Made by a program: the position numbers and the translations under genes. A DNA stretch of 64,000 nt from Gammaproteobacteria bacterium (GTDB lineage Bacteria; Pseudomonadota; Gammaproteobacteria; Acidiferrobacterales; SPGG2): positions 773 to 64,772 of the forward strand of contig JAOTYM010000008.1 of the NCBI GenBank assembly GCA_029861845.1, given 5' to 3'. Numbering within the stretch: position 1 is the stretch's first letter; every line of letters begins with the position of its first letter. The notes under the pieces were generated by a model that saw only the letters and a list, made by a program, of their open reading frames with translations, had not been told where the DNA came from and did not search any database. Below, piece by piece: positions 1 to 64,000 of this stretch.

Positions 1-197
1 GTGGGCGTTCTCGGTTAGCGACCCTACGGCGGTCCATTCAGGACCCGGTCGCCTACATGGGCGCGATCGCTATCCGCAGTAGTCAACGCGACGTCGGCTA
101 GAGGGCCTCGTCGTGGCGGATTAACACTAACCAAAAGTATTTGCACGCCCTGAGTTTTGAGCCGTTGACATGTTGACGAACAGAAGGAGGCAACGCC

Positions 198-1064
198 ATG
201 CTTGATTTGGAATACCGATTGCTACAACTGACCAGGCGCAACCGCGATGGCGCCTATGCCACCCAGCGGGATCGGCGCAAGATCCTGTCGCTGGCGGCGC
301 GCCAGCTCTACCACACGCTTAACTATCGACTGCCTCATGAACGATCCTTAAAGCCCAAGCACGTGGCGGCGTTAGTCAACCATTGGCAAGCCACCGTGTC
401 GGTCGCCACGCAAAAGAACCGATTGGCGGTGCTTAGGTGGTGGGCCGAGAAGGTGGGCAAAGGCAATATGGTCCCGACCACGAATGCCCGCCTTGGCATC
501 GGTAGGCGTCGCTATCAGCCCAATGTCTCCAAGGCGGTGACTAACCCAGAGATTGCGATTAAACGGGTCCAAGATCCGTATGTGGGGCTGGGCCTGAGAC
601 TGCAACAGGCATTTGGCTTGCGCCGCGAAGAGGCGATGAAGCTTAGGCCCCGTCTAGCCGACGGCGGCCGATACCTAGAACTTAAAAGCTCCTGGTGCAA
701 AGGCGGGCGCGCGCGGGTGATCCCGATTCGCACGCCGGCGCAACGCACTGTGCTCGATGAAGCCAAGGCGTTGGCCAAGGGCGGGTCATTGATCCCCGCT
801 TATAAGTCTTACCGCCAACAGCTACACACCTGGGAGCATCAGACGACAAAAGCGGGGATCTCGAAGACCCATGGGCTGCGCCATGCCTATGCGCAACAGC
901 GTTACTTGGAACTCACCGGTTTCAACCCACCGGCCGCGGGCGGCCTACGACACTTCGAGCTCACGGTTGAGCAACAGAAACTCGATAGCGCCGCCCGCCA
1001 ACAGATCACCGCAGAGCTCGGTCACCATCGACTCGCGATTACGAACCACTACCTGGGACGCTAG
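198..1064 (+). CDS. Tyrosine recombinase / integrase-domain protein (island or plasmid type)
   Basis: 288-aa ORF with an RBS-like aggagg upstream. The C-terminal half carries tyrosine-recombinase-type motifs (GGRARVIPI, HGLRHAYAQ, LGHHR..TNHYLG). It sits beside an excisionase-like gene and a P4-like int. Confidence 0.65.
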   Translation: MLDLEYRLLQLTRRNRDGAYATQRDRRKILSLAARQLYHTLNYRLPHERSLKPKHVAALVNHWQATVSVATQKNRLAVLRWWAEKVGKGNMVPTTNARLGIGRRRYQPNVSKAVTNPEIAIKRVQDPYVGLGLRLQQAFGLRREEAMKLRPRLADGGRYLELKSSWCKGGRARVIPIRTPAQRTVLDEAKALAKGGSLIPAYKSYRQQLHTWEHQTTKAGISKTHGLRHAYAQQRYLELTGFNPPAAGGLRHFELTVEQQKLDSAARQQITAELGHHRLAITNHYLGR

Positions 1065-1076
1065 CGGCGCGTACTC

Positions 1077-1460
1077 GTGACGGTGAGTCGATCGAAGAAC
1101 AATCAGCTCCGTGTCCTGGAGCGAGGTGTCGGGGACGTGAGTGCATTGGCGGTCTTAACGCTTAGGCAGGCGGGGAAGTTCTTGCAGCTTCACCCGTACA
1201 CCGTCGCCCAGAAGACCAAGGCGGGCGAGATCCCAGGCAGGAAGATCGGCGGATGCTGGCGCTTCCTGCGAAGCGAACTGGAAGCACGCCTACGTTCACC
1301 CTATAATTCGCCCCGGCGACCGGTGCCGGTGGCTGATTCTGCTAGTCAAGAGGAGGTCACATGGCACTTTACAAGAGAAGTGGGTTTTACTGGATCGATG
1401 TCACCGTACGGGGATGCCGTCGCCTACGCGAAAGCACTCGGACTGCGGACTCGAAGTTAG
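1077..1460 (+). CDS. Excisionase-family (HTH_17/AlpA-like) DNA-binding protein
   Basis: The segment LTLRQAGKFLQLHPYTVAQKTKAGEIPGRKIGGCWRFLRSELEARL matches the excisionase/MerR-like winged HTH pattern. The true start is uncertain (GTG at 1077 or internal), and the 3' end overlaps the int start. Confidence 0.55.
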   Translation: MTVSRSKNNQLRVLERGVGDVSALAVLTLRQAGKFLQLHPYTVAQKTKAGEIPGRKIGGCWRFLRSELEARLRSPYNSPRRPVPVADSASQEEVTWHFTREVGFTGSMSPYGDAVAYAKALGLRTRS

Positions 1461-2377
1461 TAAAGGAGTACCACGACAAGCGCGTGGCGGAGTTATGGCG
1501 CACGCATCGGCTGAAGGACAAGCCGCGTTATCGGTGGGAGGTGGCGGCCACCCGTTGGATCAAAGAGACCGGCGACAAGGTGAGCCATACGGATGACTTG
1601 CGAATCTTGCGCTGGCTGTGCCTCGATGAGATCACGCACGCGGTGTGCGCGGGCATACCGAGAACGCGCAACGCCGAAGGCGTCGCCAATGCCACCTGTA
1701 ATCGGACCATGGCGGTGCTGCGGGCGATCCTAAGGCAGACGGAAAGGGCAGTGGGGGTGGCTCGAGCGGGCGCCGGCCGTGCGCTCGCTGCGCGAACCCA
1801 AGGGACGGGTGCGATGGCTCAGTGGCGAGGAGTTCGACCGATTGTGCCGCGAGTTACCTCAACACCTGCGGGACATGGTAGTCTTCGCCGCGCATACGGG
1901 CCTGCGGGAAGCGAATATGTGCGGGTGGCGCTGGTGGACCTGCGCCGGGGCATGGCGGCGCTGGTGAAGAACCGCCAATCCCTCGGGGTGCCCCTTGATA
2001 GTACGGCGCTGGCGGTGGTTCGCGAGCAGATCGGCAAGTATTCCGAGCGCGTGTTCATGTACAAGGAGTGGCCGGTGCGCAAGATGAACAAGGACGGTTG
2101 GTGCAAGGCGCTTAGGCCGGCCGGGATCAAGGACTTTCGAGTCCACGACCTGCAACATCAGTTGACGAGCATGCATGCCCAGGCGGGGATGCCGCTGAAT
2201 GTCTTGCAGGCCCTGGGCGGTCGGAAGGCGCCCACTATGGTGTAGCGCTACGCGCACCTGAGCGCGGCGCAACTGGTTGAGCGTGCCGGGCGCATTAACC
2301 GTCCGCGTCACAATGACGGCACAAAGGCTGAAGTGGTGGAACTTAAAGAAGTCGGGAAATCGTTATTAATTAACTAG
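1361..2377 (+). pseudogene. P4-like tyrosine integrase, degraded
   Basis: The N-terminus MALYKRSGFYWIDV.. is typical of P4-family int. The central conserved block RVRWLSGEEFDRLCRELPQHLRDMVVFAAHTGLR is in another frame (ORF 1779..1967), and the reading then returns to the first frame. There is an in-frame TAG at 2243-2245 just before RYAHLSAAQL (the catalytic-Tyr segment), and HDLQH replaces HxLRH. The ancestral stop is at 2375-2377. Confidence 0.8.
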
Positions 2378-2380
2378 TTC

Positions 2381-2455
2381 TGGGGTGTAGCCAAGTGGTA
2401 AGGCACCGGATTTTGATTCCGGCATTCCCAGGTTCGAATCCTGGCACCCCAGCCA
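2381..2455 (+). tRNA. tRNA-Gln (anticodon UUG)
   Basis: TGGGGTG..CACCCCAGCCA acceptor stem with encoded CCA. The anticodon arm is CCGGA-TTTTGAT-TCCGG (anticodon TTG) and the T-arm is GGTTCGAATCC. It closely resembles enterobacterial tRNA-Gln. Confidence 0.95.
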
Positions 2456-2601
2456 ATTCCACTTGGTCGGGGTAGGTACAAGGGCAGGCGACCTAACAGG
2501 TGACCTGCAGGGACGCGGGAAGGTAGGGCAGCCCAGGGAGCAGTTGCCGAGACGTCGGAAGTTGGGACAATGCAGTAGCAATTGTCGGGGAGAAATGACA
2601 A

Positions 2602-3552
2602 GTGCCCGTTGACAATATGACCGTTTTTACGGGTAACGCCAACCCGGCCCTGGCGGCGACTGTTGTGCGCCGACTGGGTATTCCACTAGGCAAGGCTGTT
2701 GTCGGTCGTTTTAGCGACGGTGAGGTTATGGTGGAGATCATGGAGCATGTGCGTGGGAAGGATGTGTTTCTCATGCAGTCCACCTGTGCGCCCAGCAACG
2801 ACAATCTGATGGAATTGCTCATCATGATCGATGCCATCAGGCGGTCTTCGGCAGCGCGGATCACGGCCGTCATCCCCTATTTCGGGTATGCTCGGCAAGA
2901 CCGGCGGCCGCGCACGGCGCGAGTGGCGATCTCGGCCAAGCTAGTTGCCTCCATGATAACAGCGGCGGGTGCCAATAAAGTGCTGGTCATGGACCTGCAT
3001 GCCGATCAGATACAGGGGTTCTTTGATATTCCGACTGACAATATCTACGCGGCACCGGTGCTGTTGGGCGATATTTGGAAGCACGAATACGAGAACCTGT
3101 TGGTGGTATCGCCGGACGTCGGCGGCGTTCTGCGTGCGCGTGCGATGGCCAAGCAGTTGGAAACAGAGCTCGCGATTATTGATAAACGGCGACCGCGACC
3201 CAACGAAGCCAAGATCATGCACGTCATCGGTGATGTCAAGGATCGTAGCTGTATTCTTGTGGATGACATGGTAGATACTGGCAACACCCTATGTGAAGCG
3301 GCGGCAACATTAAAGGCGAACGGGGCGCGGCGTGTCGCCGCATACTGCACGCATCCGGTATTGTCGGGCAGGGCGATTGAGACTCTTAATAAGTCGGTAT
3401 TGGACGAGTTAGTGGTAACGGATACGATACCCTTAAATGAAGAAGCTCAAACCTGCGACCGGGTTCGGCAACTCAGTATTGCCGAGTTGCTGGCGGAGGC
3501 GTTGCGCCGAATCGCGGAGGAAGATTCGGTAAGTTCATTGTTTATGGACTAA
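2602..3552 (+). CDS. prs: Ribose-phosphate pyrophosphokinase
   Basis: Motifs [21 protein letters not shown] and [10 protein letters not shown]. The probable true start is ATG 2617 ([10 protein letters not shown]). Confidence 0.95.
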
Positions 3553-3595
3553 CTCGAGATACTGTAGAAGTAGCGGGTAATAGTGGAGCAGATAA

Positions 3596-4279
3596 ATGGC
3601 AACTAAGTTCGAATTGACAGGTGAGAAGCGTGCCGACAAAGGTACAAGCGCAAACCGCCGCTTGCGACGTGCTGGCAAGGTGCCCGCTGTCTTGTACGGG
3701 GGGGCTAAGGACGCGATCATGGTCACGTTTGATCACGATACGATTTATCATCAACTGAACAATGAAGCGTTTCATAATTCTGTACTGACGGTAAAGGTTG
3801 GTAGTGACACCGATCAAGCCATATTGCGCGGTGTGCAGATGCATCCGTACAGACCCAAGGTTATTCATATGGATCTGCAGCGCATCAGCGCGACCGAGAA
3901 GTTGCACCTGGAGGTGCCCATACACGTCCTTGGTGAGGACGTGGCGCCCGGTGTGAAACAAGAAGGTGGTGTTGTTTCGCGTTTAATGGCGGCAGTAGAC
4001 ATCTCTTGTTTACCCCACCAACTGCCTGAGTATCTGGATGTGGATATCTCTGAGCTGAATATAGGTGAATCTGTCCATCTCACCGATATTAGACTCCCCG
4101 AGGGCGTGACCATCACCAGTTTGGCCCATGGTGGTGAAGATCTGCCCGTGGCTTCGGTTGCCGCTATCCGCGTAGTTGAGGAAGAAGCGGTGGTTGCCGA
4201 AGGCGAAGAGTTGCCAGAAGGAGAAGCACCGCCAGAGGGTGAGGAAACGACTCCAGCTGCCGAAGAGAGCGAAGAATAA
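3596..4279 (+). CDS. rplY: 50S ribosomal protein L25 / general stress protein Ctc
   Basis: RRLRRAGKVPAVLYG motif and the long Ctc form with an acidic C-terminal tail. It lies in the conserved prs-ctc-pth order. Confidence 0.9.
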   Translation: MATKFELTGEKRADKGTSANRRLRRAGKVPAVLYGGAKDAIMVTFDHDTIYHQLNNEAFHNSVLTVKVGSDTDQAILRGVQMHPYRPKVIHMDLQRISATEKLHLEVPIHVLGEDVAPGVKQEGGVVSRLMAAVDISCLPHQLPEYLDVDISELNIGESVHLTDIRLPEGVTITSLAHGGEDLPVASVAAIRVVEEEAVVAEGEELPEGEAPPEGEETTPAAEESEE

Positions 4280-4303
4280 AGGCGAGCCTCATCGCGGCCT
4301 GGT

Positions 4304-4930
4304 TTGGCCAGGCAAGATACTGCAATGGCAGAGGGCATTACTCTGATTGTTGGTCTCGGCAACCCCGGGACTGAACACACGGACACCCGGCACAATGCCG
4401 GGTTCCGTTTTCTTGATTCCCTGCTCGAGCGTACCGGTGGTCGTTTGCGGGATGAGCGTAAGCTTAAAGGTCGGCTCGGCAGAGTGAAGGTAGGAAACAA
4501 GTACGTTTGGCTGTTTGCACCGATGACTTATATGAATAATAGCGGTGAGGCCGTCGTTAAGTGCGCGCACTATTATAGAATTGCGCCGCAGCAGATCCTG
4601 GTGGCGCATGACGAGTTAGACCTTCCACTTGGCACAGTTAAGCTCAAACAAGGCGGTGGCTACGCCGGGCACAATGGTGTCCGCGATATCGCCACCCGGC
4701 TTGGCTCGGCCGATTTCGTGCGACTACGTATTGGCATCGGCCGCCCGGGTTCATGCGACGAAACGGTTTCTCACGTGTTGCGCAAAGCGCCGCCGGCCGA
4801 ACAGGAACTCATCGATGCGGCGATGGACAGAGCATTGAGTCATATCGACGACATTATTAATGGTCGCTACCAGCGTGTCATGACTGCTCTGCATACGCAG
4901 GACGTGGATCATCCTGATGTGGCATCCTGA
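4304..4930 (+). CDS. pth: Peptidyl-tRNA hydrolase
   Basis: LIVGLGNPG..TRHNAGF and GHNG motifs. The likely start is ATG 4325 (MAEGITLIVG). Confidence 0.95.
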   Translation: MARQDTAMAEGITLIVGLGNPGTEHTDTRHNAGFRFLDSLLERTGGRLRDERKLKGRLGRVKVGNKYVWLFAPMTYMNNSGEAVVKCAHYYRIAPQQILVAHDELDLPLGTVKLKQGGGYAGHNGVRDIATRLGSADFVRLRIGIGRPGSCDETVSHVLRKAPPAEQELIDAAMDRALSHIDDIINGRYQRVMTALHTQDVDHPDVAS

Positions 4931-4975
4931 GTCGACGAATACCTGCTGACTACGCCGTAAGAGATTAATCAGTAT

Positions 4976-6067
4976 ATGGGTTTTAGGTGCGGAATCGTTG
5001 GTTTGCCGAACGTAGGCAAGTCCACACTGTTTAACGCGCTAACCCAGGCGCACACCCCGGCCGAGAACTATCCATTTTGTACGATCGAACCTAATGTCGG
5101 CATTGTAATCGTCCCCGACAAACGCCTTGAGCGCGTCGCGGCGATTGCCAAGCCGGAGAAGGTGACGCCGACGACGATCGAGTTCGTGGACATCGCCGGG
5201 CTCGTTGCCGGTGCCTCGAAGGGGGAAGGTCTGGGGAACCAGTTCCTTGCCCATATACGGGATGTGGACGCGATCGCCCACGTCGTGCGTTGCTTCGAGG
5301 ACGATAATGTGGCGCATGTAACCGACCGTCTGGATCCGCTGTCGGATATGGAGACCGTTAAGACCGAACTGGCGTTAGCGGATCTGGCGACCGTATATAG
5401 AGCGTGCGAGCGCGCCGGTAAGGCAGGGAAGGCAGGCGACAAGGACACCATCAAGTTGCACGACCTGCTTGCACGTGTGCATCAGCACCTAAACGATGCC
5501 CGGCCAGTACGTGCCTTGGGTCTCGATAAAGCGGACGCGGAAATGTTAAAGCCACTCAACCTGCTTACCAGCAAGCCCACGCTATACATCGCCAACGTGA
5601 GCGAAAAAGGTCTTAATGAGAACCCTTATCTCGACGCCGTGACGCACGTCGCGCAGTCGGAGAGGGCCGAAGTCGTCGCGTTGTGTGCGGCCCTGGAAGC
5701 AGAGCTCACCGATATGAGCACAGAGGAGAAACAGCTGTTTCTGGCCGACATGGGGCTGGAGGAACCGGGTTTGAATCGCGTGATTCGTGCCGGCTACCGC
5801 CTGCTTGGATTACTGACATTCTTCAGTACACAGTCCGACGAGGTACGGGCGTGGACCATACCCGCAGGTGCTCGAGCCCCCGAGGCAGCCGGCGTCATTC
5901 ATACGGATTTTCAGCGTGGATTCATACGAGCCGAGATCATTAGTTATGACCACTATGTTCAGTGTAATGGCGAGCAAGGTGCGAAAGAAGCCGGCAAACT
6001 GAGAGTAGAGGGTAAGGAGTATATCGTCGAGGACGGCGACGTGATCCATTTTCGATTTAACGTGTGA
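4976..6067 (+). CDS. ychF: Redox-regulated ATPase YchF
   Basis: GIVGLPNVGKSTLFNALT P-loop, a TGS-like C-terminus, and the conserved position after pth. Confidence 0.95.
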   Translation: MGFRCGIVGLPNVGKSTLFNALTQAHTPAENYPFCTIEPNVGIVIVPDKRLERVAAIAKPEKVTPTTIEFVDIAGLVAGASKGEGLGNQFLAHIRDVDAIAHVVRCFEDDNVAHVTDRLDPLSDMETVKTELALADLATVYRACERAGKAGKAGDKDTIKLHDLLARVHQHLNDARPVRALGLDKADAEMLKPLNLLTSKPTLYIANVSEKGLNENPYLDAVTHVAQSERAEVVALCAALEAELTDMSTEEKQLFLADMGLEEPGLNRVIRAGYRLLGLLTFFSTQSDEVRAWTIPAGARAPEAAGVIHTDFQRGFIRAEIISYDHYVQCNGEQGAKEAGKLRVEGKEYIVEDGDVIHFRFNV

Positions 6068-6144
6068 ATCCTGACACAAGGCGAAAAATTCAAGATATCG
6101 CTTGTCACTTGCATCTTGAATCTTGTATCTTGCGCCTGATTCTT

Positions 6145-6221
6145 GGCTACGTAGCTCAGGTGGTTAGAGCACGGCACTCATAATGCCGGTGTCGGTGGTT
6201 CGAGTCCACCCGTAGCCACCA
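6145..6221 (+). tRNA. tRNA-Met (elongator, anticodon CAU)
   Basis: GGCTACGTAGCTCAGGTGGTTAGAGCA.. with anticodon arm CGGCA-CTCATAA-TGCCG, T-arm GGTTCGAGTCC and encoded CCA. It resembles E. coli metT-type elongator tRNA. Confidence 0.95.
6177..6202 (+). repeat. Direct repeat copy 1 (inside tRNA-Met, anticodon loop to T-arm); att-like core
   Basis: ctcataatGccggtgtcggtggttcg recurs at 24934-24959 with 25/26 identity in the same orientation. Confidence 0.8.
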
Positions 6222-6268
6222 ACTTAATCAACGCCTTACGTCACCTTCCCGAGTTCGTAAAATCGTGA

Positions 6269-7138
6269 GTGTGGGGATTTTGCGGGACTGCAGTGAATGT
6301 GAACACCGAGGAAGTCAAAAAAGTTGTCAAAGGTCGTTATGGCAAAGCCGCTGAAAGGGGTGGCGGCAAGGGATGCTGTTGCGCTACTGAGGTTAGCTCC
6401 AGTCTGAACTTTGCGACGGAGCATGGGCTTTATGGTCAGGAAGAACTTTCCCTGGTCCCTGAAATCGCTCGTAATCTTTCTAGAGGATGCGGTAACCCAA
6501 CGGGATTCGCTGATCTTCAATCTGGCGAGGTAGTCGTGGATCTCGGTTGCGGTGCAGGCATCGATGTCATTCTGGCCGCGCGTAAAGTAGGCCCCAGTGG
6601 AAAGGTCGTGGGCGTAGATTTTGCCCCCCAGATGATCGAGCGGGCAAAGCAAGCAGTGGTGGAGGCAGGGTTAAGCAATAGCGTCGAGTTTGTTGTTGCT
6701 GACATGGAGCAGCTTAATCTCCCAGACAGCCTTGCCGATGTGGTGACATCCAATTGCGTGATCAACTTATCTCCTGATAAAGACGCGGTGTATCGGCAAG
6801 CGTTCCGTATCCTGAAACCGGGTGGGCGGCTGGCTATCTCTGATATTGTCTTGACTGAGAAGATCGAACCTCACGTACAAGCACGCTTACAATCAACCTG
6901 GTCAGGCTGTCTGGGAGGAACTATCGCTGAGGAGAGTTATTTCGACATAATCAGCAAAGCGGGATTTAGACAAGTTAAGATCGTCGCTAGTCATGCCCTC
7001 GCGTCGCAGGAACTAGACGAAATGGTATGTTGTCCAGGGCCGGAATTCACTCCTGCCCCTGCGAAAGAGGATCTTGCTGTGGTGCAAGGGAAGGTGGTCA
7101 GCATCAAATTCACGGCGCTAAAACCACAAATCAGCTGA
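6269..7138 (+). CDS. arsM: Arsenite S-adenosylmethionine methyltransferase (ArsM-like)
   Basis: SAM-binding motif VVDLGCGAGID. Cysteines sit at the four positions typical of ArsM (GCCCA N-terminal cluster, RGCGNPT, SNCVINL, WSGCLGG). The start is ambiguous (GTG 6269 or GTG 6293). Confidence 0.8.
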   Translation: MWGFCGTAVNVNTEEVKKVVKGRYGKAAERGGGKGCCCATEVSSSLNFATEHGLYGQEELSLVPEIARNLSRGCGNPTGFADLQSGEVVVDLGCGAGIDVILAARKVGPSGKVVGVDFAPQMIERAKQAVVEAGLSNSVEFVVADMEQLNLPDSLADVVTSNCVINLSPDKDAVYRQAFRILKPGGRLAISDIVLTEKIEPHVQARLQSTWSGCLGGTIAEESYFDIISKAGFRQVKIVASHALASQELDEMVCCPGPEFTPAPAKEDLAVVQGKVVSIKFTALKPQIS

Positions 7139-7324
7139 TCCAAGCTAACGTCAAAAGTCTTACACCTAGATAGGGCAATCTAAAAGGATCGACCCCCTGG
7201 TCTCTCATCGGGTGGTCGCGAGATACACAGTCCAGTACTGCCTGCGACGGTTCAATAGATTACATGCGCCCGTGACATGAGTGTGTCGACGAATGTAGCG
7301 GTCCGAGGCTGGATCACCCTGTTT

Positions 7325-7945
7325 TCAATGCTTTCCATCACCCACTGGTAGTTTCGGACTCGCTGCTTGTGGACGTAATGGGGTTACCCGAGCACGTGAC
7401 ACAGAATCTTCGGTGCCGCTATGCCGGACGATGTCACCGGTGAGCAAATACAGCACATCTTCCGCGATGTTACAGGCATGATCACCGATACGTTCTAACT
7501 GCCGGCACACCGACAACATGAACACCGCCTGTTCGACGTTGTCGGGCTGCCTCCGAATTCTGTTGATCAATTCGTCGTAGAGTCTTTTGTTTAATTCATC
7601 CACCAGATCGTCGGTGCCGATCACTCCCTTTGCGATATCCGCATCTGTCTCTACGAATGCAAGTAGGCATTTGCGCAGCATTAGCTTTGCTTGCTTAGAG
7701 AGCTCAACGATTTCATCGGGTACCGGCACACGCTTCAATCCAGCCAGTTGTTCGGCACGCTCAGCGATGTTAACGGCATGGTCGCCGATGCGCTCTAGAT
7801 CATTGTTGATCTTCAATACTGCCACGATCAACCGTAGATCAGCCGCCACCGGTTGATGAAGTGCCAGCAGCTTTAGACATTCTTCTTCCAACTCGACTTC
7901 TCTGTCGTCGATTTGTTTGTCTCTGCTGATAACGGCGCGCGCCAA
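7325..7945 (-). pseudogene. PhoU-domain protein, N-terminally truncated
   Basis: Two PhoU repeats (LERIGDHAVNIAE and LERIGDHACNIAE). The reading frame begins inside the first repeat (..ARAVISRDKQIDDREVELEEECLKLLA), with only a TTG as its first codon. It abuts the nuclease fragment at about 7945. Confidence 0.6.
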
Positions 7946-8324
7946 GATCCGTTTAGCGGGGATTGATGCGCCCGAACGAAAGCAGGCGTATGGACTCGCT
8001 TCTCGTAAGCATTTAGGTTCGATCGTGGCCGGTAAACAAGTAACAGTTGAATACCGAAAGCGGGATCGACATGGCCGTATTGTGGGGAAAGTCCTACTTT
8101 ACGCCGTTTACCATACAGACATCGATGGGATCGACGTGTGTCTCGAACAAGTTAAGGCGGGGTTTGCCTGGCACTACAAGAAGTACCAGCATGAGCAAAG
8201 TAGAGAAGACCAAAGGCTCTACGCAGAGGCCGACATCAGGGCGCGAAATGACAGACTAGGCCTGTGGCGAGAGAACAATCCTAATCCGCCTTGGGAGTAT
8301 CGACGGCTGCATAGATCGGAATAG
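7941..8324 (+). pseudogene. Thermonuclease (SNase-like) gene, C-terminal fragment (copy A)
   Basis: AKIRLAGIDAPERKQAYGLASRKHLGSIVAGKQVTVEYRKRDRHGRIVGKV...GLWR is the SNase/OB-fold core without a signal peptide or N-terminal strand. The first ~93 nt are nearly identical to 16867-16959. Confidence 0.75.
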
Positions 8325-8718
8325 TAAGGAAGATCTCGATTTCTCCACCTTTGTTGTTTCGCAGAAATATGTTGTTTTCTGCTGGTTTTCCCTTTTAATT
8401 AGGTCGGTATCCCAGAAAAGACGTACCCCGACGGGACGATGATGACGACGCGCTACGTCGGCACCTCGCGCAAAGGCGCGGGACAGAAGGTGCAGGAGTG
8501 GAGCGGCACAACCGAGCTCGTATCGGGCACGGGGCGGTTCAAGGGCGCAAAGGGACAGGGCACCTATGCCGGTGGCCGGTATGCCAATGGATGGCGGTAA
8601 CCGACTGGGAACTCAAGGCGACGCTGGCCCAGTAGGCCTTCCGCGCCCGTCATGCTCGCCGCAGTAAATCGCCCATCGCAGCTCAGCCGCGATGGGCGAA
8701 ACGGCGTAACGACGAGAG

Positions 8719-9132
8719 TTAGCGCGGGCGCGACAACGCGTCGATCACGGGGCAATCGGGGACTTTGCCTTGATCACATTGTGACACCATCTCCTTCAAT
8801 ACTTTCTCTAATCTTTTGAGATCCGCGATGCGCCCACGCACACTGCCGAGATGTTCCGAGGTGATGGCCTTAACTTGCGAGCAGGTGTAACCGCCACCAT
8901 CAACGAAGCGCAGCAGATCGCGTACTTGCGCAAGGCTAAACCCAAGCGCCCGGCTTCGGCAGATGAAGGTGAGCCGCTTCAGATGCTTCTCCGCATAGAG
9001 CCGATGGCCGCCTGGGCTGCGGGGTGGTTTCGGCATCACACCGATGCGTTCGTAGTAACGGATTGTTTCAATGTTGCACCCGGTACGCGCCGATAGTGCC
9101 CCAATGGTCGTTGCCGGTGATATTGCGTCCAT
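8719..9132 (-). CDS. merR: MerR-family metal-responsive transcriptional regulator (Hg-type cysteine pattern)
   Basis: N-terminal HTH TIGALSARTGCNIETIRYYERIG. Cysteines are at YTCSQV and CDQGKVPDC (C-x7-C) in the dimerisation and metal-binding helix region. It is divergent from a merF-like gene across a MerR-type operator. Confidence 0.8.
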   Translation of the reverse strand: MDAISPATTIGALSARTGCNIETIRYYERIGVMPKPPRSPGGHRLYAEKHLKRLTFICRSRALGFSLAQVRDLLRFVDGGGYTCSQVKAITSEHLGSVRGRIADLKRLEKVLKEMVSQCDQGKVPDCPVIDALSRPR

Positions 9133-9136
9133 GGCC

Positions 9137-9167
9137 TTGAACCTGTAGTTGCTACAGGTTTTATAGT
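9137..9167 (+). promoter_or_regulatory. MerR-type promoter: -35 TTGAAC, 19-bp spacer containing the dyad ACCTGTAG-TTG-CTACAGGT, -10 TATAGT
   Basis: Read directly: TTGAAC (9137-9142), 19-nt spacer (9143-9161), TATAGT (9162-9167). A perfect 8-bp inverted repeat spans 9141-9159. An over-long 19-bp spacer with a central dyad is the hallmark of MerR-family activated promoters. Confidence 0.75.
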
Positions 9168-9206
9168 GACACTGTGAAGATCCGCGGGCAACTCCGGGAG
9201 ACGGTG

Positions 9207-9425
9207 ATGAAAAACCAAACGCTGTTTCGTACTGGCATGGTCGGGGCGGTCGTTGCGGCGGTGTGCTGTTTTACACCCGCGCTGGTGATCTTGCTCGGGG
9301 CGGTCGGTCTATCCGCCGCGCTAGCGTGGTTGGACTACGTTCTGTTTCCGGCGCTGGCGCTCTTTGTTGGCATCACTATCTATGCAGTGCTGCGAAGACA
9401 CGGCGAACCTGCAGAAGGAAAGTGA
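9207..9425 (+). CDS. merF: MerF-type mercuric ion transport membrane protein
   Basis: A 72-aa two-TM protein with vicinal Cys in TM1 (AAVCCFTPALVILLGAVGLSA) and LDYVLFPALA, which is very MerF-like. It lacks the second C-terminal CC pair. RBS ggagacgg lies before ATG 9207. Confidence 0.8.
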   Translation: MKNQTLFRTGMVGAVVAAVCCFTPALVILLGAVGLSAALAWLDYVLFPALALFVGITIYAVLRRHGEPAEGK

Positions 9426-9436
9426 ACGTCAATCCA

Positions 9437-9562
9437 ATGACAGCGGTTAACATGCACTCCACCTTGACCTGCCCTGAATGCGGACACCAAAAGACTGAGA
9501 CCATGCCGACCGATTCTTGCTTGTTCTACTCCGAGTGTGAGCAATGCAAGACCTTGTTACGT
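9437..9562 (+). pseudogene. Small Cys-rich mer-associated protein, N-terminal fragment (GDCCVxC-family-like)
   Basis: MHSTLTCPECGHQKTETMPTDSCLFYSECEQCKTLLR resembles the first half of the small CxxC...CxxC proteins found in mer loci. The expected GDCC motif is absent and the frame runs into unrelated sequence. Confidence 0.45.
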
Positions 9563-9782
9563 GTCCCTCGTGAATATTCGTCCGAATACACTCTATTGCC
9601 TTTTTCCGAAGGCCCCGAGATATCTTTGCTACCGCACCGTGCCAAAAAGCTGGATCGGGGTCACCGCATCGGTCTTTGCCATTGTGCGGGTCAGACCGGC
9701 TTAATGAATCAGATGCGTCTCTATGACCCGGTATACGATAGCAAAAACCCGACCCAGTTGTTCGTAGGCGAAACCCCGGCCG

Positions 9783-11690
9783 TTATCGTTCGCGCGCGTG
9801 CAAGTTGCCGTGAAAATTCTGGACATACAGCCCGTCGAGGATTTGGACAGTGAGGTAGTGGTGGAACAAGATGTTGATCTGCCGTTTCCGTCGGCAGTCA
9901 AAGAACAATATCCTGAACCAAACGCGCAGAAGCAGGTAGATCCAGTAGTTGAAGATACCGGCTCGTCGGATGGCGACTTTGGACAGGTAGCGATCCAAGA
10001 GCCGATCGAGCGATGACGTTTCTCCGCGCCGGATCCAAAACGGCGGTGCGGCATACGGCCACTTTTTTCGGTCACAAATCGAAGCGGTTATCAGATCGCG
10101 AAAGGCTTTTCGCAACACATATTTCTCGACCCCATCGCGAACCTTCACGTTGTCGGGCATGCGGCGCGTCTTTTCGAACAGGTGATGGTCCAAGAACGGC
10201 GTGCGGCCTTCGATGGAATGCCCCATTTCCGCTCGGTCGCCCAACGTGCCCAGGATGTACGGCGCCAGTATCCCTTTGAATACGAAGTATTGGATGCGCC
10301 TCACCAAAGGCAGTTGATCGGTCTTATCCCGTTTCACGCGTCTGCGCAGCGCTTCAATTGCCGGTTGTGAACGTAGACGCACCGAATGTTTGGGATGAAG
10401 CATCGCCCGAAAGAGTTGTTGCACCCACGAGGACATGGTGAGCGCATGTTCTTCGATCGGTACAAAGCCCAGTGCTTCGATCAATCGCCGAGCCCGGCGG
10501 CCGATTGGCGCTTTACGAATCTTGGTTTTGTTGTACATCTGATCCGACATCGCGCCGCTCCCAGGTTGGAAGTATAAATACCCCAGGAACGTCTCGTCCG
10601 ACCCTTCGCCGGTCAACACGACTTTTACGTGTTCCGCCGCTAGGCGCGATAAGCAATATTTGCCGACTCCGTGAAAATTGAAAAACGGAAGCTCGCTCAC
10701 CCACAGCGCGTCTTCCGTGTTTTCCAAAAGCACGTCGTGTGTGCAGGTCACCGAGTGGAACTCCGCGCCAATCTTTTCCGCCATCTCTTTAGACAGCTCG
10801 TACTCATTAAATGCGTCGTCCTCCGGAAACTCGATGTTGAACACCTTGACCGGGCCGGCGTGATACTTGGCAACGGTCCCCGCGACTATTGCGGAGTCAA
10901 TGCCGCCGCTGAGGTACACGCCCACGGGCACATCCGCCCGGAGCCGCAGGCGCACGGCTTCATCGAACGCCTCACGCACCGCGGCGATATCGCGAGCATC
11001 ATCGACAGGGTCGGTTTCGGCGGGCAAGCCGAGGTCCCAGTACTCACGGACCGCGTGGTGTCCGGTGGTCAAATCCACTTCGAACGCGCATCCGGGTGGT
11101 ACCACCCGGATGCCCTCGAAGATCGAATCCGGCATCGCTCCGCTGAGGTAATCCCGGACCGCTACCACATCGATGGCCGGGGCATGGCGCCCCGTCGCGA
11201 AGATGGCCTTCGCTTCCGATGCGAACAGGTATTTGCCGCCGCCTTCATGAAGGTACAACGGCTTGATGCCGAACCGGTCGCGCAACGCGATGACCCGCCG
11301 CCGCACCTTATCGTACAGCACGAACGCGAACTCGCCCCGCAGATACTCGGTGAACCCAACGCCATGTTCTTCGTAGAGATGAATAATTACTTCTGAGTCG
11401 CTTTGCGTTGTGAAGGCGTGCCCTTGTGATTCGAGCTCTTCACGTATGCGTTCGAAATCGTAGATTTCACCGTTGCATACCAACACCACATTTTTGTCTT
11501 CCGAGAATAGCGGTTGCGCGCCGCCCTCTAGGTCGATAATTGAAAGCCGCGTGTGCCCCAGTCCTACACCACTTTCAGCGTCTACGTATGCGCCTGTGTC
11601 GTCGGGGCCCCGGTGGCGCAGCGACTCGACGGCGCCCAAGATTTGCGCTTCGTCCAGGTGATGATTCACCGATGCAAGAATGCCGCACAT
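9783..11690 (-). CDS. asnB: Asparagine synthase (glutamine-hydrolysing), AsnB family
   Basis: N-terminal nucleophile MCGI.., RHRGPDD, NGEIYDF, and the PP-loop-type SGGIDS in the synthetase domain. 635 aa. Confidence 0.9.
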   Translation of the reverse strand: MCGILASVNHHLDEAQILGAVESLRHRGPDDTGAYVDAESGVGLGHTRLSIIDLEGGAQPLFSEDKNVVLVCNGEIYDFERIREELESQGHAFTTQSDSEVIIHLYEEHGVGFTEYLRGEFAFVLYDKVRRRVIALRDRFGIKPLYLHEGGGKYLFASEAKAIFATGRHAPAIDVVAVRDYLSGAMPDSIFEGIRVVPPGCAFEVDLTTGHHAVREYWDLGLPAETDPVDDARDIAAVREAFDEAVRLRLRADVPVGVYLSGGIDSAIVAGTVAKYHAGPVKVFNIEFPEDDAFNEYELSKEMAEKIGAEFHSVTCTHDVLLENTEDALWVSELPFFNFHGVGKYCLSRLAAEHVKVVLTGEGSDETFLGYLYFQPGSGAMSDQMYNKTKIRKAPIGRRARRLIEALGFVPIEEHALTMSSWVQQLFRAMLHPKHSVRLRSQPAIEALRRRVKRDKTDQLPLVRRIQYFVFKGILAPYILGTLGDRAEMGHSIEGRTPFLDHHLFEKTRRMPDNVKVRDGVEKYVLRKAFRDLITASICDRKKWPYAAPPFWIRRGETSSLDRLLDRYLSKVAIRRAGIFNYWIYLLLRVWFRILFFDCRRKRQINILFHHYLTVQILDGLYVQNFHGNLHARER

Positions 11691-11774
11691 GTGGTTACCT
11701 TCGCGGGGAGTAGATTGGATGGCAAACTTGCGTTGCCACAGCCGGGAGAGTCTAACGCCCTGACGCGCGGACTT

Positions 11775-12026
11775 CTATCTCAACTCTTTCAGCGTGAACT
11801 TGAGTCCACGCGATTCGCCGGCGCGATCGGCATTCATTGTCATCGAATCGCCAATGAACGATCTCCAGATTTCGAAGTCAATATCGTTTGATGTGATTAC
11901 ACGCCGGCCGTTAAACGGTGTGATCATGTCGCGCGCCTTCAAGCCTGAGCGGTGTGCTGGAGCGTTTTCAAGGATCTCGGTGGCGTTGCAACCTTCCGTC
12001 GCAATAATCCCGAATTTCTGCAACAC
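11775..12026 (-). CDS. Small PDZ-domain protein (possibly a remnant of a larger protease gene)
   Basis: FGIIATEG..ATEILENAPAHRSGLKARDMITPFNGRRVITSNDID...MTMNADRAGESRGLKFTLKEL fits the PDZ pattern (G-x-G, sPA..aGL..GD.I..vNG..v). It has a non-ATG start, and a stop codon lies just upstream in the same frame. Confidence 0.45.
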   Translation of the reverse strand: MLQKFGIIATEGCNATEILENAPAHRSGLKARDMITPFNGRRVITSNDIDFEIWRSFIGDSMTMNADRAGESRGLKFTLKELR

Positions 12027-12134
12027 GTAAGGCTGTTACGCCGCAATATCGACCACCCGGTAACCGGCAACCAATACCAACGATTGCAATTTTCTCGTCA
12101 AGAAAGCACGCGTTAATACTGCTGGTCTGAATCT

Positions 12135-12461
12135 TTAGGTTTCCCCCAGACCGAGCACGAAGGTGCCCGCACGATGCCCAGAGGTCATAGCATCCAAATG
12201 CAGACGTTGAAGCATTTGTACCTTGAGGGTCCGGAACGGGTCGTCTGCCGCCGGCCAAGAGATTTTCACCTCGCCGACGCCCGACAAGAATTCTCGAAAA
12301 CTGAAATCTGGCAGGCCGTTTTGTGCGCAGGAGCCGCCGGGAGTCGGCCAAGTGCCGTCGTTCATCGTGGCCTCAGGTAAGGTCCGCTTGCGCATCAGAA
12401 AGCCGCCCCTTGCCCATCGTGCATCACAGCTCAGATTATCTATCGAAACACGGAAGACCAA
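12135..12461 (-). CDS. Hypothetical protein (weak call)
   Basis: The ORF starts 3 nt after the pentapeptide gene stop on the same strand. There are internal ATGs (MRKRTLPEATMNDGTWPTPGG..). I recognised no family. Confidence 0.25.
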   Translation of the reverse strand: MVFRVSIDNLSCDARWARGGFLMRKRTLPEATMNDGTWPTPGGSCAQNGLPDFSFREFLSGVGEVKISWPAADDPFRTLKVQMLQRLHLDAMTSGHRAGTFVLGLGET

Positions 12462-12463
12462 CC

Positions 12464-14116
12464 TTATTTTTGCCTCAGCTCATTCGCCTTCCGCTCCGCA
12501 GGCCCAATAACCAATTCGGACAGCACCTCGATTAGCTGCTGTTGACTTTCGTACTCATACAGCTCCAGCACCCACGGGTAGCGCTTGAAGTGCTCAAACA
12601 TGGCGTATTCCGCTTCACTTGCCATGATCAACGGCTGCACCGGCACCGAGGGCAAATCAGGCACGATACTTTGCAGCTCCTGTGGGATGCTTTTCGCGTC
12701 GGTGATGTCAGCGATTACAAAGCGGGCCATGTGGGCTAGAGTGGATATTGTCTCGGTGAGATCACGGGTTGCGGGTTTCTCGAAGTCGAAGAGAACCGGG
12801 CTGTAGTCGCGCTTTCGCAGCTCTTCCCGCAACGCATCGATGACCCTCTTTCGCTCCTCTGTGAAACGGCCAAGGATCAAAACCACTTTCGAGGTGATGG
12901 TGTCTATGACGTGCCGGATCTTTTCGTTTGCCAGTAGCAGGTAGATGAACTGTGCCACCTCAAGATTGTCCGTGGTGATTTCCGGTTCGCCTTCTGCTGT
13001 GATAACCAGATCCGACTGAATGGCTCCTTCTAAGCATACGTTCCAAGCAGAGACACCGTAAATGCGGCAACCCGTTAGATCCCCACCTTTCAGGATTGTT
13101 TCTGTCAGCGTAGCCCGTTCTAAACAGGCACCTTGTAGCTTCGCGTCTCTAAGGTTTGCAGCGCTTAAATCGGCTCTGCTGAGATCCGCTTTTATAAGAA
13201 TGGCGTGACTAAGATCGGCACCTCGGAGCCCCGCTTCAACGAGATTCGCATCGCTGAGGTCCCACCTAGCAAAGCTCTGGTGACCTTCTTCAGAGTTTAC
13301 AATCTCCCAGACGGCCCTCCCCTTGCTATCGATCTTCGTACTTGTATCTATCTGAGCACCGCGGAGCTCTGCCTGGTGAATACTTGATCCGGTGAGGTCT
13401 GCACCCTGAAGATTCGCACGCCGAAGATTTGCCGTTCTGAGCTGCGCGCCTCTGAGGCTTGCCTGCAATAGGTCTGCGCCGCGCAAATCCGCCTCATTCA
13501 AAATAGCCTCCGTGAGATCCGCTCCGACCAAATTTGCTTCACGCAAATCCGCTCCGCTCAAGTCCGCGTTTTTGAGGTTTGAGCGTAGATCTGCCTCGCG
13601 CAGGTCAGACTTCACTAGAATCGCGTGGTCTAGAAACGCTCCACTAAAGTCTACTTTGCTGAGCACTGCTCCACTCAAGTCCGCCTTGGAGAAAACCATA
13701 TCCCTGAAATTCGCTTCACTCAAGTCGATTTTTCTTAGGTCTCTCCCCTTAGCAGGGTGAGTAGAGACCTCCCATATGAGCCGGAACTTGGGCCCCATCT
13801 GAGTAGCGCTGTCTAATTGGGACCACTGAAGACGGGCCCCTGTCAAATCGGCGCCCAGTAGGTTCGCTCCACGAAGGTCCGCATCCCGAAAATACGCCCA
13901 GCGAAGGTCCGCACGTGTCAAATCCGCCCGGCGAAGGTCCGCATCTGTCAAATCCGCCCGGCGAAGATCTGCTTCGCGAAGGTCTGCCCCGCTGAGCTTG
14001 GCCTTACGTAGGCTCGCACCCCTCAGGTCAGGTTGACTGTTCGGATTCTGATCACGCCACCTATTCCAGGCAGCTACGTCGTCTCGCAGAAGTCTTGAAT
14101 GATCTTCATTTCCCAT
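12464..14116 (-). CDS. Pentapeptide-repeat protein with a non-repeat C-terminal alpha/beta domain
   Basis: Three blocks of A(D/N)LxX repeats are separated by two homologous linkers (..KFRLIWEVS.. and ..KGRAVWEIVN..). The last ~150 aa (VVLILGRFTEERKRVIDALREELRKRDYSPVLFDFEKPATRDLTETISTLAHMARFVIADITDAKSIPQELQSIVPDLPSVPVQPLI..) are not repeats. Confidence 0.85.
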   Translation of the reverse strand: MGNEDHSRLLRDDVAAWNRWRDQNPNSQPDLRGASLRKAKLSGADLREADLRRADLTDADLRRADLTRADLRWAYFRDADLRGANLLGADLTGARLQWSQLDSATQMGPKFRLIWEVSTHPAKGRDLRKIDLSEANFRDMVFSKADLSGAVLSKVDFSGAFLDHAILVKSDLREADLRSNLKNADLSGADLREANLVGADLTEAILNEADLRGADLLQASLRGAQLRTANLRRANLQGADLTGSSIHQAELRGAQIDTSTKIDSKGRAVWEIVNSEEGHQSFARWDLSDANLVEAGLRGADLSHAILIKADLSRADLSAANLRDAKLQGACLERATLTETILKGGDLTGCRIYGVSAWNVCLEGAIQSDLVITAEGEPEITTDNLEVAQFIYLLLANEKIRHVIDTITSKVVLILGRFTEERKRVIDALREELRKRDYSPVLFDFEKPATRDLTETISTLAHMARFVIADITDAKSIPQELQSIVPDLPSVPVQPLIMASEAEYAMFEHFKRYPWVLELYEYESQQQLIEVLSELVIGPAERKANELRQK

Positions 14117-14408
14117 TATTTAGTCGGCATTGTCAGACAACTAAGCAGCACTGCTCCAATTTTCGCAGCCGGCTTGTTCATCGCAACCTTTGCACCATCG
14201 GCGCATCATGTTCGCCTGAAATTATATGCCATCAGTAGGTTAGTTTCGCGCTTCCACCCCATACGCTCGCTGGCGATGAGATCATCTCTCCGATGACAGG
14301 TAGTGACAAAGCCAACTGCCAATCCGTGCATGGCTTTTACCGTTTTAGGCGCCGCGATCGTCAGCAGCGATAATAGCGAATCGATTCAGACGGTTTGCAA
14401 TCGTTTGA

Positions 14409-14594
14409 ATCGTTACCTTTCTCCTGTTCTTACTCTATGCGACTGGAGCCGTTGCCGATTCCCTCACCGGTAAGGTCGTCAAAATTGCGGATGGCGATAC
14501 CCTCTACGTGCTCGACGCCAATAATGAGCAATGCAAAATCCGTCTAGCCGGGATAGAAGAGCATGGCGGGGCTCCTGTTGTCGTTTTTATGTGA
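14409..14594 (+). pseudogene. Thermonuclease gene, N-terminal fragment (copy B)
   Basis: ..TFLLFLLYATGAVADSLTGKVVKIADGDTLYVLDANNEQCKIRLAGI is followed by unrelated residues and a stop. No start codon is in frame (TGA at 14406-14408). It is homologous to 16788-16890. Confidence 0.6.
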
Positions 14595-14605
14595 TGGCGG
14601 AGTAA

Positions 14606-15448
14606 TCAGCGGATTTCTAAGGTTACGGCAACCGGACAGTGATCGGATAGCTTTTTCTTCAGGCGCTCACTCTCCTCATATACGATCTCCTCGAAGCTAA
14701 AGGGTCTGATCCAGCGCCGGGAAGTCTTATCAAAGACGATGTGATCAATGAAGTGGGTGAACACCCCACCCCAACAGCCCTGCTGCCTACCCTCGGTGAT
14801 GCGATGCAAGTCTGCATTAAGCGGCTTCCCGTCATCAATCTCCGGCCAGAACTCATCACCTGGCACATCGAAGCGGCGATTGAAGTCACCTAGGACGATG
14901 AAGGGGATGCCTGCTTCTGCTCTGGCATCGATCCACCGCTCCAATGCGGGGAGCTGACGCTTGAGCTTCTTGCAGGCATTGGTATTGCTGTTAAGCGACT
15001 TCCCCCAGCAGCCTGACCTGAGATGCACCGACAGTAATCGGATCGCCTGACTCGCCACGGTGATGGTGATATCGGTGCCGTGGCGTAGGCCGCCGGTGAC
15101 ATTAAGCTCAACGAGATCTGGGTTTTGGATAACGCTTATGCCGTGGCGTACCGCAAAGCCGGTGCGAAGGGCGTCGGTGCGGTTCTCGATGAAAAGCTGA
15201 TAGCTGGTTGGCTTGAAGACCTTTCGGGCTGCCTGCAGGGTCTCTATTTCCTGAAACGCGATGACATCGGCATCCAGGATCTCTGCATACAGGGCGAGGC
15301 GTTCAAAGTCCGCCTGTTGTCTGGCATTGGGGCCTTCACCGATCCCATCTCGCAGGTGTTCGATGTTCCAGGTGGCGATCTTCAGGGTATCGGCGGCGGC
15401 AGCCGAGAAAATAAACAAGCTAGCTGCAAGGGCAACTGTTAGCCGCAT
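14606..15448 (-). CDS. Secreted endonuclease/exonuclease/phosphatase (EEP) family protein
   Basis: Signal peptide MRLTVALAASLFIFSAAAA, then LKIATWNIEHL, DVIAFQEIE, LGDFN and SDHCPV, which are the EEP catalytic motifs. Confidence 0.85.
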   Translation of the reverse strand: MRLTVALAASLFIFSAAAADTLKIATWNIEHLRDGIGEGPNARQQADFERLALYAEILDADVIAFQEIETLQAARKVFKPTSYQLFIENRTDALRTGFAVRHGISVIQNPDLVELNVTGGLRHGTDITITVASQAIRLLSVHLRSGCWGKSLNSNTNACKKLKRQLPALERWIDARAEAGIPFIVLGDFNRRFDVPGDEFWPEIDDGKPLNADLHRITEGRQQGCWGGVFTHFIDHIVFDKTSRRWIRPFSFEEIVYEESERLKKKLSDHCPVAVTLEIR

Positions 15449-15534
15449 CCATGCATTATGACAGTGCGGCAGGAATTGTGGCAGGCCCAGCTGCCGATGC
15501 TGTCTTAGGGAGCATCACGGTAGCAATCCGTGCT

Positions 15535-15560
15535 GGAAAGAAAAAGGCCCGCACGGGGCC
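15535..15560 (-). terminator. Candidate rho-independent terminator after the repeat-protein gene
   Basis: On the minus strand, GGCCC-(5 nt)-GGGCC is followed by TTTTTCTTTCC. The stem is short, so support is moderate. Confidence 0.45.
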
Positions 15561-15602
15561 GGCCTGGTTTAGGTATGCGGCTTCGATGAATCGCAGTTGA
15601 TC

Positions 15603-16463
15603 TCAATTGCTGGTGGTGCAGCCGGTTGTGAGAATGTCCGTGTCGCCGACCGACCAACCCTGGTCGCGCGCCTCGGTGCAACCGTGCCCACCGCTGATGC
15701 TGGCCCCTTCGCCGCTGGCGGTGTTATTCCAGCCCCCGCTAACGCTGGCATCCTGACCGCTGGCGGTGTTGCTTCTGCCCCCACTGATGCTGGCAAGATC
15801 GTTGTTAGCGATGTTGCCCTTACCCCCGCTGACGCTAGTACCGTTGGCGCTGGCGGTGTTGTTACTGCCGCCGCTGACGCTGGCAAAGTCGCCGGTGGCG
15901 ATGTTGTCACTCCCGCCGCTGATCGTCGCGGCCAGACCCACGGGCACTTCCTTTGGGGGACTGACGTTCGCGGTGGTGTTACCGGTGCCACCGAGGATCG
16001 CTGAGTGGTCAGAGCGGGCCGCGTTGCCGTTACCGCCGGTGACCGACGCATGCTCGCCGCTGATCGTATTTCCAAGACCCGCGACAAAGCCACCGAAGCT
16101 GGGGTAGCTGTGCTCAGGACCGACAATGAGGTTGTGGGATCCCGTTCGATCATTAGACAGCCCGAGGGTGTCCTCGTTGTAGCCTATAATGAGATTGCCC
16201 AGGCCGTTTACCAAATTGGTCACTTCGGCGGGATCGCCATTGCGGATGTGCACGTTAACCCCGTCGAAGAACACGTTCTTTCCATCCGCGCTCACGGTTA
16301 TGGCGCTGGTTAACACTTGAACGATCGCCTCCAGCGCCGCCACCCGCCCTTCAAGCTGTGCCACCCTACTTTGGGCGTGACCTGGATTGTGATCGGCCAA
16401 AGCCCCACCCGTCATCAGCACGAAGGGCAACGTGACAAGGATTCTCGTGAAATTCTTAACCAT
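15603..16463 (-). CDS. Secreted protein with N-terminal coiled coil and about 15-residue SGG-x-x-N-x-A-x-G repeats (YadA-head-like beta-roll)
   Basis: Signal peptide MVKNFTRILVTLPFVLMTGGALA, then heptad-like AQSRVAQLEGRVAALEAIVQVL. Repeats follow: ASVSGGSNNTASANG / TSVSGGKGNIANNDL / ASISGGRSNTASGQD / ASVSGGWNNTASGEG. There is matching 45-nt periodicity in the DNA at about 15650-15960. No membrane anchor domain. Confidence 0.7.
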   Translation of the reverse strand: MVKNFTRILVTLPFVLMTGGALADHNPGHAQSRVAQLEGRVAALEAIVQVLTSAITVSADGKNVFFDGVNVHIRNGDPAEVTNLVNGLGNLIIGYNEDTLGLSNDRTGSHNLIVGPEHSYPSFGGFVAGLGNTISGEHASVTGGNGNAARSDHSAILGGTGNTTANVSPPKEVPVGLAATISGGSDNIATGDFASVSGGSNNTASANGTSVSGGKGNIANNDLASISGGRSNTASGQDASVSGGWNNTASGEGASISGGHGCTEARDQGWSVGDTDILTTGCTTSN

Positions 16464-16731
16464 GACAACCTCTACTCGGCGATTAGCCGTTGGGATTAGG
16501 AATTCCATTTCGGGGAAGGAGAGGCGGGTACGGAGTTATCCCCCGTAGACGGCGCGGCCGTGGGGTTTCCTTAGTACTATTGCCTTCCACGCCGTCCTAA
16601 TGCGTTGGCAGTAACAACCTAAACACACTACTAGTACTTAGGGGTAGATAAATCAAGCCCCCGGCCGAACAGCACATACGCTGACGGTTGCATACAATGT
16701 GATTGAAACCAGGGATTCCCGGAATAAGGCA

Positions 16732-16959
16732 ATGACCGCCCGTGTAAGTACGCTTTTCTTCCTCGTATTTCTCTCCCCAGCAGCCTCTGCCGATACCCTC
16801 ACCGGCAAGGTCCTCAAGATTACGGATGGCGATACCCTCTACGTCCTCGATGCCAATTATGAACAACACAAAATCCGTTTAGCCGGGATTGATGCGCCCG
16901 AACGAAAGCAGGCTTATGGATTGGCTTCTCGGAAACACTCAGCTTCGATAGTGGCGGGC
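16732..16959 (+). pseudogene. Thermonuclease gene, N-terminal part (copy C), truncated by an IS30-family remnant
   Basis: MTARVSTLFFLVFLSPAASADTLTGKVLKITDGDTLYVLDANYEQHKIRLAGIDAPERKQAYGLASRKHSASIVAG is a signal peptide plus the first SNase strands. Homology ends at about 16959, where the antisense IS30 transposase sequence begins. Confidence 0.75.
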
Positions 16960-17212
16960 GGATCGAACGGCCGGCGACCACCCCTCTCGATATCTCTTCA
17001 CGGGCTGACAGCGACAGACAACGCCTCAAACGCTTGCGCTCTGGTGGTCGTATCCCACCGGTCTGCGACAGGATGTTCTGAATTGATGAATGACTGCGGC
17101 CGAAATAACGACCAATCTCGTTTAAAGACTCGCCTTTCTGCCAGCGATCCCACATCAATGCTTTATCGGCTTCGGTGTAGTAAATCCTCGTCGGGTAGCC
17201 CATCTGCAACAT
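16957..17212 (-). mobile_element. IS30-family transposase, N-terminal HTH fragment (about 85 aa)
   Basis: MGYPTRIYYTEADKALMWDRWQKGESLNEIGRYFGRSHSSIQNIL..RLRRCLSLSAREEISRGVVAGRSIR matches the two-HTH N-terminus of IS30 transposases. The catalytic DDE part is absent. The IS end upstream of 17212 is not delimited. Confidence 0.65.
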
Positions 17213-17508
17213 CCTCCTCTCCGGTGGTAGAGTTTAGGTGTTGCATCCACCCATTGAGCCCGCAACCCAATCCGGACTTTCGCATAAGTGCCGCAAAGCC
17301 GACATTCGTCGCACATTCTAGTTTATTGAGCCCTGATAGTGGTGTCCGTATTTGCTAGAATGACACTCACCGCCGAATTGTTACAACTTTCAGATTACAT
17401 GAAGAAAATCCCGAAAACCTACGCCAATTTCAATATTGATAAATGGGGCGATAACGTTCGTTCCATTATCTGTTAGATATCCAATATTAAGGTGAAAGAG
17501 TAAGCACC

Positions 17509-18444
17509 ATGCTAAAGGTCGCAATTGTTCAAGAATCCTCCGTATTGCTGGATCGTCAAAAAACAATCGAAAAAGCGGTAAGTATGCTCGAACAGGCGGT
17601 AGCCGCTAGTGCTGAGCTAGTCATATTTCCAGAGGCATTTATTCCAGGTTATCCGGCGTGGATATGGCGTCTCCGGCCCGGTGGTGATTGGGGGCTAAGC
17701 GAAGCGTTACATGCTCGTTTATTAGACAATGCCGTCAATCTGGATGCCAATGATCTCGCACCGCTTTGCGATGCGGCAAAGAAGCATGAAATAACAATTG
17801 TTTGTGGCCTAAATGAAAAAGAGAGTCAACTTAGTCAGGCGACCCTTTATAACACTGTCGTAATAATTGGGTCAGAAGGGAATATCCTGAACCGCCATCG
17901 TAAGCTAATGCCCACTAACCCGGAGAGGATGGTTTGGGGGTTCGGAGATGGCTCAGGTTTAAACGTTGTTGATACGCCCAGCGGAAGAATCGGTACATTG
18001 CTGTGCTGGGAAAATTATATGCCTCTGGCGAGGTACGCCCTCTATTCACAAGGTATAGAGATGTATATAGCACCAACCTACGACAGCGGAGACGGATGGA
18101 TTGGAACGATGCAGCATATTGCTCGTGAGGGTCGTTGTTGGGTTATATGCAGTGGTGTAGTTCTAACAAATAGCGATATTCCCGCTGATTTCCCGGAAAA
18201 AGAAAACTTATATCCCAATTCGGAAGAATGGATTAATCCAGGTGATTCAGCAGTGATCGCACCGGAAGGTGAGATCGTGGCTGGTCCAATGCGTAAGGAA
18301 AAGGGCATACTTTATGCTGAAGTGGATCCAAAGCGTGTCGGTATCGCTAAAAGAGCGCTTGATGTTGCGGGGCATTACGCCAGGCCGGATATCTTCACGC
18401 TCCATGTAAACACCCAACCTCAAAGTCCGATCAAGTTTGAGTAG
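17509..18444 (+). CDS. Nitrilase (carbon-nitrogen hydrolase superfamily)
   Basis: Glu-Lys-Cys triad contexts VIFPEAF, HRKLMPT and LCWENYMP. 311 aa, with a good RBS context. Confidence 0.9.
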   Translation: MLKVAIVQESSVLLDRQKTIEKAVSMLEQAVAASAELVIFPEAFIPGYPAWIWRLRPGGDWGLSEALHARLLDNAVNLDANDLAPLCDAAKKHEITIVCGLNEKESQLSQATLYNTVVIIGSEGNILNRHRKLMPTNPERMVWGFGDGSGLNVVDTPSGRIGTLLCWENYMPLARYALYSQGIEMYIAPTYDSGDGWIGTMQHIAREGRCWVICSGVVLTNSDIPADFPEKENLYPNSEEWINPGDSAVIAPEGEIVAGPMRKEKGILYAEVDPKRVGIAKRALDVAGHYARPDIFTLHVNTQPQSPIKFE

Positions 18445-18562
18445 GTGGTCGTGAAATCTAACAACAGCGTCGAGTACCGTCGGTGCATAAAACGCGCCGC
18501 CGCTCACGTCGGCTGTTAATACTAACGTCCGCTTTTTAATTCTCGATTGACCCCTTTTGGCC

Positions 18563-18613
18563 GAAGGACTAAACGGCTCGCGCGGTAACCGGTAGCGAGC
18601 GGTTTAGTCCTTC
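18563..18613. repeat. Long imperfect palindrome (19-bp arms, 13-nt loop)
   Basis: GAAGGACTAAACGGCTCGC-gcggtaaccggta-GCGAGCGGTTTAGTCCTTC has one mismatch. The flanks extend the pairing by about 4 bp. No T-tract follows. Confidence 0.6.
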
Positions 18614-18743
18614 GACCCCGAGCCGTCCTTCCACTTCGCGGGTTCCGATGCCCGTTTTCTTGGGTCGCCTGCAGTTGGACGATGCATATCGCCTGAATCT
18701 CCGTTATATTCAACCAGCTCCAACCTAAAGAGGAGGTATCAAA

Positions 18744-19589
18744 ATGTTCGGACGTGTGTTGCGGCAGCTTTCGTTAGTGATCGCGCTCTTACTGACGCTT
18801 GTGATCGCCGCTCCGGCTTCGGCCGTCGAGATGACGTTTTACGGTAATCAGCACTTCAAGTTCGTTTCCGATGAAGGCAAGGTCATCCTCATAAATCCCT
18901 GGGTCAAGGGTAACAAGGATGCCCCGATGACCCTCGATTCCTACAAAAAGGGCGACGTGGATTTGATTCTTACTACGTCGGGGCATGGAGATGACCAGGG
19001 CAACGCAGTCGAGATCGCGGCGCGTACCGGTGCAACCATCTTCACCGTGGCCGAGCTTGGGGGCTGGATGCAAAGCCAGATCGAGAAGTTCGGCGGCTCC
19101 AAGAAGCAGATTTACCGAGGTGCCATCAGCGGCCGTTATAAAGTGGGAAACGTCGCGGTGCAGCTTATTCAGGCCGCCCATGGCACCGGCATCAGCACCG
19201 GGAAGGAAGACCATCCCGCGGGTTACTACGGAGGACCGGCATCCGGTTCGGTGATTACCTTCGAGAGTGGCCTTAGGGTTTTGATGGCCGGCAGCACAGG
19301 GCTTTCCATGGAGTTGCAGCTTTTCGGCATGCGCTTTCAACCGCACGTCGCCTTGGTGCCGATCGCCGGACGGTTCATGATGCATCCGGACGACGCGGCC
19401 TTCGCCACCAAACTGCTGATGACCGACAACCCCAATCTCAAGACGGTTGTTCCGCAACACCACCGCATTAAGGGGCGCCCCTCATGGATGGGGACACCGG
19501 CTGAGTTCGAGGCGGAGATCAAGAAACTTGGGCTCAAGGTCAACGTGCTATCCCCGGAGGTTGGAAAGACCTACGCCCTATCCAAGTAA
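18744..19589 (+). CDS. Secreted MBL-fold metal-dependent hydrolase (UPF0173-like)
   Basis: Signal peptide ..LLLTLVIAAPASA, HGDD-type metal motif (LTTSGHGDDQGN), strong RBS aagaggagg. Confidence 0.75.
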   Translation: MFGRVLRQLSLVIALLLTLVIAAPASAVEMTFYGNQHFKFVSDEGKVILINPWVKGNKDAPMTLDSYKKGDVDLILTTSGHGDDQGNAVEIAARTGATIFTVAELGGWMQSQIEKFGGSKKQIYRGAISGRYKVGNVAVQLIQAAHGTGISTGKEDHPAGYYGGPASGSVITFESGLRVLMAGSTGLSMELQLFGMRFQPHVALVPIAGRFMMHPDDAAFATKLLMTDNPNLKTVVPQHHRIKGRPSWMGTPAEFEAEIKKLGLKVNVLSPEVGKTYALSK

Positions 19590-19905
19590 AGTCGAAGCCT
19601 GTTTTATGGCATCGTCGCCGGATGTAGTCAATGCCGGGCGATTTCCCCTATAGGGGAGACTCTTTTTGCAAGTGCCGGGATGGCACGTATCACACTACGC
19701 TGGAGCGCCTAGACTGAGCCAATCAACATAGTTGGCTGCAATGCCGGGTAGAGCCTCCCTTGCACGAAGCCGCGGCCGGACAGCGCAGGTGCGCGCGTTT
19801 ATTTCGCGGCCTTACCTGCCCCCTCGATCGCCTCGCCTGCCGCGGTGACCGACTCTGCGTGCTTACCCTGTTCGTGGAGCGCCTGTCGATTTGTTGAATA
19901 GAGGA

Positions 19906-20257
19906 ATGCATGTGAAAGCGATCGTATACACAAAATACGGACCACCGGATGTTCTTCAGCTCAAAGAGGTAGCAAAACCTATTCCTAAAGACAATGAAGT
20001 CTTGATAAGAATTCATGCGGCAACAGTAACAAAAGGGGACTTCAATGATAAGCAGCAAGAAAGTAATATTTGAGTTTGCAAGCTACAAGACTGAAGATTT
20101 AATTTTCCTCAAAGAGCTTATTGAGGCGGGAAAGCTAAAATCAGTCATAGATAGACGCTATCCGTTGGAACAAGTTGCCGAGGCTCACAGGTATGTCGAC
20201 AAAGGACACAAGAACGGGAATGTAGTCATAACTGTGGAAAACAATAGCAAAACCTAG
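19906..20257 (+). pseudogene. Zinc-type alcohol dehydrogenase / quinone oxidoreductase (MDR family) with a large internal deletion
   Basis: The N-terminal ~45 aa (V)[43 protein letters not shown] run almost directly into the C-terminal ~60 aa ..[39 protein letters not shown] in another frame. The Rossmann core is missing. Confidence 0.7.
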
Positions 20258-20263
20258 AAAATC

Positions 20264-20323
20264 GCTGCACCCAACCGCTATTCCGCTGCGCTTCATAGCG
20301 CCAGGTGAGCTTTGTCGTTATGA
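20264..20323 (+). repeat. attC-like site 1
   Basis: ACCCAAC (20269-20275) ... GTTATGA (20317-20323). Internal pairings are GCTGCACC/GGTGAGC and CGCTAT/ATAGCG. It starts 12 nt after the stop codon. Confidence 0.5.
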
Positions 20324-20509
20324 GTAAAGACAGACAAACTGAATCGGAGACAGTGGCTCAAGATAGGTTTTGGCGCTACTGCGGGTGCCATGTCAACTAA
20401 AATATTTGGTAGCGAGTCCACACAAGGAGAATGCCGAACAGCCCAATATAAAGCCATGGGCCCGTTTTACCCGAACCAACCCCAGCTCCAAACCGAAAAC
20501 ATTAAATGA
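20324..20509 (+). pseudogene. N-terminal remnant of a Tat-exported intradiol-dioxygenase-like protein
   Basis: The frame reads ..NRRQWLKIGFGATAGAMSTKIFGSESTQGECRTAQYKAMGPFYPNQPQ..: a twin-arginine signal plus a GPFYP motif. It has no proper start (ATG 20320 is in another frame) and ends overlapping the next gene's start. Confidence 0.4.
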
Positions 20510-20811
20510 ATAATAAAATTAAAATACCAGAAGAACGGAATGAGACGATAAGAGAGGAATTATTGAGGTGGCTAGAGGGAAGAGAGCTTGCAATTGGAGA
20601 GTTGTCCAAAGTGGTAGGTAAATCTGAAAAAGAGATTTACGATCATCTAGAACAACTTCAGAAGTCAGGGCTTCTTGTAATAATTCCCGCTGAATGTGGC
20701 AAATGTGATTATATATTCGAATCGCGTGAGAAAGTAAAAAAGCCTAGTAAATGTCCAAAATGTAAGAGTACCTATATACAACAACCATTATTTACTGTGT
20801 CGTCAAGATAA
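20506..20811 (+). CDS. Small transcriptional regulator: winged HTH fused to a C-terminal zinc ribbon
   Basis: REELLRWLEGRELAIGELSKVVGKSEKEIYDHLEQLQKSGLL is a wHTH, followed by CGKC..(17 aa)..CPKC. Confidence 0.6.
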   Translation: MNNKIKIPEERNETIREELLRWLEGRELAIGELSKVVGKSEKEIYDHLEQLQKSGLLVIIPAECGKCDYIFESREKVKKPSKCPKCKSTYIQQPLFTVSSR

Positions 20812-20912
20812 CAAGACGAATTAAGCCTAGCAATGCAATCGAAGACGGACCAGAACTTCCCCCCAAGTAGTGGACACCGCTGATGTGGGCGTTATAAAGC
20901 TCCGAGTTATGG
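20806..20912 (+). repeat. Possible attC-like site 2 (weak)
   Basis: AGATAAC overlaps the stop codon and GTTATGG overlaps the next start codon. Internal pairing is poor and an alternative R' GTTATAA lies at 20891. Confidence 0.3.
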
Positions 20913-21577
20913 AAAACTTTGAGCTGATTATTTTTGATTGCGATGGTGTTCTTGTTGATAGCGAGCGGGTTGCCAACGAAGTGTTTGCGAAGATATTGAA
21001 GGAAGAATGTGGATTTTCACTTAGCCTAGAAGATATGTTCGAAACGTTCGTTGGGCGCGCTGCCGGGCAGTGTATGGAAATTATAGAGGATATGCTCGGC
21101 GCCAAACCTCCTCCAGGCTTGGAAGTGCGTTATAGAAAAGATATAAATAAGGCATTAAAGGAATCCGTCACGGCCGTTAATGGCATTGAGCACGCGTTAG
21201 CCGAGATTTCGATTCCATACTGCGTGGCCTCAAGTGGCTCCTACGAAAAAATGCAAACCACATTAGGTAAAACTAAATTACTCGAACTCTTCGAGGGTAA
21301 GCTCTATAGTGCGTCAGACGTTGCGCGTGGAAAGCCATTCCCTGATATATACCTTCACGCGGCTGAAAGCATGGGTTGCTCGAGTCCTCGCAGATGCCTA
21401 GTCATTGAGGATAGCCCATTAGGGGTTGAAGGTGCCGTTGCCGCTGATATGGTGGTGTTTGGTTATGCAGAACTAGTGAAAGAGGAAAAGCTTATCAAAG
21501 CTGGTGCACACCATACTTTTAGCGATATGAGTAATTTGGCTCATGAGATTGCGACTTATGAACACGCTGCCTTATGA
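20909..21577 (+). CDS. HAD-superfamily hydrolase (subfamily IA, phosphatase / beta-phosphoglucomutase-like)
   Basis: Motif I FDCDGVLVDS, motif III K (GKPFPDIY) and motif IV (EDSPLGVEG). Confidence 0.85.
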   Translation: MENFELIIFDCDGVLVDSERVANEVFAKILKEECGFSLSLEDMFETFVGRAAGQCMEIIEDMLGAKPPPGLEVRYRKDINKALKESVTAVNGIEHALAEISIPYCVASSGSYEKMQTTLGKTKLLELFEGKLYSASDVARGKPFPDIYLHAAESMGCSSPRRCLVIEDSPLGVEGAVAADMVVFGYAELVKEEKLIKAGAHHTFSDMSNLAHEIATYEHAAL

Positions 21578-21637
21578 CAAACGGTTTAACAGGAGCGTCA
21601 CGAAGAACACGCCGCCCGGTTAACCGAGATGTTAGGC
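21569..21637 (+). repeat. attC-like site 3
   Basis: The 3' half GGTTAAC-CGAGAT-GTTAGGC is a classical L'-spacer-R'. The 5' partner CGGTTTAAC has one extra T. The R'' position is ambiguous because it overlaps the stop codon. Confidence 0.55.
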
Positions 21638-21707
21638 GAACATGAGAGGAGGAGCGGTGGCTAGGCGCTGCGCGATGCAGGCGAATCAGAGTTCACATCT
21701 CTAATGA

Positions 21708-22172
21708 ATGAAGGGGAAGGCGCTCGACCAGATGGCAGCGCAGGCGTACCAACGTGAGGAGGCGAAGATGAAATCCGACACCCGATGGCTACGAATTTCC
21801 TACTGGGCGGGTGCGATCATCGACGGACTCGCAGCAGTTTCAATGCTTGCCACAGCTATCTTCGGCGTTGGCGGCATGCTGTCGGGTTTCTCCCCGGGTG
21901 CCGAGTATCGATATGCCATGGGTCTTGGCGGCTCCCTGATGGCCGGATGGACCGCGCTGTTGATCTGGGCGGACAGAAAGCCATTGGAGAGGAAAGGCGT
22001 CCTTCTCCTGACAGTGTTCCCTGTAATAACGGGCATTGTGCTCACAGGAATCACGGCTGTTCTGGCCGGTCTCGTTCCTCTCTTCAAGATGCTGCCAGGG
22101 ATCATCGTACCGACAGTCGTGGGTGTTCTCATGACCTTCGCCTACCTGGACGCCAGGCAGACGCAAGAATGA
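21708..22172 (+). CDS. Hypothetical membrane protein (4 predicted TM segments)
   Basis: Hydrophobic segments WAGAIIDGLAAVSMLATAIFGV, GGSLMAGWTALLIW, VLLLTVFPVITGIVLTGITAVLAG and IIVPTVVGVLMTFAYL. The likely start is the internal ATG (MKSDTRW). No family recognised. Confidence 0.5.
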   Translation: MKGKALDQMAAQAYQREEAKMKSDTRWLRISYWAGAIIDGLAAVSMLATAIFGVGGMLSGFSPGAEYRYAMGLGGSLMAGWTALLIWADRKPLERKGVLLLTVFPVITGIVLTGITAVLAGLVPLFKMLPGIIVPTVVGVLMTFAYLDARQTQE

Positions 22173-22261
22173 GTAGCCCAAAGAAAGACGCCACAAGCTA
22201 TGCCGGCCCTGTGAGGCCGTCAGTGCATTGGGTGGAACCGGCTTGGTGCCATCGGCGATCC

Positions 22262-22332
22262 GCCAAACCAGGGGTTGCAGCTGACGGGGCCAGCGCCGAT
22301 CATAGCCCCGCAGCTAAACGCCGGCGTTACAT
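22262..22332 (+). repeat. attC-like site 4
   Basis: GCCAAAC-CAGGG-GTTGCAGCTGACGGGGC-(14 nt)-GCCCCGCAGCTAAAC-GCCGGC-GTTACAT. The long L-stem has extrahelical bases and 5/6-nt spacers. Confidence 0.65.
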
Positions 22333-22446
22333 TTGGATAGAAGAGAAATGGACAACTTGGCTGCAGATGGGACTTACTATTTCAGTTGAGTTGGCGCAAA
22401 TGATGAGAAGCACAGAGCGATATGCGAGATCTAGGAGATTCATTAA

Positions 22447-22839
22447 GGATATCTCTGCGCACACGCCATTTACAACCTAGCAGAGCGGAATATTGAAGGA
22501 GCGTCAATCAGTTCGTATGGAGAAGCTTTGTATTGGGGGGTAGCCGCATTTTCTACAGCCGGAATTGCTGATACGCCGATATCTGGTACTGCACAGTTAG
22601 TTGGTGGCTTATGGATTGTTCTTGGTTCAGTGTTGTTCTTCGGAACCATTGTAGCAACTGTTACGAGCTATTTTATGAGACCAATGCAGCGCCCTCATAA
22701 AAAGATAATTGAGACGATAGAGTACAACCTCGAACAGTTAGATGCTCTGACGCTCGACGAGCTCGATTTATTAAAGGAAACAGTTGACACACCGATCGTT
22801 CATGTCGAGCGCTTAAAGGAAAAACGGTCAAGCGGTTAG
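22447..22839 (+). pseudogene. Potassium-channel-like pore domain protein lacking TM1, with a degenerate selectivity filter
   Basis: ..AIYNLAERNIEGASISSYGEALYWGVAAFSTAGIADTPISGTAQLVGGLWIVLGSVLFFGTIVATV is a pore helix plus inner helix. The filter reads STAGIAD instead of T(V/I)GYGD. There is no ATG and only a TTG at 22528. Confidence 0.5.
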
Positions 22840-22909
22840 TCGAAGTCTAACATACCGCCTGTCGGAGGCTCTTGGCTCGCATGCTCACGATGCAATTGAA
22901 AGCGATGAA

Positions 22910-22999
22910 ACCTAACAAGCAGCTTGAGTTCGCGCGCTACACGCGCCGGAGCGGCAAAACGCTGCGTGCTTTACCGGCCGTTCAGCCTTCTTGTTGGTC
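22910..22999 (+). repeat. attC-like site 5
   Basis: ACCTAAC-AAGCA-GCTTGAGTTCG...CGTTCAGCC-TTCTT-GTTGGTC. An alternative longer version starts at GTCTAAC (22845). Confidence 0.6.
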
Positions 23000-23045
23000 G
23001 GGTGCCAAGTGCGCCAGACGCTGATGCTAGACCAAGGGGGCTGTA

Positions 23046-24026
23046 ATGAAAACGCCTGACATTCCACAAGAGGATGAAGCTCGACTCAAGACGCTTAGGT
23101 CACTCAAGATCTTGGATACCCCGCCAGAGGAACGTTTTGATCGTCTGACGCGGATGGCGAAGCGGATGTTCGAGGTGCCTATCGCACTTGTCAGCCTTGT
23201 TGATGAAAACCGTCAGTGGTTCAAGTCCTGTGTTGGTCTCCACGTTAGTGAAACACCACGAGATATTTCATTTTGTGGGCATGCTATTCTCGGTAACGAA
23301 ATATTCTTCATTCCCGACGCAACAAAGGACGAACGCTTTGCAGACAACCCACTGGTTTTGAATGAACCCAATGTTCGTTTTTATGCCGGATGCCCACTGA
23401 GATCCTTGAACGGGAGCAAACTAGGGACGCTGTGCATTATTGACCAGAAACCGCGACGTCTTAGCGAGCAAGACCTCGAAGCATTGAAAGACCTTGCATC
23501 AATGGTGGAGCGCGAACTTGCAGCAGTACAACTGGCGACACTAGACGAGCTTACCGATATAACAAACAGGAGAGGCTTTATGATGCTCGCCCAACACAGC
23601 CTTAACCTCAGTCGTCGACAGGGAATTCCTGCGTCGTTGGTTTTCTTCGACCTAAACGAATTCAAATTGATCAATGACAAGTTTGGGCACGCTGAGGGAG
23701 ATAGGGCATTAATTGCCTTTGCTGACCAAATGAAAAACGCGTTCCGTAATTCGGACCTCTTCGCGCGGCTAGGAGGCGATGAGTTCGTCGTATTGCTCAC
23801 CAATACATCAAAAAAAATCGCAGAGAACATTATCGCGAAATTTCAGCAGTCTTTAGAGGAATACAGTCAAGAAGTTAATCGCGGGTATAATATTTCGTTC
23901 TCTCATGGCATCGTCGAATTTAGTCCTGACAAGCACCATACGGTTGAAGCATTGCTGGCCGACGGGGACTGGCTGATGTATGAACACAAAAGGCAAAGCA
24001 GTAATGTTGACAGCGAAAGGGGTTAG
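23046..24026 (+). CDS. GAF-domain diguanylate cyclase (GGDEF)
   Basis: The N-terminal GAF-like domain (VSLVDENRQWFKS..FCGHAI..) is followed by a GGDEF domain with an intact RLGGDEFVVLL active site. Confidence 0.9.
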   Translation: MKTPDIPQEDEARLKTLRSLKILDTPPEERFDRLTRMAKRMFEVPIALVSLVDENRQWFKSCVGLHVSETPRDISFCGHAILGNEIFFIPDATKDERFADNPLVLNEPNVRFYAGCPLRSLNGSKLGTLCIIDQKPRRLSEQDLEALKDLASMVERELAAVQLATLDELTDITNRRGFMMLAQHSLNLSRRQGIPASLVFFDLNEFKLINDKFGHAEGDRALIAFADQMKNAFRNSDLFARLGGDEFVVLLTNTSKKIAENIIAKFQQSLEEYSQEVNRGYNISFSHGIVEFSPDKHHTVEALLADGDWLMYEHKRQSSNVDSERG

Positions 24027-24043
24027 TAGCCTTTCTGTGGTCT

Positions 24044-24115
24044 GTCCAACCAGTCATGCCAGCGGACTAACAAAAAACGTCGCTTTCTGCCGTCGGCGGA
24101 ATTAGAAAGTTATCC
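24044..24115 (+). repeat. attC-like site 6
   Basis: GTCCAAC-CAGTC-ATGCCAGCGGAC...GTCGGCGGAAT-TAGAAA-GTTATCC. Its R'' is complementary (6/7) to the R' of site 5. Confidence 0.6.
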
Positions 24116-24127
24116 AGCTAGAGAAAA

Positions 24128-24688
24128 ATGAGTAAAGAACGGATTTCAAACGCAACTCTCCTAATCATCGACGTACAGAAGGGATTTGACAACGAAATTT
24201 GGGGGACCCGTAACAATCTTGATATGGAGGCAAACCTCTCCAGAATACTCGAGCATTGGCGAGGCCTTGGTCGGGCTGTGGTACATGTTCAGCATTGCTC
24301 GGTCGAGCCGAATTCCCCTCTACGTCCGGGACTCCCCGGCTGCCAATTTAAGGACGAAGTGCGACCGATGGACGGCGAACCGGTTTACCAGAAGATCGTT
24401 AACAGTGCGTTCATTGGAACGACACTCGAAGAGGACCTCAAGAAGAGCGGAATTCGGGAGCTTATAATTGTCGGTTTGACTACGAATCATTGCATATCTA
24501 CGACTGCTCGGATGGCGGGCAACCTTGGATTTGAAACCTTCGTAGTGTCAGACGCAACAGCGACCTTTGATAGAATTGGACCGGACGGCACGCACTATTC
24601 TGCCGAACAGATCCACGAAATCTCTCTCGCCAGTTTACATAACGAATTCGCGACTGTAGTAGATACTGACTCGGTAATTGCGTCCTAA
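24128..24688 (+). CDS. Isochorismatase-family cysteine hydrolase
   Basis: LLIIDVQKGF (Asp), K in YQKIVNSAF, and Cys in GLTTNHCISTTAR. This is the typical isochorismatase/nicotinamidase triad. Confidence 0.85.
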   Translation: MSKERISNATLLIIDVQKGFDNEIWGTRNNLDMEANLSRILEHWRGLGRAVVHVQHCSVEPNSPLRPGLPGCQFKDEVRPMDGEPVYQKIVNSAFIGTTLEEDLKKSGIRELIIVGLTTNHCISTTARMAGNLGFETFVVSDATATFDRIGPDGTHYSAEQIHEISLASLHNEFATVVDTDSVIAS

Positions 24689-24694
24689 TACGCT

Positions 24695-24793
24695 GGATAA
24701 CAAAACTTTCGAGCGGATCACGTGTGATGACAAAAAAATCAGAGGAATAAATGTAGTTTTTCCTTGTGCCCTCACTCAAAATAACCGTTAGAT
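24695..24793 (+). repeat. attC-like site 7 (last recognisable)
   Basis: GGATAAC-AAAAC-TTTCGAG...CTCAAAA-TAACC-GTTAGAT. Its R'' is the exact reverse complement (7/7) of the R' of site 6. Confidence 0.65.
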
Positions 24794-24933
24794 GCCACGC
24801 CCAATCGTGAATATGAACCGCGCGGGACTTCTGCGGGAGCGAGCGGTCAAAGTACTGCAAGGTCTCGCAAATCGAGCAACGAGCGTCCCACGGTTTCTTC
24901 ACTAAATCACTATGCTACATTTTTTATTTTGCC

Positions 24934-24959
24934 CTCATAATACCGGTGTCGGTGGTTCG
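24934..24959 (+). repeat. Direct repeat copy 2 (partial tRNA-Met duplication); att-like island boundary
   Basis: ctcataatAccggtgtcggtggttcg is 25/26 identical to 6177-6202. The flanks on both sides do not match the tRNA. Confidence 0.8.
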
Positions 24960-25110
24960 TCTTGGCGCTGTGCTGTCCTGCTGCGCGCCAGGGTGCAGGG
25001 CGCAAATCCCCGTCGCCACCACTTATCTCACCAATATTGCCGTCAGCGATGTTAGTAGCAATTGTAGGTTTGGTGGTGGCGTCGCAACGTGGCCAGGACC
25101 TCTGCCAGCC

Positions 25111-26394
25111 ATGTTAAAGACCGTTAGGTCTATCGCCTCTTTGCTGTTGAGTTACGGCCTACTGCTAGTAGCGATGGGGTTGTTTAGCACGTTACTCGGC
25201 GTGCGCAGCCAAATCGAGGGTTTTTCGACCGAAGTCGTCGGCATAATCATGGCCGGCTACTTTGCGGGTCTGCTCTTGGGGGCGCTCTACGCGGTGTATG
25301 TGGTAACCAGGGCTGGCCACATCCGTGCCTTCGCGGCCTTCGCATCACTCATATCTATTGCCGCTCTCGTTCACGTGCTTTGGGTAGAACCGCTTGTTTG
25401 GTTTGTGTTGCGATTGCTATCCGGCTTCTGTATGGCTGGCATGTTCATCGTCACCGAAAGCTGGCTGAATGAGCGTGCCACCAACGAGATCCGCGGTCAG
25501 GTGTTGTCGTTATACATGGTTACTAATTATTTTTCCGCCGGCTGTGGGCAATATCTGCTGCCTCTCGCCGACCCAGCTGAGTTTCATCTGTTTTCCGTCG
25601 CATCTATCCTTTTTTCGCTCGCGCTATTACCGGTCCTATTGACAAGGTCGAGTGCGCCGCCTTTGGCGAAACCGAAGCGGCTACGATTCCTCGATCTCTA
25701 TCGTACTTCGCCGCTGGGGGTGTGGGGCGCATTCTGCGCCGGCCTCGTAAACGCGGCGTTCTACGGTATGGGCCCGGTGTTCGCTCAACGTGTTGGCCTG
25801 TCTATCGCCGGTACATCGACATTCATGGCAGCGGTGATACTTGGGGGTCTACTATTGCAGTGGCCAGTGGGGCGCTTCTCAGATCGCGTCGATCGACGCA
25901 AGGTAATGATTAGCTTAGCACTCGCCACGTCCATTGCGTGCGTCGCAACTGTCGTCATGATGGACTTTGGTAGGACTTGGTTGTTTTTGATCGGTGCCGT
26001 CTATGGGGGGTTGTCGTTCACCATCTACCCGTTGAGTATCGCGCACACCAATGATTTCGCGGCACCCGAGCGGCGTGTCCAGGTCGCGAGTGGCTTACTC
26101 ATTGCGTACGGGATTGGCGCTAGTGCGGGGCCGATCATGGCCGCCACGTTCATGGGCCGATTGGGGCCGGAAGGAATGTTCGTGTATAGCGCCTTGGTGA
26201 TGGGCGTGCTTGGTGTCTTTGGATACTACCGTACACGGCGGCGGGCACCGAAATCCAGCGATGAGCGCGGTCGTTATATCGTTACGCCAGGTGCGCAGTT
26301 CACCTCGGAAGAGCTTTATGCAAGGGTGCGCGATCAAATGGACAAGGACCTTGCGCGTATGGTGGGTGGACGCACGCATCCTCTTGCTCGATAG
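25111..26394 (+). CDS. MFS transporter
   Basis: Twelve hydrophobic segments and an MFS loop motif (GRFSDRVDRRKV). The ORF-track start 24946 lies inside the att-like repeat, so ATG 25111 (MLKTVRSIASLLL) is more plausible. Confidence 0.85.
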   Translation: MLKTVRSIASLLLSYGLLLVAMGLFSTLLGVRSQIEGFSTEVVGIIMAGYFAGLLLGALYAVYVVTRAGHIRAFAAFASLISIAALVHVLWVEPLVWFVLRLLSGFCMAGMFIVTESWLNERATNEIRGQVLSLYMVTNYFSAGCGQYLLPLADPAEFHLFSVASILFSLALLPVLLTRSSAPPLAKPKRLRFLDLYRTSPLGVWGAFCAGLVNAAFYGMGPVFAQRVGLSIAGTSTFMAAVILGGLLLQWPVGRFSDRVDRRKVMISLALATSIACVATVVMMDFGRTWLFLIGAVYGGLSFTIYPLSIAHTNDFAAPERRVQVASGLLIAYGIGASAGPIMAATFMGRLGPEGMFVYSALVMGVLGVFGYYRTRRRAPKSSDERGRYIVTPGAQFTSEELYARVRDQMDKDLARMVGGRTHPLAR

Positions 26395-26401
26395 TTCGGC
26401 G

Positions 26402-26644
26402 ATGGTCGCGAAAACGAAACGAAAAGCCACTCGCTCTAGAAGACCATCGAGGGTCAAGTACACGGGGCAAGCGCAAGAAATATGGGTGGGCATTGATTCA
26501 GTCGTGCGAAGTATTAGGAAAATTCAGCGCCGGATAAGGGCGGATGGTGAACCGGCATCACAATTGGATATTCATGAGCTTAAGCGATTGGGACGAGAGT
26601 ACACATGCCTGATTAAACGCTTACCTATTGATATCAACAAGTAA
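26402..26644 (+). CDS. Hypothetical small basic protein (weak call)
   Basis: 80-aa ORF directly after the MFS gene with a Lys/Arg-rich N-terminus. No family recognised. Confidence 0.3.
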   Translation: MVAKTKRKATRSRRPSRVKYTGQAQEIWVGIDSVVRSIRKIQRRIRADGEPASQLDIHELKRLGREYTCLIKRLPIDINK

Positions 26645-26741
26645 AGTACCGATGCGCACGCTAGTGTGGCCGAATGGGACTATGCTAGTATTTCTCGACA
26701 TCCAGCAGTTGCCGTAAACCAAGCATAGAGCGAGATAAAGA

Positions 26742-28199
26742 GTGGAAAACACTGGAATTTTTATTGGCAAGGCTGAGGAGCCCATTTACCTTGCCCCCAA
26801 ATATGCAAATCGCCATGGCTTGATCGCCGGCGCGACCGGCACTGGCAAGACCGTATCCCTGCAGATTCTTGCAGAGGGGTTCTCGCGGCTCGGGGTTCCT
26901 ATTTTTGTGGCCGACGTGAAAGGAGACTTGTCTGGAATCAGTCAGGCAGGTACGACTAAGCCCAAATTGATGGAGCGCGCCCAAACCATCGGGTTCGATG
27001 ACTACACCTTGCAGGGCTTCCCCACTGTTTTTTGGGATCTGTTCGGCAGACAAGGGCACCCACTACGGACCACTGTTTCTGAAATGGGGCCCTTATTATT
27101 GTCACGCCTGTTGGAATTGAACGATACCCAGGAAGGAGTGATGTACGCCACCTTCAAATTTGCCGATGACGAAGGTCTGCTGTTGCTAGACCTTAAGGAT
27201 CTGCGCGCCTTGCTGACTTCGATCGGTGAAAACGCCACGGCGATGACCTTGGAGTACGGCAACATCTCTAAGGCGTCGGTGGGTGCGATTCAAAGACGCC
27301 TACTAGTGCTCGAGGAACAACAAGGCGAGCACTTTCTCGGCGAACCAGCCCTGTATTTAGCTGACTTTATGCGCACAGATACAAACGGCCATGGGTTTAT
27401 CAATGTACTCGCGGCCGACGAGTTGATGCAGTATCCGAGGTTATACGCGACATTCTTATTGTGGTTGTTGGCTGAGCTATTCGAGGAGCTCCCCGAGGTC
27501 GGTGATCCTGAGAAACCACGGTTGCTGTTTTTCTTCGACGAGGCGCACTTATTATTCGACGAAGCACCGCGAGCCTTAGTCGACAAGGTCGAGCAGGTTG
27601 TGCGTCTAATACGTTCTAAGGGCGTCGGTGTCTTTTTTGTTACCCAGAATCCGCTTGACATTCCGGATGCGGTGCTCGGGCAATTGGGAAACCGTATCCA
27701 GCATGCGCTGCGCGCCTTCACGCCACGAGATCAAAAGGCAGTTCGTGCTGCCGCCGATACTTTTAGGCCCAATCCTAAATTCAAGGCAGCCCAAGTGATA
27801 ATGGAGTTAGGTGTCGGTGAAGCGCTCGTATCTACGCTGGAGCGTAAGGGCGCGCCTGGAATTGTTCAGCGTACCTTGATACGCCCACCTTCATCGCGAT
27901 TAGGTCCAGCGTCGGAATCCGAACGTAAAGCAGTAATCGAGCACTCCATGCTGCGTGGTCGGTATGAACAGACAGTTGACCGAAAATCGGCCTACGAACA
28001 CTTGAAAGAACGCGCCGCCAAGGGGAAAGAAAAAGAGAAAGATGTCGAAACCAAAGATAAAGAGGGGGGCGGGCGCCGGCGCAGTAATCGCCAAAGTGTG
28101 ACGGAGGCCATGGTAAAAAGTGTAGTTCGGGCCCTGGGGAGCTCACTCGGCCGGCGCATAGCGCGTGGCGTATTAGGCTCAATACTTAAGGGCCGGTAA
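26742..28199 (+). CDS. DUF853-family (YjgR/HerA-like) P-loop ATPase
   Basis: HGLIAGATGTGKTVSLQ Walker A, LLFFFDEAHLLF Walker B, GVGVFFVTQNPLDIP, and a basic C-terminal tail. Confidence 0.85.
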   Translation: MENTGIFIGKAEEPIYLAPKYANRHGLIAGATGTGKTVSLQILAEGFSRLGVPIFVADVKGDLSGISQAGTTKPKLMERAQTIGFDDYTLQGFPTVFWDLFGRQGHPLRTTVSEMGPLLLSRLLELNDTQEGVMYATFKFADDEGLLLLDLKDLRALLTSIGENATAMTLEYGNISKASVGAIQRRLLVLEEQQGEHFLGEPALYLADFMRTDTNGHGFINVLAADELMQYPRLYATFLLWLLAELFEELPEVGDPEKPRLLFFFDEAHLLFDEAPRALVDKVEQVVRLIRSKGVGVFFVTQNPLDIPDAVLGQLGNRIQHALRAFTPRDQKAVRAAADTFRPNPKFKAAQVIMELGVGEALVSTLERKGAPGIVQRTLIRPPSSRLGPASESERKAVIEHSMLRGRYEQTVDRKSAYEHLKERAAKGKEKEKDVETKDKEGGGRRRSNRQSVTEAMVKSVVRALGSSLGRRIARGVLGSILKGR

Positions 28200-28207
28200 G
28201 ACTAAGT

Positions 28208-28726
28208 TTGTCGAACAGTATTGGTGTTCGACTGCAAGTCACAAATCGCCCAGTCCGGGCTTCTTCAGCACCAATGCGAAATCTTCGGGCTCATCACAAG
28301 ACGATCTGGTGGGTTGTCGCGCTTGTTTTGCTCACGTCTGTCTGGGTTTTTTTTGCGCACGAATTCAGTGATACACGAACCTTCGGGGGCAGCGATGATG
28401 GCACTGCGGTTAAAGTTGCCTTTGAACAACAACGATCCGGAGTCTGGGTTAACGTTTCAGGAAAGGTGACTCGCCTATTGCCTGATGACAACAAAGGTGC
28501 TCGCCACCAACGATTTATCTTGAGGCTCGAGAGTGGACATACCGTAATGATTGCTCACAACATCGACCTGGTAATACGTGTACCTTTAGTTATCGGTGAT
28601 ATGGTAGAACTACGAGGACGGTATGAGTGGAATCATAAGGGTGGTGTGGTCCATTGGACGCACCATGACCCGGATAAAAAAATGGAAGGTGGTTGGATCG
28701 ATCATAAGAGTCAACGCTATCGTTGA
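28208..28726 (+). CDS. DUF3465-like membrane-anchored protein
   Basis: An N-terminal TM segment, then VSGKVTRLLPDDNKGARHQRFILRLESGHTVMIAHNIDL...ELRGRYEWNHKGGVVHWTHHDP. Confidence 0.65.
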   Translation: MSNSIGVRLQVTNRPVRASSAPMRNLRAHHKTIWWVVALVLLTSVWVFFAHEFSDTRTFGGSDDGTAVKVAFEQQRSGVWVNVSGKVTRLLPDDNKGARHQRFILRLESGHTVMIAHNIDLVIRVPLVIGDMVELRGRYEWNHKGGVVHWTHHDPDKKMEGGWIDHKSQRYR

Positions 28727-28758
28727 GTTGCTGATTAGACGGAACATGTGAGGTTCCT

Positions 28759-29874
28759 ATGGCCCATGAATCAACCAAGGCTGTTGTAGTCGCAGTTATA
28801 GCCAACGGTATTTTGACGGTGCTCAAGTTCGCAGCTGGGCTTGCTACCCACTCAGCTTCCATGATGAATGAAGCGGCGCACAGCCTTATGGATACAGCCA
28901 ACCAAACGCTGCTTTATCTGGGGTTAGTGGCGGGCCGTAAGCCCGCCGATAAAGATTATGCGTTCGGACATGGGCAAAAACGCTACCTATGGAATCTTTG
29001 GGGCGCCATCGGCCTTTTCTCGATAGGGGCTGGGCTTGGTCTCGCACATGCTTGGCATTCCTATCATACGCTAGGCACGAAAGAGATACCGACTTCCTTA
29101 ACACTGTTCGAATGGAATATCAGCACAATTTCAGTTTCGTTTACTGTTTTGGCGATAGCCTTCGTGCTTGACGGCTATTCGTTGTACGTGGCTGGCAAGG
29201 AGTTTCTACAGAGAATGCGTGAAGACGGAAAAACGAATCCGATTTCGTATATCGGACAGTCGGATGATCCTACGTTAGTGGCGGTGGTGCTCGAGGATTT
29301 CGTAGCCCTACTTGGTATTGTTCTCGCTACCATCGGTATTGGTCTTGCATACTGGCTCGATAATCAGTTATGGGATATCGCGTTCTCAGTTGCGATTGCC
29401 TTAATGCTTGGCGTCATTGCCTTTTTCCTCGGGCGCGTCAATATGCGTTACTTAACCGATGTCCGTGATCCACAAGCCGAAGAAACATTCGCACAAGTTG
29501 TGCGTGAACACCGCGAAGTCGAGCGTTATCATGATTTACGTTCTATCATTGTCGACGAAGATCATACCGTGTTAGTCGCCGAGGTTGAGCTACGTGAGGA
29601 GGTAATGATTCCCGGATTACAATCTTTGATTGTCGAATATGAGAATCGTTACCTTGACATGGTTCCCGGAAATAGGCGTAGTGACCAAAAGGTAATCGAG
29701 TACTGTAAGGCGCGGGCAGCCGCACAAGCCACCATAGAGCGTACCGAAACCGTGATTGAAGAATTGACAGCGGAACTTACAGCCCGTGCTCCTCAAGTTT
29801 CACATGTCACCATCGAGGTCGAGGGCATTGCAACGCCGCCCAATCCTGATCTTTCGGAGACAGCGTACGCCTAA
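28759..29874 (+). CDS. Cation diffusion facilitator (CDF) family transporter
   Basis: N-terminal pattern VAVIANGILTVLKFAAGLATHSASMMNEAAHSLMDT, six TM segments, and a cytoplasmic C-terminal domain. Confidence 0.8.
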   Translation: MAHESTKAVVVAVIANGILTVLKFAAGLATHSASMMNEAAHSLMDTANQTLLYLGLVAGRKPADKDYAFGHGQKRYLWNLWGAIGLFSIGAGLGLAHAWHSYHTLGTKEIPTSLTLFEWNISTISVSFTVLAIAFVLDGYSLYVAGKEFLQRMREDGKTNPISYIGQSDDPTLVAVVLEDFVALLGIVLATIGIGLAYWLDNQLWDIAFSVAIALMLGVIAFFLGRVNMRYLTDVRDPQAEETFAQVVREHREVERYHDLRSIIVDEDHTVLVAEVELREEVMIPGLQSLIVEYENRYLDMVPGNRRSDQKVIEYCKARAAAQATIERTETVIEELTAELTARAPQVSHVTIEVEGIATPPNPDLSETAYA

Positions 29875-29996
29875 TAGGTGTGAGCGATGTCGAAAGTTGG
29901 TTGCTTGACCGATATTCGTGACTTACGTACTATCTCTGAGCGCGTTGGTGCGCTCACAAGAGAGAATAGCTAAACAAACTACGAAGGAGGAGCTAT

Positions 29997-30200
29997 ATGT
30001 CCGTCGCCAGAGTAACCGAAATCACTGCCTCATCACATAAGAGTTTCGAAGACGCACTGCGTATCGGTATATCAAGGGCCAGCAAAACTCTACACAACGT
30101 GAAGGGGGCCTGGATACAAGAACAAACGTGTGTGGTTGAAGACGGTAAGGTGAGCGAATACCGTGTTAATTTGAAGGTGTCGTTCATCCTTAATGACTAA
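29997..30200 (+). CDS. Dodecin-family flavin-binding protein
   Basis: 67 aa. VARVTEITASSHKSFEDALRIGISRASKTLHNVKGAWIQEQ..V..GKV.EYRVNLKVSF is the dodecin signature. RBS gaaggagg. Confidence 0.8.
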   Translation: MSVARVTEITASSHKSFEDALRIGISRASKTLHNVKGAWIQEQTCVVEDGKVSEYRVNLKVSFILND

Positions 30201-30220
30201 GTGCTAGTCACTACACTTAG

Positions 30221-31612
30221 TTAGAGCTCGACTTTTTCCATGTAGTCGGGAACGTGCGCTGGCCAGCCACGCGCGGCCAGTCGTTCCTGCATGGCATGCA
30301 ATCCAGACGGTTCCCCGTGGACGCAGAAGGTTCGCTGAGGTGGTTTTTCGACCGATGACAGCCAGCGATTCACGCCTTCATAGTCCGCATGGGCTGAAAA
30401 CCCATAGATCTGGCCGATACGTGCTTTAATCGACACCGACCTACCGTGGATGCGTATCGAGGTCTCGCCGTCGAGCATTCGGCGCCCACGCGACCCTACC
30501 GCTTGGTAGCCGGCAAACAAGACTGCGGTCTTAGGATCTGATAGTCGCTGCTTCAGGTGGTGTAATACACGTCCACCACTGGCCATACCCGAGGCCGAGA
30601 TGATGATCAGCGGCCCGTCGCGCTCGGCGATGGCTTTCGACTCCCGCACCGAACGTGCCATGTATACATGATCGGGCTGAATCGGTTGCTCGCCGCCGAT
30701 CAATAGTTTAACCATTTCCTCATCATGTTCTTCGCGATGCATGAGGTACAGTGCGGTTGCGTCGCAGGCCATGGGGCTATCGACAAAGGTCGGTATCTCG
30801 GGAATCTCGCCGGCGAGCTGTAGCTGGCGAAGGTGATAAAGAATCCCTTGGGTTCTACCGATCGCGAACGCCGGAATTATCAATACTCCGTTTTCATCCA
30901 CCATCCGCCGCACGTGCTTCCTGAGGTCATCTTGGGGGTGGTTTTCTGCATGGCTGCGGTCTCCGTAGGTGCATTCCACCATTACGTATGTTGCGTGCCG
31001 ATGGGGTGGGTCAGGGTCAGGAATAATGGGAACTTCGTAGCGACCGAGGTCTCCTGAATAAACTAACGTGCGCCGTTGTTCCCCCGGTCCGTTGAGTTCG
31101 AGGTTAACGACCGCGCTACCCAGGATGTGGCCGGCGCGCCTCAGCGTAACGCTGAGGCCGTCACCAAGCTCAATCGAATTCTCGTAGGGTAGCGCGCGGA
31201 TGCGCGGAATACACGCTACTGCATCATCTTCCGCGTATAGCGGGAGCGCGGGGCTGTGCTTTGAGTAACCCTTACGGTTAGCATATTCCGCTTCCTCTTC
31301 CTGGATGCGACCGGAATCAGGCAACATGATCGCTGCCAGGTCGCGTGTGGCCGGCGTCGCATAGATGTCGCCGTTGAATCCCTGCTTGACTAGTCTTGGT
31401 AGCCACCCCGTATGGTCGATGTGTGCGTGTGACAGCACCACCGTATCAATGGATTCGGGGGGGACTGGGAACTTGTCCCAGTTTCGGCTCCTGATTTTCT
31501 TTAGGCCCTGGAAAAGTCCGCAATCCAGCAATACCTTGCGGCCATTGTGCTCGACGAGATGGCGACTGCCGGTAACGGTACCGGCAGCGCCCAGAAATTG
31601 AATCGAAGTCAT
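30221..31612 (-). CDS. MBL-fold hydrolase with beta-CASP and RNA-specificity domains
   Basis: HAHIDHTG motif, beta-CASP motifs, and a C-terminal ..SAHADY.. Confidence 0.85.
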   Translation of the reverse strand: MTSIQFLGAAGTVTGSRHLVEHNGRKVLLDCGLFQGLKKIRSRNWDKFPVPPESIDTVVLSHAHIDHTGWLPRLVKQGFNGDIYATPATRDLAAIMLPDSGRIQEEEAEYANRKGYSKHSPALPLYAEDDAVACIPRIRALPYENSIELGDGLSVTLRRAGHILGSAVVNLELNGPGEQRRTLVYSGDLGRYEVPIIPDPDPPHRHATYVMVECTYGDRSHAENHPQDDLRKHVRRMVDENGVLIIPAFAIGRTQGILYHLRQLQLAGEIPEIPTFVDSPMACDATALYLMHREEHDEEMVKLLIGGEQPIQPDHVYMARSVRESKAIAERDGPLIIISASGMASGGRVLHHLKQRLSDPKTAVLFAGYQAVGSRGRRMLDGETSIRIHGRSVSIKARIGQIYGFSAHADYEGVNRWLSSVEKPPQRTFCVHGEPSGLHAMQERLAARGWPAHVPDYMEKVEL

Positions 31613-31683
31613 CGACCGATGGAGATCGACCTAGCCGACGGCGCTCACGGATAAGATACATCCGGAGAGACCACCGTTCACAA

Positions 31684-32118
31684 TTAGGCCGATTTCGGAA
31701 TGCGTAGTTGTTGGCCTGGATAGATCAGATCTGGGTCCTTGATGACTTCACGATTGGCCTCGAAGATTAACGGGTACTTCATATAGTCTCCGTAGTAGGC
31801 CTTTGCAATCTTCGACAGCGAATCGCCGCGCTTTACAGTGTAGAACTCCGTCTCTTCTTCCGGTTTCGGTGCTGTTAAGTTGTCGGCATTCACATCGCCC
31901 ACACCTTTTATATTACCAGCCAGGAGCACGGCCTTCTCTTTAGTGGCGTGGCTGGCACAGTCACCGGCGAGCGTTACTCGGCCATCGTCGAAATCCACCT
32001 TTAAATTGGTGATCTGGTTTGGCAGATCTTTGTTAAGCAGATCTGTGATTTCTTCGGCCTCGTTGCCACCGCCGAAAATGCTCGCGCCTATATCTTTAAC
32101 AAATGCGAATAGTCCCAT
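31684..32118 (-). CDS. BON + LysM domain protein (YgaU/Kbp-like potassium-binding protein)
   Basis: MGLFAFVKDIG.. N-terminus, a BON domain, and a C-terminal LysM (YTVKRGDSLSKIAKAYYGD...IYPGQQLRIP). Confidence 0.85.
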   Translation of the reverse strand: MGLFAFVKDIGASIFGGGNEAEEITDLLNKDLPNQITNLKVDFDDGRVTLAGDCASHATKEKAVLLAGNIKGVGDVNADNLTAPKPEEETEFYTVKRGDSLSKIAKAYYGDYMKYPLIFEANREVIKDPDLIYPGQQLRIPKSA

Positions 32119-32171
32119 GGGTCTCTCCTAGTCGTCGTAACTATCATTTATCATAGATGAAGTCAGTAGCA

Positions 32172-32579
32172 CTAATGTGTGATCAACGGCTTCATCCTCT
32201 TGGCCTTGACAATCCACTGCTGGACCATGGAAGCGGATGGTACCGTTCTAGTTACTCGTTTGCGCGCATTCACCTGTTTCATTTTCGCCGCCACATTCTC
32301 AGCATTCCGTTTGCACAACTCTTTTACAGTGTCCACGCCGGCCGCCTCCAGTAATTCCGAGTACTGCGGTCCAATGCCCGTGATGCGCATAAGATCTGCC
32401 AGGTTAGCCCATTCCAGCAACTGTTTTGTGCTGAACCCCGTGCCCTTGGCAGCTTGTTTGCGACCCTTGGCGTCGCAGCAATGCTTGAGGAAATCTCTGG
32501 TGGTTCTTATTCCCGCTTTGCGCAGCTTGCTACCATAGGCGGGACCGATCCCTTCTATCTTTTGGATGCTGTAGGACAT
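32172..32579 (-). CDS. DUF4332 (helix-hairpin-helix) domain protein, paralog 1
   Basis: IEGIGPAYGSKLRKAGI ... ITGIGPQYSELLEAAGVDTVKEL..RNAENVAAKM. It is visibly homologous along its whole length to the 33190..33600 product. Confidence 0.75.
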   Translation of the reverse strand: MSYSIQKIEGIGPAYGSKLRKAGIRTTRDFLKHCCDAKGRKQAAKGTGFSTKQLLEWANLADLMRITGIGPQYSELLEAAGVDTVKELCKRNAENVAAKMKQVNARKRVTRTVPSASMVQQWIVKAKRMKPLITH

Positions 32580-32670
32580 GTTTCCTCCTCATTTGTTGTC
32601 CAATGCCATTATCTAATGCCAATTTGTTGCTGGCAACATGGCAAGCCATGCGTTCGTCGCCTATTGCATC

Positions 32671-33066
32671 TCAAGACTGTCGCTGTGTGTTGACGACTTT
32701 ACCTTCGCCATCCACGTAGCAGGAAAAGCGGACTCGTACCTCGGTACCGCTTGCACCCATTTCACCGACGACGATGTCGTCGACGTAGTAGCCTTTTTGC
32801 GTGGCATTGGCTTCTCCGTGCTCTAACATACGTGCGAATTCAGGGCGTTCGACGGCAGCGAGTACTGCCTGCCGACACGCTTCGGTCGCCTGCCAGGCCT
32901 GCGGTTTAAGCAGGCGATCGAGGTACGCATCAACCGCGGGTATCTGTTCCTTTATAATGAACCCTGCCGCCACCGCCATGACGATAATGACGATGAGCCT
33001 ATGTGACCGACGGCGAATCCGACGACCGGGGTTTTCCCTCTCGCGCAGGCTTGGATCAGACGACAT
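32671..33066 (-). CDS. Hypothetical membrane-anchored protein
   Basis: A basic N-terminus, one TM segment (LIVIIVMAVAAGFII) and a soluble domain. It lies between the two DUF4332 genes. Confidence 0.4.
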   Translation of the reverse strand: MSSDPSLRERENPGRRIRRRSHRLIVIIVMAVAAGFIIKEQIPAVDAYLDRLLKPQAWQATEACRQAVLAAVERPEFARMLEHGEANATQKGYYVDDIVVGEMGASGTEVRVRFSCYVDGEGKVVNTQRQS

Positions 33067-33189
33067 TAATGGGTTCCGCGGGATTACGCTGGATCAGGAC
33101 GTCGTAACGTCCAGAGTAGGCGTGCGATAAGGCTCGCGCGTTCCTTTCCCAGACGCAGCGTGACCCTAAACTAGGCGCCGACCAGAGAA

Positions 33190-33600
33190 CTAATGCTCTA
33201 CCTTCGGGGGTAGCGTCTTTGCTTGGGCAACCCAGCCCTCGACCTCTTTCTGGCTAGGGGTTCGACGGGTGAGTTTCTTCTGTTCGTTGACCTCGACCAT
33301 CTTGGCGGCTAGGTTCTCGGCATTACGGTTGCGTAGTTCCTTAACTGTATCAACCCCGGCGCATTCCAGAAGTTCGCTGTATTCTTCGCCTACACCCTTG
33401 ATACGGCACAGATCAACCATGTTTACCCACTTTAGGATCTGTGACTCACTGATACCCGTCTTTTGGGCGAGACCTTGACGACCATCCTTAGTGCAACCGA
33501 TTTCCAAGAGGGTGTCGGTATCGCTGACCTCTGCTGCCCGCAACTTCTCCGCGTAGCTCGGGCCGATGCCCTCAATCTGTTCAATCTTCATATTCGCCAT
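33190..33600 (-). CDS. DUF4332 (helix-hairpin-helix) domain protein, paralog 2
   Basis: IEGIGPSYAEKLRAAEV ... IKGVGEEYSELLECAGVDTVKELRNRNAENLAAKM. Confidence 0.75.
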   Translation of the reverse strand: MANMKIEQIEGIGPSYAEKLRAAEVSDTDTLLEIGCTKDGRQGLAQKTGISESQILKWVNMVDLCRIKGVGEEYSELLECAGVDTVKELRNRNAENLAAKMVEVNEQKKLTRRTPSQKEVEGWVAQAKTLPPKVEH

Positions 33601-33833
33601 TTCATCCTCCTCTCATTTTAAGCCTGGCCCGGATTTTACCGACCATGTACCGAAACTGCCGAATGATCGCGTACGCCGCCGCACGGCGTCAAGCGGTCGC
33701 CAATGTGCTTGTGTTGCAATAGCTTGAATTTCCGTTGGCAATCGGCATAATTCTGTGAAACGTACAAGAAAAGTGATGTTTGCAGTAGAGAAGAATTAGC
33801 CGGGCCTTATCGCCGCCGCCCTGAGGAATAGGT

Positions 33834-34532
33834 ATGAGTAAAGCCCTTATTGCCCTTCTTGGGTTAGTCGCGTTGGGACTGCTGTGCTTTTTCTGCATTC
33901 GTGGTCACGTACCGACTATCCAAACCGACCTTGTTGCCCGTACCGGCGCTGCCTTGGCGGCGGCGGGGATCCCCTGGGCCAGTGCCAACGCCGATGGCCG
34001 CGAGCTTGTGCTAGAGGGTATTGCTCCTAGCCAAGCGCTCAAGGAGCAGGCTGGCGGCATCGCCAGCCAGGTCTGGGGCGTACGCACGGTGGATAACCGG
34101 CTTACGATAGCGATGGTCGAGCCGACGCCCGAACCTATGGTCAGCGCACCCGAACCGAGCCCGGTCGCGGCCTGTCAGCAACAGTTTGACGAGTTCCTCG
34201 GCAATAAACGCATTGCGTTTGAGACTGACAGCGCCACCTTAGAACGGGAGAGCACCTTAATGCTCGATGAGCTTGCCGCTATTGCTGGTCGATGCCCCGA
34301 CACTCGCATACAAGTCGCTGGACATACCGATGCGCGTGGCAGTGATGAGTTCAACTTGTGGCTGAGTCAGGCGCGGGCGGAATCGGTGACTAGTTATCTC
34401 GCCAGCAAAGGTATTGATGCCACACGCTTGTCAGCCATCGGCTATGGCGCATCACAACCGATCGCTGACAATGTTACCGCCGCCGGACTAGCAAGAAACC
34501 GGCGCATAGAGTTTAGGTTGGAGGGGGAGTAG
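33834..34532 (+). CDS. OmpA-family protein with N-terminal TM and BON-like region
   Basis: C-terminal OmpA-like motif VAGHTDARGSDEFNLWLSQARAESV...GYGASQPIADN...NRRIEF. Confidence 0.85.
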   Translation: MSKALIALLGLVALGLLCFFCIRGHVPTIQTDLVARTGAALAAAGIPWASANADGRELVLEGIAPSQALKEQAGGIASQVWGVRTVDNRLTIAMVEPTPEPMVSAPEPSPVAACQQQFDEFLGNKRIAFETDSATLERESTLMLDELAAIAGRCPDTRIQVAGHTDARGSDEFNLWLSQARAESVTSYLASKGIDATRLSAIGYGASQPIADNVTAAGLARNRRIEFRLEGE

Positions 34533-34534
34533 TC

Positions 34535-35113
34535 ATGGGTTACTTAGTTACGCAGATCCTCCTGTGCTTGCTGCTCGCAGCGGCAATTGGGTTGGTGGTT
34601 GGTTGGCTCATACGTCGTTTCATCTGTCAGAAACAAGCGCAGGTGCTGGAGGACGGGTGGGCGGCGCGTTTGAGTCGGGTAGAAACGGAACGTGATGAAC
34701 TTGCGGCGCGCGTGGCAGAACTGGAGCGTGGCATTGTCGTGTCTGGCCAGGCCGCCAGTACGGCTAGCGCTGCGCCCAGTGTGAGCGAGCATAAGCCCAT
34801 GTCATTACAACGTGCTTCGTTGGCAGCAGGTGCGGAGAAGCCCCGCTTTCTGTCTGGACCGAAGAGGAGCCCGGATGATCTCAAGCAGATTAGCGGTGTT
34901 GGGCCGAAGCTAGAAGGTACGCTTAACGGGTTGGGCGTATATCACTTTCATCAGATTGCCCAGTTTACTGCGAGCAATGTCGCTTGGGTCGACGAACAGC
35001 TGAGGTTTAAAGGACGTATCCAGCGCGAGGGCTGGGTTGAGCAAGCCGCGGAGCTAGCCGCTGGTCGTGCAACCGAGTTCAGTCGCAGGTATTTATCTAA
35101 GAAAGGGCAATAA
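34535..35113 (+). CDS. Membrane-anchored coiled-coil protein with C-terminal helix-hairpin-helix module
   Basis: N-terminal TM, then DDLKQISGVGPKLEGTLNGLGVYHFHQIAQFTASNVAWVDEQLRFKGRIQREGWVEQA. It is translationally coupled to the ompA-like gene (a 2-nt gap). Confidence 0.6.
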   Translation: MGYLVTQILLCLLLAAAIGLVVGWLIRRFICQKQAQVLEDGWAARLSRVETERDELAARVAELERGIVVSGQAASTASAAPSVSEHKPMSLQRASLAAGAEKPRFLSGPKRSPDDLKQISGVGPKLEGTLNGLGVYHFHQIAQFTASNVAWVDEQLRFKGRIQREGWVEQAAELAAGRATEFSRRYLSKKGQ

Positions 35114-35216
35114 TCTCGCCAGAAGCGCAGAGCTTATATTCGCCGGTGGGTGAGGGATGTTTGTTGATCTCCATCGGCCCGAATAACTAGGCCTGGGGCA
35201 GGCCTTTGCCGGTGCC

Positions 35217-35653
35217 ATGACACCTTCGAATCTGGTGGGCAAGATCATCGTCTTTTTTGCGATGCTGTTCGCGGCGGTCGAGGCTTCGAACCGTACGGGT
35301 TTTGGTCAGGTCAGTGAGCTCGTGAGTACCTTCACCGAGTTCGGTGGCCAGATCCTGTTGGGCTCGGTCATTCTGGCGATTGGTTTTTGGCTGGCCAATC
35401 TCGCCTACGAGGGTATCGTCAAGCTGAGCGGGGGCAACACCACCGCTGGCGGCATCGCCCGCATCGCTATCCTGGGGTTGGTGACGGCTATGGGCCTGCG
35501 TGCGATGGGGCTGGCGGATGATATCGTTAACCTGGGGTTCGGGCCCACGCTTGGTGCGGTCGCAGCTGCGGTGGCGCTGTCATTCGGACTGGGTGGTCGC
35601 GAGGCAGCCGGTAACAGATGGAGGATTGGCTAAGCCAGCTTCGCAAGCGCTAG
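35217..35653 (+). pseudogene. Conserved-TM-helix-repeat (MscS-associated type) membrane protein, truncated and frameshifted
   Basis: Repeat-like TM segments ending ..GLGGREAAG. The family-typical tail QMEDWLSQLRKR* is present in the +1 frame (stop 35651-35653), implying a 1-nt indel near 35612. The N-terminal part also appears to be missing. Confidence 0.5.
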
Positions 35654-35693
35654 TCTTCGTCCTTCCCCATGGCCGGGAAGGCGGCTGAATGAG

Positions 35694-35733
35694 CCCCGTG
35701 GGTAAAAAGGTGCCTTACCCACGGGGTTTTGTT
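35694..35733 (+). terminator. Rho-independent terminator
   Basis: CCCCGTGGGTAA-(9 nt)-TTACCCACGGGG gives a perfect 12-bp stem, followed by TTTTGTT. Confidence 0.8.
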
Positions 35734-35842
35734 GCCTCGCACCGGTTGCCGCTAGCCCAGCTTGGGCCCGGCCACCTGGAATTTCTGCTAGCACGGCTGT
35801 AGATTACGCGTTCTTAGTATCTATCGGTGTCGTTTTATTTAG

Positions 35843-37249
35843 ATGTCTGAATATCGTCTTAGGCACATGCCAGTCTCAACCAACAAGCGCAGGTTGTTTA
35901 TCAAGACCTTTGGCTGTCAGATGAACGATTATGATTCTTCGCGCATTGCCGACGTCCTTGCCGTCAGTCACCGCTTGGAATTGACGGATGAACCGAGCGA
36001 GGCTGATGTGTTGCTTTTGAACACCTGTGCGGTGCGTGAGAAACCACAAGAGAAGGTCTACTCAGAGCTTGGTAGGTGGCGATCCCTGAAACAGGATAGA
36101 CCGGGTGTGGTCATAGGTGTGGGCGGCTGTGTCGCGAGCCAAGAAGGCGAGGCTATCATTAAGCGGGCACCCTATGTCGATATCGTGTTTGGCCCCCAGA
36201 CTCTGCAACGGCTGCCGGAGATGTTGGACAGTGTGATGAGCAAGCAGCGGCCCGCCGTTGATACGACGTTTCCGGAGATCGAGAAATTTGATCACCTTCC
36301 TGAACCCGGTGTAACTGGACCCCGCGCTTACGTGTCTATCATGGAGGGTTGTAGCCGCTATTGTAGCTTTTGCATCGTCCCCTACACTCGCGGTGAGGAG
36401 TTTAGTCGCTCGTTCGACGATGTCATTGCTGAAATCGTGCATTTGGCCGAACGTGGTGTGCGCGAAGTCACGCTTCTCGGACAGAATGTTAACGCCTACC
36501 AAGGGGCCATGCACGGCGGTGCCGTCGCCGATCTGGCGTTGTTAATTAACTATATCGCGGAGGTCGACGGTATCGATCGTATACGATTCACGACTTCACA
36601 CCCGGCCGCGTTTACGGATCGACTCATCGATGCTTTTGCCAGCGTGCCCAAGCTGGCCGACCATTTGCACCTGCCGGTGCAAAGTGGTTCGGACCGTATA
36701 CTGGCGCTGATGAAGCGGGGCTACACTGCTGAAGAATATCGCGACAAGATACGTCGATTACGGGAAGTCCGCCCAGAGATAAGCATCTCCAGCGATTTTA
36801 TCGTAGGTTTTCCGGGCGAGACGGGAGCAGATTTCGAGGCTACTATGGACCTGGTAGAGGAAGTCGGTTTCGATGGTTCTTTTAGTTTTATCTTTAGTGC
36901 GCGCCCAGGTACACCCGCGGCCCAGTTGCCAGATTCAACACCACCTGAGGTCAAGGCGCAGCGGCTTGCGCGCTTGCAGGGACGGCTGGGCGAAATGCGC
37001 GCGACCATCAGCGGCCGGATGCTGGGAACTATCCAGCGTGTACTGGTAGAGGGGCCATCTCGCAAAGACACACGACAGCTGGCTGGGCGAACACAAGACA
37101 ATCGGGTGGTGAACTTTGTCGATGGCGATCAGACGCTAATCGGGCAGTTCGTCGACATGGAGATCATGGAGGTCCTGCCTAATTCGCTGCGTGGTAGGCG
37201 TCCAACGGGGTTTCGTGCCACTAGCGCATCGGCGCCTTTTTGTGGCTAA
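35843..37249 (+). CDS. miaB: tRNA-2-methylthio-N6-dimethylallyladenosine synthase
   Basis: [14 protein letters not shown], radical-SAM [15 protein letters not shown], and a TRAM C-terminus. The likely start is the internal ATG (MPVSTNKRR). Confidence 0.95.
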
Positions 37250-37314
37250 ACTTATAGATAGAAGGTTGCCGCTACGCGGGATCACCTGACCTGAGCGCTA
37301 AGTCCAAAAAATCT

Positions 37315-38295
37315 GTGCCCAAACGGGCAATCGAGTTTAATCTTACTCCCGCCGACAATGGCCGGTTGGCCAGTATCTGTGGACTAAACGATGAGCATCT
37401 GCGGCAGATCGAGCAGGGGCTGGGGGTGGAGATTGCCAACCGAGGAAACGTTTTTCGCGTCACCGGCGAGCCTGACGCAGCCGCTTCGGCTGAGTGCCTG
37501 CTCCAAGCCCTTTATCACTCGGCTAGCCCAACCAGTGTGTTGACCCCGTCGGATGTGCATATGGCGCTGCAGCAAACATGCAACGGTCTTTCCACCGACG
37601 AAGGCCCCGAAACCACCTTGCGCACTCCAAAACGGGTGGTCAAGCCTTGTAGTGCACGACAACGGCAATACATTCGGAATGTCCGCAGACATGACGTCAA
37701 TTTTTGTATTGGCCCAGCCGGTACCGGCAAGACTTATCTAGCGGTCGCCTGTGCCGTGGATGCACTCGAAAACGACCAAGTTGAGCGGATCATCCTGGTA
37801 CGACCGGCAGTCGAAGCCGGGGAGCGGCTGGGATTCCTACCGGGTGATCTTGGGCAAAAGGTGGACCCCTATCTGCGACCATTATACGACGCGCTCAATG
37901 AGATGCTGGGATTTGAACGGGTGGGCAAACTACTCGAGCGAAACATTATCGAACTCGCACCACTTGCCTACATGCGCGGCCGTAGCTTGAACGAGTCTTA
38001 CATTATTCTCGATGAGGCGCAAAACACCACGGCCGAACAGATGAAAATGTTCCTTACGCGTATCGGCTTTGGTACGACTGCTGTCATAACCGGCGATATC
38101 ACACAGACCGATTTGCCGCGCGCACAACAGTCGGGCCTGAAGCATGTGATGGAAATCTTGACTGGCGTCGAGGGAATTACCTTTACTCACTTCACCGCCA
38201 GTGACGTTGTTCGCAACCCGCTAGTGCAACGTATCGTTGAGGCCTACGATGCGCACGATCAAGTGGTTCAAACTCGCCGAGTTGAAGAATCGTGA
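37315..38295 (+). CDS. ybeZ: PhoH-family ATPase (YbeZ)
   Basis: GPAGTGKTYLAVA Walker A and ILDEAQN. Conserved miaB-ybeZ-ybeY-corC order. Confidence 0.9.
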   Translation: MPKRAIEFNLTPADNGRLASICGLNDEHLRQIEQGLGVEIANRGNVFRVTGEPDAAASAECLLQALYHSASPTSVLTPSDVHMALQQTCNGLSTDEGPETTLRTPKRVVKPCSARQRQYIRNVRRHDVNFCIGPAGTGKTYLAVACAVDALENDQVERIILVRPAVEAGERLGFLPGDLGQKVDPYLRPLYDALNEMLGFERVGKLLERNIIELAPLAYMRGRSLNESYIILDEAQNTTAEQMKMFLTRIGFGTTAVITGDITQTDLPRAQQSGLKHVMEILTGVEGITFTHFTASDVVRNPLVQRIVEAYDAHDQVVQTRRVEES

Positions 38296-38747
38296 TAGCT
38301 AGGATAAACGTAGAGTATCTGTCAAACGCCTCCGAGCTGCCGGCGGAGATGACGATTTCACGCTGGGCGCAGGCGGCTCTCGAAGGATACGAACGTGATG
38401 TGGAAGTAGGGGTTCGGATTGTAGACGAATCGGAGATTATCGAACTTAACCAGCGTTTCCGAAAGAAGGCCGAGCCGACCAATGTATTGTCGTTTCCGTT
38501 CGAAGATCCACCCGGTACACAAACCGACATTCTTGGCGATGTTGTTGTTTGTGCTCCAATTGTTGCCAGTCAAGCCCAAATGGAGGGCAAGCCACTATCG
38601 GCCTATTGGGCCCATATGGTTGTGCACGGTATAATGCATCTGCGCGGTTACGACCATGAGACCCCCAAAGAGGCGGACGCCATGGAGCATATGGAAACGC
38701 GTATCCTCGAAGGACTGGGCTTTCCCGATCCCTATGCCTCGAGTTAA
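38292..38747 (+). CDS. ybeY: rRNA maturation endoribonuclease YbeY
   Basis: HGIMHLRGYDHE zinc motif. Confidence 0.95.
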   Translation: MIARINVEYLSNASELPAEMTISRWAQAALEGYERDVEVGVRIVDESEIIELNQRFRKKAEPTNVLSFPFEDPPGTQTDILGDVVVCAPIVASQAQMEGKPLSAYWAHMVVHGIMHLRGYDHETPKEADAMEHMETRILEGLGFPDPYASS

Positions 38748-38762
38748 TGCTCGATAGAGACG

Positions 38763-39662
38763 ATGAGTAAGGACGACGATAACTCTAGTAACAGTACCAA
38801 CGACACTGGGCCGCCAGCAAAATCTCTTTTGAATCTTCTGAGCCAGATCTTGCTCAGAGAACCCAATACCCGCAAAGAGCTAATTGAGTTGCTACGGGAT
38901 GCGCAGGAGCGCGATCTCTTGGATCGTGATTCCTCAGATATGATCGAAGGTGTATTGCAGGTTTCTGAAATGCGAACGCGTGACATCATGGTGCCGCGGG
39001 CGCAGATGGATGTGGTGGACAAGAACAGTAAACCTGAATCGTATACCCCCATGGTAATAGAAACTGCGCACTCACGTTTTCCAATGATCGATGGCGACAA
39101 GGACAAAGTTGTCGGTATTCTTTTAGCTAAGGATTTGCTGCGCTACTTTTACCGAAAAGAGAAGGACCGTTCATCGTATTTCGATATCGATGATATCTTG
39201 CGCCCCGCCGTTTTTATCCCGGAAAGCAAGCGACTTAACGTGCTGCTGCGTGAGTTTCGTATTAACCGCAATCATATGGCCATCGTCGTTGATGAATATG
39301 GCGGTGTTTCTGGCCTTATAACTATTGAAGATGTATTGGAGCAGATCGTCGGCGATATAGCAGATGAGCATGATATTGAAGCGGAGGATGTCGTGATCAT
39401 GCCTAGACGCAGCGGTGAGGCGATTGTCAAAGCACTCGCGCCGATTGACGAATTTAATGCTCACTTCAAGACCAATTTCAGCGACGATGAAGTCGATACG
39501 GTTGGCGGGCTCGTGATGACAACACTAGGCCGGTTGCCGGAGCGTGGTGAAAAGGTTGATATAGGAGGGTTGCGTTTCGAGATCCTGCGCGCCGATAGTC
39601 GTCGCATCCACTTGTTAAAAGTTACTCCTGTTGCAAAGTCAGCCCGGCAAGCCTCCCAGTAA
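38763..39662 (+). CDS. corC: HlyC/CorC-family magnesium/cobalt efflux protein (CBS pair + CorC_HlyC)
   Basis: CBS-pair region and a C-terminal transporter-associated domain. Conserved synteny. Confidence 0.9.
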   Translation: MSKDDDNSSNSTNDTGPPAKSLLNLLSQILLREPNTRKELIELLRDAQERDLLDRDSSDMIEGVLQVSEMRTRDIMVPRAQMDVVDKNSKPESYTPMVIETAHSRFPMIDGDKDKVVGILLAKDLLRYFYRKEKDRSSYFDIDDILRPAVFIPESKRLNVLLREFRINRNHMAIVVDEYGGVSGLITIEDVLEQIVGDIADEHDIEAEDVVIMPRRSGEAIVKALAPIDEFNAHFKTNFSDDEVDTVGGLVMTTLGRLPERGEKVDIGGLRFEILRADSRRIHLLKVTPVAKSARQASQ

Positions 39663-41232
39663 CTCGTCGAAAGCATGTACACCCGACGAGTTGATGTCGC
39701 GGTTTGGGTGGGCCACGCCGAGGAAACTAGATTCGATTTGCCTTTTGGCTGGCGCCCTTTTACCTCTGGCATTCGCACCTTTCAAGTTGTTCCCGCTCGG
39801 CGTGTTGTTGCCGGCGGTTCTTTTTTGGCTGTGGATCGGTTGCTCACCGCGGCGAGCTGCCTGGCGTGGATTTCTTTTTGGCTGTGGGATGTTTGGTATT
39901 GGCACCTCTTGGATATACGTGAGTCTGCATACATACGGAAATATGCCGGCACCGTTGGCGGGTTTGACCGTAGTATTGTTTACTGTCATTTTGGCAGCTT
40001 TCCCAGCTTTGGTTGGTGGCCTCCAAGGCCGTTACCAACATTCTAATCCCAACGTCCAGCTGCTTTTGGTCATACCTGCATTGTGGGTGTTGGCCGAATG
40101 GGTGCGTAGTTGGTTCCTGACTGGATTCCCTTGGCTACATCTCGGCTACAGCCAAGTACCGAGTGCACTGTCGGGGGTCGCGCCCTGGTTGGGTGTGTAT
40201 GGCGTAAGCCTAGTGGTGGCAGTAAGTGCGGCGCTTGTGGTTCGTGGATTGTGCGATCGGAGACAGTTATGGCGACGTTATGTTCCGGGTCTGGCCCTGT
40301 TGTGGGCCATTTGTTGGTTCGCGGGCACGATCAATTGGACACAACCGGTCGGCGATCCGATACGGGTAACATTGGTGCAGGCGAACGTACCGCTTGCAGC
40401 TAAGTGGGTTCCGGATCAGCGGCAATCGATTCTCGAGTTATATTTCCAACTCAGCGCACGGGCCAGCGACACCGATCTCATCATATGGCCAGAGGCTGCG
40501 ATGCCTGCTTACTTAGATGAGATCGATTCACAATATTTGACACACTTACGGCGTCACGCCCGTGACACCAACAGTGACTTTCTAATCGGTGTGGTCGAGC
40601 GTGATCAAGGCAAATACTACAATAGTGTCGTTAGTCTTGGTTCTGGCCCGGGGATCTACCGTAAACGTCACCTCGTACCTTTGGGTGAGTTCCTACCATT
40701 TAAAACGGTGTCGGGTTGGTTGTTAAATTATTTGAATATCCCCATGTCGGATTTCAGTGCCGGTGAGGTTAAACAAGGACCTATCCGGGCCGCGGGACAA
40801 ACAATCGGATTATCGATTTGTTATGAGGATGCGTTCGGCGAAGAGATTATCCGTGCGTTGCCGGAGGCTACACTTCTCGTGAATGTGAGCGAAGACGCTT
40901 GGTTTGGTAATTCCCTCGCTCCCCACCAACGATTGCAGATTTCTCGTATGCGGGCGCTGGAGACGAGGCGCGTGATGTTACGTGCCGCTAACACTGGTCT
41001 ATCCGCTGTGATCGATTCGCGTGGTGAAGTTGTCGTCCATACGCCACAGTTTCAGCCGTACGTTGTGACGCAGGAAATCCAACCTTTGCAAGGGGCAACA
41101 CCCTACGCGAAGTTCGGGAACTGGGTGGTAATTACGCTTACCTGCCTACTGGCTGGGCTGGGCTGGGTTGAACAGAATAGACGCGGTTCTCGCATCTTTC
41201 CCTGGAAATCGTCTCGTAGGGAGGCGGTCTGA
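39631..41232 (+). CDS. lnt: Apolipoprotein N-acyltransferase
   Basis: A multi-TM N-terminus and a C-N hydrolase domain with WPE, K and CYEDAF. The true start is probably downstream of 39631. Confidence 0.9.
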   Translation: MQSQPGKPPSNSSKACTPDELMSRFGWATPRKLDSICLLAGALLPLAFAPFKLFPLGVLLPAVLFWLWIGCSPRRAAWRGFLFGCGMFGIGTSWIYVSLHTYGNMPAPLAGLTVVLFTVILAAFPALVGGLQGRYQHSNPNVQLLLVIPALWVLAEWVRSWFLTGFPWLHLGYSQVPSALSGVAPWLGVYGVSLVVAVSAALVVRGLCDRRQLWRRYVPGLALLWAICWFAGTINWTQPVGDPIRVTLVQANVPLAAKWVPDQRQSILELYFQLSARASDTDLIIWPEAAMPAYLDEIDSQYLTHLRRHARDTNSDFLIGVVERDQGKYYNSVVSLGSGPGIYRKRHLVPLGEFLPFKTVSGWLLNYLNIPMSDFSAGEVKQGPIRAAGQTIGLSICYEDAFGEEIIRALPEATLLVNVSEDAWFGNSLAPHQRLQISRMRALETRRVMLRAANTGLSAVIDSRGEVVVHTPQFQPYVVTQEIQPLQGATPYAKFGNWVVITLTCLLAGLGWVEQNRRGSRIFPWKSSRREAV

Positions 41233-41356
41233 AGATTCGTAGAGTAGTCTGCAATGTAGTTGCCCACCTAGGTACTCTGTGGCAGGCTTCAAAACAGCCG
41301 TGACTGGGGTTGTTTAACGCCGTTAGGGCGGCAGTTACAAGAAAAGTGTGATACGC

Positions 41357-41875
41357 ATGTCTAAGCGCCTATTGACCCTATTCGCTTGTTTTTTTCTCAG
41401 TGCATTATTAGCGGGTTGCGGCTTTCAGCTGCGCGGTCAGGGTAAAGCTGGTTTATCGCCGGAGCTGTCAGTATTGCGAGTGCGCACGATCGGGGAGAAC
41501 GTACCGGGCAACGAACTCCGGCGTGAAGTGGAACGGGCATTGAATGTTCAGGCGGATGTGCGAATTGCGCCTGAGGCAGAAAATGCGATTCCGATACTGA
41601 CACTATATGGTGAACAGTCGAATAGCCGCGTGCTTTCATACGATGAGGACCGTAACGTCAGTGAATTTCTGCTGCGCTATCGCGTGGATTTCGACGTGAG
41701 AGATGCCGCCGGTGAAAAAATGGTTGATAGGCAGACGATCGTCCTGCAGAGAGACTATACATTTGACAGATTGAACGTACTGGCGAAGGAAAGGGAAGAA
41801 CAAGAGCTGCGGCAACAGATGCGCCAGGAAGCTGTACAACAGATAATTCGTCGTCTCGCATCATGGTCGCGATAA
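41357..41875 (+). CDS. lptE: LPS-assembly lipoprotein LptE
   Basis: Lipobox LLAGCGFQLRG, about 170 aa, located immediately upstream of holA. Confidence 0.85.
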   Translation: MSKRLLTLFACFFLSALLAGCGFQLRGQGKAGLSPELSVLRVRTIGENVPGNELRREVERALNVQADVRIAPEAENAIPILTLYGEQSNSRVLSYDEDRNVSEFLLRYRVDFDVRDAAGEKMVDRQTIVLQRDYTFDRLNVLAKEREEQELRQQMRQEAVQQIIRRLASWSR

Positions 41876-41891
41876 TTTAGGAAGGCAGTCT

Positions 41892-42923
41892 GTGCGTGTG
41901 AACTTGAGTCAACTTCATGGTCAGCTGAAGCGAGATCTTGCGCCGACATATCTAATATGTGGTGAGGAGCCGTTGCTCGTCGATGAGGGTTGTGCGTTGA
42001 TACGAGCGGTCGCGCAGGAACGTGGATTTAACGAACGCAACATCATGACAGTGGAGCCCGGTTTCGATTGGGCCAATCTTTTTTCGTTGACCTGCTCGCC
42101 TTCACTGTTTTCGCCGCGACGACTCATTGAATTACGCATCGCCAACACCAAGCAAAGTGAGGCAGGTGCCGACATTCTAGATCAAATTACTGAACAGCCG
42201 CCCCGAGATGTGTTGCTGCTGGTGCGAGCGGGCAAGCTGGATAAGCGAACAATGGCTAGTCGCTGGGTGAAGGCGCTGGAGCGGGCTGGCGTACTCGTGG
42301 TTGTATCTGCGTTAGCACAGAATGAGTTTCCGGCCTGGCTTAACCATCGCATGCGGGCGAAAGGGCTTACCCCTGAGCCTGGTGTTTGCGATCTTTTAGC
42401 TTACCATTTTGAGGGCAATCTTTTGGCGGCAGCCCAGGAGATCGATAAGCTCGCTATTTTGCACGGGAGCGGCTCGATTGAGCCAGAAGACATACGGGAC
42501 AATCTGAGCGACAACGCTCGGTTCAATGTTTTTAGCCTAGTTGATGCGTGCCTGCGCGGCGAGCTTACTTCGGTTGTCCGAATCCTGACCCGACTGCGAA
42601 GCGAAGGCATAGAGCCAATACTCATACTGCGTGTGCTAACGCGGGAGGTACGGACGCTATCACAAGTTGCAGTCAGACTGGAACAAGGGCAGCGCGAGGC
42701 GAGCGTGTTTCAGGCCTATAATATCTGGTCTCGGCGCCAAGCATTGGTTCGGAAAGCCATCAAACGCTGTGGGTCAAATGGGTGGCTAGACATCCTGCGC
42801 CAGGCAGCCCGAAGTGATAAGGTGCTGAAAGGTCATCACGCTGGTAATATCTGGCAAGAGCTGCAACATATGGCGATAGCAGTATGCGGCAAACCGAAAG
42901 GGGTTTGCGAGCCAGTAGACTAA
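41892..42923 (+). CDS. holA: DNA polymerase III subunit delta
   Basis: The length, the N-terminal L..LAP.YLI.GEEPLL pattern and the lptE-holA synteny. Confidence 0.9.
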   Translation: MRVNLSQLHGQLKRDLAPTYLICGEEPLLVDEGCALIRAVAQERGFNERNIMTVEPGFDWANLFSLTCSPSLFSPRRLIELRIANTKQSEAGADILDQITEQPPRDVLLLVRAGKLDKRTMASRWVKALERAGVLVVVSALAQNEFPAWLNHRMRAKGLTPEPGVCDLLAYHFEGNLLAAAQEIDKLAILHGSGSIEPEDIRDNLSDNARFNVFSLVDACLRGELTSVVRILTRLRSEGIEPILILRVLTREVRTLSQVAVRLEQGQREASVFQAYNIWSRRQALVRKAIKRCGSNGWLDILRQAARSDKVLKGHHAGNIWQELQHMAIAVCGKPKGVCEPVD

Positions 42924-42950
42924 CAATTGTAATACGGGTAGAGAATTTCG

Positions 42951-44237
42951 ATGGAGATGGTTTCTCGGCAACCGCACCAACCAGACGTGGGCGCGTACAT
43001 GTCGGAGCTGGGTCGCCGAGCACGCATCGCCTCACGCGTAATGGCTCGGATGGACACCGCCGCCAAGGATGCGGCATTAGCAGCCATTGCCAATGCGCTT
43101 GAAAACGCCAGTCAGCATCTGCTTGCCGAAAATAGAAGAGACTTGGATGCCGGTGAACGCAACGGTCTCGACGCCGCCCTTTTGGACAGGTTGGCGCTCA
43201 CCGACCAGAGAGTCCGAACCATGGCTGAAGGCCTGCGCCAGCTCATGGCCCATGCTGACCCAGTAGGCGAGATTACTGAGCTCAAGGAGCGCCCGTCAGG
43301 GATTCAGGTGGGCAAGATGCGCGTACCGTTGGGTGTGATCGGCATCATTTACGAGTCGCGACCCAATGTTACGGCAGACGCGGCTGGCCTTTGTTTGAAG
43401 TCCGGCAACGCAGCCATCCTGCGGGGCGGATCGGAGGCTATTTGCTCTAATGGCGCTATCGCTACGTGTATTCGGATGGGATTGAGCGCGGCCGGATTAC
43501 CTGCTGATGCTATCCAGGTGGTTGAAATTACTGACCGTGCAGTGGTTGGTGAATTAGTTCGCATGAAGGAACATATTGACGTTATCGTTCCTCGCGGTGG
43601 CAAAGGCCTCATTGGGCGTATCAGTCAAGAAGCACTGGTTCCCGTCATTAAACATTTGGATGGGGTGTGCCATGTCTATATCGATGATAGAGCGAACGTC
43701 GAAAAGGCGATGAAGATAGCGTTCAATGCCAAAACTCAGCGTTACGGTACCTGTAATACAATGGAAACCCTGTTAGTTGCACGGGGGATGACCGAACAGG
43801 TGTTACCTAGACTCGCCAATATGTACCGTGAGGTAGGCGTGGAGCTGCGAGGTTGTCCGAATACTCGTGCGCTGATTCCAGAAATCGCGGTAGCCAGTGA
43901 CGAGGATTGGAGTACAGAATATCTGGCGCCAATTTTGGCGATACGCGTCATAGATACGCTCGACCAAGCGATTGAGCATATACACGCATACGGTTCAGGC
44001 CACACGGATGCCATTGTTACTGAAGATCTAACGCGGGCCAGGCGCTTTCTCAGAGAAGTGGACTCTAGTTCGGTGATGGTCAACGCTTCAACACGTTTTG
44101 CGGATGGATATGAATATGGGTTGGGCGCGGAAATCGGTATCAGTACGGATAAGCTTCATGCCCGTGGGCCGGTCGGCTTGGAGGGGCTGACTTCGCAAAA
44201 ATTCATCGTGCTTGGTGATGGACACATTAGAGAATAG
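42951..44237 (+). CDS. proA: Glutamate-5-semialdehyde dehydrogenase
   Basis: [20 protein letters not shown] and the catalytic Cys context (CNTMETLLV). The likely start is the internal ATG (MSELGRRAR). Confidence 0.95.
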
Positions 44238-44284
44238 TTACAAGTGTTCGCCTCCTGTGTTGAATCTCTTATGCTGCACCTTCC

Positions 44285-44932
44285 GTGATTGGTATCTTCG
44301 GCGGCACGTTTGATCCTATTCACTACGGCCACCTGTGTCCAGGAAAGCAAGCCCTGCGTGCACTTGAATTGCAAGAACTCCGTTTTATCCCAGCCGCTCA
44401 CCCCCCGCACCGGCAGACACCGATTGCAACCTGTGAGCATCGACTTCGTATGGCAGAATTGGCGGTGGCCGGGTGCCCTGGTCTACGTGTCGACGACAGA
44501 GAGACCCGCCGAGACGGACCCTCTTACACGGTGGCTACACTGGAATCGTTACGAGCTGAGAATGAGGCGCAACCGATTTGTCTACTTATGGGTACGGACG
44601 CTTTCCGAGGCATCGAATCGTGGTATAGATGGGAGCGTTTGCTTGAGTTGTCACATATCGTTGTTCTACAGCGTCCCGGATGGCGAACCCCAAGGGATAA
44701 TGAAGATCTACCTCTATGGGCGCGTGACGTGATCTGCGACGACAATCGTCAACTTGAACAAAAAATAAACGGCCTGATTATATTCCAATCCGTGACGCCA
44801 CAAGATATTTCTGCCTCAAACATACGTATGATGATTGCACGGGGCGAGTCAGTGCAAGGAATGCTACCCGATGTCGTGCTGTCATATATTCGTGCCAACC
44901 AACTTTACGGCTATTCTCGTCAAGAGGTGTGA
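44285..44932 (+). CDS. nadD: Nicotinate-nucleotide adenylyltransferase
   Basis: GIFGGTFDPIHYGH and the ISAS..IR motif. Confidence 0.95.
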   Translation: MIGIFGGTFDPIHYGHLCPGKQALRALELQELRFIPAAHPPHRQTPIATCEHRLRMAELAVAGCPGLRVDDRETRRDGPSYTVATLESLRAENEAQPICLLMGTDAFRGIESWYRWERLLELSHIVVLQRPGWRTPRDNEDLPLWARDVICDDNRQLEQKINGLIIFQSVTPQDISASNIRMMIARGESVQGMLPDVVLSYIRANQLYGYSRQEV

Positions 44933-45279
44933 TGCAAGCACTGGCATTGGTAGATTTGCTCAAGGATACATTGCTTGATTCGAAAGGTCGGGACATACGT
45001 GTTCTTGACGTGCAGAAACTTACTGATATCACGGATTTTATGGTCATTGTTAGTGGAACGTCGAGTGTTCATATTCGGTCAATGACCGACAAGCTCGTTG
45101 AGGCAATGCATAAACAGAACCTACGCCCGGTGGGAATCGAAGGCGCGGATCCAGGTGACTGGGTACTCATCGACTGTGGCGATGTTGTTGTTCATTTGAT
45201 GCGCCCCCAGACGCGAGACTTTTATAATTTGGAAAAACTCTGGGACAGCGGCGAAGCGTCGGACGTATTGAATGTTTAG
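44929..45279 (+). CDS. rsfS: Ribosome silencing factor RsfS
   Basis: DITDFMVIVSGTSSVHIRS and DWVLIDCGDVVVHLM. nadD-rsfS-rlmH synteny. Confidence 0.95.
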   Translation: MMQALALVDLLKDTLLDSKGRDIRVLDVQKLTDITDFMVIVSGTSSVHIRSMTDKLVEAMHKQNLRPVGIEGADPGDWVLIDCGDVVVHLMRPQTRDFYNLEKLWDSGEASDVLNV

Positions 45280-45373
45280 TGTGTGTGAACAGTTATACGC
45301 GTAGCGACTTGGCGGAGTTAAACAAGTAGGGGGGTGGTTACACCGTTAGCTTCGGGTATTGGTATGAAGTGAC

Positions 45374-45841
45374 ATGCGAATTCACATCATCGCCGTTGGC
45401 AACCGTATGCCAACCTGGGTTAAACAGGCGTACCTTGAATATGCAAAGCGTATGCCTTCGTATTGTAGCTTGCAGTTGCATGAGATCCCCGCCGCTAAAC
45501 GCCGAAAGGGGCTTGATATTAACCAAGTGCTCAGCGATGAATGTTCGCGGATTATGGCGTCGGTACCCAAGGATTGCCAACTTATCGCGCTCACGCGGAC
45601 GGGGCGCCAAGTCGATACCAAGCAATTTGCCACCGCTCTGCAGTCTTGGTTGTCACAGGGGCGAGATACGGCGATATTGATTGGTGGGCCGGACGGCTTA
45701 GACGAGGCATGCATTAAGGCGACCGGCGACCAGTGGTCGCTATCACCGCTTACGCTTGCACACCGCCTGGTGCTCGTATTGCTAGCGGAACAGCTATATC
45801 GCGCGTGGAGCATCGTCGACGGCCATCCTTACCACCGTTAG
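45374..45841 (+). CDS. rlmH: 23S rRNA (pseudouridine1915-N3)-methyltransferase
   Basis: SPOUT C-terminus SLSPLTLAHRLVLVLLAEQLYRAWSI..GHPYHR. Confidence 0.95.
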   Translation: MRIHIIAVGNRMPTWVKQAYLEYAKRMPSYCSLQLHEIPAAKRRKGLDINQVLSDECSRIMASVPKDCQLIALTRTGRQVDTKQFATALQSWLSQGRDTAILIGGPDGLDEACIKATGDQWSLSPLTLAHRLVLVLLAEQLYRAWSIVDGHPYHR

Positions 45842-45922
45842 GTACGTTGTATCCGCTGTAGTAGGTCGGGGATCCTTCGAGTGTTTATAATTGCCATTTG
45901 ATCGGGAACCCGGAATTGTTGT

Positions 45923-46510
45923 TTGATGTCTAAAATTTACCTTGCCTCAGCTTCAGTGCGCAGGCAAACACTGCTACACCAGCTGGGCATTAGCTTCGAC
46001 GTTATTGTCCCATCCGTGTCGGAGCGGCAGCGGCACATCGAGGGTCCGATGGAGTATGTACAACGACTTGCGGTAGAAAAGGCACGCGATGCATCGCGCC
46101 TGGTGGCAGAGCGCCCCCTTCCTTTGCGGCCGGTGCTAGCGGCAGATACTTCTGTAGTGCTTGACGGCGCGGTTCTCGGTAAACCACGTGATCGCCAGGA
46201 CGGTGAGGCTATGTTGCGACGCCTCTCTGGCCGCACTCACACGGTACTCACCGCCGTTACCGTCTTACACGATGGGGCTCAGCAATCTGCCATCGATGCA
46301 AGCCAGGTAACATTTCGGCGCTTAGACGCTGCCGAAATCGCCCGTTATTGGGAAACGGGCGAACCCACTGATAAGGCGGGTGCCTACGCGTTGCAGGGGC
46401 GGGCGGCTGCGTTTGTGTCTAGGATAGAGGGCAGTTATTCCGGCATTGTCGGACTACCTTTATACCATGTAGCTGCAATGCTCGCGAAAGTTGGGATCGA
46501 AGGCACGTGA
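45923..46510 (+). CDS. maf: Maf-family nucleoside-triphosphate pyrophosphatase
   Basis: IYLASASVRRQTLL and KAGAYALQG motifs. Confidence 0.9.
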   Translation: MMSKIYLASASVRRQTLLHQLGISFDVIVPSVSERQRHIEGPMEYVQRLAVEKARDASRLVAERPLPLRPVLAADTSVVLDGAVLGKPRDRQDGEAMLRRLSGRTHTVLTAVTVLHDGAQQSAIDASQVTFRRLDAAEIARYWETGEPTDKAGAYALQGRAAAFVSRIEGSYSGIVGLPLYHVAAMLAKVGIEGT

Positions 46511-47970
46511 GCGAAGAAATCTTTATCAATGTGACACCACAGGAAACCCGCGTTGCGGTGGTCGAAAACGGTGTGTTGCAGGAGCTTCATATAGAACGCA
46601 CGCGTAGCCGTGGGATCGTGGGCAACATTTATAACGGCAGAGTCGCGAGAATCCTACCGGGCATGCAGGCGGCGTTCGTCGATATTGGACTTGACCGGGC
46701 CGCGTTTCTACATGCATCCGATTGCCGATTCAATTCCGAAGGTGACAATCGTAGCGCCGAGCATCCGCCTATTAATGGGCTACTGCAAGAGGGTGAGCTT
46801 ATAGCCGTACAGGTTGCGAAGGATCCGCTGGGCAATAAAGGCGCAAGGCTGACGATGAATATCATGTTACCCGCGCGTTACCTCGTTTATATGCCTTTTA
46901 GTAAACATATTGGAGTCTCGCAAAAAATCGAATCCGAGGAAGAGCGCGAAAGGCTGCGCGAGCTTGTAAAGGTCGCCACCGGAGATGATGACGACGGCGG
47001 GTACATTCTTCGAACCATGGCCGAGATGGCAACTGAAACAGAGTTGCAAACAGATGTTCGATACCTGCGTCGAGCATGGTCTTTGACACGTGATCAGTTC
47101 GAATCTGCATCACCGTGCACACTTATACGTGCCGAGCTACCGCTCGCGGTTCGGACAATGCGTGATCTGGCCCGGGACCATGTGGAAAAGATTCGCATCG
47201 ATTCTCGCGAATCCTTTCAAGCAGCAACCGCCTTTGCGAGAGACTTCATTCCCGAGATGGGGGGTCACATCGAATACTACCCGGGTGAGCGTCCAATCTT
47301 TGATTTGTACTCCATTGAGGATGAGATTCAAAAGAGCCTTATGCCTAAAGTGCCACTGAAGTCCGGCGGCCACTTGATCATCGATCAAACAGAAGCGATG
47401 ACAACAATCGATGTAAATACAGGCACCTATGTTGGACGCCGAACTCTGGAAGAGACTTTGTTCAAGACGAACCTTGAAGCGACACAAGCGATTGCGCGAC
47501 AACTACGACTGCGAAATATCGGCGGGATCATTATCATAGATTTTATTGACATGGAGAATGCCGAGCATCGCCGCCAAGTGGTGCGGGCGCTTGAAAAGGC
47601 ATTGTCGCGCGATAGAACAAAAGTTCATATCGCTGAAATGTCCACCCTCGGCCTTGTCGAAATAACGCGTAAGCGCACGCGCGAGAGTCTCGAGCACATT
47701 CTTTGCGAGCCGTGCTCAGTATGTAGTGGCCGAGGTACCGTGCGTACCGCCCACACCGTATGTTACGAGGTGTTTCGAGAGATTCTACGCGAGGCCCGAC
47801 AGTTCGAGGCAAACGAGTATCTCGTGCTGGCCTCCCAGGTCGTGATAGACATGTTACTCGACGAGGAAGCGGACGGTCTCGGTAACCTTCAGGAGTTCAT
47901 TGGGAAGCCCATTAACCTGCAAGTTGAACCGCTCTATCATCAAGAGCAGTTCGATGTCGTATTGATGTAA
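46507..47970 (+). CDS. rng: Ribonuclease G
   Basis: S1 domain GNIYNGRVARILPGMQAAFVDIG and the RNase E/G catalytic core. Confidence 0.95.
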   Translation: MSEEIFINVTPQETRVAVVENGVLQELHIERTRSRGIVGNIYNGRVARILPGMQAAFVDIGLDRAAFLHASDCRFNSEGDNRSAEHPPINGLLQEGELIAVQVAKDPLGNKGARLTMNIMLPARYLVYMPFSKHIGVSQKIESEEERERLRELVKVATGDDDDGGYILRTMAEMATETELQTDVRYLRRAWSLTRDQFESASPCTLIRAELPLAVRTMRDLARDHVEKIRIDSRESFQAATAFARDFIPEMGGHIEYYPGERPIFDLYSIEDEIQKSLMPKVPLKSGGHLIIDQTEAMTTIDVNTGTYVGRRTLEETLFKTNLEATQAIARQLRLRNIGGIIIIDFIDMENAEHRRQVVRALEKALSRDRTKVHIAEMSTLGLVEITRKRTRESLEHILCEPCSVCSGRGTVRTAHTVCYEVFREILREARQFEANEYLVLASQVVIDMLLDEEADGLGNLQEFIGKPINLQVEPLYHQEQFDVVLM

Positions 47971-47998
47971 GTAATCGCATGGGTTTAGGGTTTCCTAG

Positions 47999-50900
47999 GT
48001 GGAAATGCGAAAAAAGTTCCCTCCTTCTCTGCAACATTTAAAACGCGGCACACGGCACGTCGGCCGCTGGATGTGGTATTTGAGTGCTGGTTTACTGGCC
48101 GCTATAGCCATTGTTTTTGCCGTTGCACGTGTCGGCCTACCGGCGCTCGCAGCCAAGAAGACTGAAATCGAGAACTTTCTTACCGATAAGACTACACATC
48201 GCGTGCGCATTGCTGATCTTGAAACGTATTGGGACGGCTTGCGACCAGGGCTGCACATCAAGGGGTTGGAGATATTCTCATCGGCAGATTTTACGCGTGC
48301 CATACGCCTTGGAGAGATTCGGGTAAGTCTGGCGGTATTGCCTTTGGTTTGGGGCGAACTTCAGATCAACAGTCTGGTAGTAGTCAAACCTAGCCTGGCT
48401 CTAGAACGATTGGCTGACGGCCGTTTCCGAATTACCGGTTTACAACCGGTGCAGATTCCGATTGAGGGAGGTGATGGAAAGCTACTGCAGTGGCTACTTG
48501 GTCAGCGAAGACTCGCGATTGAGGATGGCGAACTACAGTGGTTTGATCAAATGGGCGAGCGCCGGGGTGTGTACCTTTCCAGGATAAACCTTGATCTACG
48601 CAACAAGGGTGATCGCCATAAACTCGGCGTGACGGCTGAGCTGCCACCGGACGTGTGCGCTGAGTGTTCGTTGGTCGCTGATATAACAGGTAATCCTGCT
48701 ACCAAAAAAGCTTGGCGTGGGCGTGTTTTTGTTAGGGCGGTTGGCGCGGCGCTCGACGGACTACCGGTCGTGATCCGCGAAATGCTACCAGCGCAACTTA
48801 CCGGAAAATTCGACGTCCAACTGTGGACAGACTGGCAGAACGGAAAACTCAAATCTGTTGAAGGCGGTATTGAGGTTGCAAATCTAAAATTGCCACTGAA
48901 AAACATAGATACGCCTCTGGCGATTAAATCCGCAAGCGCCAAATTAACCTGGAGCAAAAAAGGTAAAGAATCTCGGCTCGATCTTGAGGACCTATTTCTA
49001 GGACTGCGTGGCCCGGTTTGGTCGGCCGGGCATCTTCGAATTACCAAGGATTCTGGTGGTAGCGCGCTGCAGATCGACCGCATCAATATCGACGACATCA
49101 CGGCCTTTCTCGTGACAATCGACCGTGAGCATAAGTTTTTTGAGATCTTGAAAATTGTCCGGCCTGGCGGCGAACTCCATGATATCAAGTTAACTATAGA
49201 TGGCGATGGAAAACAGCTGGATGATTATTCTTTAGAGGCAAAGCTCGAAGACATTACGTCCGAGCCTTACAAGAAGGTGCCTGGCGTGCAGGGAATGAGC
49301 GGGACATTTTCGGCGCGACGCGGACGTGGCACTTTGTTGCTAGCGAATCAGAATGTCAGGGTATCTGCACCGCATGTGTTTCGTGTGCCAGTAAACGCCA
49401 ATGTTTCGGGAAATCTCGCCTGGGAGATAAAGAACGAATATGTAGAGATCAATAGCGATGACTTGCGTGTCACCTCCGAAGATGGCAAGGGTGGTGGCAA
49501 GCTCACCCTTCGTATTCCCTTTAATCGAACGATCAGACCCTATCTGAAGTTGCAGGCCAAGTTTAATGATGGCAACGGTGCCAACGCCAAACGTTATTAC
49601 CCGATAAACCTCCTCACCGAGAAGACTGTCGCATGGCTGGATGAATCGATTGTAGGAGGCCGGGTTACCAGCGCGTCCGTTGTCTATGATGGAAATCTTG
49701 CGAGTTTTCCATTCCGGGAAGGCAACGGGATGTTTGAGGTGCGGGCTCACGTCATTGACGGTGTATTCAATTATCTGCCCGGATGGGCGCCAATTACTGA
49801 CGCCCATGTGGACATCCAGTTTAGTGGTAGCCGCATGCGGCTCAGCGGCAAGCAAGGGAAAATTGATGGGTTGGACGTCGAACAGGTAGTTGCTCGTGCC
49901 GCGGATTTGCGCAAGAGCGGGAATTCTAATGTTGAAGTAACGGCGAAGATTGTCGGCCCGTTAGAGGAAACAATGCGCGTTCTGCGTGCTAGCCCAAAAG
50001 GGGAGCAGAGCGATTGGAAATCGTATCTCGACTTCGGATCAGGGGCACAAGGCAGCGGTGTTGTCGATTTGACGGTTGATATACCTGTCGCTAAGGCCAG
50101 TGCTTTCACCATGATCGGCGATTACACGGTCGAATATGGATCGCTAGAACTCGGTATTGCCAAGCTAAAGGGGGAAGGTATTAACGGACACGTCGGCTTC
50201 GACCAAGCGGGAGTCACCGAAGGCAGCCTGCGAATGCGAATCATGGGTGGCGACGCCACTGTGAAAATCGCCAAGCAGGTTAGTGAAAATCAGCCAGAAA
50301 CGATCCTGTCTGCGGAGGGGAAGTTTACCGCGAATGGCGTTGCCAAGGCCTTCGAGTGGCCACTGGTGCCCTATATTAAGGGTGATGCCGATTGGAATGG
50401 CACCATGCGTTTACACCGTGGTAGGCGTCATCTCGAGCTTGAGGCAGGTTTAGAACGAATGACGAGCACATACCCGGCGCCTTTGCGCAGACCTGACGGT
50501 ATCCCAGAACGACTTATTCTAACCGCCGATTACGCTGGCAAGGGCGAACGCAACATCAACTTTCATATCGGTAACCAGATCGACGCCAAGCTAGTTTTCG
50601 CAAAACAGAATGTCGATTGGGGGCTGGCGCGAGGAACGATCGCAGTGGGCGAGGAGTCGGCGAGTTCACCGCGGGCTCCCGGTCTGCACGTGAGTACTTC
50701 CACCGATCATATCAATGCTGATGCCTGGTTGCGCGTGTTTGGTGTTGGTTCTAAGGATACGACACTCATGCCGGATTATCTCCGGCGTTTCACCGGTACA
50801 TTCAACTCGATGCAATTAATCAATCGCAGATTGGGTGCGTTGCACATCGATCTGATGCGAGAAGGTCATGGTTGGGCAGGTCAAGTCAAGGGTGACGCGG

Positions 50901-51862
50901 CTGAGGGAGAAATGCGTTCTGTCTCGGCCACGCGGCGGTCGAGCGGGACCATCGACCTCGATCTTAAATATCTTATAGTGCATGACAAAGAACGTAAGAC
51001 TGATGATGCGCCAGTTGATCCCCGCACCCTACCGACGATAGCGCTCAAGGTTGGTTCGCTTCGACTAAAGGGCAAGGAATTAGGACAATTGGATCTGCGT
51101 GCCGCGCACACGGATTTAGGATGGCGTATCGTACGGTGTGACTTGAGGCGCCCAGAGATGGCTTTGTCTGCGAAAGGCAGCTGGCAGGTCCTCGGCGGTC
51201 GGCCAAAGACCAAGTTGGAATTGGAAGTGCGTAGCTCAGACATGGGCCAAACATTAGCTGCCTACGGGTCTAGCGATCAAATGACTAATGGCAAGGTTCA
51301 TCTGACTTCTAAGTTATCATGGGTTGGTTCACCAGCGAGCATCGGTCTATCGACACTATCCGGGAATGTTTCGGTGTCGGCGGAGAACGGCCGCTTTCTG
51401 AAAGTTCGACAGGGGGCAGGGCGGCTCTTTGGTTTGCTCGATCTAACCTCTGTGGTCAAGTTTCTGACATTTGATTTCGGTGATCTATTCGGAAAGGGTT
51501 TGCCGTTTAAGACGCTGACGGGGGAGGTGTCGATTGACAAGGGAGACGCCTATACGCGTAACCTTTCCTTGGTAGGATCGACCGCACAAGTTTCCGTAAA
51601 CGGGCGCGTCGGCCTCGCAGCTAAAGATTATGATTTGGCGGTACAAGTTACGCCCCGGCTCGGGACCAATCTAGCAGTGTGGCAGTTACTGGGTCCCCAG
51701 GCCGCGGTTCTGCTGTTGGCATTGGAAAAGTTGCTGAACAAGCAGATCGGCAAGGGCCCTCAGATTACCTACCTGATTAAGGGCGTTTGGGATGAGCCGG
51801 TCGTAACCAGACTGCAACAAGAACCAGGCGAACAAGGATCGGATGCGGGAGATAGACATTAA
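47999..51862 (+). CDS. yhdP: YhdP-family (AsmA-like) envelope lipid-transport protein
   Basis: 1287 aa with an N-terminal TM anchor. It holds the position after rng that is conserved in gammaproteobacteria, and the C-terminal region is typical of TIGR02099-type proteins. Confidence 0.85.
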   Translation: MEMRKKFPPSLQHLKRGTRHVGRWMWYLSAGLLAAIAIVFAVARVGLPALAAKKTEIENFLTDKTTHRVRIADLETYWDGLRPGLHIKGLEIFSSADFTRAIRLGEIRVSLAVLPLVWGELQINSLVVVKPSLALERLADGRFRITGLQPVQIPIEGGDGKLLQWLLGQRRLAIEDGELQWFDQMGERRGVYLSRINLDLRNKGDRHKLGVTAELPPDVCAECSLVADITGNPATKKAWRGRVFVRAVGAALDGLPVVIREMLPAQLTGKFDVQLWTDWQNGKLKSVEGGIEVANLKLPLKNIDTPLAIKSASAKLTWSKKGKESRLDLEDLFLGLRGPVWSAGHLRITKDSGGSALQIDRINIDDITAFLVTIDREHKFFEILKIVRPGGELHDIKLTIDGDGKQLDDYSLEAKLEDITSEPYKKVPGVQGMSGTFSARRGRGTLLLANQNVRVSAPHVFRVPVNANVSGNLAWEIKNEYVEINSDDLRVTSEDGKGGGKLTLRIPFNRTIRPYLKLQAKFNDGNGANAKRYYPINLLTEKTVAWLDESIVGGRVTSASVVYDGNLASFPFREGNGMFEVRAHVIDGVFNYLPGWAPITDAHVDIQFSGSRMRLSGKQGKIDGLDVEQVVARAADLRKSGNSNVEVTAKIVGPLEETMRVLRASPKGEQSDWKSYLDFGSGAQGSGVVDLTVDIPVAKASAFTMIGDYTVEYGSLELGIAKLKGEGINGHVGFDQAGVTEGSLRMRIMGGDATVKIAKQVSENQPETILSAEGKFTANGVAKAFEWPLVPYIKGDADWNGTMRLHRGRRHLELEAGLERMTSTYPAPLRRPDGIPERLILTADYAGKGERNINFHIGNQIDAKLVFAKQNVDWGLARGTIAVGEESASSPRAPGLHVSTSTDHINADAWLRVFGVGSKDTTLMPDYLRRFTGTFNSMQLINRRLGALHIDLMREGHGWAGQVKGDAAEGEMRSVSATRRSSGTIDLDLKYLIVHDKERKTDDAPVDPRTLPTIALKVGSLRLKGKELGQLDLRAAHTDLGWRIVRCDLRRPEMALSAKGSWQVLGGRPKTKLELEVRSSDMGQTLAAYGSSDQMTNGKVHLTSKLSWVGSPASIGLSTLSGNVSVSAENGRFLKVRQGAGRLFGLLDLTSVVKFLTFDFGDLFGKGLPFKTLTGEVSIDKGDAYTRNLSLVGSTAQVSVNGRVGLAAKDYDLAVQVTPRLGTNLAVWQLLGPQAAVLLLALEKLLNKQIGKGPQITYLIKGVWDEPVVTRLQQEPGEQGSDAGDRH

Positions 51863-51902
51863 TAAAATACTGCATCGGTGGTATTCTGTAGAAAGAACCG
51901 TT

Positions 51903-52223
51903 ATGTGGCTTCTGGCGTTGCTATTGCTAACACTACCAGCGCCGCTACTTGCGGAGAGTGTCATGATCACGGCTGACCAGTGGGCAAGCCCCCGCAGTGG
52001 GGAGTCGATAACACGCTTTGAACGCTTGAACAAGCTTGTTCAAGCATTGGATCAAAGTCCCGATAATCAGATCTTGATTCGATATGCAGAGGGAGAAACT
52101 GGCACCTTATGGGCAGAGGAGTTACGTTCATGGCTCGTATCGCTTGGTATCCCTTCAGGCCGTATCGTGCTTAATGCGGATCTCGGACAAAGTGATACCA
52201 TTATCGTGGAAACGAGCCCATGA
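51903..52223 (+). CDS. Hypothetical secreted protein
   Basis: Signal peptide MWLLALLLLTLPAPLLAES. It overlaps the yhdP stop and the next gene's start, suggesting an operon member. Confidence 0.45.
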   Translation: MWLLALLLLTLPAPLLAESVMITADQWASPRSGESITRFERLNKLVQALDQSPDNQILIRYAEGETGTLWAEELRSWLVSLGIPSGRIVLNADLGQSDTIIVETSP

Positions 52224-53083
52224 CACGAAAAACAAACAATCGAGTTGCTGCCATACAAATGGTATCCGGTGATGATGTGGATGCGAACCTTGATGAGGCG
52301 GCTCGACTAATTTCGACAGCTGTCTTAGCCGGCGCAGAATTTGTGGTATTACCTGAGAATTTTGCCATCATGCCAACCAAGGACGCGGGCCAACTGCGAA
52401 TAATGGAGCGCGATGGCGACGGCCCCATCCAGGAGTTCCTCTCAGCCCAGGCGCATCGAAACCACATCTGGCTTGTTGGGGGCTCCATACCGCTTGAATC
52501 TAGTCAACCGTCCAAAGTTCGAGCTGCTTGTTTGTTATTCAACGACCGTGGCGACCGCGTCGCCCGTTACGACAAGTTGCATCTGTTTGACGTGAAACTC
52601 GATAACGGTGAAGAGTATAGTGAGTCGCTCACCATTGAGCCGGGCGAGAGCGTTGTCGTAGTTGACTCACCAATAGGTCGACTAGGTCTTACGATCTGTT
52701 ACGATTTGCGGTTTCCGGAACTCTTTCGTGAGATGCTCGGTCAGGGTGCCGAGATCTTTACTGTTCCATCCGCATTTACAGCAACCACCGGAAAAGTTCA
52801 TTGGGAAATACTGTTACGTGCCCGGGCAATCGAGAACCTGGCCTATGTGATTGGTGCCGGGCAGGGCGGCAGCCATAGCAGTGGACGTGAAACATATGGT
52901 GACAGCATTGTTATAGACCCCTGGGGGGAAGTTATTAACCGTCTCGCGCGCGGGCCTGGAATAGTCACCGCAGATATCGATCGTAAACGCTTGGAGGACT
53001 TGCGTCGTAGTTTGCCGAGCATCGAACATCGGAGGTTAGGTAATGACCGGAGCATTGCAGAAGGCAAGAGAATCTCTGCTTGA
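52220..53083 (+). CDS. Carbon-nitrogen hydrolase family protein (Nit/omega-amidase-like)
   Basis: VVLPENF (Glu), YDKLHLF (Lys) and [12 protein letters not shown] (Cys). Confidence 0.9.
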
Positions 53084-54491
53084 TCCTGCTGGTATCGGCG
53101 ATAGTGAACTCGAACGCCTGATAGGGCGTCTTCTCTCCCATCAAGTCGATTACGCTGATCTGTACTTTCAGTATCGACGCCATGAGTCTTGGTCGCTGGA
53201 GGAAAGCCAGGTCAAGTCGGGAAGCCACAACATCGAACAAGGTGTTGGAGTGCGGGCAATTAGCCAGGAGAAAACCGGTTTCGCGTATTCTGATGAGATC
53301 GGTGTGCCGGCCCTGTTGGATTCGGCTAGTGCCGCGAGCACGATCGCCCGAGCTGGTGGCGATGGTGCAGTGTCCATAAGTTGGCAAGATGGCCGCAGCT
53401 TACAACTGTATTCAGCTCTGGATCCGCTCGTTAGCCTACCAGACGCTACCAAGGTAAAGTTGCTTGAAGATGTTGAGGCGGAAGCGCGACGCCAGGATCA
53501 GCGTGTACGACAGGTCATGGCTAGTTTGGCTGGCGTGCATGAGGTTGTCATGGTGGTGCGTAGTGACGGCGTGCTCTCTGCTGACATTCGCCCGCTAGTG
53601 CGATTGAACGTTGTCGTCATCGTCGAGCAAGACGGTCGTCGAGAGCAAGGTGTTGCTGGCGGCGGCGGTCGTTTCGATTACCAATACTTCTTTGACAAGG
53701 AAACGGCGCTTGGTTATGCGCGTGAAGCCGTTCGGCAAGCGATTGTAAATCTCGAGGCTGTGAATGCGCCGGCGGGGACAATGCAGGTGGTACTCGGGCC
53801 GGGCTGGCCGGGCATCCTTCTGCATGAGGCGATTGGCCATGGTCTCGAGGGAGATTTCAACCGCAAGGGTACCTCGGCGTTTTCCGGGCGCATCGGCGAA
53901 CGTGTGGCATCCGAGCAGTGTACGGTGGTGGATGACGGTACGATTCGCGACCGCCGCGGTTCGTTAAATATCGACGATGAAGGTACCCCGACACAGAATA
54001 CGGTGTTGATCGAAAAGGGAATTTTAACCCAGTACATGCAAGACACACTCAATGCCCGCCTAATGGGTGTGACCTCTACCGGCAACGGTCGGCGCGAATC
54101 GTATGCACACCTGCCGATGCCACGGATGACAAATACCTACATGTTAGCCGGTGAGTACGATCCCCAGGAGATCATCGCATCGGTAGATGATGGGGTATAT
54201 GCGGCCAACTTTGGTGGCGGTCAGGTTGATATTACTTCTGGTAAGTTTGTGTTTTCGGCCAGTGAAGCGTACCTGATAGAAAAAGGCAACATAACACGCC
54301 CAATCAAGGGTGCCACGCTAATCGGGAATGGCCCCGACGTCCTAACGCGTGTAAGCATGGTTGGCAATGACCTCAAACTCGATACGGGGGTGGGCACCTG
54401 CGGCAAAGAGGGTCAAAGCGTGCCGGTCGGCGTCGGCCAACCGAGCTTACGGATCGATGGATTGACGGTGGGCGGCACACAGAGCGGCTGA
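53043..54491 (+). CDS. tldD: Metalloprotease TldD
   Basis: [11 protein letters not shown] zinc motif, 482 aa, followed by pmbA. Confidence 0.95.
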
Positions 54492-54500
54492 GGCCCTACG

Positions 54501-55856
54501 ATGGAATCAAAAAGTGAACTCCTGTCAGACGCGACGATAATCAATAGTCAGCTACCTACGCTCGTGGATCTGGTACTGACAGAAGCCAAGAATCAGGGCG
54601 CGAGCGCAGCAGAGGCCGCAGCCAGCGTTGGCCAAGGCTTGTCAGCTAGCGTACGCCTCGGTGAAGTCGAAACGGTGGAACACAATCGCGACAAAGATCT
54701 TGGTGTTACGGTATTTTTTGGTCACCGTAGTGGTTCGGCCAGTACATCGGACTTCAATGAGTCTGCGGTTCGTGACAGCGTGCGTGCGGCATGCTCGATA
54801 GCAAGATATATGGCGGAAGACGAGTGCGTGGGTCTGGCGGATGCGGACAAATTGGCGAAAGAAATTCCGGATCTAGATCTTTACCATCCATGGAACCCAG
54901 GGACAGAGCAAGCGATCAGTATTGCTCGTCAATGTGAAGACGCGGCCCGGTGTGTCGATGCCCGGATCCAAAATTCCGAGGGGGCTACTGTTTCGAGTCA
55001 CGAGGGTTTGGTGGTCTATGGCAACAGCGATGGATTCTTAGGAACACTTCCGACCACGCGACACAGTCTCAGTTGCAGTGTAATCGCCCAAGACGCACAG
55101 GGGATGCAAAGAGACTATTGGTATTCAGTGGCGCGTGATGCCGGCGAACTGGAAGACGCCGAACAAATTGGCAACAAGGCGGGCCGGCGCGCTTTACGGC
55201 GGCTGGGAGCGCGCAAGCTGGGTACGCGTGAAACGCCCATCATCTATGAAGCACCAGTAGCATCGAGTTTGCTCTCACATCTGGCCAGTGCACTTAGTGG
55301 TACCAATTTGTATCGAGAAGCCTCATTCTTATTGGACCATCTCGATAAGAAAATATTTCCAGACCACGTTCGGATCTTGGAACAACCTCACCTACAAAAA
55401 GCGATGGGTAGTGCCCCGTTCGACAGCGAAGGTGTGGCGACGATAGCGAGTGATTTAGTGGCTAACGGCGTGCTTCAACACTATCTATTGGATTCGTATT
55501 CCGCCCGAAAACTGGGCTTGCAAACGACCGGCAATGCCGGGGGTGTGCACAATATGATGATCGAACCCGGCGATCACGATCTTGACGGGTTGTTAAGACA
55601 GATGGGTACTGGGTTGTTAGTTACTGAATTGATCGGATTTGGTGTCAATACCGTCACGGGTGACTACTCTCGCGGCGCGACTGGGTTCTGGGTCGACAAT
55701 GGTGAGATTGCCTTCCCAGTCGAAGAGATTACAGTAGCCGGAAATCTTAAGGACATGTTTCAGGAACTGGTCGCTACCGGTAATGACGTTGATACTCGTG
55801 GAAATATCCGCAGTGGTTCTATTCTCATCGGCAATATGACAGTAGCGGGCAACTAA
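54501..55856 (+). CDS. pmbA: Metalloprotease PmbA (TldE)
   Basis: PmbA/TldD fold signature (..GDYSRGATGFWVDNGEI..) and pairing with tldD. Confidence 0.9.
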   Translation: MESKSELLSDATIINSQLPTLVDLVLTEAKNQGASAAEAAASVGQGLSASVRLGEVETVEHNRDKDLGVTVFFGHRSGSASTSDFNESAVRDSVRAACSIARYMAEDECVGLADADKLAKEIPDLDLYHPWNPGTEQAISIARQCEDAARCVDARIQNSEGATVSSHEGLVVYGNSDGFLGTLPTTRHSLSCSVIAQDAQGMQRDYWYSVARDAGELEDAEQIGNKAGRRALRRLGARKLGTRETPIIYEAPVASSLLSHLASALSGTNLYREASFLLDHLDKKIFPDHVRILEQPHLQKAMGSAPFDSEGVATIASDLVANGVLQHYLLDSYSARKLGLQTTGNAGGVHNMMIEPGDHDLDGLLRQMGTGLLVTELIGFGVNTVTGDYSRGATGFWVDNGEIAFPVEEITVAGNLKDMFQELVATGNDVDTRGNIRSGSILIGNMTVAGN

Positions 55857-55975
55857 CCATAAAAAACTGCGTAACTGGATTGCGCACGCAGTGTTCTCTA
55901 GCTGTTACGCTAGAATAAGAGACCCTAGTCGTTAGCATGGTAGAATGCGTTCGCGTATTCACATAGCGTAGCTGC

Positions 55976-57331
55976 ATGACCACGTCAAAACCACAAGAGC
56001 AAACGGATTATCTTGCCGACATCCTCGCGGCGCTGGAAAGCGAAGATTCCTTAAAGATCCAAGATACCCTTGCTGATCTGCATCCGGCAGATATCGCCGG
56101 TGTGTTGGAAGGAATTCCGCCCGAACAACGACACGCAGTTTGGCACTACGTCGATCCGGAAGCGATGGGCGAGGTTCTGGTGGAAGTGCCGGAGGCCGTT
56201 CGCAGTGATCTGTTAGAAGATATGGATCACAGCACCCTGGTGACGGCCGTTCAAGGATTGGAAACCGACGACATTGCCGATCTACTACCAGAGCTATCAG
56301 CCGAAGTTACGGCCGAGATCCTGTTCTTTATGGACAAGCAGGGTCGGCAGCGACTCGATGCGGTGCTGTTTTTTCCCGAGGATACCGCAGGCGGCCTGAT
56401 GAATGTTGATGCCGTGACCGTGCGAGAGAACATAACGCTGCAAGTAGTTCTTCGTTATTTGCGTTTACGTGGTGAGCTCCCAGAGTACATGAACGAGCTG
56501 TATGTGGTCGACAAGACGCATCGCTTAATAGGAGCTCTGCAACTTGCCAAGATTCTCACTAGCGACCCCAAGCTTCTAGTTCATGATGTCATGGACGAAA
56601 ATACTAACAAGCTAAGCGCATTGATGCCGGACCGGGAAGTGGCCGCTGCATTCGAGCGTTACAATCTCATTAATGCACCGGTGGTTGACGAAGATGAGAG
56701 ATTGTTAGGTCGGATCACGGTTGATGACGTTGTCGATGTTATCCGAGAAGAGGCGGATCATTCTGTAATGGCGCCGGCGGGCTTGAGTGAAGAAGTCGAT
56801 ATCTTCGCACCTGTCGTACGCAGTGCCCGCGACCGAGCGGTATGGCTGGGAGTTAATTTGATAACTGCTGTTATCGCTTCCTGGGTGATTGGTCTTTTTG
56901 AGGACACGATTGAAAAGGTGGTCGCGCTTGCCGTGTTGATGCCGATAGTAGCTAGCATGGGGGGTAACGCAGGGACGCAGACAGTTACGTTAGTCGTGCG
57001 CGGTTTGGCAGTAGGAACGATTACAGATGCAAACGCACGTCGTCTATTGGTGAGGGAATTGATGGTGGGCGTTTTAAACAGTATGTTATGGGCGCTGATC
57101 GTTGCGCTGGTTGCAATCGCCTGGTTTCATAACGTCGCACTTGGTTTGATCATTGCCTTTGCCATGATAATCAATCTCGTATTTGCGGCGCTGGCGGGTG
57201 TAGTGATTCCCGTGGCAGTGCGCCGCCTGGGGATCGACCCTGCCTTGGCTAGTGGGGTCGCCTTGACGACAGTGACGGACGTGGTGGGTTTCTTGGCCTT
57301 TCTCGGATTGGCTACATTATTCCTGATTTGA
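55976..57331 (+). CDS. mgtE: Magnesium transporter MgtE
   Basis: MgtE N domain, CBS pair, and five C-terminal TM segments with the GNAGTQ motif. Confidence 0.95.
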   Translation: MTTSKPQEQTDYLADILAALESEDSLKIQDTLADLHPADIAGVLEGIPPEQRHAVWHYVDPEAMGEVLVEVPEAVRSDLLEDMDHSTLVTAVQGLETDDIADLLPELSAEVTAEILFFMDKQGRQRLDAVLFFPEDTAGGLMNVDAVTVRENITLQVVLRYLRLRGELPEYMNELYVVDKTHRLIGALQLAKILTSDPKLLVHDVMDENTNKLSALMPDREVAAAFERYNLINAPVVDEDERLLGRITVDDVVDVIREEADHSVMAPAGLSEEVDIFAPVVRSARDRAVWLGVNLITAVIASWVIGLFEDTIEKVVALAVLMPIVASMGGNAGTQTVTLVVRGLAVGTITDANARRLLVRELMVGVLNSMLWALIVALVAIAWFHNVALGLIIAFAMIINLVFAALAGVVIPVAVRRLGIDPALASGVALTTVTDVVGFLAFLGLATLFLI

Positions 57332-57461
57332 GAGCCAAAGCGATATAGACGTTGATCGATTATACTTTGATCCGGAGGAGCAACACTTCACCTGCCGAAA
57401 GCTGCCATCTATCAGCTGGTATTTGCCTTTCAGCGGGTTTTGTGTTTTTTTGAAAGTGTCA

Positions 57462-57863
57462 ATGGAGCCGAACATTCTGAAATTACTTAAACAGGCCATC
57501 GCAGAGCAACGATGTCTGGCGGTACGATATCGCAACGGCGGTGCTCGCGTTGTGGAGCCGCATGCAGCGTATACTAATGATCGAAATGAGGTTGTTGTCG
57601 ATTGCTATCAGACCGATGGGTTTTCAGCATCTGGTAGGCAACCCCCGTTCTGGAAGCGGTTGCGGTTAAAAAAAATCACCGCTGCCTCGCTGCTCAAGCA
57701 AACCTTCGAGCCACGTGTAGCGGAGGGTTCTAGTCCCAAAAAACCTAGATATAAGGATAAGCCGGTGGCCATTATTGCCGACGATGAACCCTCCTACATG
57801 TATTCACCGGAAGCACTGCAGCAGATGGGGCCATTCTTACCGGACCATCGCAAGTTTCACTGA
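57462..57863 (+). CDS. Hypothetical protein with WYL-like (SH3-type beta-barrel) N-terminal region
   Basis: CLAVRYRNGGARVVEPHAAYTNDRNEVVVDCYQ...FWKRLRLKKI resembles the WYL pattern (R..Y....R.veP......l.a......r.f.l.ri). Weak. Confidence 0.35.
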   Translation: MEPNILKLLKQAIAEQRCLAVRYRNGGARVVEPHAAYTNDRNEVVVDCYQTDGFSASGRQPPFWKRLRLKKITAASLLKQTFEPRVAEGSSPKKPRYKDKPVAIIADDEPSYMYSPEALQQMGPFLPDHRKFH

Positions 57864-57875
57864 TGTGGCTCGGTT

Positions 57876-59585
57876 TTAAGTCACATTACTTTCCGCATTC
57901 ATTTTATCAATCAAGGTACGAAGACCGTCAACATCACGGCTTCTGAGTACCTTGTGCGCGAAGCTTCGTAGGTTCGCGAAGCTACTCATGCGGACGATTT
58001 CCTTGATCTCAAGTAACATGGAAGGATGCATGCTAAATTCCTTGAGACCCATTCCCAACAACAAGCGCGTATAGCGCGCATCCCCAGCCATTTCGCCACA
58101 CATCGCTACCGGTATGCCTGCGGCTTTACCAGCTTTGATGACGTTGTTAATAAGTCGAAGCACAGACGGATGGAGCGGATCGTACAAATAATTTACGGTA
58201 TCGTCGCTACGGTCAATGGCGAGGGTGTACTGAATTAAATCGTTGGTGCCTATAGAAAGAAAATCCAGGTGCGGTGCGAAAAGATCGGCAGATATAGCGG
58301 CTGCCGGCACCTCAATCATGCCGCCGATAGGCATACGATGGTTAAATTCTTTTCTTTGTTTTTTCAATTCAGATTCAGTTTCTTTGATGAGATCGAGAAC
58401 GTGAAACAGCTCGTCCAAACTCGAGAGCATCGGAATCATCATCCTCACTTTGCCATAGGCCGATGCCCGTAGAATTGCGCGTAGCTGAGGGCGAAACAGT
58501 GATATGTCATGAAGACATAGGCGTACGGCACGCAGACCGAGTGCGGGGTTGGCGGCTTGCTTGTCTGCCGCAAGGTCCAAGGTGCGAATCGTGACGGGTT
58601 TACCTGCAAACGCTTTAACCACCTTCAAGCAAGCCCGATATTGTTCTTCTTCGGTGGGTGCGGTGGGTCGATTCATGAATAAGAACTCAGTGCGATATAG
58701 TCCGATACCAGATGCGTGGACTTTGACAGCAGTCTTTAAGTCTGCCGGCAATTCTACATTTGCGAGCAGTCGAATCTTTTGACCATCGTCGGTGATTGAA
58801 CGACCGGCACGGATCCTATCGAGCTCGCGACGCGTTTGTAAAGATTGTTGCTGGCGCCTGCGATACTCCGAGAAAATTCTCTTATATTCACCGGCGATTA
58901 AAAGTCCGCACTTACCATCTACGACCAATTTGTCGCCGGTACGTATGAAGCGCGTCGCGTTGTGTAACGAGACGATGGCTGGGATGCCAAGACTTCTAGC
59001 AAGAATTGCAGTATGGGAAATCGGTCCGCCCAGATCGGTGACAAATGCCCTAATGCGTTTTTGTTTCAACATGACCGTGTCGGCGGGAGTAAGATCGCGT
59101 GCCACTAGAATTTGGCCGTTCGACATCGCTTCGTCGTCTTGCTCGTTAGTAGTGAGGAGGTTTCGTAAAATACGATCCACTACTTGATCGACATCGATTT
59201 TCTTGGCTCGCAAATACGGATCGTGCATTGCCTCAAAGATTCGCCCAAGATCCTCGCTCTGAGTCTTCAACACCCATTCCGAATTGCGCTGTTGCTCGTT
59301 GATGATATCGATCGGCGCCTGGGAAATCATGGCGTCACCAAGTATCAGCAAATGGGCATCGATTAAGCTCGCCGTTTCCGGGGGTGCGCCGGCTGGCATA
59401 TGATCACGGACGTGCTGAAGCTGTTGACGGGCCGCCGCGATTGCTGTCTTAAAGCGTTCTAATTCATCGTCTATGTACTGTCTAGGAATGACATATTCAG
59501 GAATCTCCAGTTGCTCGCGCCGCAAGACATAAGCACGACCGATGCTGATCCCTTGACTTACACCACTACCGTGAAGGGTCAGCAT
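57876..59585 (-). CDS. ptsI: Phosphoenolpyruvate-protein phosphotransferase (Enzyme I)
   Basis: Phosphohistidine context GGPISHTAILARSLGIPA and a PEP-utilising C-terminal domain (CGEMAGD). The start ATG at 59585 overlaps the HPr stop (TAATG). Confidence 0.9.
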   Translation of the reverse strand: MLTLHGSGVSQGISIGRAYVLRREQLEIPEYVIPRQYIDDELERFKTAIAAARQQLQHVRDHMPAGAPPETASLIDAHLLILGDAMISQAPIDIINEQQRNSEWVLKTQSEDLGRIFEAMHDPYLRAKKIDVDQVVDRILRNLLTTNEQDDEAMSNGQILVARDLTPADTVMLKQKRIRAFVTDLGGPISHTAILARSLGIPAIVSLHNATRFIRTGDKLVVDGKCGLLIAGEYKRIFSEYRRRQQQSLQTRRELDRIRAGRSITDDGQKIRLLANVELPADLKTAVKVHASGIGLYRTEFLFMNRPTAPTEEEQYRACLKVVKAFAGKPVTIRTLDLAADKQAANPALGLRAVRLCLHDISLFRPQLRAILRASAYGKVRMMIPMLSSLDELFHVLDLIKETESELKKQRKEFNHRMPIGGMIEVPAAAISADLFAPHLDFLSIGTNDLIQYTLAIDRSDDTVNYLYDPLHPSVLRLINNVIKAGKAAGIPVAMCGEMAGDARYTRLLLGMGLKEFSMHPSMLLEIKEIVRMSSFANLRSFAHKVLRSRDVDGLRTLIDKMNAESNVT

Positions 59586-59854
59586 TACTCGTCCTCTCCG
59601 AAACCACCGGCGATAAGCCCACACAGTGCCTTCATGGCCTCATCTTCGTCGTCCCCATCGACCCTTAGTTCGACATTGGCACCCTGGCCGGCCGCAAGCA
59701 TCATGATACCCATAATGCTCTTACCGTTAACTTGTCTGTCATTTCGCACGAGGATGATTTCACTATTGAATTGGGCGGCTAGACTCACGAACCTGGCCGC
59801 TGCACGGGCATGCAAACCGAGCCTGTTGACGATAGTCAAGGCTTGCGATTGCAT
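59585..59854 (-). CDS. ptsH: HPr-family phosphocarrier protein
   Basis: His-15 context NRLGLHARAAA and Ser-46 context NGKSIMGIM. Confidence 0.9.
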   Translation of the reverse strand: MQSQALTIVNRLGLHARAAARFVSLAAQFNSEIILVRNDRQVNGKSIMGIMMLAAGQGANVELRVDGDDEDEAMKALCGLIAGGFGEDE

Positions 59855-59857
59855 TGT

Positions 59858-60265
59858 TTAGTTTCCGTTGGTAGCCGACTTGATTATGCTACGAACAATT
59901 CCGCTATTACCGCCGGCAAAGGCCTTTTCAGCGAGTTCTTCAAGCGCGAGATTGCGATAGTTAAGCACGCGGATCAACATAGGCAAGTTGGTACCCGCGA
60001 TCATCTCTATGCGATCCTTTTTGAGGAAAGCTTGGACCATATTGGTATGGGAAGCACCATAAATATCCGCCAATATCAGGACCCCCTGTCCTTCATCCAG
60101 GCTATTCAGCTCGCGCTGAAATGTCTGCAGAAACTTTTCAGATGATTCCGACCCATTGGCTGTTAATGCGTTTAGCTTCGGTATTTTACTGCCCAGCATG
60201 TGCTCAGCTGCCTCGATCATGGCCTTTCCTATGTGACCTTGTGTCAATAGGAGAATACCTATCAT
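59858..60265 (-). CDS. PTS EIIA component, mannose/fructose family
   Basis: MIGILLLTQGHIGKAM.. (His-10 type site), about 135 aa. No EIIB/C/D genes are adjacent. Confidence 0.8.
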   Translation of the reverse strand: MIGILLLTQGHIGKAMIEAAEHMLGSKIPKLNALTANGSESSEKFLQTFQRELNSLDEGQGVLILADIYGASHTNMVQAFLKKDRIEMIAGTNLPMLIRVLNYRNLALEELAEKAFAGGNSGIVRSIIKSATNGN

Positions 60266-61116
60266 CAGAGTTCTCGATGTCTAATTTGCATGGTTATGTC
60301 ACTATGTGAAAAATGGCTCGCTAGTTTTTGCACCATATAGACTGAGCGGTGTTGTCCACCGGTACAACCAACCGCGATCGTCATATAACTACGTCGTTCT
60401 CGTTCAAAATGTGGGAGCCACCTTTCGAGAAAGGTGCATATATCTTCGAACATATCTTGTACCTGTTTGTATCTTTCTAAATAAGACACTACCGGTTCGT
60501 CGAGGCCGGTAAATTTCCTAAGTTCGGATTCCCAATAAGGGTTGGGTAGACATCGTATGTCAAAAACATAATCGGCGTCCAAAGGAGTGCCATTTTTGAA
60601 GCCGAACGAGACAAACAACAGAGTCAGTCCCTGCGTATCTTCAGCGCCTGCAAAGTCCTGTACTTGTTGGCGGAGTTCGTATGGTGTCGTATGGGTTGTG
60701 TCTATACGCATCACGGCGCTAAATGACATCGGTTCCAGGAGTGTCCTCTCAAGGCGAATACCCTCGAGCAGTGAAGTGTTTTCATCCGTTAATGGGTGTT
60801 TGCGACGCGTTTGTTTGAAACGTTTAACGAGAACTGATTCTTCTGCCTCGAGGAATACGATCGAGTAGCGTATGCCCAATTCTTTAAGTTGCGCCAAACT
60901 CTTGGGCACTTCATCTAGAAAGGTGCGATTGCGCGCATCGATACCGATCGCAACCTTTCTAAGAGTCTCAGTGTTGGCCTCTGTGATTTGCCTAGCAAAG
61001 TGCGGGATCATCGCGGCCGGCAAATTGTCGATACAGTAGAAGCCCATGTCTTCCAGGGCTTGAAGTGCGATACTTTTCCCGGAACCTGATAGCCCGCTGA
61101 TAATGAAGAAACTCAT
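60265..61116 (-). CDS. rapZ: RNase adapter protein RapZ
   Basis: IISGLSGSGKSIALQALEDMGFYCIDNLP and the C-terminal GCTGGQHRSV. Confidence 0.95.
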   Translation of the reverse strand: MSFFIISGLSGSGKSIALQALEDMGFYCIDNLPAAMIPHFARQITEANTETLRKVAIGIDARNRTFLDEVPKSLAQLKELGIRYSIVFLEAEESVLVKRFKQTRRKHPLTDENTSLLEGIRLERTLLEPMSFSAVMRIDTTHTTPYELRQQVQDFAGAEDTQGLTLLFVSFGFKNGTPLDADYVFDIRCLPNPYWESELRKFTGLDEPVVSYLERYKQVQDMFEDICTFLERWLPHFERERRSYMTIAVGCTGGQHRSVYMVQKLASHFSHSDITMQIRHREL

Positions 61117-62066
61117 GTACTTGATGACTTGCTGATAATCGCCTGCTGTTTCCTTATGAATTCGTTTAGTGGGTCTATACCGCGTACACGGAGGATATAA
61201 GCACGCGTTGCCGCCTCTACGAGGATCGCAAGATTGCGTCCCGGGGCCACGAATAGCAAGACTTCTGGCACGTCCACGCCTAGAATCGAGTAGGTTTGAT
61301 GTTCAGCTCGTAGACGATCTATCTTGTTCAGGTGTTGTTCTCTTAATCGCTCGAGCTGTACCACCAAGTGTAACTTCTTTTTGTGTCTGACTGCGGTCTC
61401 ACCGAAGGTGGCACGTATATCGAGGATGCCGAGTCCACGAACTTCCAAATATTCCGACAAGGCCTCGGGGCACTGGCCTACTAATACTTGCGGTGCGACG
61501 CGCACAAACTCAACGGCGTCGTCAGCGATCAAGCGGTGGTTTCGACTCAGTAATTCTAGCGCCAGCTCACTTTTCCCAATCCCACTTTCGCCCGTAATAA
61601 AAACACCCATTCCCAGTACTTCCATATATACGCCATGTAGTGTGGCGCATGGTGCGAGCGCTCGCGTTAGGTAGTACTGTAGGTGCTCGATGACCACTGG
61701 GCCCGCAAGCGGTGTCGAAAAAAGTGGCACTGCGAATCGATCGGCGTGTTCCTCAAAATCGGCCCGCACCCGCTTGTTATTGGCGAGAATCAAGGCCGCG
61801 ACCTGGTCATTAGAGAACAGGCTGTGCATGGTTTTTTCACGCTCTTGCTCGCTTAGGTTTTGCAGATACTGTAGTTCGTTACCAGCCACGACCTGGATCC
61901 GATTGGGATGCACGAGATTCATGTGTCCCACTAAGGCCATGCCAGGAAACTCGGCTTTGGCCGCTTCGAGTAGCCTGCTCTTTCCTGCCTTCCCGGCTAC
62001 CCACGTAAGTTCTAAGGGCGCACGCTGAGTATCAAACAAATCGTTTGCGGTTACGGTTGGAATCAT
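61113..62066 (-). CDS. hprK: HPr kinase/phosphorylase
   Basis: P-loop GESGIGKSELALEL and LIADD, 317 aa. Confidence 0.9.
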   Translation of the reverse strand: MIPTVTANDLFDTQRAPLELTWVAGKAGKSRLLEAAKAEFPGMALVGHMNLVHPNRIQVVAGNELQYLQNLSEQEREKTMHSLFSNDQVAALILANNKRVRADFEEHADRFAVPLFSTPLAGPVVIEHLQYYLTRALAPCATLHGVYMEVLGMGVFITGESGIGKSELALELLSRNHRLIADDAVEFVRVAPQVLVGQCPEALSEYLEVRGLGILDIRATFGETAVRHKKKLHLVVQLERLREQHLNKIDRLRAEHQTYSILGVDVPEVLLFVAPGRNLAILVEAATRAYILRVRGIDPLNEFIRKQQAIISKSSST

Positions 62067-62076
62067 GGGCGGGTTG

Positions 62077-62553
62077 TCAGCCGGCTTTACGGCTTATGCT
62101 ACTGTGGCAGTCATTTAGCGCCTGATAGGCCTCATCCACACTCTCTATTGTCAGAAGCCGGTGGCAGAAATCATTATCGCTAAAGGTAGCAGCGAGCGTT
62201 GACAATATCTGCAGGTGTTCTTCGTTAGCGTTCTGTGGCACCAGTAGCGCGAATATTATCCTTACTGGTTTGCCATCGATGCTGTCAAAATCCGTTTCCC
62301 GTGCGAGGGTGGCAAAGGCTCCTATTGGATTCCTTAAGGCCTTCAACCTGCCGTGTGGTAGGGCGATACCGTTTCCAATACCAGTACTACCCAAGCGCTC
62401 GCGTTCTACAAGTGCTTGAAAAGCGGCATGACGATCTAACCCTAATCGGCCCTGGTGCAGCAGCGAACTTATCTTCTCGAGCGCACGTTTCTTGCTAGAA
62501 GCCGCCATGCCCACGGCAATCCGTTTCGGCGTCAGTAACTCATTTAACTGCAT
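62077..62553 (-). CDS. ptsN: PTS IIA-like nitrogen regulatory protein PtsN (EIIA-Ntr)
   Basis: GNGIALPHGR phosphohistidine motif. Located downstream of hpf and rpoN. Confidence 0.9.
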   Translation of the reverse strand: MQLNELLTPKRIAVGMAASSKKRALEKISSLLHQGRLGLDRHAAFQALVERERLGSTGIGNGIALPHGRLKALRNPIGAFATLARETDFDSIDGKPVRIIFALLVPQNANEEHLQILSTLAATFSDNDFCHRLLTIESVDEAYQALNDCHSSISRKAG

Positions 62554-62609
62554 GCTTTTTATTGTAATCGAGTGGTGGAATAGATTGTTATGTTTTTGTC
62601 GTCTTATTA

Positions 62610-62915
62610 TTATTTCTTAGCGCGATGATGGTTGGTCTTAATTTTTTCTTTGTGCTTCAGTACCTGCCGGTCAAGTTTATCTGCCAAGAAATCGATAGCG
62701 GCGTACATACTTTCACCTTCAGCGTGGGCATGTAGTGTAGCGCCTTTGGCGTGGATCGTAGCTTCAGCGTTGTGGCGATTCTTCTCCACATGTAGCACTA
62801 CATTGGTTGTCGTGACGTGATCAAAATGTCGTTCTAGCCGACTGAGTTTGCCGGTAGCGTAGCTGCGCAAAGGTTCGGTAATTAACAAATGTTGCCCACT
62901 TACGGTGATTTCCAT
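62610..62915 (-). CDS. hpf: Ribosome hibernation promoting factor
   Basis: MEITVSGQHLLITEPLRSY.., about 100 aa, immediately downstream of rpoN. Confidence 0.9.
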   Translation of the reverse strand: MEITVSGQHLLITEPLRSYATGKLSRLERHFDHVTTTNVVLHVEKNRHNAEATIHAKGATLHAHAEGESMYAAIDFLADKLDRQVLKHKEKIKTNHHRAKK

Positions 62916-62931
62916 CGACAGTCTCCGTTGG

Positions 62932-64000
62932 CTATATGATGGATTTTCTCTGGTTTGAAGGTGGGATATTCATAGATTCTCGATACTTTGCCACTGTTCG
63001 TCGCGCGACATTTATTCCTTGTTGTTCGAGCAGTTTGGCAATCTTACTGTCACTTATCGGCTTGGCTGGCGGTTCGTCCTCGACAAGTTTCTTGATTAGC
63101 GATCGGATCGCAGTTGCCGAGCAAGTTCCGCCATCTGCCGTACTTACATGGCTCGAGAAGAAGTATTTTAGTTCGAAAATACCACGTGGACTCAGCATGT
63201 ACTTGTTTGTGGTAACACGCGAGATAGTAGATTCGTGCATTTCCACCGTTTCGGCAATGTCATGAAGAACCAGTGGCTTCATAGCTTCTGGTCCATGCTC
63301 GAAAAACGCGCGCTGTCGATCCACAATCGTGCGCGCAACCTTGAGTAAGGTATCGTTACGACTATTCAAGCTCTTAATAAACCAGCGTGCCTGTTGCAAT
63401 TGGTCTTGCAGGTACTTGTTGTCAGCGCTGGTATCACCACGATGTATGAGTTTCTCGTATTCTTGATTGATGCGCAGCCGCGGCGCAACTTCCCCGTTCA
63501 TCTCAGCTCGCCATAAACCCTTTAGCTTCCTAACGATAATATCTGGTACGATGTAGTTGGTCTGTGTCGCCTGTACACTTGCGCCCGGCCGTGGGTTTTG
63601 TTGGCGAATAAGTAAGACTGCCTGTTGCAGGTCCTCCTGGCGTATTTTGGTCTGTCGCCGCAATTGGACGTAGTCACGATTGGCTAACAATGAGAGATAC
63701 TCTGGGGTGGCTAGGCGCTGAGCCTCTTTCACATAAGGTGTTTCCTGGTCGAGTGTACGTAGTTGAAGTCGCAAACATTCGCCAAGGTCTCTTGCTGCAA
63801 CACCGATCGGATCGAAATTCTGAATCTGATGCAAAACCGCCTCGATCTCATCGATCTCAACTTCCACTCCTAGATCTAAAAATTGTTGAACTTCTTGCAG
63901 GCTGCAGGTTAGATAACCGTCTTCATTGATTGAGTCGATAATAGCGAGTGCTATTTCACGATCTGTGTCTGAGAATGGCGTCATCTGCATTTGCCAGTAC
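62932..64000 (-). CDS. rpoN: RNA polymerase sigma-54 factor (3' part; the gene continues beyond the window end)
   Basis: C-terminal RpoN box [10 protein letters not shown] and the HTH region. The frame stays open to position 64000. Confidence 0.95.

Follow-up and report, generated by a model that had tools for sequence, protein, structure and literature searches.

In the attP site of phage lambda, arm-type integrase sites flank the core and the int gene ends beside the P' arm. Genomic islands integrated in tRNA genes are catalogued by Islander (Hudson, Lau and Williams 2015, PMC4383910). 10.1101/2020.11.02.365908 describes integrase subfamilies that use anticodon-loop, T-loop and 3'-end sublocations within the tRNA gene, and cites ICEAfe1 of Acidithiobacillus ferrooxidans, for which a 19-bp anticodon-loop attB suffices. 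CIMEs (cis-mobilizable elements) and tandem accretion have been described for the ICESt1-related elements of Streptococcus thermophilus (Pavlovic et al. 2004; reviewed in PMC5704250). Here, we compare these systems with an 18.7-kb accessory region in the window, by which we mean the whole 64,000-nt stretch of DNA that was analysed. The region belongs to an ordinary and well-known kind of feature, and its two ends are made up as follows.

6145-6221, + strand: elongator tRNA-Met, anticodon CAT (ARAGORN); the regenerated target gene (attL)
6174-6221, + strand: attL core, the block in common with the distal copy, from the anticodon stem/loop to CCA
6228-6314, - strand: 3'-end remnant of a tyrosine integrase gene, 28 codons and a stop, translation ending in LQSRKIPTLTILRTREGDVRR
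6270-6287, + strand: degenerate P'-side heptamer pair, TGTGGGG-ATTT-TGCGGGA, starting 48 nt past the tRNA end
24821-24933, + strand: P arm of the family type, on the island side of attR
24821-24838, + strand: heptamer pair of the P arm, CGCGGGA-CTTC-TGCGGGA, 113 nt before the core
24931-24959, + strand: attR core part 1, displaced 3' half of tRNA-Met spanning the anticodon loop to the T-loop TTCG
24960-25009, + strand: insert that splits the displaced half, a hairpin-forming piece of a REP-like repeat
25010-25021, + strand: attR core part 2, acceptor 3' strand and CCA (CCGTCGCCACCA)
25112-26394, + strand: MFS transporter, first flanking gene and start of the conserved right flank

The tRNA-Met gene is the sole elongator tRNA-Met in the 92%-complete draft genome, the other CAT tRNA being the initiator. 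A preliminary description of this DNA had reported a 26-nt segment of the gene repeated downstream in direct orientation, and both copies are indeed present on the + strand, exact at 6177-6202 and with one mismatch at 24934-24959, while 0 of 100 shuffles gave two matches. The repeat extends to 29 nt (6174-6202 versus 24931-24959, 27 of 29 bases identical). At up to three mismatches it has only two copies in the 4.47-Mb draft genome and is therefore not a dispersed repeat, a possibility which the description had set out for checking. It had also held that the distal copy stops short of the acceptor arm, but the copy in fact resumes past the 50-nt insert, at 25010-25021, where 11 of 12 positions match the tRNA's CCGTAGCCACCA. 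The sequence that comes next, CTTATCTCA, is the flank also found 3' of an intact tRNA half that precedes the MFS gene at the same position in two genomes of the same genus (G001:C259 and G002:C201). The insert forms a hairpin in a computed fold and aligns with a 235-nt element at tRNA-Met in G004; copies of this REP-like family occur in G001, G002 and G004, and the family is abundant in relatives. The odd distal geometry is an artefact of this insertion into the displaced half. As in Islander-type islands, a complete tRNA gene is matched at the opposite end by a directly oriented fragment of the same tRNA, which, allowing for the insert, runs from the crossover sublocation to the tRNA 3' end.

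The two ends were further compared with an element family that we define in this analysis by scanning species-representative genomes for the 17-mer TGCGGGACTTTTGCGGG. At 42 loci the 17-mer lies 45-72 nt past a full tRNA gene on the same strand (45-51 nt at most tRNA-Met loci), the tRNAs being Met, Arg, Phe, Pro, Lys, Ala, Thr, Ser and Asn. At these loci an oppositely oriented integrase gene, encoding 360-400 aa, has its 3' end overlapping the 17-mer, and the integrases form one protein family across 46 loci (Pfam Phage_integrase, E = 4.9e-15). In at least 21 further loci a tRNA 3' half is preceded by the 17-mer at a distance of about 115 nt, and a conserved arm fills the interval. The consensus heptamer pair, TGCGGGA-N4-TGCGGGA, is found both inside the last codons of the integrase, about 48 nt past the tRNA, and again about 113-115 nt upstream of the displaced half. 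Four variants of the pair occur, and within a single element the copies in the two arms vary together. The P'-side repeats fall within the last int codons, so that TCCCGCAAAAGTCCCGCA encodes an SRKSPA tail, and the integrase tails read SRKSPA, SGKTPA or SHRSHT according to the DNA variant. An intact comparator is present in G041, where tRNA-Met is followed by the integrase gene, 10.2 kb, the P arm, a half, a 3.5-kb islet and another half.

We tentatively raise the possibility that the heptamer pair and its variants constitute an undescribed, element-specific putative arm-type recognition site of very widespread tRNA-targeting integrases, an idea that we regard as somewhat doubtful at present. 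If it were true, the heptamer signature would mark the boundaries of islands of this family even where the integrase is lost, and a DNA-binding site would determine the sequence of the integrases' protein tail. The arm signature may help to map islands in metagenome bins.

In the window, a heptamer pair at the family distance of 45-72 nt past the tRNA, a second pair at about 115 nt before the half and an arm after the latter are all found, and the P arm is 71-75% identical to the arms of G001 and G002. In these features both island ends match the widespread family of tyrosine-integrase elements that insert at the anticodon loop. The arms of the window are degenerate, with three mismatches in the heptamer pair at +48 and two in that at -113. 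An arm model built from 21 foreign loci, with the motif and the tRNA part left out, scores highest, of all positions in the window, at 24856-24917 (+ strand, correct register), with E = 0.23 from the model alone.

Just past the tRNA, the 28-codon remnant at 6228-6314 aligns with the integrase C-terminus that adjoins tRNA-Met in G008 (ending in ALRSRKSPALTILRVRESGVRH and a stop) and also with full-length integrases of the family. A six-frame search finds no PF00589 integrase domain between the repeat copies, and tblastn with the family integrases gives no match within 6222-24933. The earlier statement that no integrase gene remains between the repeats accordingly stands for the integrase domain, while the last 28 codons do survive. 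An intact integrase gene beside the att site, as in Islander-type islands, is not found inside the island, and with only the 3' remnant left we class the locus as a decayed former member of that kind of island rather than an intact one.

A tRNA gene can acquire a partial copy next to it even where no mobile element is involved, and the check proposed in the description, for an empty site in which the MFS gene comes directly after tRNA-Met, found no such site in any genome searched. Both points would suit a local duplication or copying error of part of the tRNA, with the intervening DNA gathered independently. We nevertheless consider this very improbable, given a family-typical P arm at a family-typical distance before the distal copy, an integrase 3' remnant directly after the tRNA and the same architecture, with an intact integrase, at tRNA-Met in G041.

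The relatives are draft metagenome bins, in which contig breaks restrict the view. Positions 25009-29878 of the window are collinear with G001:C159 at 89.5% identity. In G001 only 1.6 kb, of unrelated sequence, separates the same two ends, and the flanks are syntenic at 89-92% identity, and in G002 different cargo lies beside the arm. The site is occupied in all three genomes of the genus, and in other members of the bacterial family the tRNA-Met gene is likewise accompanied by remnants of an integrase or by displaced halves. Left-arm identities (G000-G008 75%, G000-G001 60%, G001-G004 84%) contradict genus membership. Because G001 carries an unrelated 1.6 kb between the same ends, we regard the tRNA-Met site as a hot spot with changing cargo; within the bacterial family, to judge from these sequences, it is a hot spot at which both integrase lineages and cargo differ between genomes. 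Since no empty site was seen, we infer insertion from structure and replaced cargo rather than from presence and absence.

Taken together, 6222-24933 is very probably the decayed remnant of an island put into the anticodon loop of the elongator tRNA-Met gene by a tyrosine integrase. The arms, the integrase remnant and the comparison with G001 all favour the original proposal of a tRNA-Met-integrated element bounded by an att duplication. Under the family model, the element would have brought its own tRNA 3' half, which would now complete the working gene at attL, while the original half would have been displaced 18.7 kb downstream to attR. The integrase gene would have adjoined the tRNA on the opposite strand until a deletion removed all but its last 28 codons and clipped the start of arsM. 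A REP-like insertion would later have split the displaced half, and the cargo would have been rearranged through deletions, the insertion of an IS30 and, probably, insertions of the cassette type. Both the order of these events and the crossover point are inferred. The boundaries and history of the 18.7-kb accessory region are now fixed for this genome, and, given a known arm signature, a damaged tRNA half and a 28-codon integrase stub suffice to recognise a former island.

The cargo between the ends consists of the following features.

6299-7138, + strand: ArsM-type arsenite methyltransferase lacking about 12 N-terminal codons (Pfam, NCBIfam)
7325-7945, - strand: 5'-truncated phoU; the PhoU profile (212 positions) is matched from position 39
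7917-8324, + strand: 5'-truncated thermonuclease gene abutting phoU (SNase, PF00565)
8719-9132, - strand: merR of a partial mercury module
9174-9425, + strand: merF of the partial mercury module
9263-9853, + strand: GDCCVxC-domain ORF of the partial mercury module
9783-11690, - strand: AsnB-type amidotransferase
12464-14116, - strand: pentapeptide-repeat protein
14447-14579, + strand: orphan 5' fragment of a thermonuclease gene, multi-copy in the genome
14606-15448, - strand: EEP-family nuclease/phosphatase
15603-16508, - strand: repeat protein
16699-16958, + strand: second thermonuclease 5' fragment, cut by the IS30-type stub
about 16959-17264: IS30-type stub; the ORF at 16820-17212 (- strand) carries HTH_38
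17509-24688, + strand: gene string with low GC and atypical k-mers

In the mosaic of the cargo, truncated genes stand beside an IS30 stub and some sites that resemble attC. Comparison with a homologue in G005:C117 places a deletion breakpoint near 6296-6304, where arsM has become fused to the integrase remnant. The plus-strand string encodes a nitrilase, an MBL-fold hydrolase, a quinone-oxidoreductase remnant with an internal deletion (19913-20258), an ArsR-like regulator and a HAD phosphatase, then two unknown ORFs, a GAF-GGDEF protein and an isochorismatase-family hydrolase. Two stretches, 12-15 kb and 19-25 kb, have atypical k-mer usage, and the left 6 kb of the island is compositionally not atypical. 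The patchwork noted in the preliminary description is borne out for ArsM, MerR and MerF, three SNase copies or fragments and the HTH_38-bearing IS30 stub, and only in part for the cassette array. The island context accounts for the fragmentary state of the genes, among them those for arsenic methylation, mercury, nuclease and c-di-GMP signalling functions, since the island that holds them is decaying and occupies a hot spot of recombination.

The low GC and atypical k-mers of the plus-strand string (17.5-24.7 kb) would also be expected if the region were mainly the remnant of a chromosomal integron, a cassette array without its integrase, with cassette traffic explaining most of the content and the tRNA position secondary. 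Attention then turns on attC-like hairpins between genes, at 18458-18522 and 22911-23018: among nine intergenic candidates, those after the nitrilase gene and after the ORF at 22528-22839 fold like the control attC by a truncated intI on C127, two fold more weakly and five do not, which leaves two to four of the nine attC-like, and the genome-wide regex scans for attC are crude and unspecific. The thermonuclease fragment at 14447-14579 does adjoin the C127 intI remnant as well, but neither island nor window contains intI (TIGR02249 has no match in the window and its best match is the truncated intI on C127). This reading would moreover leave the att duplication, the arms and the integrase remnant without explanation, and we give it hardly any weight; at most it covers part of the cargo, which is compatible with the decayed tRNA-Met island.

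That island is probably immobile and unable to excise on its own, as far as its sequence indicates. Excision in trans would leave a broken tRNA-Met, and because this is the only elongator tRNA-Met seen in the draft, the island would be effectively fixed; decay of the displaced half can in this way lock an island into the chromosome. A still-working cis- or trans-mobilizable (CIME-like) element, with attL and attR recombinable by a related integrase elsewhere or by a newly adjacent element, is an unlikely alternative reading of the same ends. In its favour, the two att arms have been kept along with the anticodon loop of 7 nt, the genome has 16 or more P arms, elements have accreted in tandem at the tRNA-Phe of C40 and the tRNA-Met of G041, and contig C10 encodes an intact integrase of this family that is 52-55% identical to the tRNA-Met-associated integrases. 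However, that resident integrase sits at tRNA-Arg with another heptamer variant (TGCCGG), the heptamer pairs of the window are degenerate, a mismatch adjoins the overlap region, and excision would rebuild the sole elongator tRNA-Met from a damaged half.

Compared with the known systems, the element family resembles lambda in that each arm carries short direct repeats at a fixed distance from the core and the int 3' end abuts the P' arm, whereas its P'-side repeats lie inside the last int codons, its core is a tRNA half and the heptamers are putative sites. ICEAfe1, likened here by description only, shares recombination centred on the tRNA anticodon loop and differs from the island in being a large conjugative element. 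As in CIMEs, integration and transfer genes are lost from the island, and related elements stack at the same tRNA in G041 and C40. In contrast to CIMEs, the island carries neither a conjugation nor a mobilization module and shows no sign of being mobilized, its att sites are degenerate, and the host is an uncultured Acidiferrobacterales-type gammaproteobacterium rather than a firmicute as for those of ICESt1. Although the island departs from the anticodon-loop class of Islander in its 28-codon integrase, a fragment split by a 50-nt insert, heavily rearranged cargo and the lack of a known empty site, it shares with that class a regenerated tRNA at one end, a displaced fragment in direct orientation at the other, a block of identity from the anticodon loop to CCA and an integrase gene at the tRNA-proximal end.

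The window carries a tRNA-Met gene with a CAT anticodon at 6145-6221 (ARAGORN), and the 26-mer that the preliminary description reported as duplicated is indeed present, as a perfect copy at 6177-6202 and as a copy with one mismatch at 24934-24959, on the + strand both times; two matches were reached in 0 of 100 shuffles. The repeat is in fact 29 nt long with 2 mismatches (6174-6202 versus 24931-24959). Only two copies of the 26-mer exist at up to 3 mismatches in the whole 4.47-Mb, 275-contig draft genome, so it is not a dispersed repeat, the objection that had been named against an att duplication. The distal copy was also described as stopping short of the acceptor arm, which does not hold: it reads ...GGTGGTTCG to 24959, is followed by a 50-nt stretch (24960-25009) and resumes with CCGTCGCCACCA at 25010-25021, identical to the CCGTAGCCACCA of the tRNA at 11 of 12 positions, after which comes CTTATCTCA. 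G001 (contig C259) and G002 (contig C201), both from this genus, have the half unbroken at the homologous place (TCATAATGCCGGTGTCGGTGGTTCGAGTCCACCCGTAGCCACCA), with the CTTATCTCA flank and an MFS gene behind it. The unusual geometry of the distal copy is secondary damage, whichever way the 50-nt insert arose.

By itself the insert folds as a hairpin. It aligns with part of a 235-nt element located directly after the genuine tRNA-Met in another genome, G004, and G001 has a second haplotype (contig C159) whose displaced half is interrupted by a version of about 650 nt. The inner units of the element form hairpins and are members of a REP-like family that is matched 13-25 times in G001, G002 and G004. 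The insert may be what a window-specific microhomology deletion left of a larger element of the kind seen in G001:C159 and G004, or one REP unit may have inserted directly at GGTTCG; the second reading is on a par with the first because the identical GGTTCG/CCTTGGCGCTG junction is present at a different locus in G008 (contig C200). The small element of 235-650 nt is found at the following places.

G001:C159 (extract L016), 296-945: small element
G004:C65 (extract L018), 836-1069, minus strand: small element
Window, 24960-25009: corresponding insert

It occupies the extreme 3' end of tRNA-Met or of the displaced half, is flanked by a 16-20-nt duplication (CCACCCGTAGCCACCA), opens with ACTCGATT...TTCATGCAAC, includes the tRNA T-arm as an inverted copy and is packed with REP-like hairpins. 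It is polymorphic, given that the two haplotypes within the G001 bin differ.

Each arm of the island contains two heptamers 11 nt apart.

6270-6287: left-arm pair, TGTGGGG-ATTT-TGCGGGA
24821-24838: right-arm pair, CGCGGGA-CTTC-TGCGGGA

The consensus 17-mer occurs at at least 119 loci in species-representative genomes, a total that is itself little informative with about 70 chance matches expected in 596 Gb. At 42 loci among the matches listed, a complete tRNA on the same strand (Met, Arg, Phe, Pro, Lys, Ala, Thr, Ser or Asn) ends 45-72 nt before the 17-mer, which there overlaps the 3' end of an opposite-strand gene of 360-400 aa. These genes form one protein family (46 loci among the matches listed), identified by Pfam as a tyrosine integrase (E = 4.9e-15), for which no fitting curated NCBIfam family was found. 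At at least 21 further loci the 17-mer is followed, after about 115 nt, by a tRNA 3' half beginning in the anticodon loop; a conserved arm (...TGCA...TGCA...GCAACGGGCG...) and then an A/T-rich stretch lie in between. The window shows both arrangements, with heptamer pairs at +48 and -113. An arm profile built on 21 foreign loci, with the motif and the tRNA part trimmed away and the same-genus genome excluded, has no match in the window with default nhmmer filters; with the filters off, its best match in the 64-kb window is 24856-24917, in the expected register of the + strand, at a weak score (E = 0.23). From motif and placement, we assign both ends of the island to a recognisable family of heptamer-pair elements.

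The source draft genome holds at least 16 additional P arms, the arms that precede a displaced half. Several stand at tRNA-Phe halves in tandem, and C10, C40, C76, C228 and C259 are among its contigs with heptamer pairs. On C10 an intact 4.7-kb member at tRNA-Arg consists of the integrase, an AlpA-like gene and one cargo gene; because this element is oriented opposite relative to its tRNA, the 5' half of tRNA-Arg is duplicated instead. An uncultured gammaproteobacterium (G041; L145-L147) provides an intact comparator at tRNA-Met: the tRNA is followed by the integrase, 10.2 kb, a P arm and a 3' half, and then by a 3.5-kb islet with its own P arm and 3' half.

Within single elements the heptamer variant is identical in both arms.

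TGCGGGA: many elements
TGCGTGA: both arms of the G041 islet
TGCCGG(A/C): C10 of the source genome
TGTGTGA-GATC-TGTGTGA: C76, 12482 and 17909

On the tRNA side (P') the pair encodes the integrase tail (SRKSPA, SGKTPA or SHRSHT), which shifts with the DNA variant. Since both arms share a variant while the tail changes with it, the co-variation suggests putative arm-type protein-binding sites, more than mere codons. A full-text literature search found no paper on the 17-mer motif, and this family-wide arm signature is the one part of the results that may be new. A second instance of direct repeats within an integrase tail is found on C40 (L021, 1200-1260), where the 3' end of another integrase, adjoining a tRNA-Phe half, has five copies of TTGCTACCA at 11-nt spacing that translate as SKVVASGSKMVATGSK.

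The island was described as lacking an integrase, which is true of recognisable genes: PF00589 has no match between the repeats (Pfam, six frames), and tblastn with four full-length family integrases finds none in the island. A C-terminal stub is nevertheless retained on the minus strand at 6228-6314, found only through translation of the arm. It ends in LQSRKIPTLTILRTREGDVRR and a stop codon, and this tail aligns with the integrase C-terminus adjoining tRNA-Met in G008 (...ALRSRKSPALTILRVRESGVRH and stop) and with full-length integrases elsewhere. The start of arsM coincides with the end of the stub, and arsM is without about 12 N-terminal codons relative to its homologue in G005 (contig C117; 79% identity); apparently, a single deletion took the 5' portion of the integrase together with all DNA as far as arsM. 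Stub length and breakpoint vary among the source genome, G001 and G004. We rejected the integrases at 198-2296 as serving the island: prs, rplY, pth and ychF intervene, and they are part of a separate decayed recombination module immediately upstream of tRNA-Gln (2381-2455), in the same reading direction. That module combines an Integrase_1-type ORF and an excisionase-like ORF (HTH_17) with a frameshifted integrase that shares 25-35% identity with the heptamer-family integrases. Its layout is like that of the intact C10 island, in which the integrase points at the 5' end of the tRNA and the duplicated part is the 5' half.

Cargo of the island
6299-7138: ArsM-type methyltransferase
7325-7945: PhoU, 5'-truncated
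7917-8324: thermonuclease, 5'-truncated
8719-9853: MerR, MerF and GDCCVxC-domain ORF
9783-11690: AsnB-type amidotransferase
12464-14116: pentapeptide-repeat protein
14447-14579 and 16699-16958: two orphan thermonuclease 5' fragments
14606-15448: EEP-family enzyme
15603-16508: repeat protein
about 16959-17264: IS30-type stub, HTH_38 only
17509-18444: nitrilase
18744-19589: MBL-fold hydrolase
19913-20258: quinone oxidoreductase, internal deletion
20506-20811: ArsR-like regulator
20870-21577: HAD phosphatase
21785-22839: two unknown ORFs
23046-24026: GAF-GGDEF protein
24128-24688: isochorismatase-family hydrolase

In G001:C130 the two oxidoreductase pieces are separated by 640 nt; G004 has the gene whole. 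Thermonuclease (SNase) genes are multi-copy in the source genome (more than 15 copies or fragments, often clustered); besides those in the window (7917-8324, 14447-14579, 16699-16958) they are seen on C262, C218, C42, C36 and C127, and one adjoins a truncated integron integrase. Composition sets only part of the island apart: tetranucleotide frequencies depart from the norm at 12-15 kb (repeats) and at 19-25 kb (GC 0.47-0.50, z up to 3.4), and are typical in the flanks and the left 6 kb of the island.

A cassette array had been proposed within the cargo. The genome has, or once had, an integron, given that C127 (about 11000-13354) carries an integron integrase truncated to the N-terminal 146 of 315 profile positions, together with an attI-like site and one or more cassettes whose attC is canonical. 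Two home-made attC scans were discarded, one with zero matches and one unspecific that also missed the control site, and candidates were judged by folding against the C127 control attC. Hairpins at 18458-18522 and 22911-23018 fold like the control, two more do so weakly and five candidates do not. As just some fold in this way, an array is plausible for part of the cargo.

Relatives differ at this site. The G001 contig C159 (CAXMNC010000159.1), from an Acidiferrobacterales metagenome bin, is collinear with both window flanks (4620-6281 at 92%, 25009-29878 at 89.5%) and has only 1.6 kb from tRNA-Met to the displaced half; this DNA carries a single lipoprotein-like ORF and does not resemble the window cargo. 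The otherwise collinear contig is missing window 29878-33713 (about 3.8 kb), a second variable spot to the right of the island. In G002 yet another gene adjoins the P arm, and G005 has a third sequence type after tRNA-Met and an exact 50-nt copy of the half elsewhere. Left-arm identities (source genome to G008, 75%; source genome to G001, 60%; G001 to G004, 84%) are at odds with genus membership. These differences in cargo, stub breakpoints and left arms indicate that the tRNA-Met site is a hot spot for several integrase lineages, with cargo turning over. The predicted empty site, tRNA-Met followed directly by the MFS gene, was absent from all 40 relatives searched, and MFS homologues of other genera (G004:C10, G006:C85) lie away from tRNA-Met; insertion is hence inferred from structure.

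The island has no recombinase, and mutations have altered its heptamer pairs as well as the base adjoining the overlap region. Its excision is probably harmful, given that tRNA-Met would be rebuilt from the damaged half and that, in the 92%-complete draft, the initiator is the one other tRNA with a CAT anticodon. For these reasons the island is best seen as a fixed fossil; a related integrase could in principle still rescue it, as in the CIME scenario (PMC5704250), but this is unlikely. The island has the standard architecture of Islander tDNA islands (PMC4383910), uses the anticodon-loop sublocation known for such islands (10.1101/2020.11.02.365908) and is an ordinary decayed member of a known island kind.

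Follow-up and report, generated by a model that had tools for sequence, protein, structure and literature searches.

The plus-strand region from 17472 to 24793 of the window, i.e. the whole stretch of 64,000 nucleotides that was analysed, is, with a probability of about 0.8, a sedentary and decaying CALIN of some 8-9 integron gene cassettes, with the integrase absent from the window. A CALIN, in the definition of Cury et al. 2016 (IntegronFinder; PMC4889954), is a cluster of attC sites lacking an integron-integrase. The evidence consists of direct observations on site architecture, matches to a covariance model, a crossover signature, the absence of intI within the window and the boundaries of the surrounding island. 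The sequence-only reading had proposed a CALIN-like array and had named three outcomes that would speak against it (no attC matches, no attC geometry, loss of complementarity); matches, geometry and complementarity were all found.

Cassette ORFs and extent of the array

The array had been placed at 19893-24793; its actual start lies about 2.4 kb farther 5', at 17472, with a nitrilase cassette. Between 19.9 and 24.8 kb every ORF is on the plus strand and the functions assigned by Pfam are unrelated, as had been described. The ORFs and the first boundary are:

17472-17478, plus strand: GTTAGAT, R' box marking the earliest cassette boundary that can be recognised, 30 nt 5' of the nitrilase start codon
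17509-18444, plus strand: cassette ORF, carbon-nitrogen hydrolase of the nitrilase family (PF00795, E 2e-52)
18744-19589, plus strand: MBL-fold hydrolase ORF (Pfam)
19891-20257, plus strand: MDR/zinc-dehydrogenase pseudogene, two overlapping ORFs (Pfam)
20506-20811, plus strand: cassette ORF, PF0610-like regulator with winged helix and Zn ribbon (Pfam)
20909-21577, plus strand: cassette ORF, HAD-family hydrolase (Pfam; gene call in L001)
21708-22172, plus strand: cassette ORF, small protein without Pfam family, previously a putative 4-TM protein (836 homologs)
22483-22839, plus strand: candidate ion-channel pore pseudogene (Ion_trans and Ion_trans_2 below threshold, E 0.006-0.02)
23046-24026, plus strand: cassette ORF, GAF-GGDEF diguanylate cyclase (Pfam)
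24128-24688, plus strand: cassette ORF, isochorismatase-family hydrolase (Pfam)

Pfam confirmed the identities proposed for the ADH_zinc_N_2 fragment, the wHTH/Zn-ribbon, HAD, GAF-GGDEF and isochorismatase proteins, while the K-channel assignment has sub-threshold matches only; an in-frame stop precedes the 22483-22839 ORF, which is a probable ion-channel pore pseudogene. In the MDR pseudogene the C-terminal ORF (20045-20257) corresponds to PF13602 (ADH_zinc_N_2) and the N-terminal one (19891-20073) has no family; the middle part of the protein is apparently missing. GTTGAAT at 19893 could not be validated as a cassette boundary, its complementarity being 2/7. The cassette status of the MBL-fold ORF is uncertain, since no attC is recognisable after it and a terminator-like hairpin is found instead at 19642-19659. 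For the protein encoded at 21708-22172, a 99%-identical homolog is named FtsH-binding integral membrane protein in one source, and the nearest homolog with readable DNA (81% identity) has no attC around its gene.

In each unit a single promoterless ORF would precede an attC recombination site. Validated units measure 574-1116 nt, and promoter-like sites number 7, with 8.0 +/- 2.9 in shuffled sequences, so that no enrichment is seen. GC content is below that of the flanks in part of the array (0.42 at 20-21 kb, 0.48 at 23-24 kb).

Architecture of the attC sites

Eight sites were laid out with the canonical spacing imposed: R'' (7 nt), 5 nt, L'' (8 nt, with an extra, bulged base), VTS, L' (7 nt), 6 nt and R' (7 nt). 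The R'' positions of S2 and S4 were picked partly by eye, guided by this geometry.

18456-18521, plus strand: A0, attC, 66 nt, ATCTAAC-AACAG-CGTCGAGT...GCTCACG-TCGGCT-GTTAATA; L box 6/7
20252-20323, plus strand: A1, attC, 72 nt, L box 7/7 (GCTGCACC / GGTGAGC), R' GTTATGA, R'' decayed to ACCTAGA
20806-20897, plus strand: S1, degenerate junction, R'' AGATAAC and R' GTTATAA present
21572-21637, plus strand: S2, attC, 66 nt, TTATGAC-AAACG-GTTTAACA...GGTTAAC-CGAGAT-GTTAGGC; L box 6/7
22262-22332, plus strand: S3, attC, 71 nt, GCCAAAC-CAGGG-GTTGCAGC...GCTAAAC-GCCGGC-GTTACAT; L box 6/7
22910-22999, plus strand: S4, attC-like site, 90 nt, ACCTAAC-AAGCA-GCTTGAGT...GTTCAGC-CTTCTT-GTTGGTC; L box 5/7 plus 2 G-T
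24044-24115, plus strand: S5, attC, 72 nt, GTCCAAC-CAGTC-ATGCCAGC...GCGGAAT-TAGAAA-GTTATCC; L box 5/7
24695-24793, plus strand: S6, attC, 99 nt, last in the array, GGATAAC-AAAAC-TTTCGAGC...ACTCAAA-ATAACC-GTTAGAT; L box 6/7

Every R'' and R' box quoted from the sequence was found in its place; only the site of the HAD ORF, said to begin at GACAAAC, starts elsewhere, at 21572 (TTATGAC). The inner L stems and spacers fit the canonical geometry in 7/8 sites, the L box being paired in at least 5/7 positions, with a chance of about 0.013 per site; the exception is S1, which was rejected as an attC (L box 1/7, no hairpin with a fold z of +0.5, no match to model R2) and whose boundary is validated at the R' end only, GTTATAA (20891) being complementary to the next R''.

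The imperfect palindromes reported after each ORF are present in some cases, but few sites fold end to end within the array and none is recognisable after the MBL-fold ORF. S4 forms an end-to-end hairpin on the bottom strand and S2 a bottom-strand hairpin with z -2.1; most sites, folded in the array, are not significantly better than shuffles. Once the cassettes are circularised in silico, the predicted pairing probability of the R boxes rises from 0.03 to 0.72 for A0, from 0.21 to 0.96 for S6, from 0 to 0.48 for S5 and from 0 to 0.39 for S3, real attC sites giving 0.19-0.88 in comparison.

Matches to the covariance model

Trained on 80 cmsearch matches in 86 class 1 integron loci, the home-made covariance model R2 represents class 1 cassette attC only; 79/80 training matches lie beside intI1 on the cassette strand and the remaining one, on the plus strand, belongs to the blaOXA-1 cassette of L088, which has the opposite orientation. 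With filters off, R2 gave five full-length matches in the 64-kb window, all on the plus strand between 18.4 and 24.8 kb and each downstream of an ORF: A0 (19.4 bits, E 0.014 at window scale), S6 (17.2 bits, E 0.052), S5 (11.4 bits; 13.6 bits in strain variant L174), S3 (11.0 bits, match 22262-22330) and A1 (8.8 bits; E 7.5 over the whole window, 1.0 over the region). S2 and S4 had no R2 match, and model R1 found no match. The nitrilase cassette bears the best-scoring attC of the window.

With the same settings, neither the remainder of the window nor 100 kb of unrelated loci contained a full-length match, and the other window matches with E < 10 are R-box-only stubs. Over 1.48 Mb searched with default filters, 18456-18521 ranks first with 19.4 bits, whereas no match in the 1.4 Mb of control DNA exceeds 15.6. 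Only two matches reach E < 0.1 at window scale, and at whole-genome scale the best site alone would remain near E ~1.

Crossover signature

An IntI-type tyrosine recombinase, using the folded bottom strand of attC as substrate and crossing over at G|TT, most likely inserted the cassettes singly. Since the crossover falls there, the first six bases of a cassette (TTNNNN) complement the R'' at its own 3' end, not the site that now hosts it. Over the eight sites, complementarity of R'' to the preceding R' is 7, 2, 5, 6, 6, 5, 6 and 7 of 7, versus 4, 3, 5, 3, 3, 4, 4 and 4 of 7 to the own R'; at the variable positions this corresponds to 23/32 and 9/32, respectively (permutation P = 2.7e-4). The counts given from the sequence were reproduced for GTTATCC/GGATAAC (7/7), GTTGGTC/GTCCAAC (6/7) and GTTAGGC/GCCAAAC (6/7), i.e. 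for the R'' of S6, S5 and S3; further pairs are GTTAGAT (17472)/ATCTAAC (18456), 7/7, and GTTATAA (20891)/TTATGAC (21572), 6/7. The signal thus persists under an objective site definition, and circularised cassettes gain predicted R-box pairing.

Genomic context, decay and strain variation

The array is nested, as had been suggested, in a tRNA-Met island and occupies the distal end of an 18.7-kb insertion between the tRNA and its partial repeat; a relative carries a longer form of the repeat at the corresponding place.

6145-6221, plus strand: tRNA-Met (CAT), left end of the island (ARAGORN; Rfam)
16820-17212, minus strand: IS30-family transposase relic, N-terminal HTH_38 only (Pfam)
24934-24959, plus strand: direct repeat of the tRNA-Met segment from anticodon loop to T arm, right-end scar (blastn, 26 nt, 96%, one mismatch)

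The stated absence of intI was borne out: tblastn with IntI1 over the 64 kb gave nothing at E < 1, and no Phage_integrase domain occurs among the ORFs scanned with Pfam; the window shows no detectable tyrosine recombinase. Likewise, neither an attC nor an attI body can be recognised upstream of GTTAGAT (17472). The IS30 relic interrupts an SNase-like ORF just 5' of the array, and a metagenome contig 100% identical to the window breaks at 17124. An integrase and attI would once have been present and since lost; because the relic directly adjoins the array on its 5' side, IS-mediated rearrangement is probably the likeliest route.

The decay of cassettes noted earlier is evident in two pseudogenes, in S1, which lacks an attC body, in the R'' of A1 and in that of S2, where the conserved AAC is mutated to GAC; other strains bear additional inactivating lesions. 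The array would now be largely inert, and whether a site could recombine in trans is a matter of inference. Downstream of 21625, three metagenome contigs obtained from other samples match the window at 99.8% identity; upstream they are unrelated to it. This breakpoint, just before the R' box, precedes the G|TT of S2 by 6-7 nt and does not exactly coincide with the canonical crossover, since the stretch of 6-7 nt before G|TT (CGAGAT) is shared; homologous recombination or related attC sites could explain it equally well. Cassette order is otherwise constant in all the metagenome contigs recovered, from five samples.

Alternative explanations

That the region is instead an ordinary co-directional gene cluster of a genomic island, whose AAC...GTT motifs and hairpins arise by chance or represent terminators or REP-like elements, is highly improbable. 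Relaxed NNNNAAC...GTTNNNN pairs are indeed common, a strict-geometry scan requiring pairing with the own R' was not enriched in the region (3/30 plus-strand candidates), several sites fold no better than shuffles, R1 is without matches and a terminator-like hairpin closes the MBL-fold ORF. Conversely, the five full-length R2 matches fall on one strand within 6.4 kb, versus none in about 320 kb at equal sensitivity, L-box geometry and complementarity to the preceding R' (P = 2.7e-4) both exceed chance, and non-pairing with the own R' is expectation for real arrays of unrelated cassettes.

A still-functional split integron, whose cassettes are shuffled in trans by an integrase elsewhere in the genome or on another replicon, is unlikely: strains do differ at the S2 junction, near-canonical boxes are kept in three or four sites and about half of CALINs sit in IntI-encoding replicons (Cury et al. 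2016, PMC4889954), whereas the order is unchanged elsewhere in contigs from five samples, pseudogenes and degraded sites accumulate and the breakpoint is off the exact G|TT. It is rather more doubtful that attI and intI were never adjacent, the array having grown at a secondary, non-att site through an integrase encoded elsewhere. This is a documented path to CALINs (PMC4889954), integrase-catalysed cassette insertion outside att sites is reported in a 2022 preprint (10.1101/2022.09.11.507474), and upstream of 17472 there is neither an attI-like site nor an intI pseudogene; however, the IS30 relic truncating the neighbouring gene is consistent with upstream sequence having been lost in a rearrangement, and losing one gene seems more likely than 8-9 successive insertions at one place.

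Comparison with known systems

The array, read as a decaying CALIN, shares with described CALINs several same-strand attC sites less than 4 kb apart with no intI within 10 kb, non-resistance cassette genes, several of them poorly characterised, heterogeneous sites (here 35-55% pairwise identity over the boxes), an adjoining IS and a size near the published average of about 5 sites (Cury et al. 2016, PMC4889954). It differs in that its sites were called with a home-made model rather than IntegronFinder, several being degraded below detection by the model, and in its position inside a tRNA-bounded insertion.

With class 1 integron arrays (aadA1, cmlA5, blaVIM, blaOXA) it has in common attC architecture, spacing and the ORF-then-attC orientation; two metagenomic class 1 cassettes have exactly the same L'' as the site at 22262, and two class 1 loci (L114, L136) carry GGDEF-type and isochorismatase-type ORFs on the cassette side and strand, at about 30% identity. 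Unlike these, it lacks intI1, attI1, Pc, the 3' conserved segment and resistance genes, its boxes share 45-68% identity with the class 1 consensus, and it is a chromosomal array, stable from sample to sample. Sedentary chromosomal integrons such as the Vibrio superintegrons are likewise chromosomal, with some poorly characterised cassettes, and stable in related strains; in contrast, the present array comprises a small number of cassettes (about 8-9) with non-homogeneous attC sites, the integrase is absent and decay is visible. Because the GC skew of the window is positive, the attC bottom strands presumably lie on the leading-strand template, as in sedentary chromosomal integrons. CALIN-type arrays are already well known, and the present one is an ordinary but sound example.

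The attC sites of the array

The plus-strand region 17472-24793 is a genuine integron cassette array of about eight or nine units, partly degraded, with no integrase in the window. As far as can be tested from sequence, it is a CALIN, that is a cluster of attC sites lacking an integron-integrase as defined by Cury et al. (2016). The sequence-only reading had placed such an array at 19893-24793; its observation and its interpretation are both supported, and every box that it quoted is present, but the extent of the array and two of the sites had to be corrected.

A scan of the window at Rfam gathering thresholds returns two tRNAs only, and attC covariance models were made from class 1 integron loci, fetched from plasmids and metagenomes with IntI1 as query. 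The first model, R1, was seeded with 17 curated attC sites, hand-trimmed to R''-spacer-L'' and L'-spacer-R' and without trained insertions. On 86 class 1 loci it finds 80 sites, of which 79 lie beside intI1 on the cassette strand; the sole plus-strand match is the blaOXA-1 cassette of one locus (L088), which is oppositely oriented. In the window R1 gives no full-length site; as it penalises long central regions, it was considered too narrow. The second model, R2, was rebuilt from the 80 R1 sites and run on the window with all filters off. Metagenomes scanned with an alignment of IntI yielded class 1 integrons only, so the model was not broadened with chromosomal attC sites; R2 is a home-made model trained on class 1 cassettes, and this is the main residual uncertainty of the verdict.

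The covariance search, a check proposed in the sequence-only reading, reveals with R2 five full-length matches on the plus strand, each located 3' of an ORF and spaced 0.65-2.0 kb apart. Their E-values, given for the whole window in the list below, become 0.0018-1.0 for the 8.6-kb region, while the remaining four matches with E below 10 in the window are R-box-only stubs. The same search of 100 kb of unrelated loci gives one stub and no full-length match, and the site at 18456-18521 ranks first in an R2 search of 1.48 Mb with default filters, the best control scoring 15.6 bits. Five such matches on a single strand, all inside 6.4 kb, are thus not due to chance. At least two model-recognised attC sites on one strand, less than 4 kb apart, are therefore found as expected for a CALIN, as called by R2 rather than by the IntegronFinder model and thresholds. 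Since the best site, 18456-18521, follows a nitrilase ORF and lies outside the interval first proposed, the array starts further upstream than 19893.

Sites and junctions of the array, 5' to 3', all on the plus strand (L-box pairing; complementarity of R'' to the preceding R' and to its own R', of 7 positions; R2 match with window E-value)
A0, 18456-18521: L box 6/7; preceding 7, own 4; 19.4 bits, E 0.014
A1, 20252-20323: L box 7/7, R'' decayed; preceding 2, own 3; 8.8 bits, E 7.5
S1, 20806-20897: L box 1/7; preceding 5, own 5
S2, 21572-21637: L box 6/7; preceding 6, own 3
S3, 22262-22332: L box 6/7; preceding 6, own 3; 11.0 bits, E 2.1 (match 22262-22330)
S4, 22910-22999: L box 5/7; preceding 5, own 4
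S5, 24044-24115: L box 5/7; preceding 6, own 4; 11.4 bits, E 1.6
S6, 24695-24793: L box 6/7; preceding 7, own 4; 17.2 bits, E 0.052

The sites are 66-99 nt long and were described with a geometry taken from class 1 sites: R'' of 7 nt, spacer of 5, L'' of 8 (including one extra base), variable centre, L' of 7, spacer of 6 and R' of 7. The R''-spacer-L''...L'-spacer-R' architecture, with the extra L'' base, is recovered with at least 5 of 7 L-box positions paired in seven of the eight sites. The exception, S1, is not an attC in the structural sense, and its R' end alone acts as a boundary. S2 is canonical except for the conserved AAC of R'', which is GAC and overlaps the stop codon of the HAD hydrolase gene; this mutation explains why the model misses it. 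The attC boxes are heterogeneous within the array, with 35-55% pairwise identity. No attC could be assigned to the MBL-fold hydrolase ORF, since 19590-19892 contains neither the expected R'' (TATTAAC) nor an L box that would match.

Other structures were observed around this ORF. A near-perfect palindrome, GAAGGACTAAACGGCTCGC...GCGAGCGGTTTAGTCCTTC, occupies 18562-18614 (+) in the leader between A0 and the MBL-fold ORF; its DNA fold has an energy of -23.4 kcal/mol (z -3.1), and it displays neither a T-run nor an Rfam match. A terminator-like hairpin with a T-run lies at 19642-19659 (+), 53 nt past the ORF; the next 230 nt or so (19660-19892) are GC-rich, non-coding and devoid of any recognisable attC.

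The crossover signature

Integron recombination proceeds by strand exchange at G/TT. As a consequence, six bases of every R', those 3' of the crossover, come with the cassette that follows it, and the R'' of a site is expected to pair with the R' that precedes it rather than with its own. This is what is observed in the array: over the four variable positions of the eight sites, R'' and the preceding R' are complementary at 23/32 positions, versus 9/32 for R'' and its own R', and when the R' boxes are permuted among sites a score of 23 is attained in 0.027% of trials (P = 2.7e-4). R'' is thus complementary to the 5' TTNNNN of its own cassette, which lies in the preceding R'; the pairing of R'' with the preceding R' had been pointed out in the sequence-only reading. 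Perfect pairs delimit the nitrilase cassette (GTTAGAT at 17472 and ATCTAAC at 18456) and the isochorismatase cassette (GTTATCC at 24109 and GGATAAC at 24695).

The same rule accounts for the behaviour of the sites on folding. The circular-cassette form of each site was rebuilt in silico, and the bottom strand was folded with DNA parameters to obtain the mean R-box pairing probability, which rises from 0.03 in the array to 0.72 in the circular form for A0, from 0.21 to 0.96 for S6, from 0 to 0.48 for S5 and from 0 to 0.39 for S3; six real attC sites give 0.19-0.88 in the same test. The sites fold poorly in the array because the partner of each R'' is the preceding R', and predicted pairing rises upon circularisation. 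A regular-expression and geometry scan demanding pairing of R'' with its own R' gave no enrichment in the region, this being the wrong test for unrelated cassettes. The G/TT signature rescues sites that the covariance model misses.

Gene content of the cassettes

All the credible ORFs between 17.5 and 24.7 kb are on the plus strand, and their functions are unrelated.

ORFs of the cassette region, all on the plus strand
Nitrilase-family CN hydrolase (Pfam)
MBL-fold hydrolase (Pfam)
Zinc-dehydrogenase pseudogene (Pfam)
PF0610-like winged-helix protein with Zn ribbon (Pfam)
HAD hydrolase (Pfam)
21708-22172, small protein without Pfam family, predicted as a four-TM protein in the sequence-only reading
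Probable ion-channel pore fragment (sub-threshold Pfam match only)
GAF-GGDEF protein (Pfam)
Isochorismatase-family hydrolase (Pfam)

Promoter-like matches within the array occur at chance level, in agreement with the earlier description of these ORFs as mostly promoterless. The only such match oriented into the array is at 17333-17361 (+), CTGATA-17-TAGAAT with an extended TG, about 110 nt 5' of the first cassette boundary and at the edge of an IS relic; this predicted promoter could be a substitute for Pc.

The 21708-22172 protein is a member of a large family that is uncharacterised; 836 homologs have E below 1e-5. Homologs adjoin genes for ICMT/PEMT-like or Rce1-like (CAAX-protease-type) membrane enzymes (locus L179 and the contig of P0126), and these neighbourhoods hint at a possible shared context of membrane-protein processing. 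The homologs were also considered as independent evidence for a cassette and were discarded: one with 81% identity is flanked by genes for an ICMT-like protein and an ECF sigma factor, without any attC, and a second one, beside a Rce1-like gene, likewise gives no support.

Comparable functional classes are found in class 1 integron loci from metagenomes. Locus L114 carries a GGDEF-domain ORF (106-573) and L136 an isochorismatase-family ORF (443-985). Relative to intI1, both ORFs lie on the side and strand of the cassettes, 3' of attC sites called by the model; their identity to the window proteins is about 30%, so that the functional classes are alike while the cassettes are different.

The tRNA-Met insertion

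The array lies at the distal end of a probable insertion at tRNA-Met, as judged from the following features.

6145-6221: tRNA-Met, at one end of the insertion
24934-24959: 26-nt repeat of the anticodon-loop to T-arm segment of tRNA-Met (96%), at the other end

The nearest genome to the window is L005, an Acidiferrobacterales MAG that displays 82-91% DNA identity across common core genes. At the homologous position, immediately before the MFS and HerA genes that it shares with the window, this MAG has a longer tRNA copy of 51 nt, which extends to the 3' end of the tRNA. The tRNA gene and, at the opposite end, its partial direct repeat, as in tRNA-inserted islands, together with the longer L005 copy at the same place, point to a probable insertion from 6222 to about 24930, bounded by tRNA-Met and the tRNA scar; the tRNA island assumed in the sequence-only reading is thereby borne out. 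No island-encoded tyrosine or serine integrase is found beside the tRNA, where the first ORFs encode a methyltransferase and PhoU, and tblastn with IntI1 detects no recombinase in the 64-kb window. An empty site was sought in the more distant relatives L006-L012, none of which has a tRNA adjoining HerA.

The L005 contig begins 270 nt left of its repeat and is already island-end-like there: the approximately 110 nt that precede the tRNA copy (L005 161-270) are 80% identical to window 24822-24930. Both stretches encode the same minus-strand N-terminus, MKKPWDARC.IC.TLQ (start at 24902 in the window), which then diverges or stops; it has no Pfam match and could represent what is left of an island gene. 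At the scar, two tRNA-Met 3'-end fragments of L005 (300-960) are separated by about 625 nt that are rich in GC and internally repetitive, compared with only some 50 nt in the window (24960-25030), a difference that suggests scars of repeated insertion or excision at tRNA-Met.

Integrase and 5' end of the array

A complete integron, comprising intI with the IntI-specific insertion, attI and Pc, is not present. Tblastn with IntI1 over the whole 64-kb window gives nothing with E below 1, in line with the earlier failure to recognise intI by reading, and no Phage_integrase domain occurs among the 28 window ORFs scanned; the array thus has no integron-integrase nearby within the window. By eye, no attC or attI body is recognisable upstream of the first boundary at 17472.

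The 5' side is instead marked by a disrupted gene.

16820-17212, minus strand: IS30-family transposase relic, HTH_38 only

This relic, whose end adjoins the array, breaks up the ORF of a secreted SNase-like protein (16699 to about 16980, +). Window 17124-38199 is 100% identical to part of a 97-kb metagenome contig (ERZ28013244), which stops at 17124, as expected for a repeated element. In the proposed mechanism, intI and attI would have been lost through an IS30-family insertion at the 5' end of the array. Integrase loss, rearrangement and secondary-site integration are the routes to CALINs considered by Cury et al., who could recognise intI pseudogenes in the vicinity of only 5% of these elements (PMC4889954).

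Strain variation and decay

Cassette order is constant in contigs from five samples. Three metagenome strain variants (L174, L175 and L178; JGI samples 3300041077, 3300041080 and 3300041086) are 99.8% identical to the window rightwards of 21625 and unrelated to it on the left, so that in that strain a different sequence precedes the cassette of ORF 21708-22172. The breakpoint lies 6-7 nt 5' of the S2 G/TT; it fits a putative cassette-level exchange and is not proof of IntI action, since the 6-nt spacer belongs to the shared sequence. This breakpoint is the sole hint, an indirect one, that the sites may be substrates of IntI. In the same variants the GGDEF gene has lost 184 nt of its GAF part (window 23119-23302), which shifts the frame, and the isochorismatase gene is called at a reduced length of 106 aa, indicating that decay is continuing, differently in different strains.

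A more dynamic picture can be drawn, in which the array is not a dead remnant: an integrase encoded at another place in this uncultured Acidiferrobacterales-like lineage would go on exchanging its cassettes within the population, the tRNA-Met island would be the vehicle carrying the whole array between genomes, and the S2 variant would be a trace of recent exchange. This appears rather unlikely; if true, island-level and cassette-level mobility would be coupled.

Significance of the array

CALINs were already reported as abundant in bacterial genomes in 2016, and the partly degraded, integrase-less array opens no new question; the functions of its cassettes (nitrilase, HAD, GGDEF, isochorismatase, a small regulator and a small protein without family) are unremarkable. 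Its main value is that of a clean, checkable example, where an orphan cassette array is recognisable from raw sequence even with several attC sites decayed below model thresholds. With it, a cassette array is documented in an uncultured and poorly sampled gammaproteobacterial lineage resembling sulfur/iron oxidisers, and the array illustrates one likely route to a CALIN, namely IS insertion at the 5' end accompanied by loss of the integrase.
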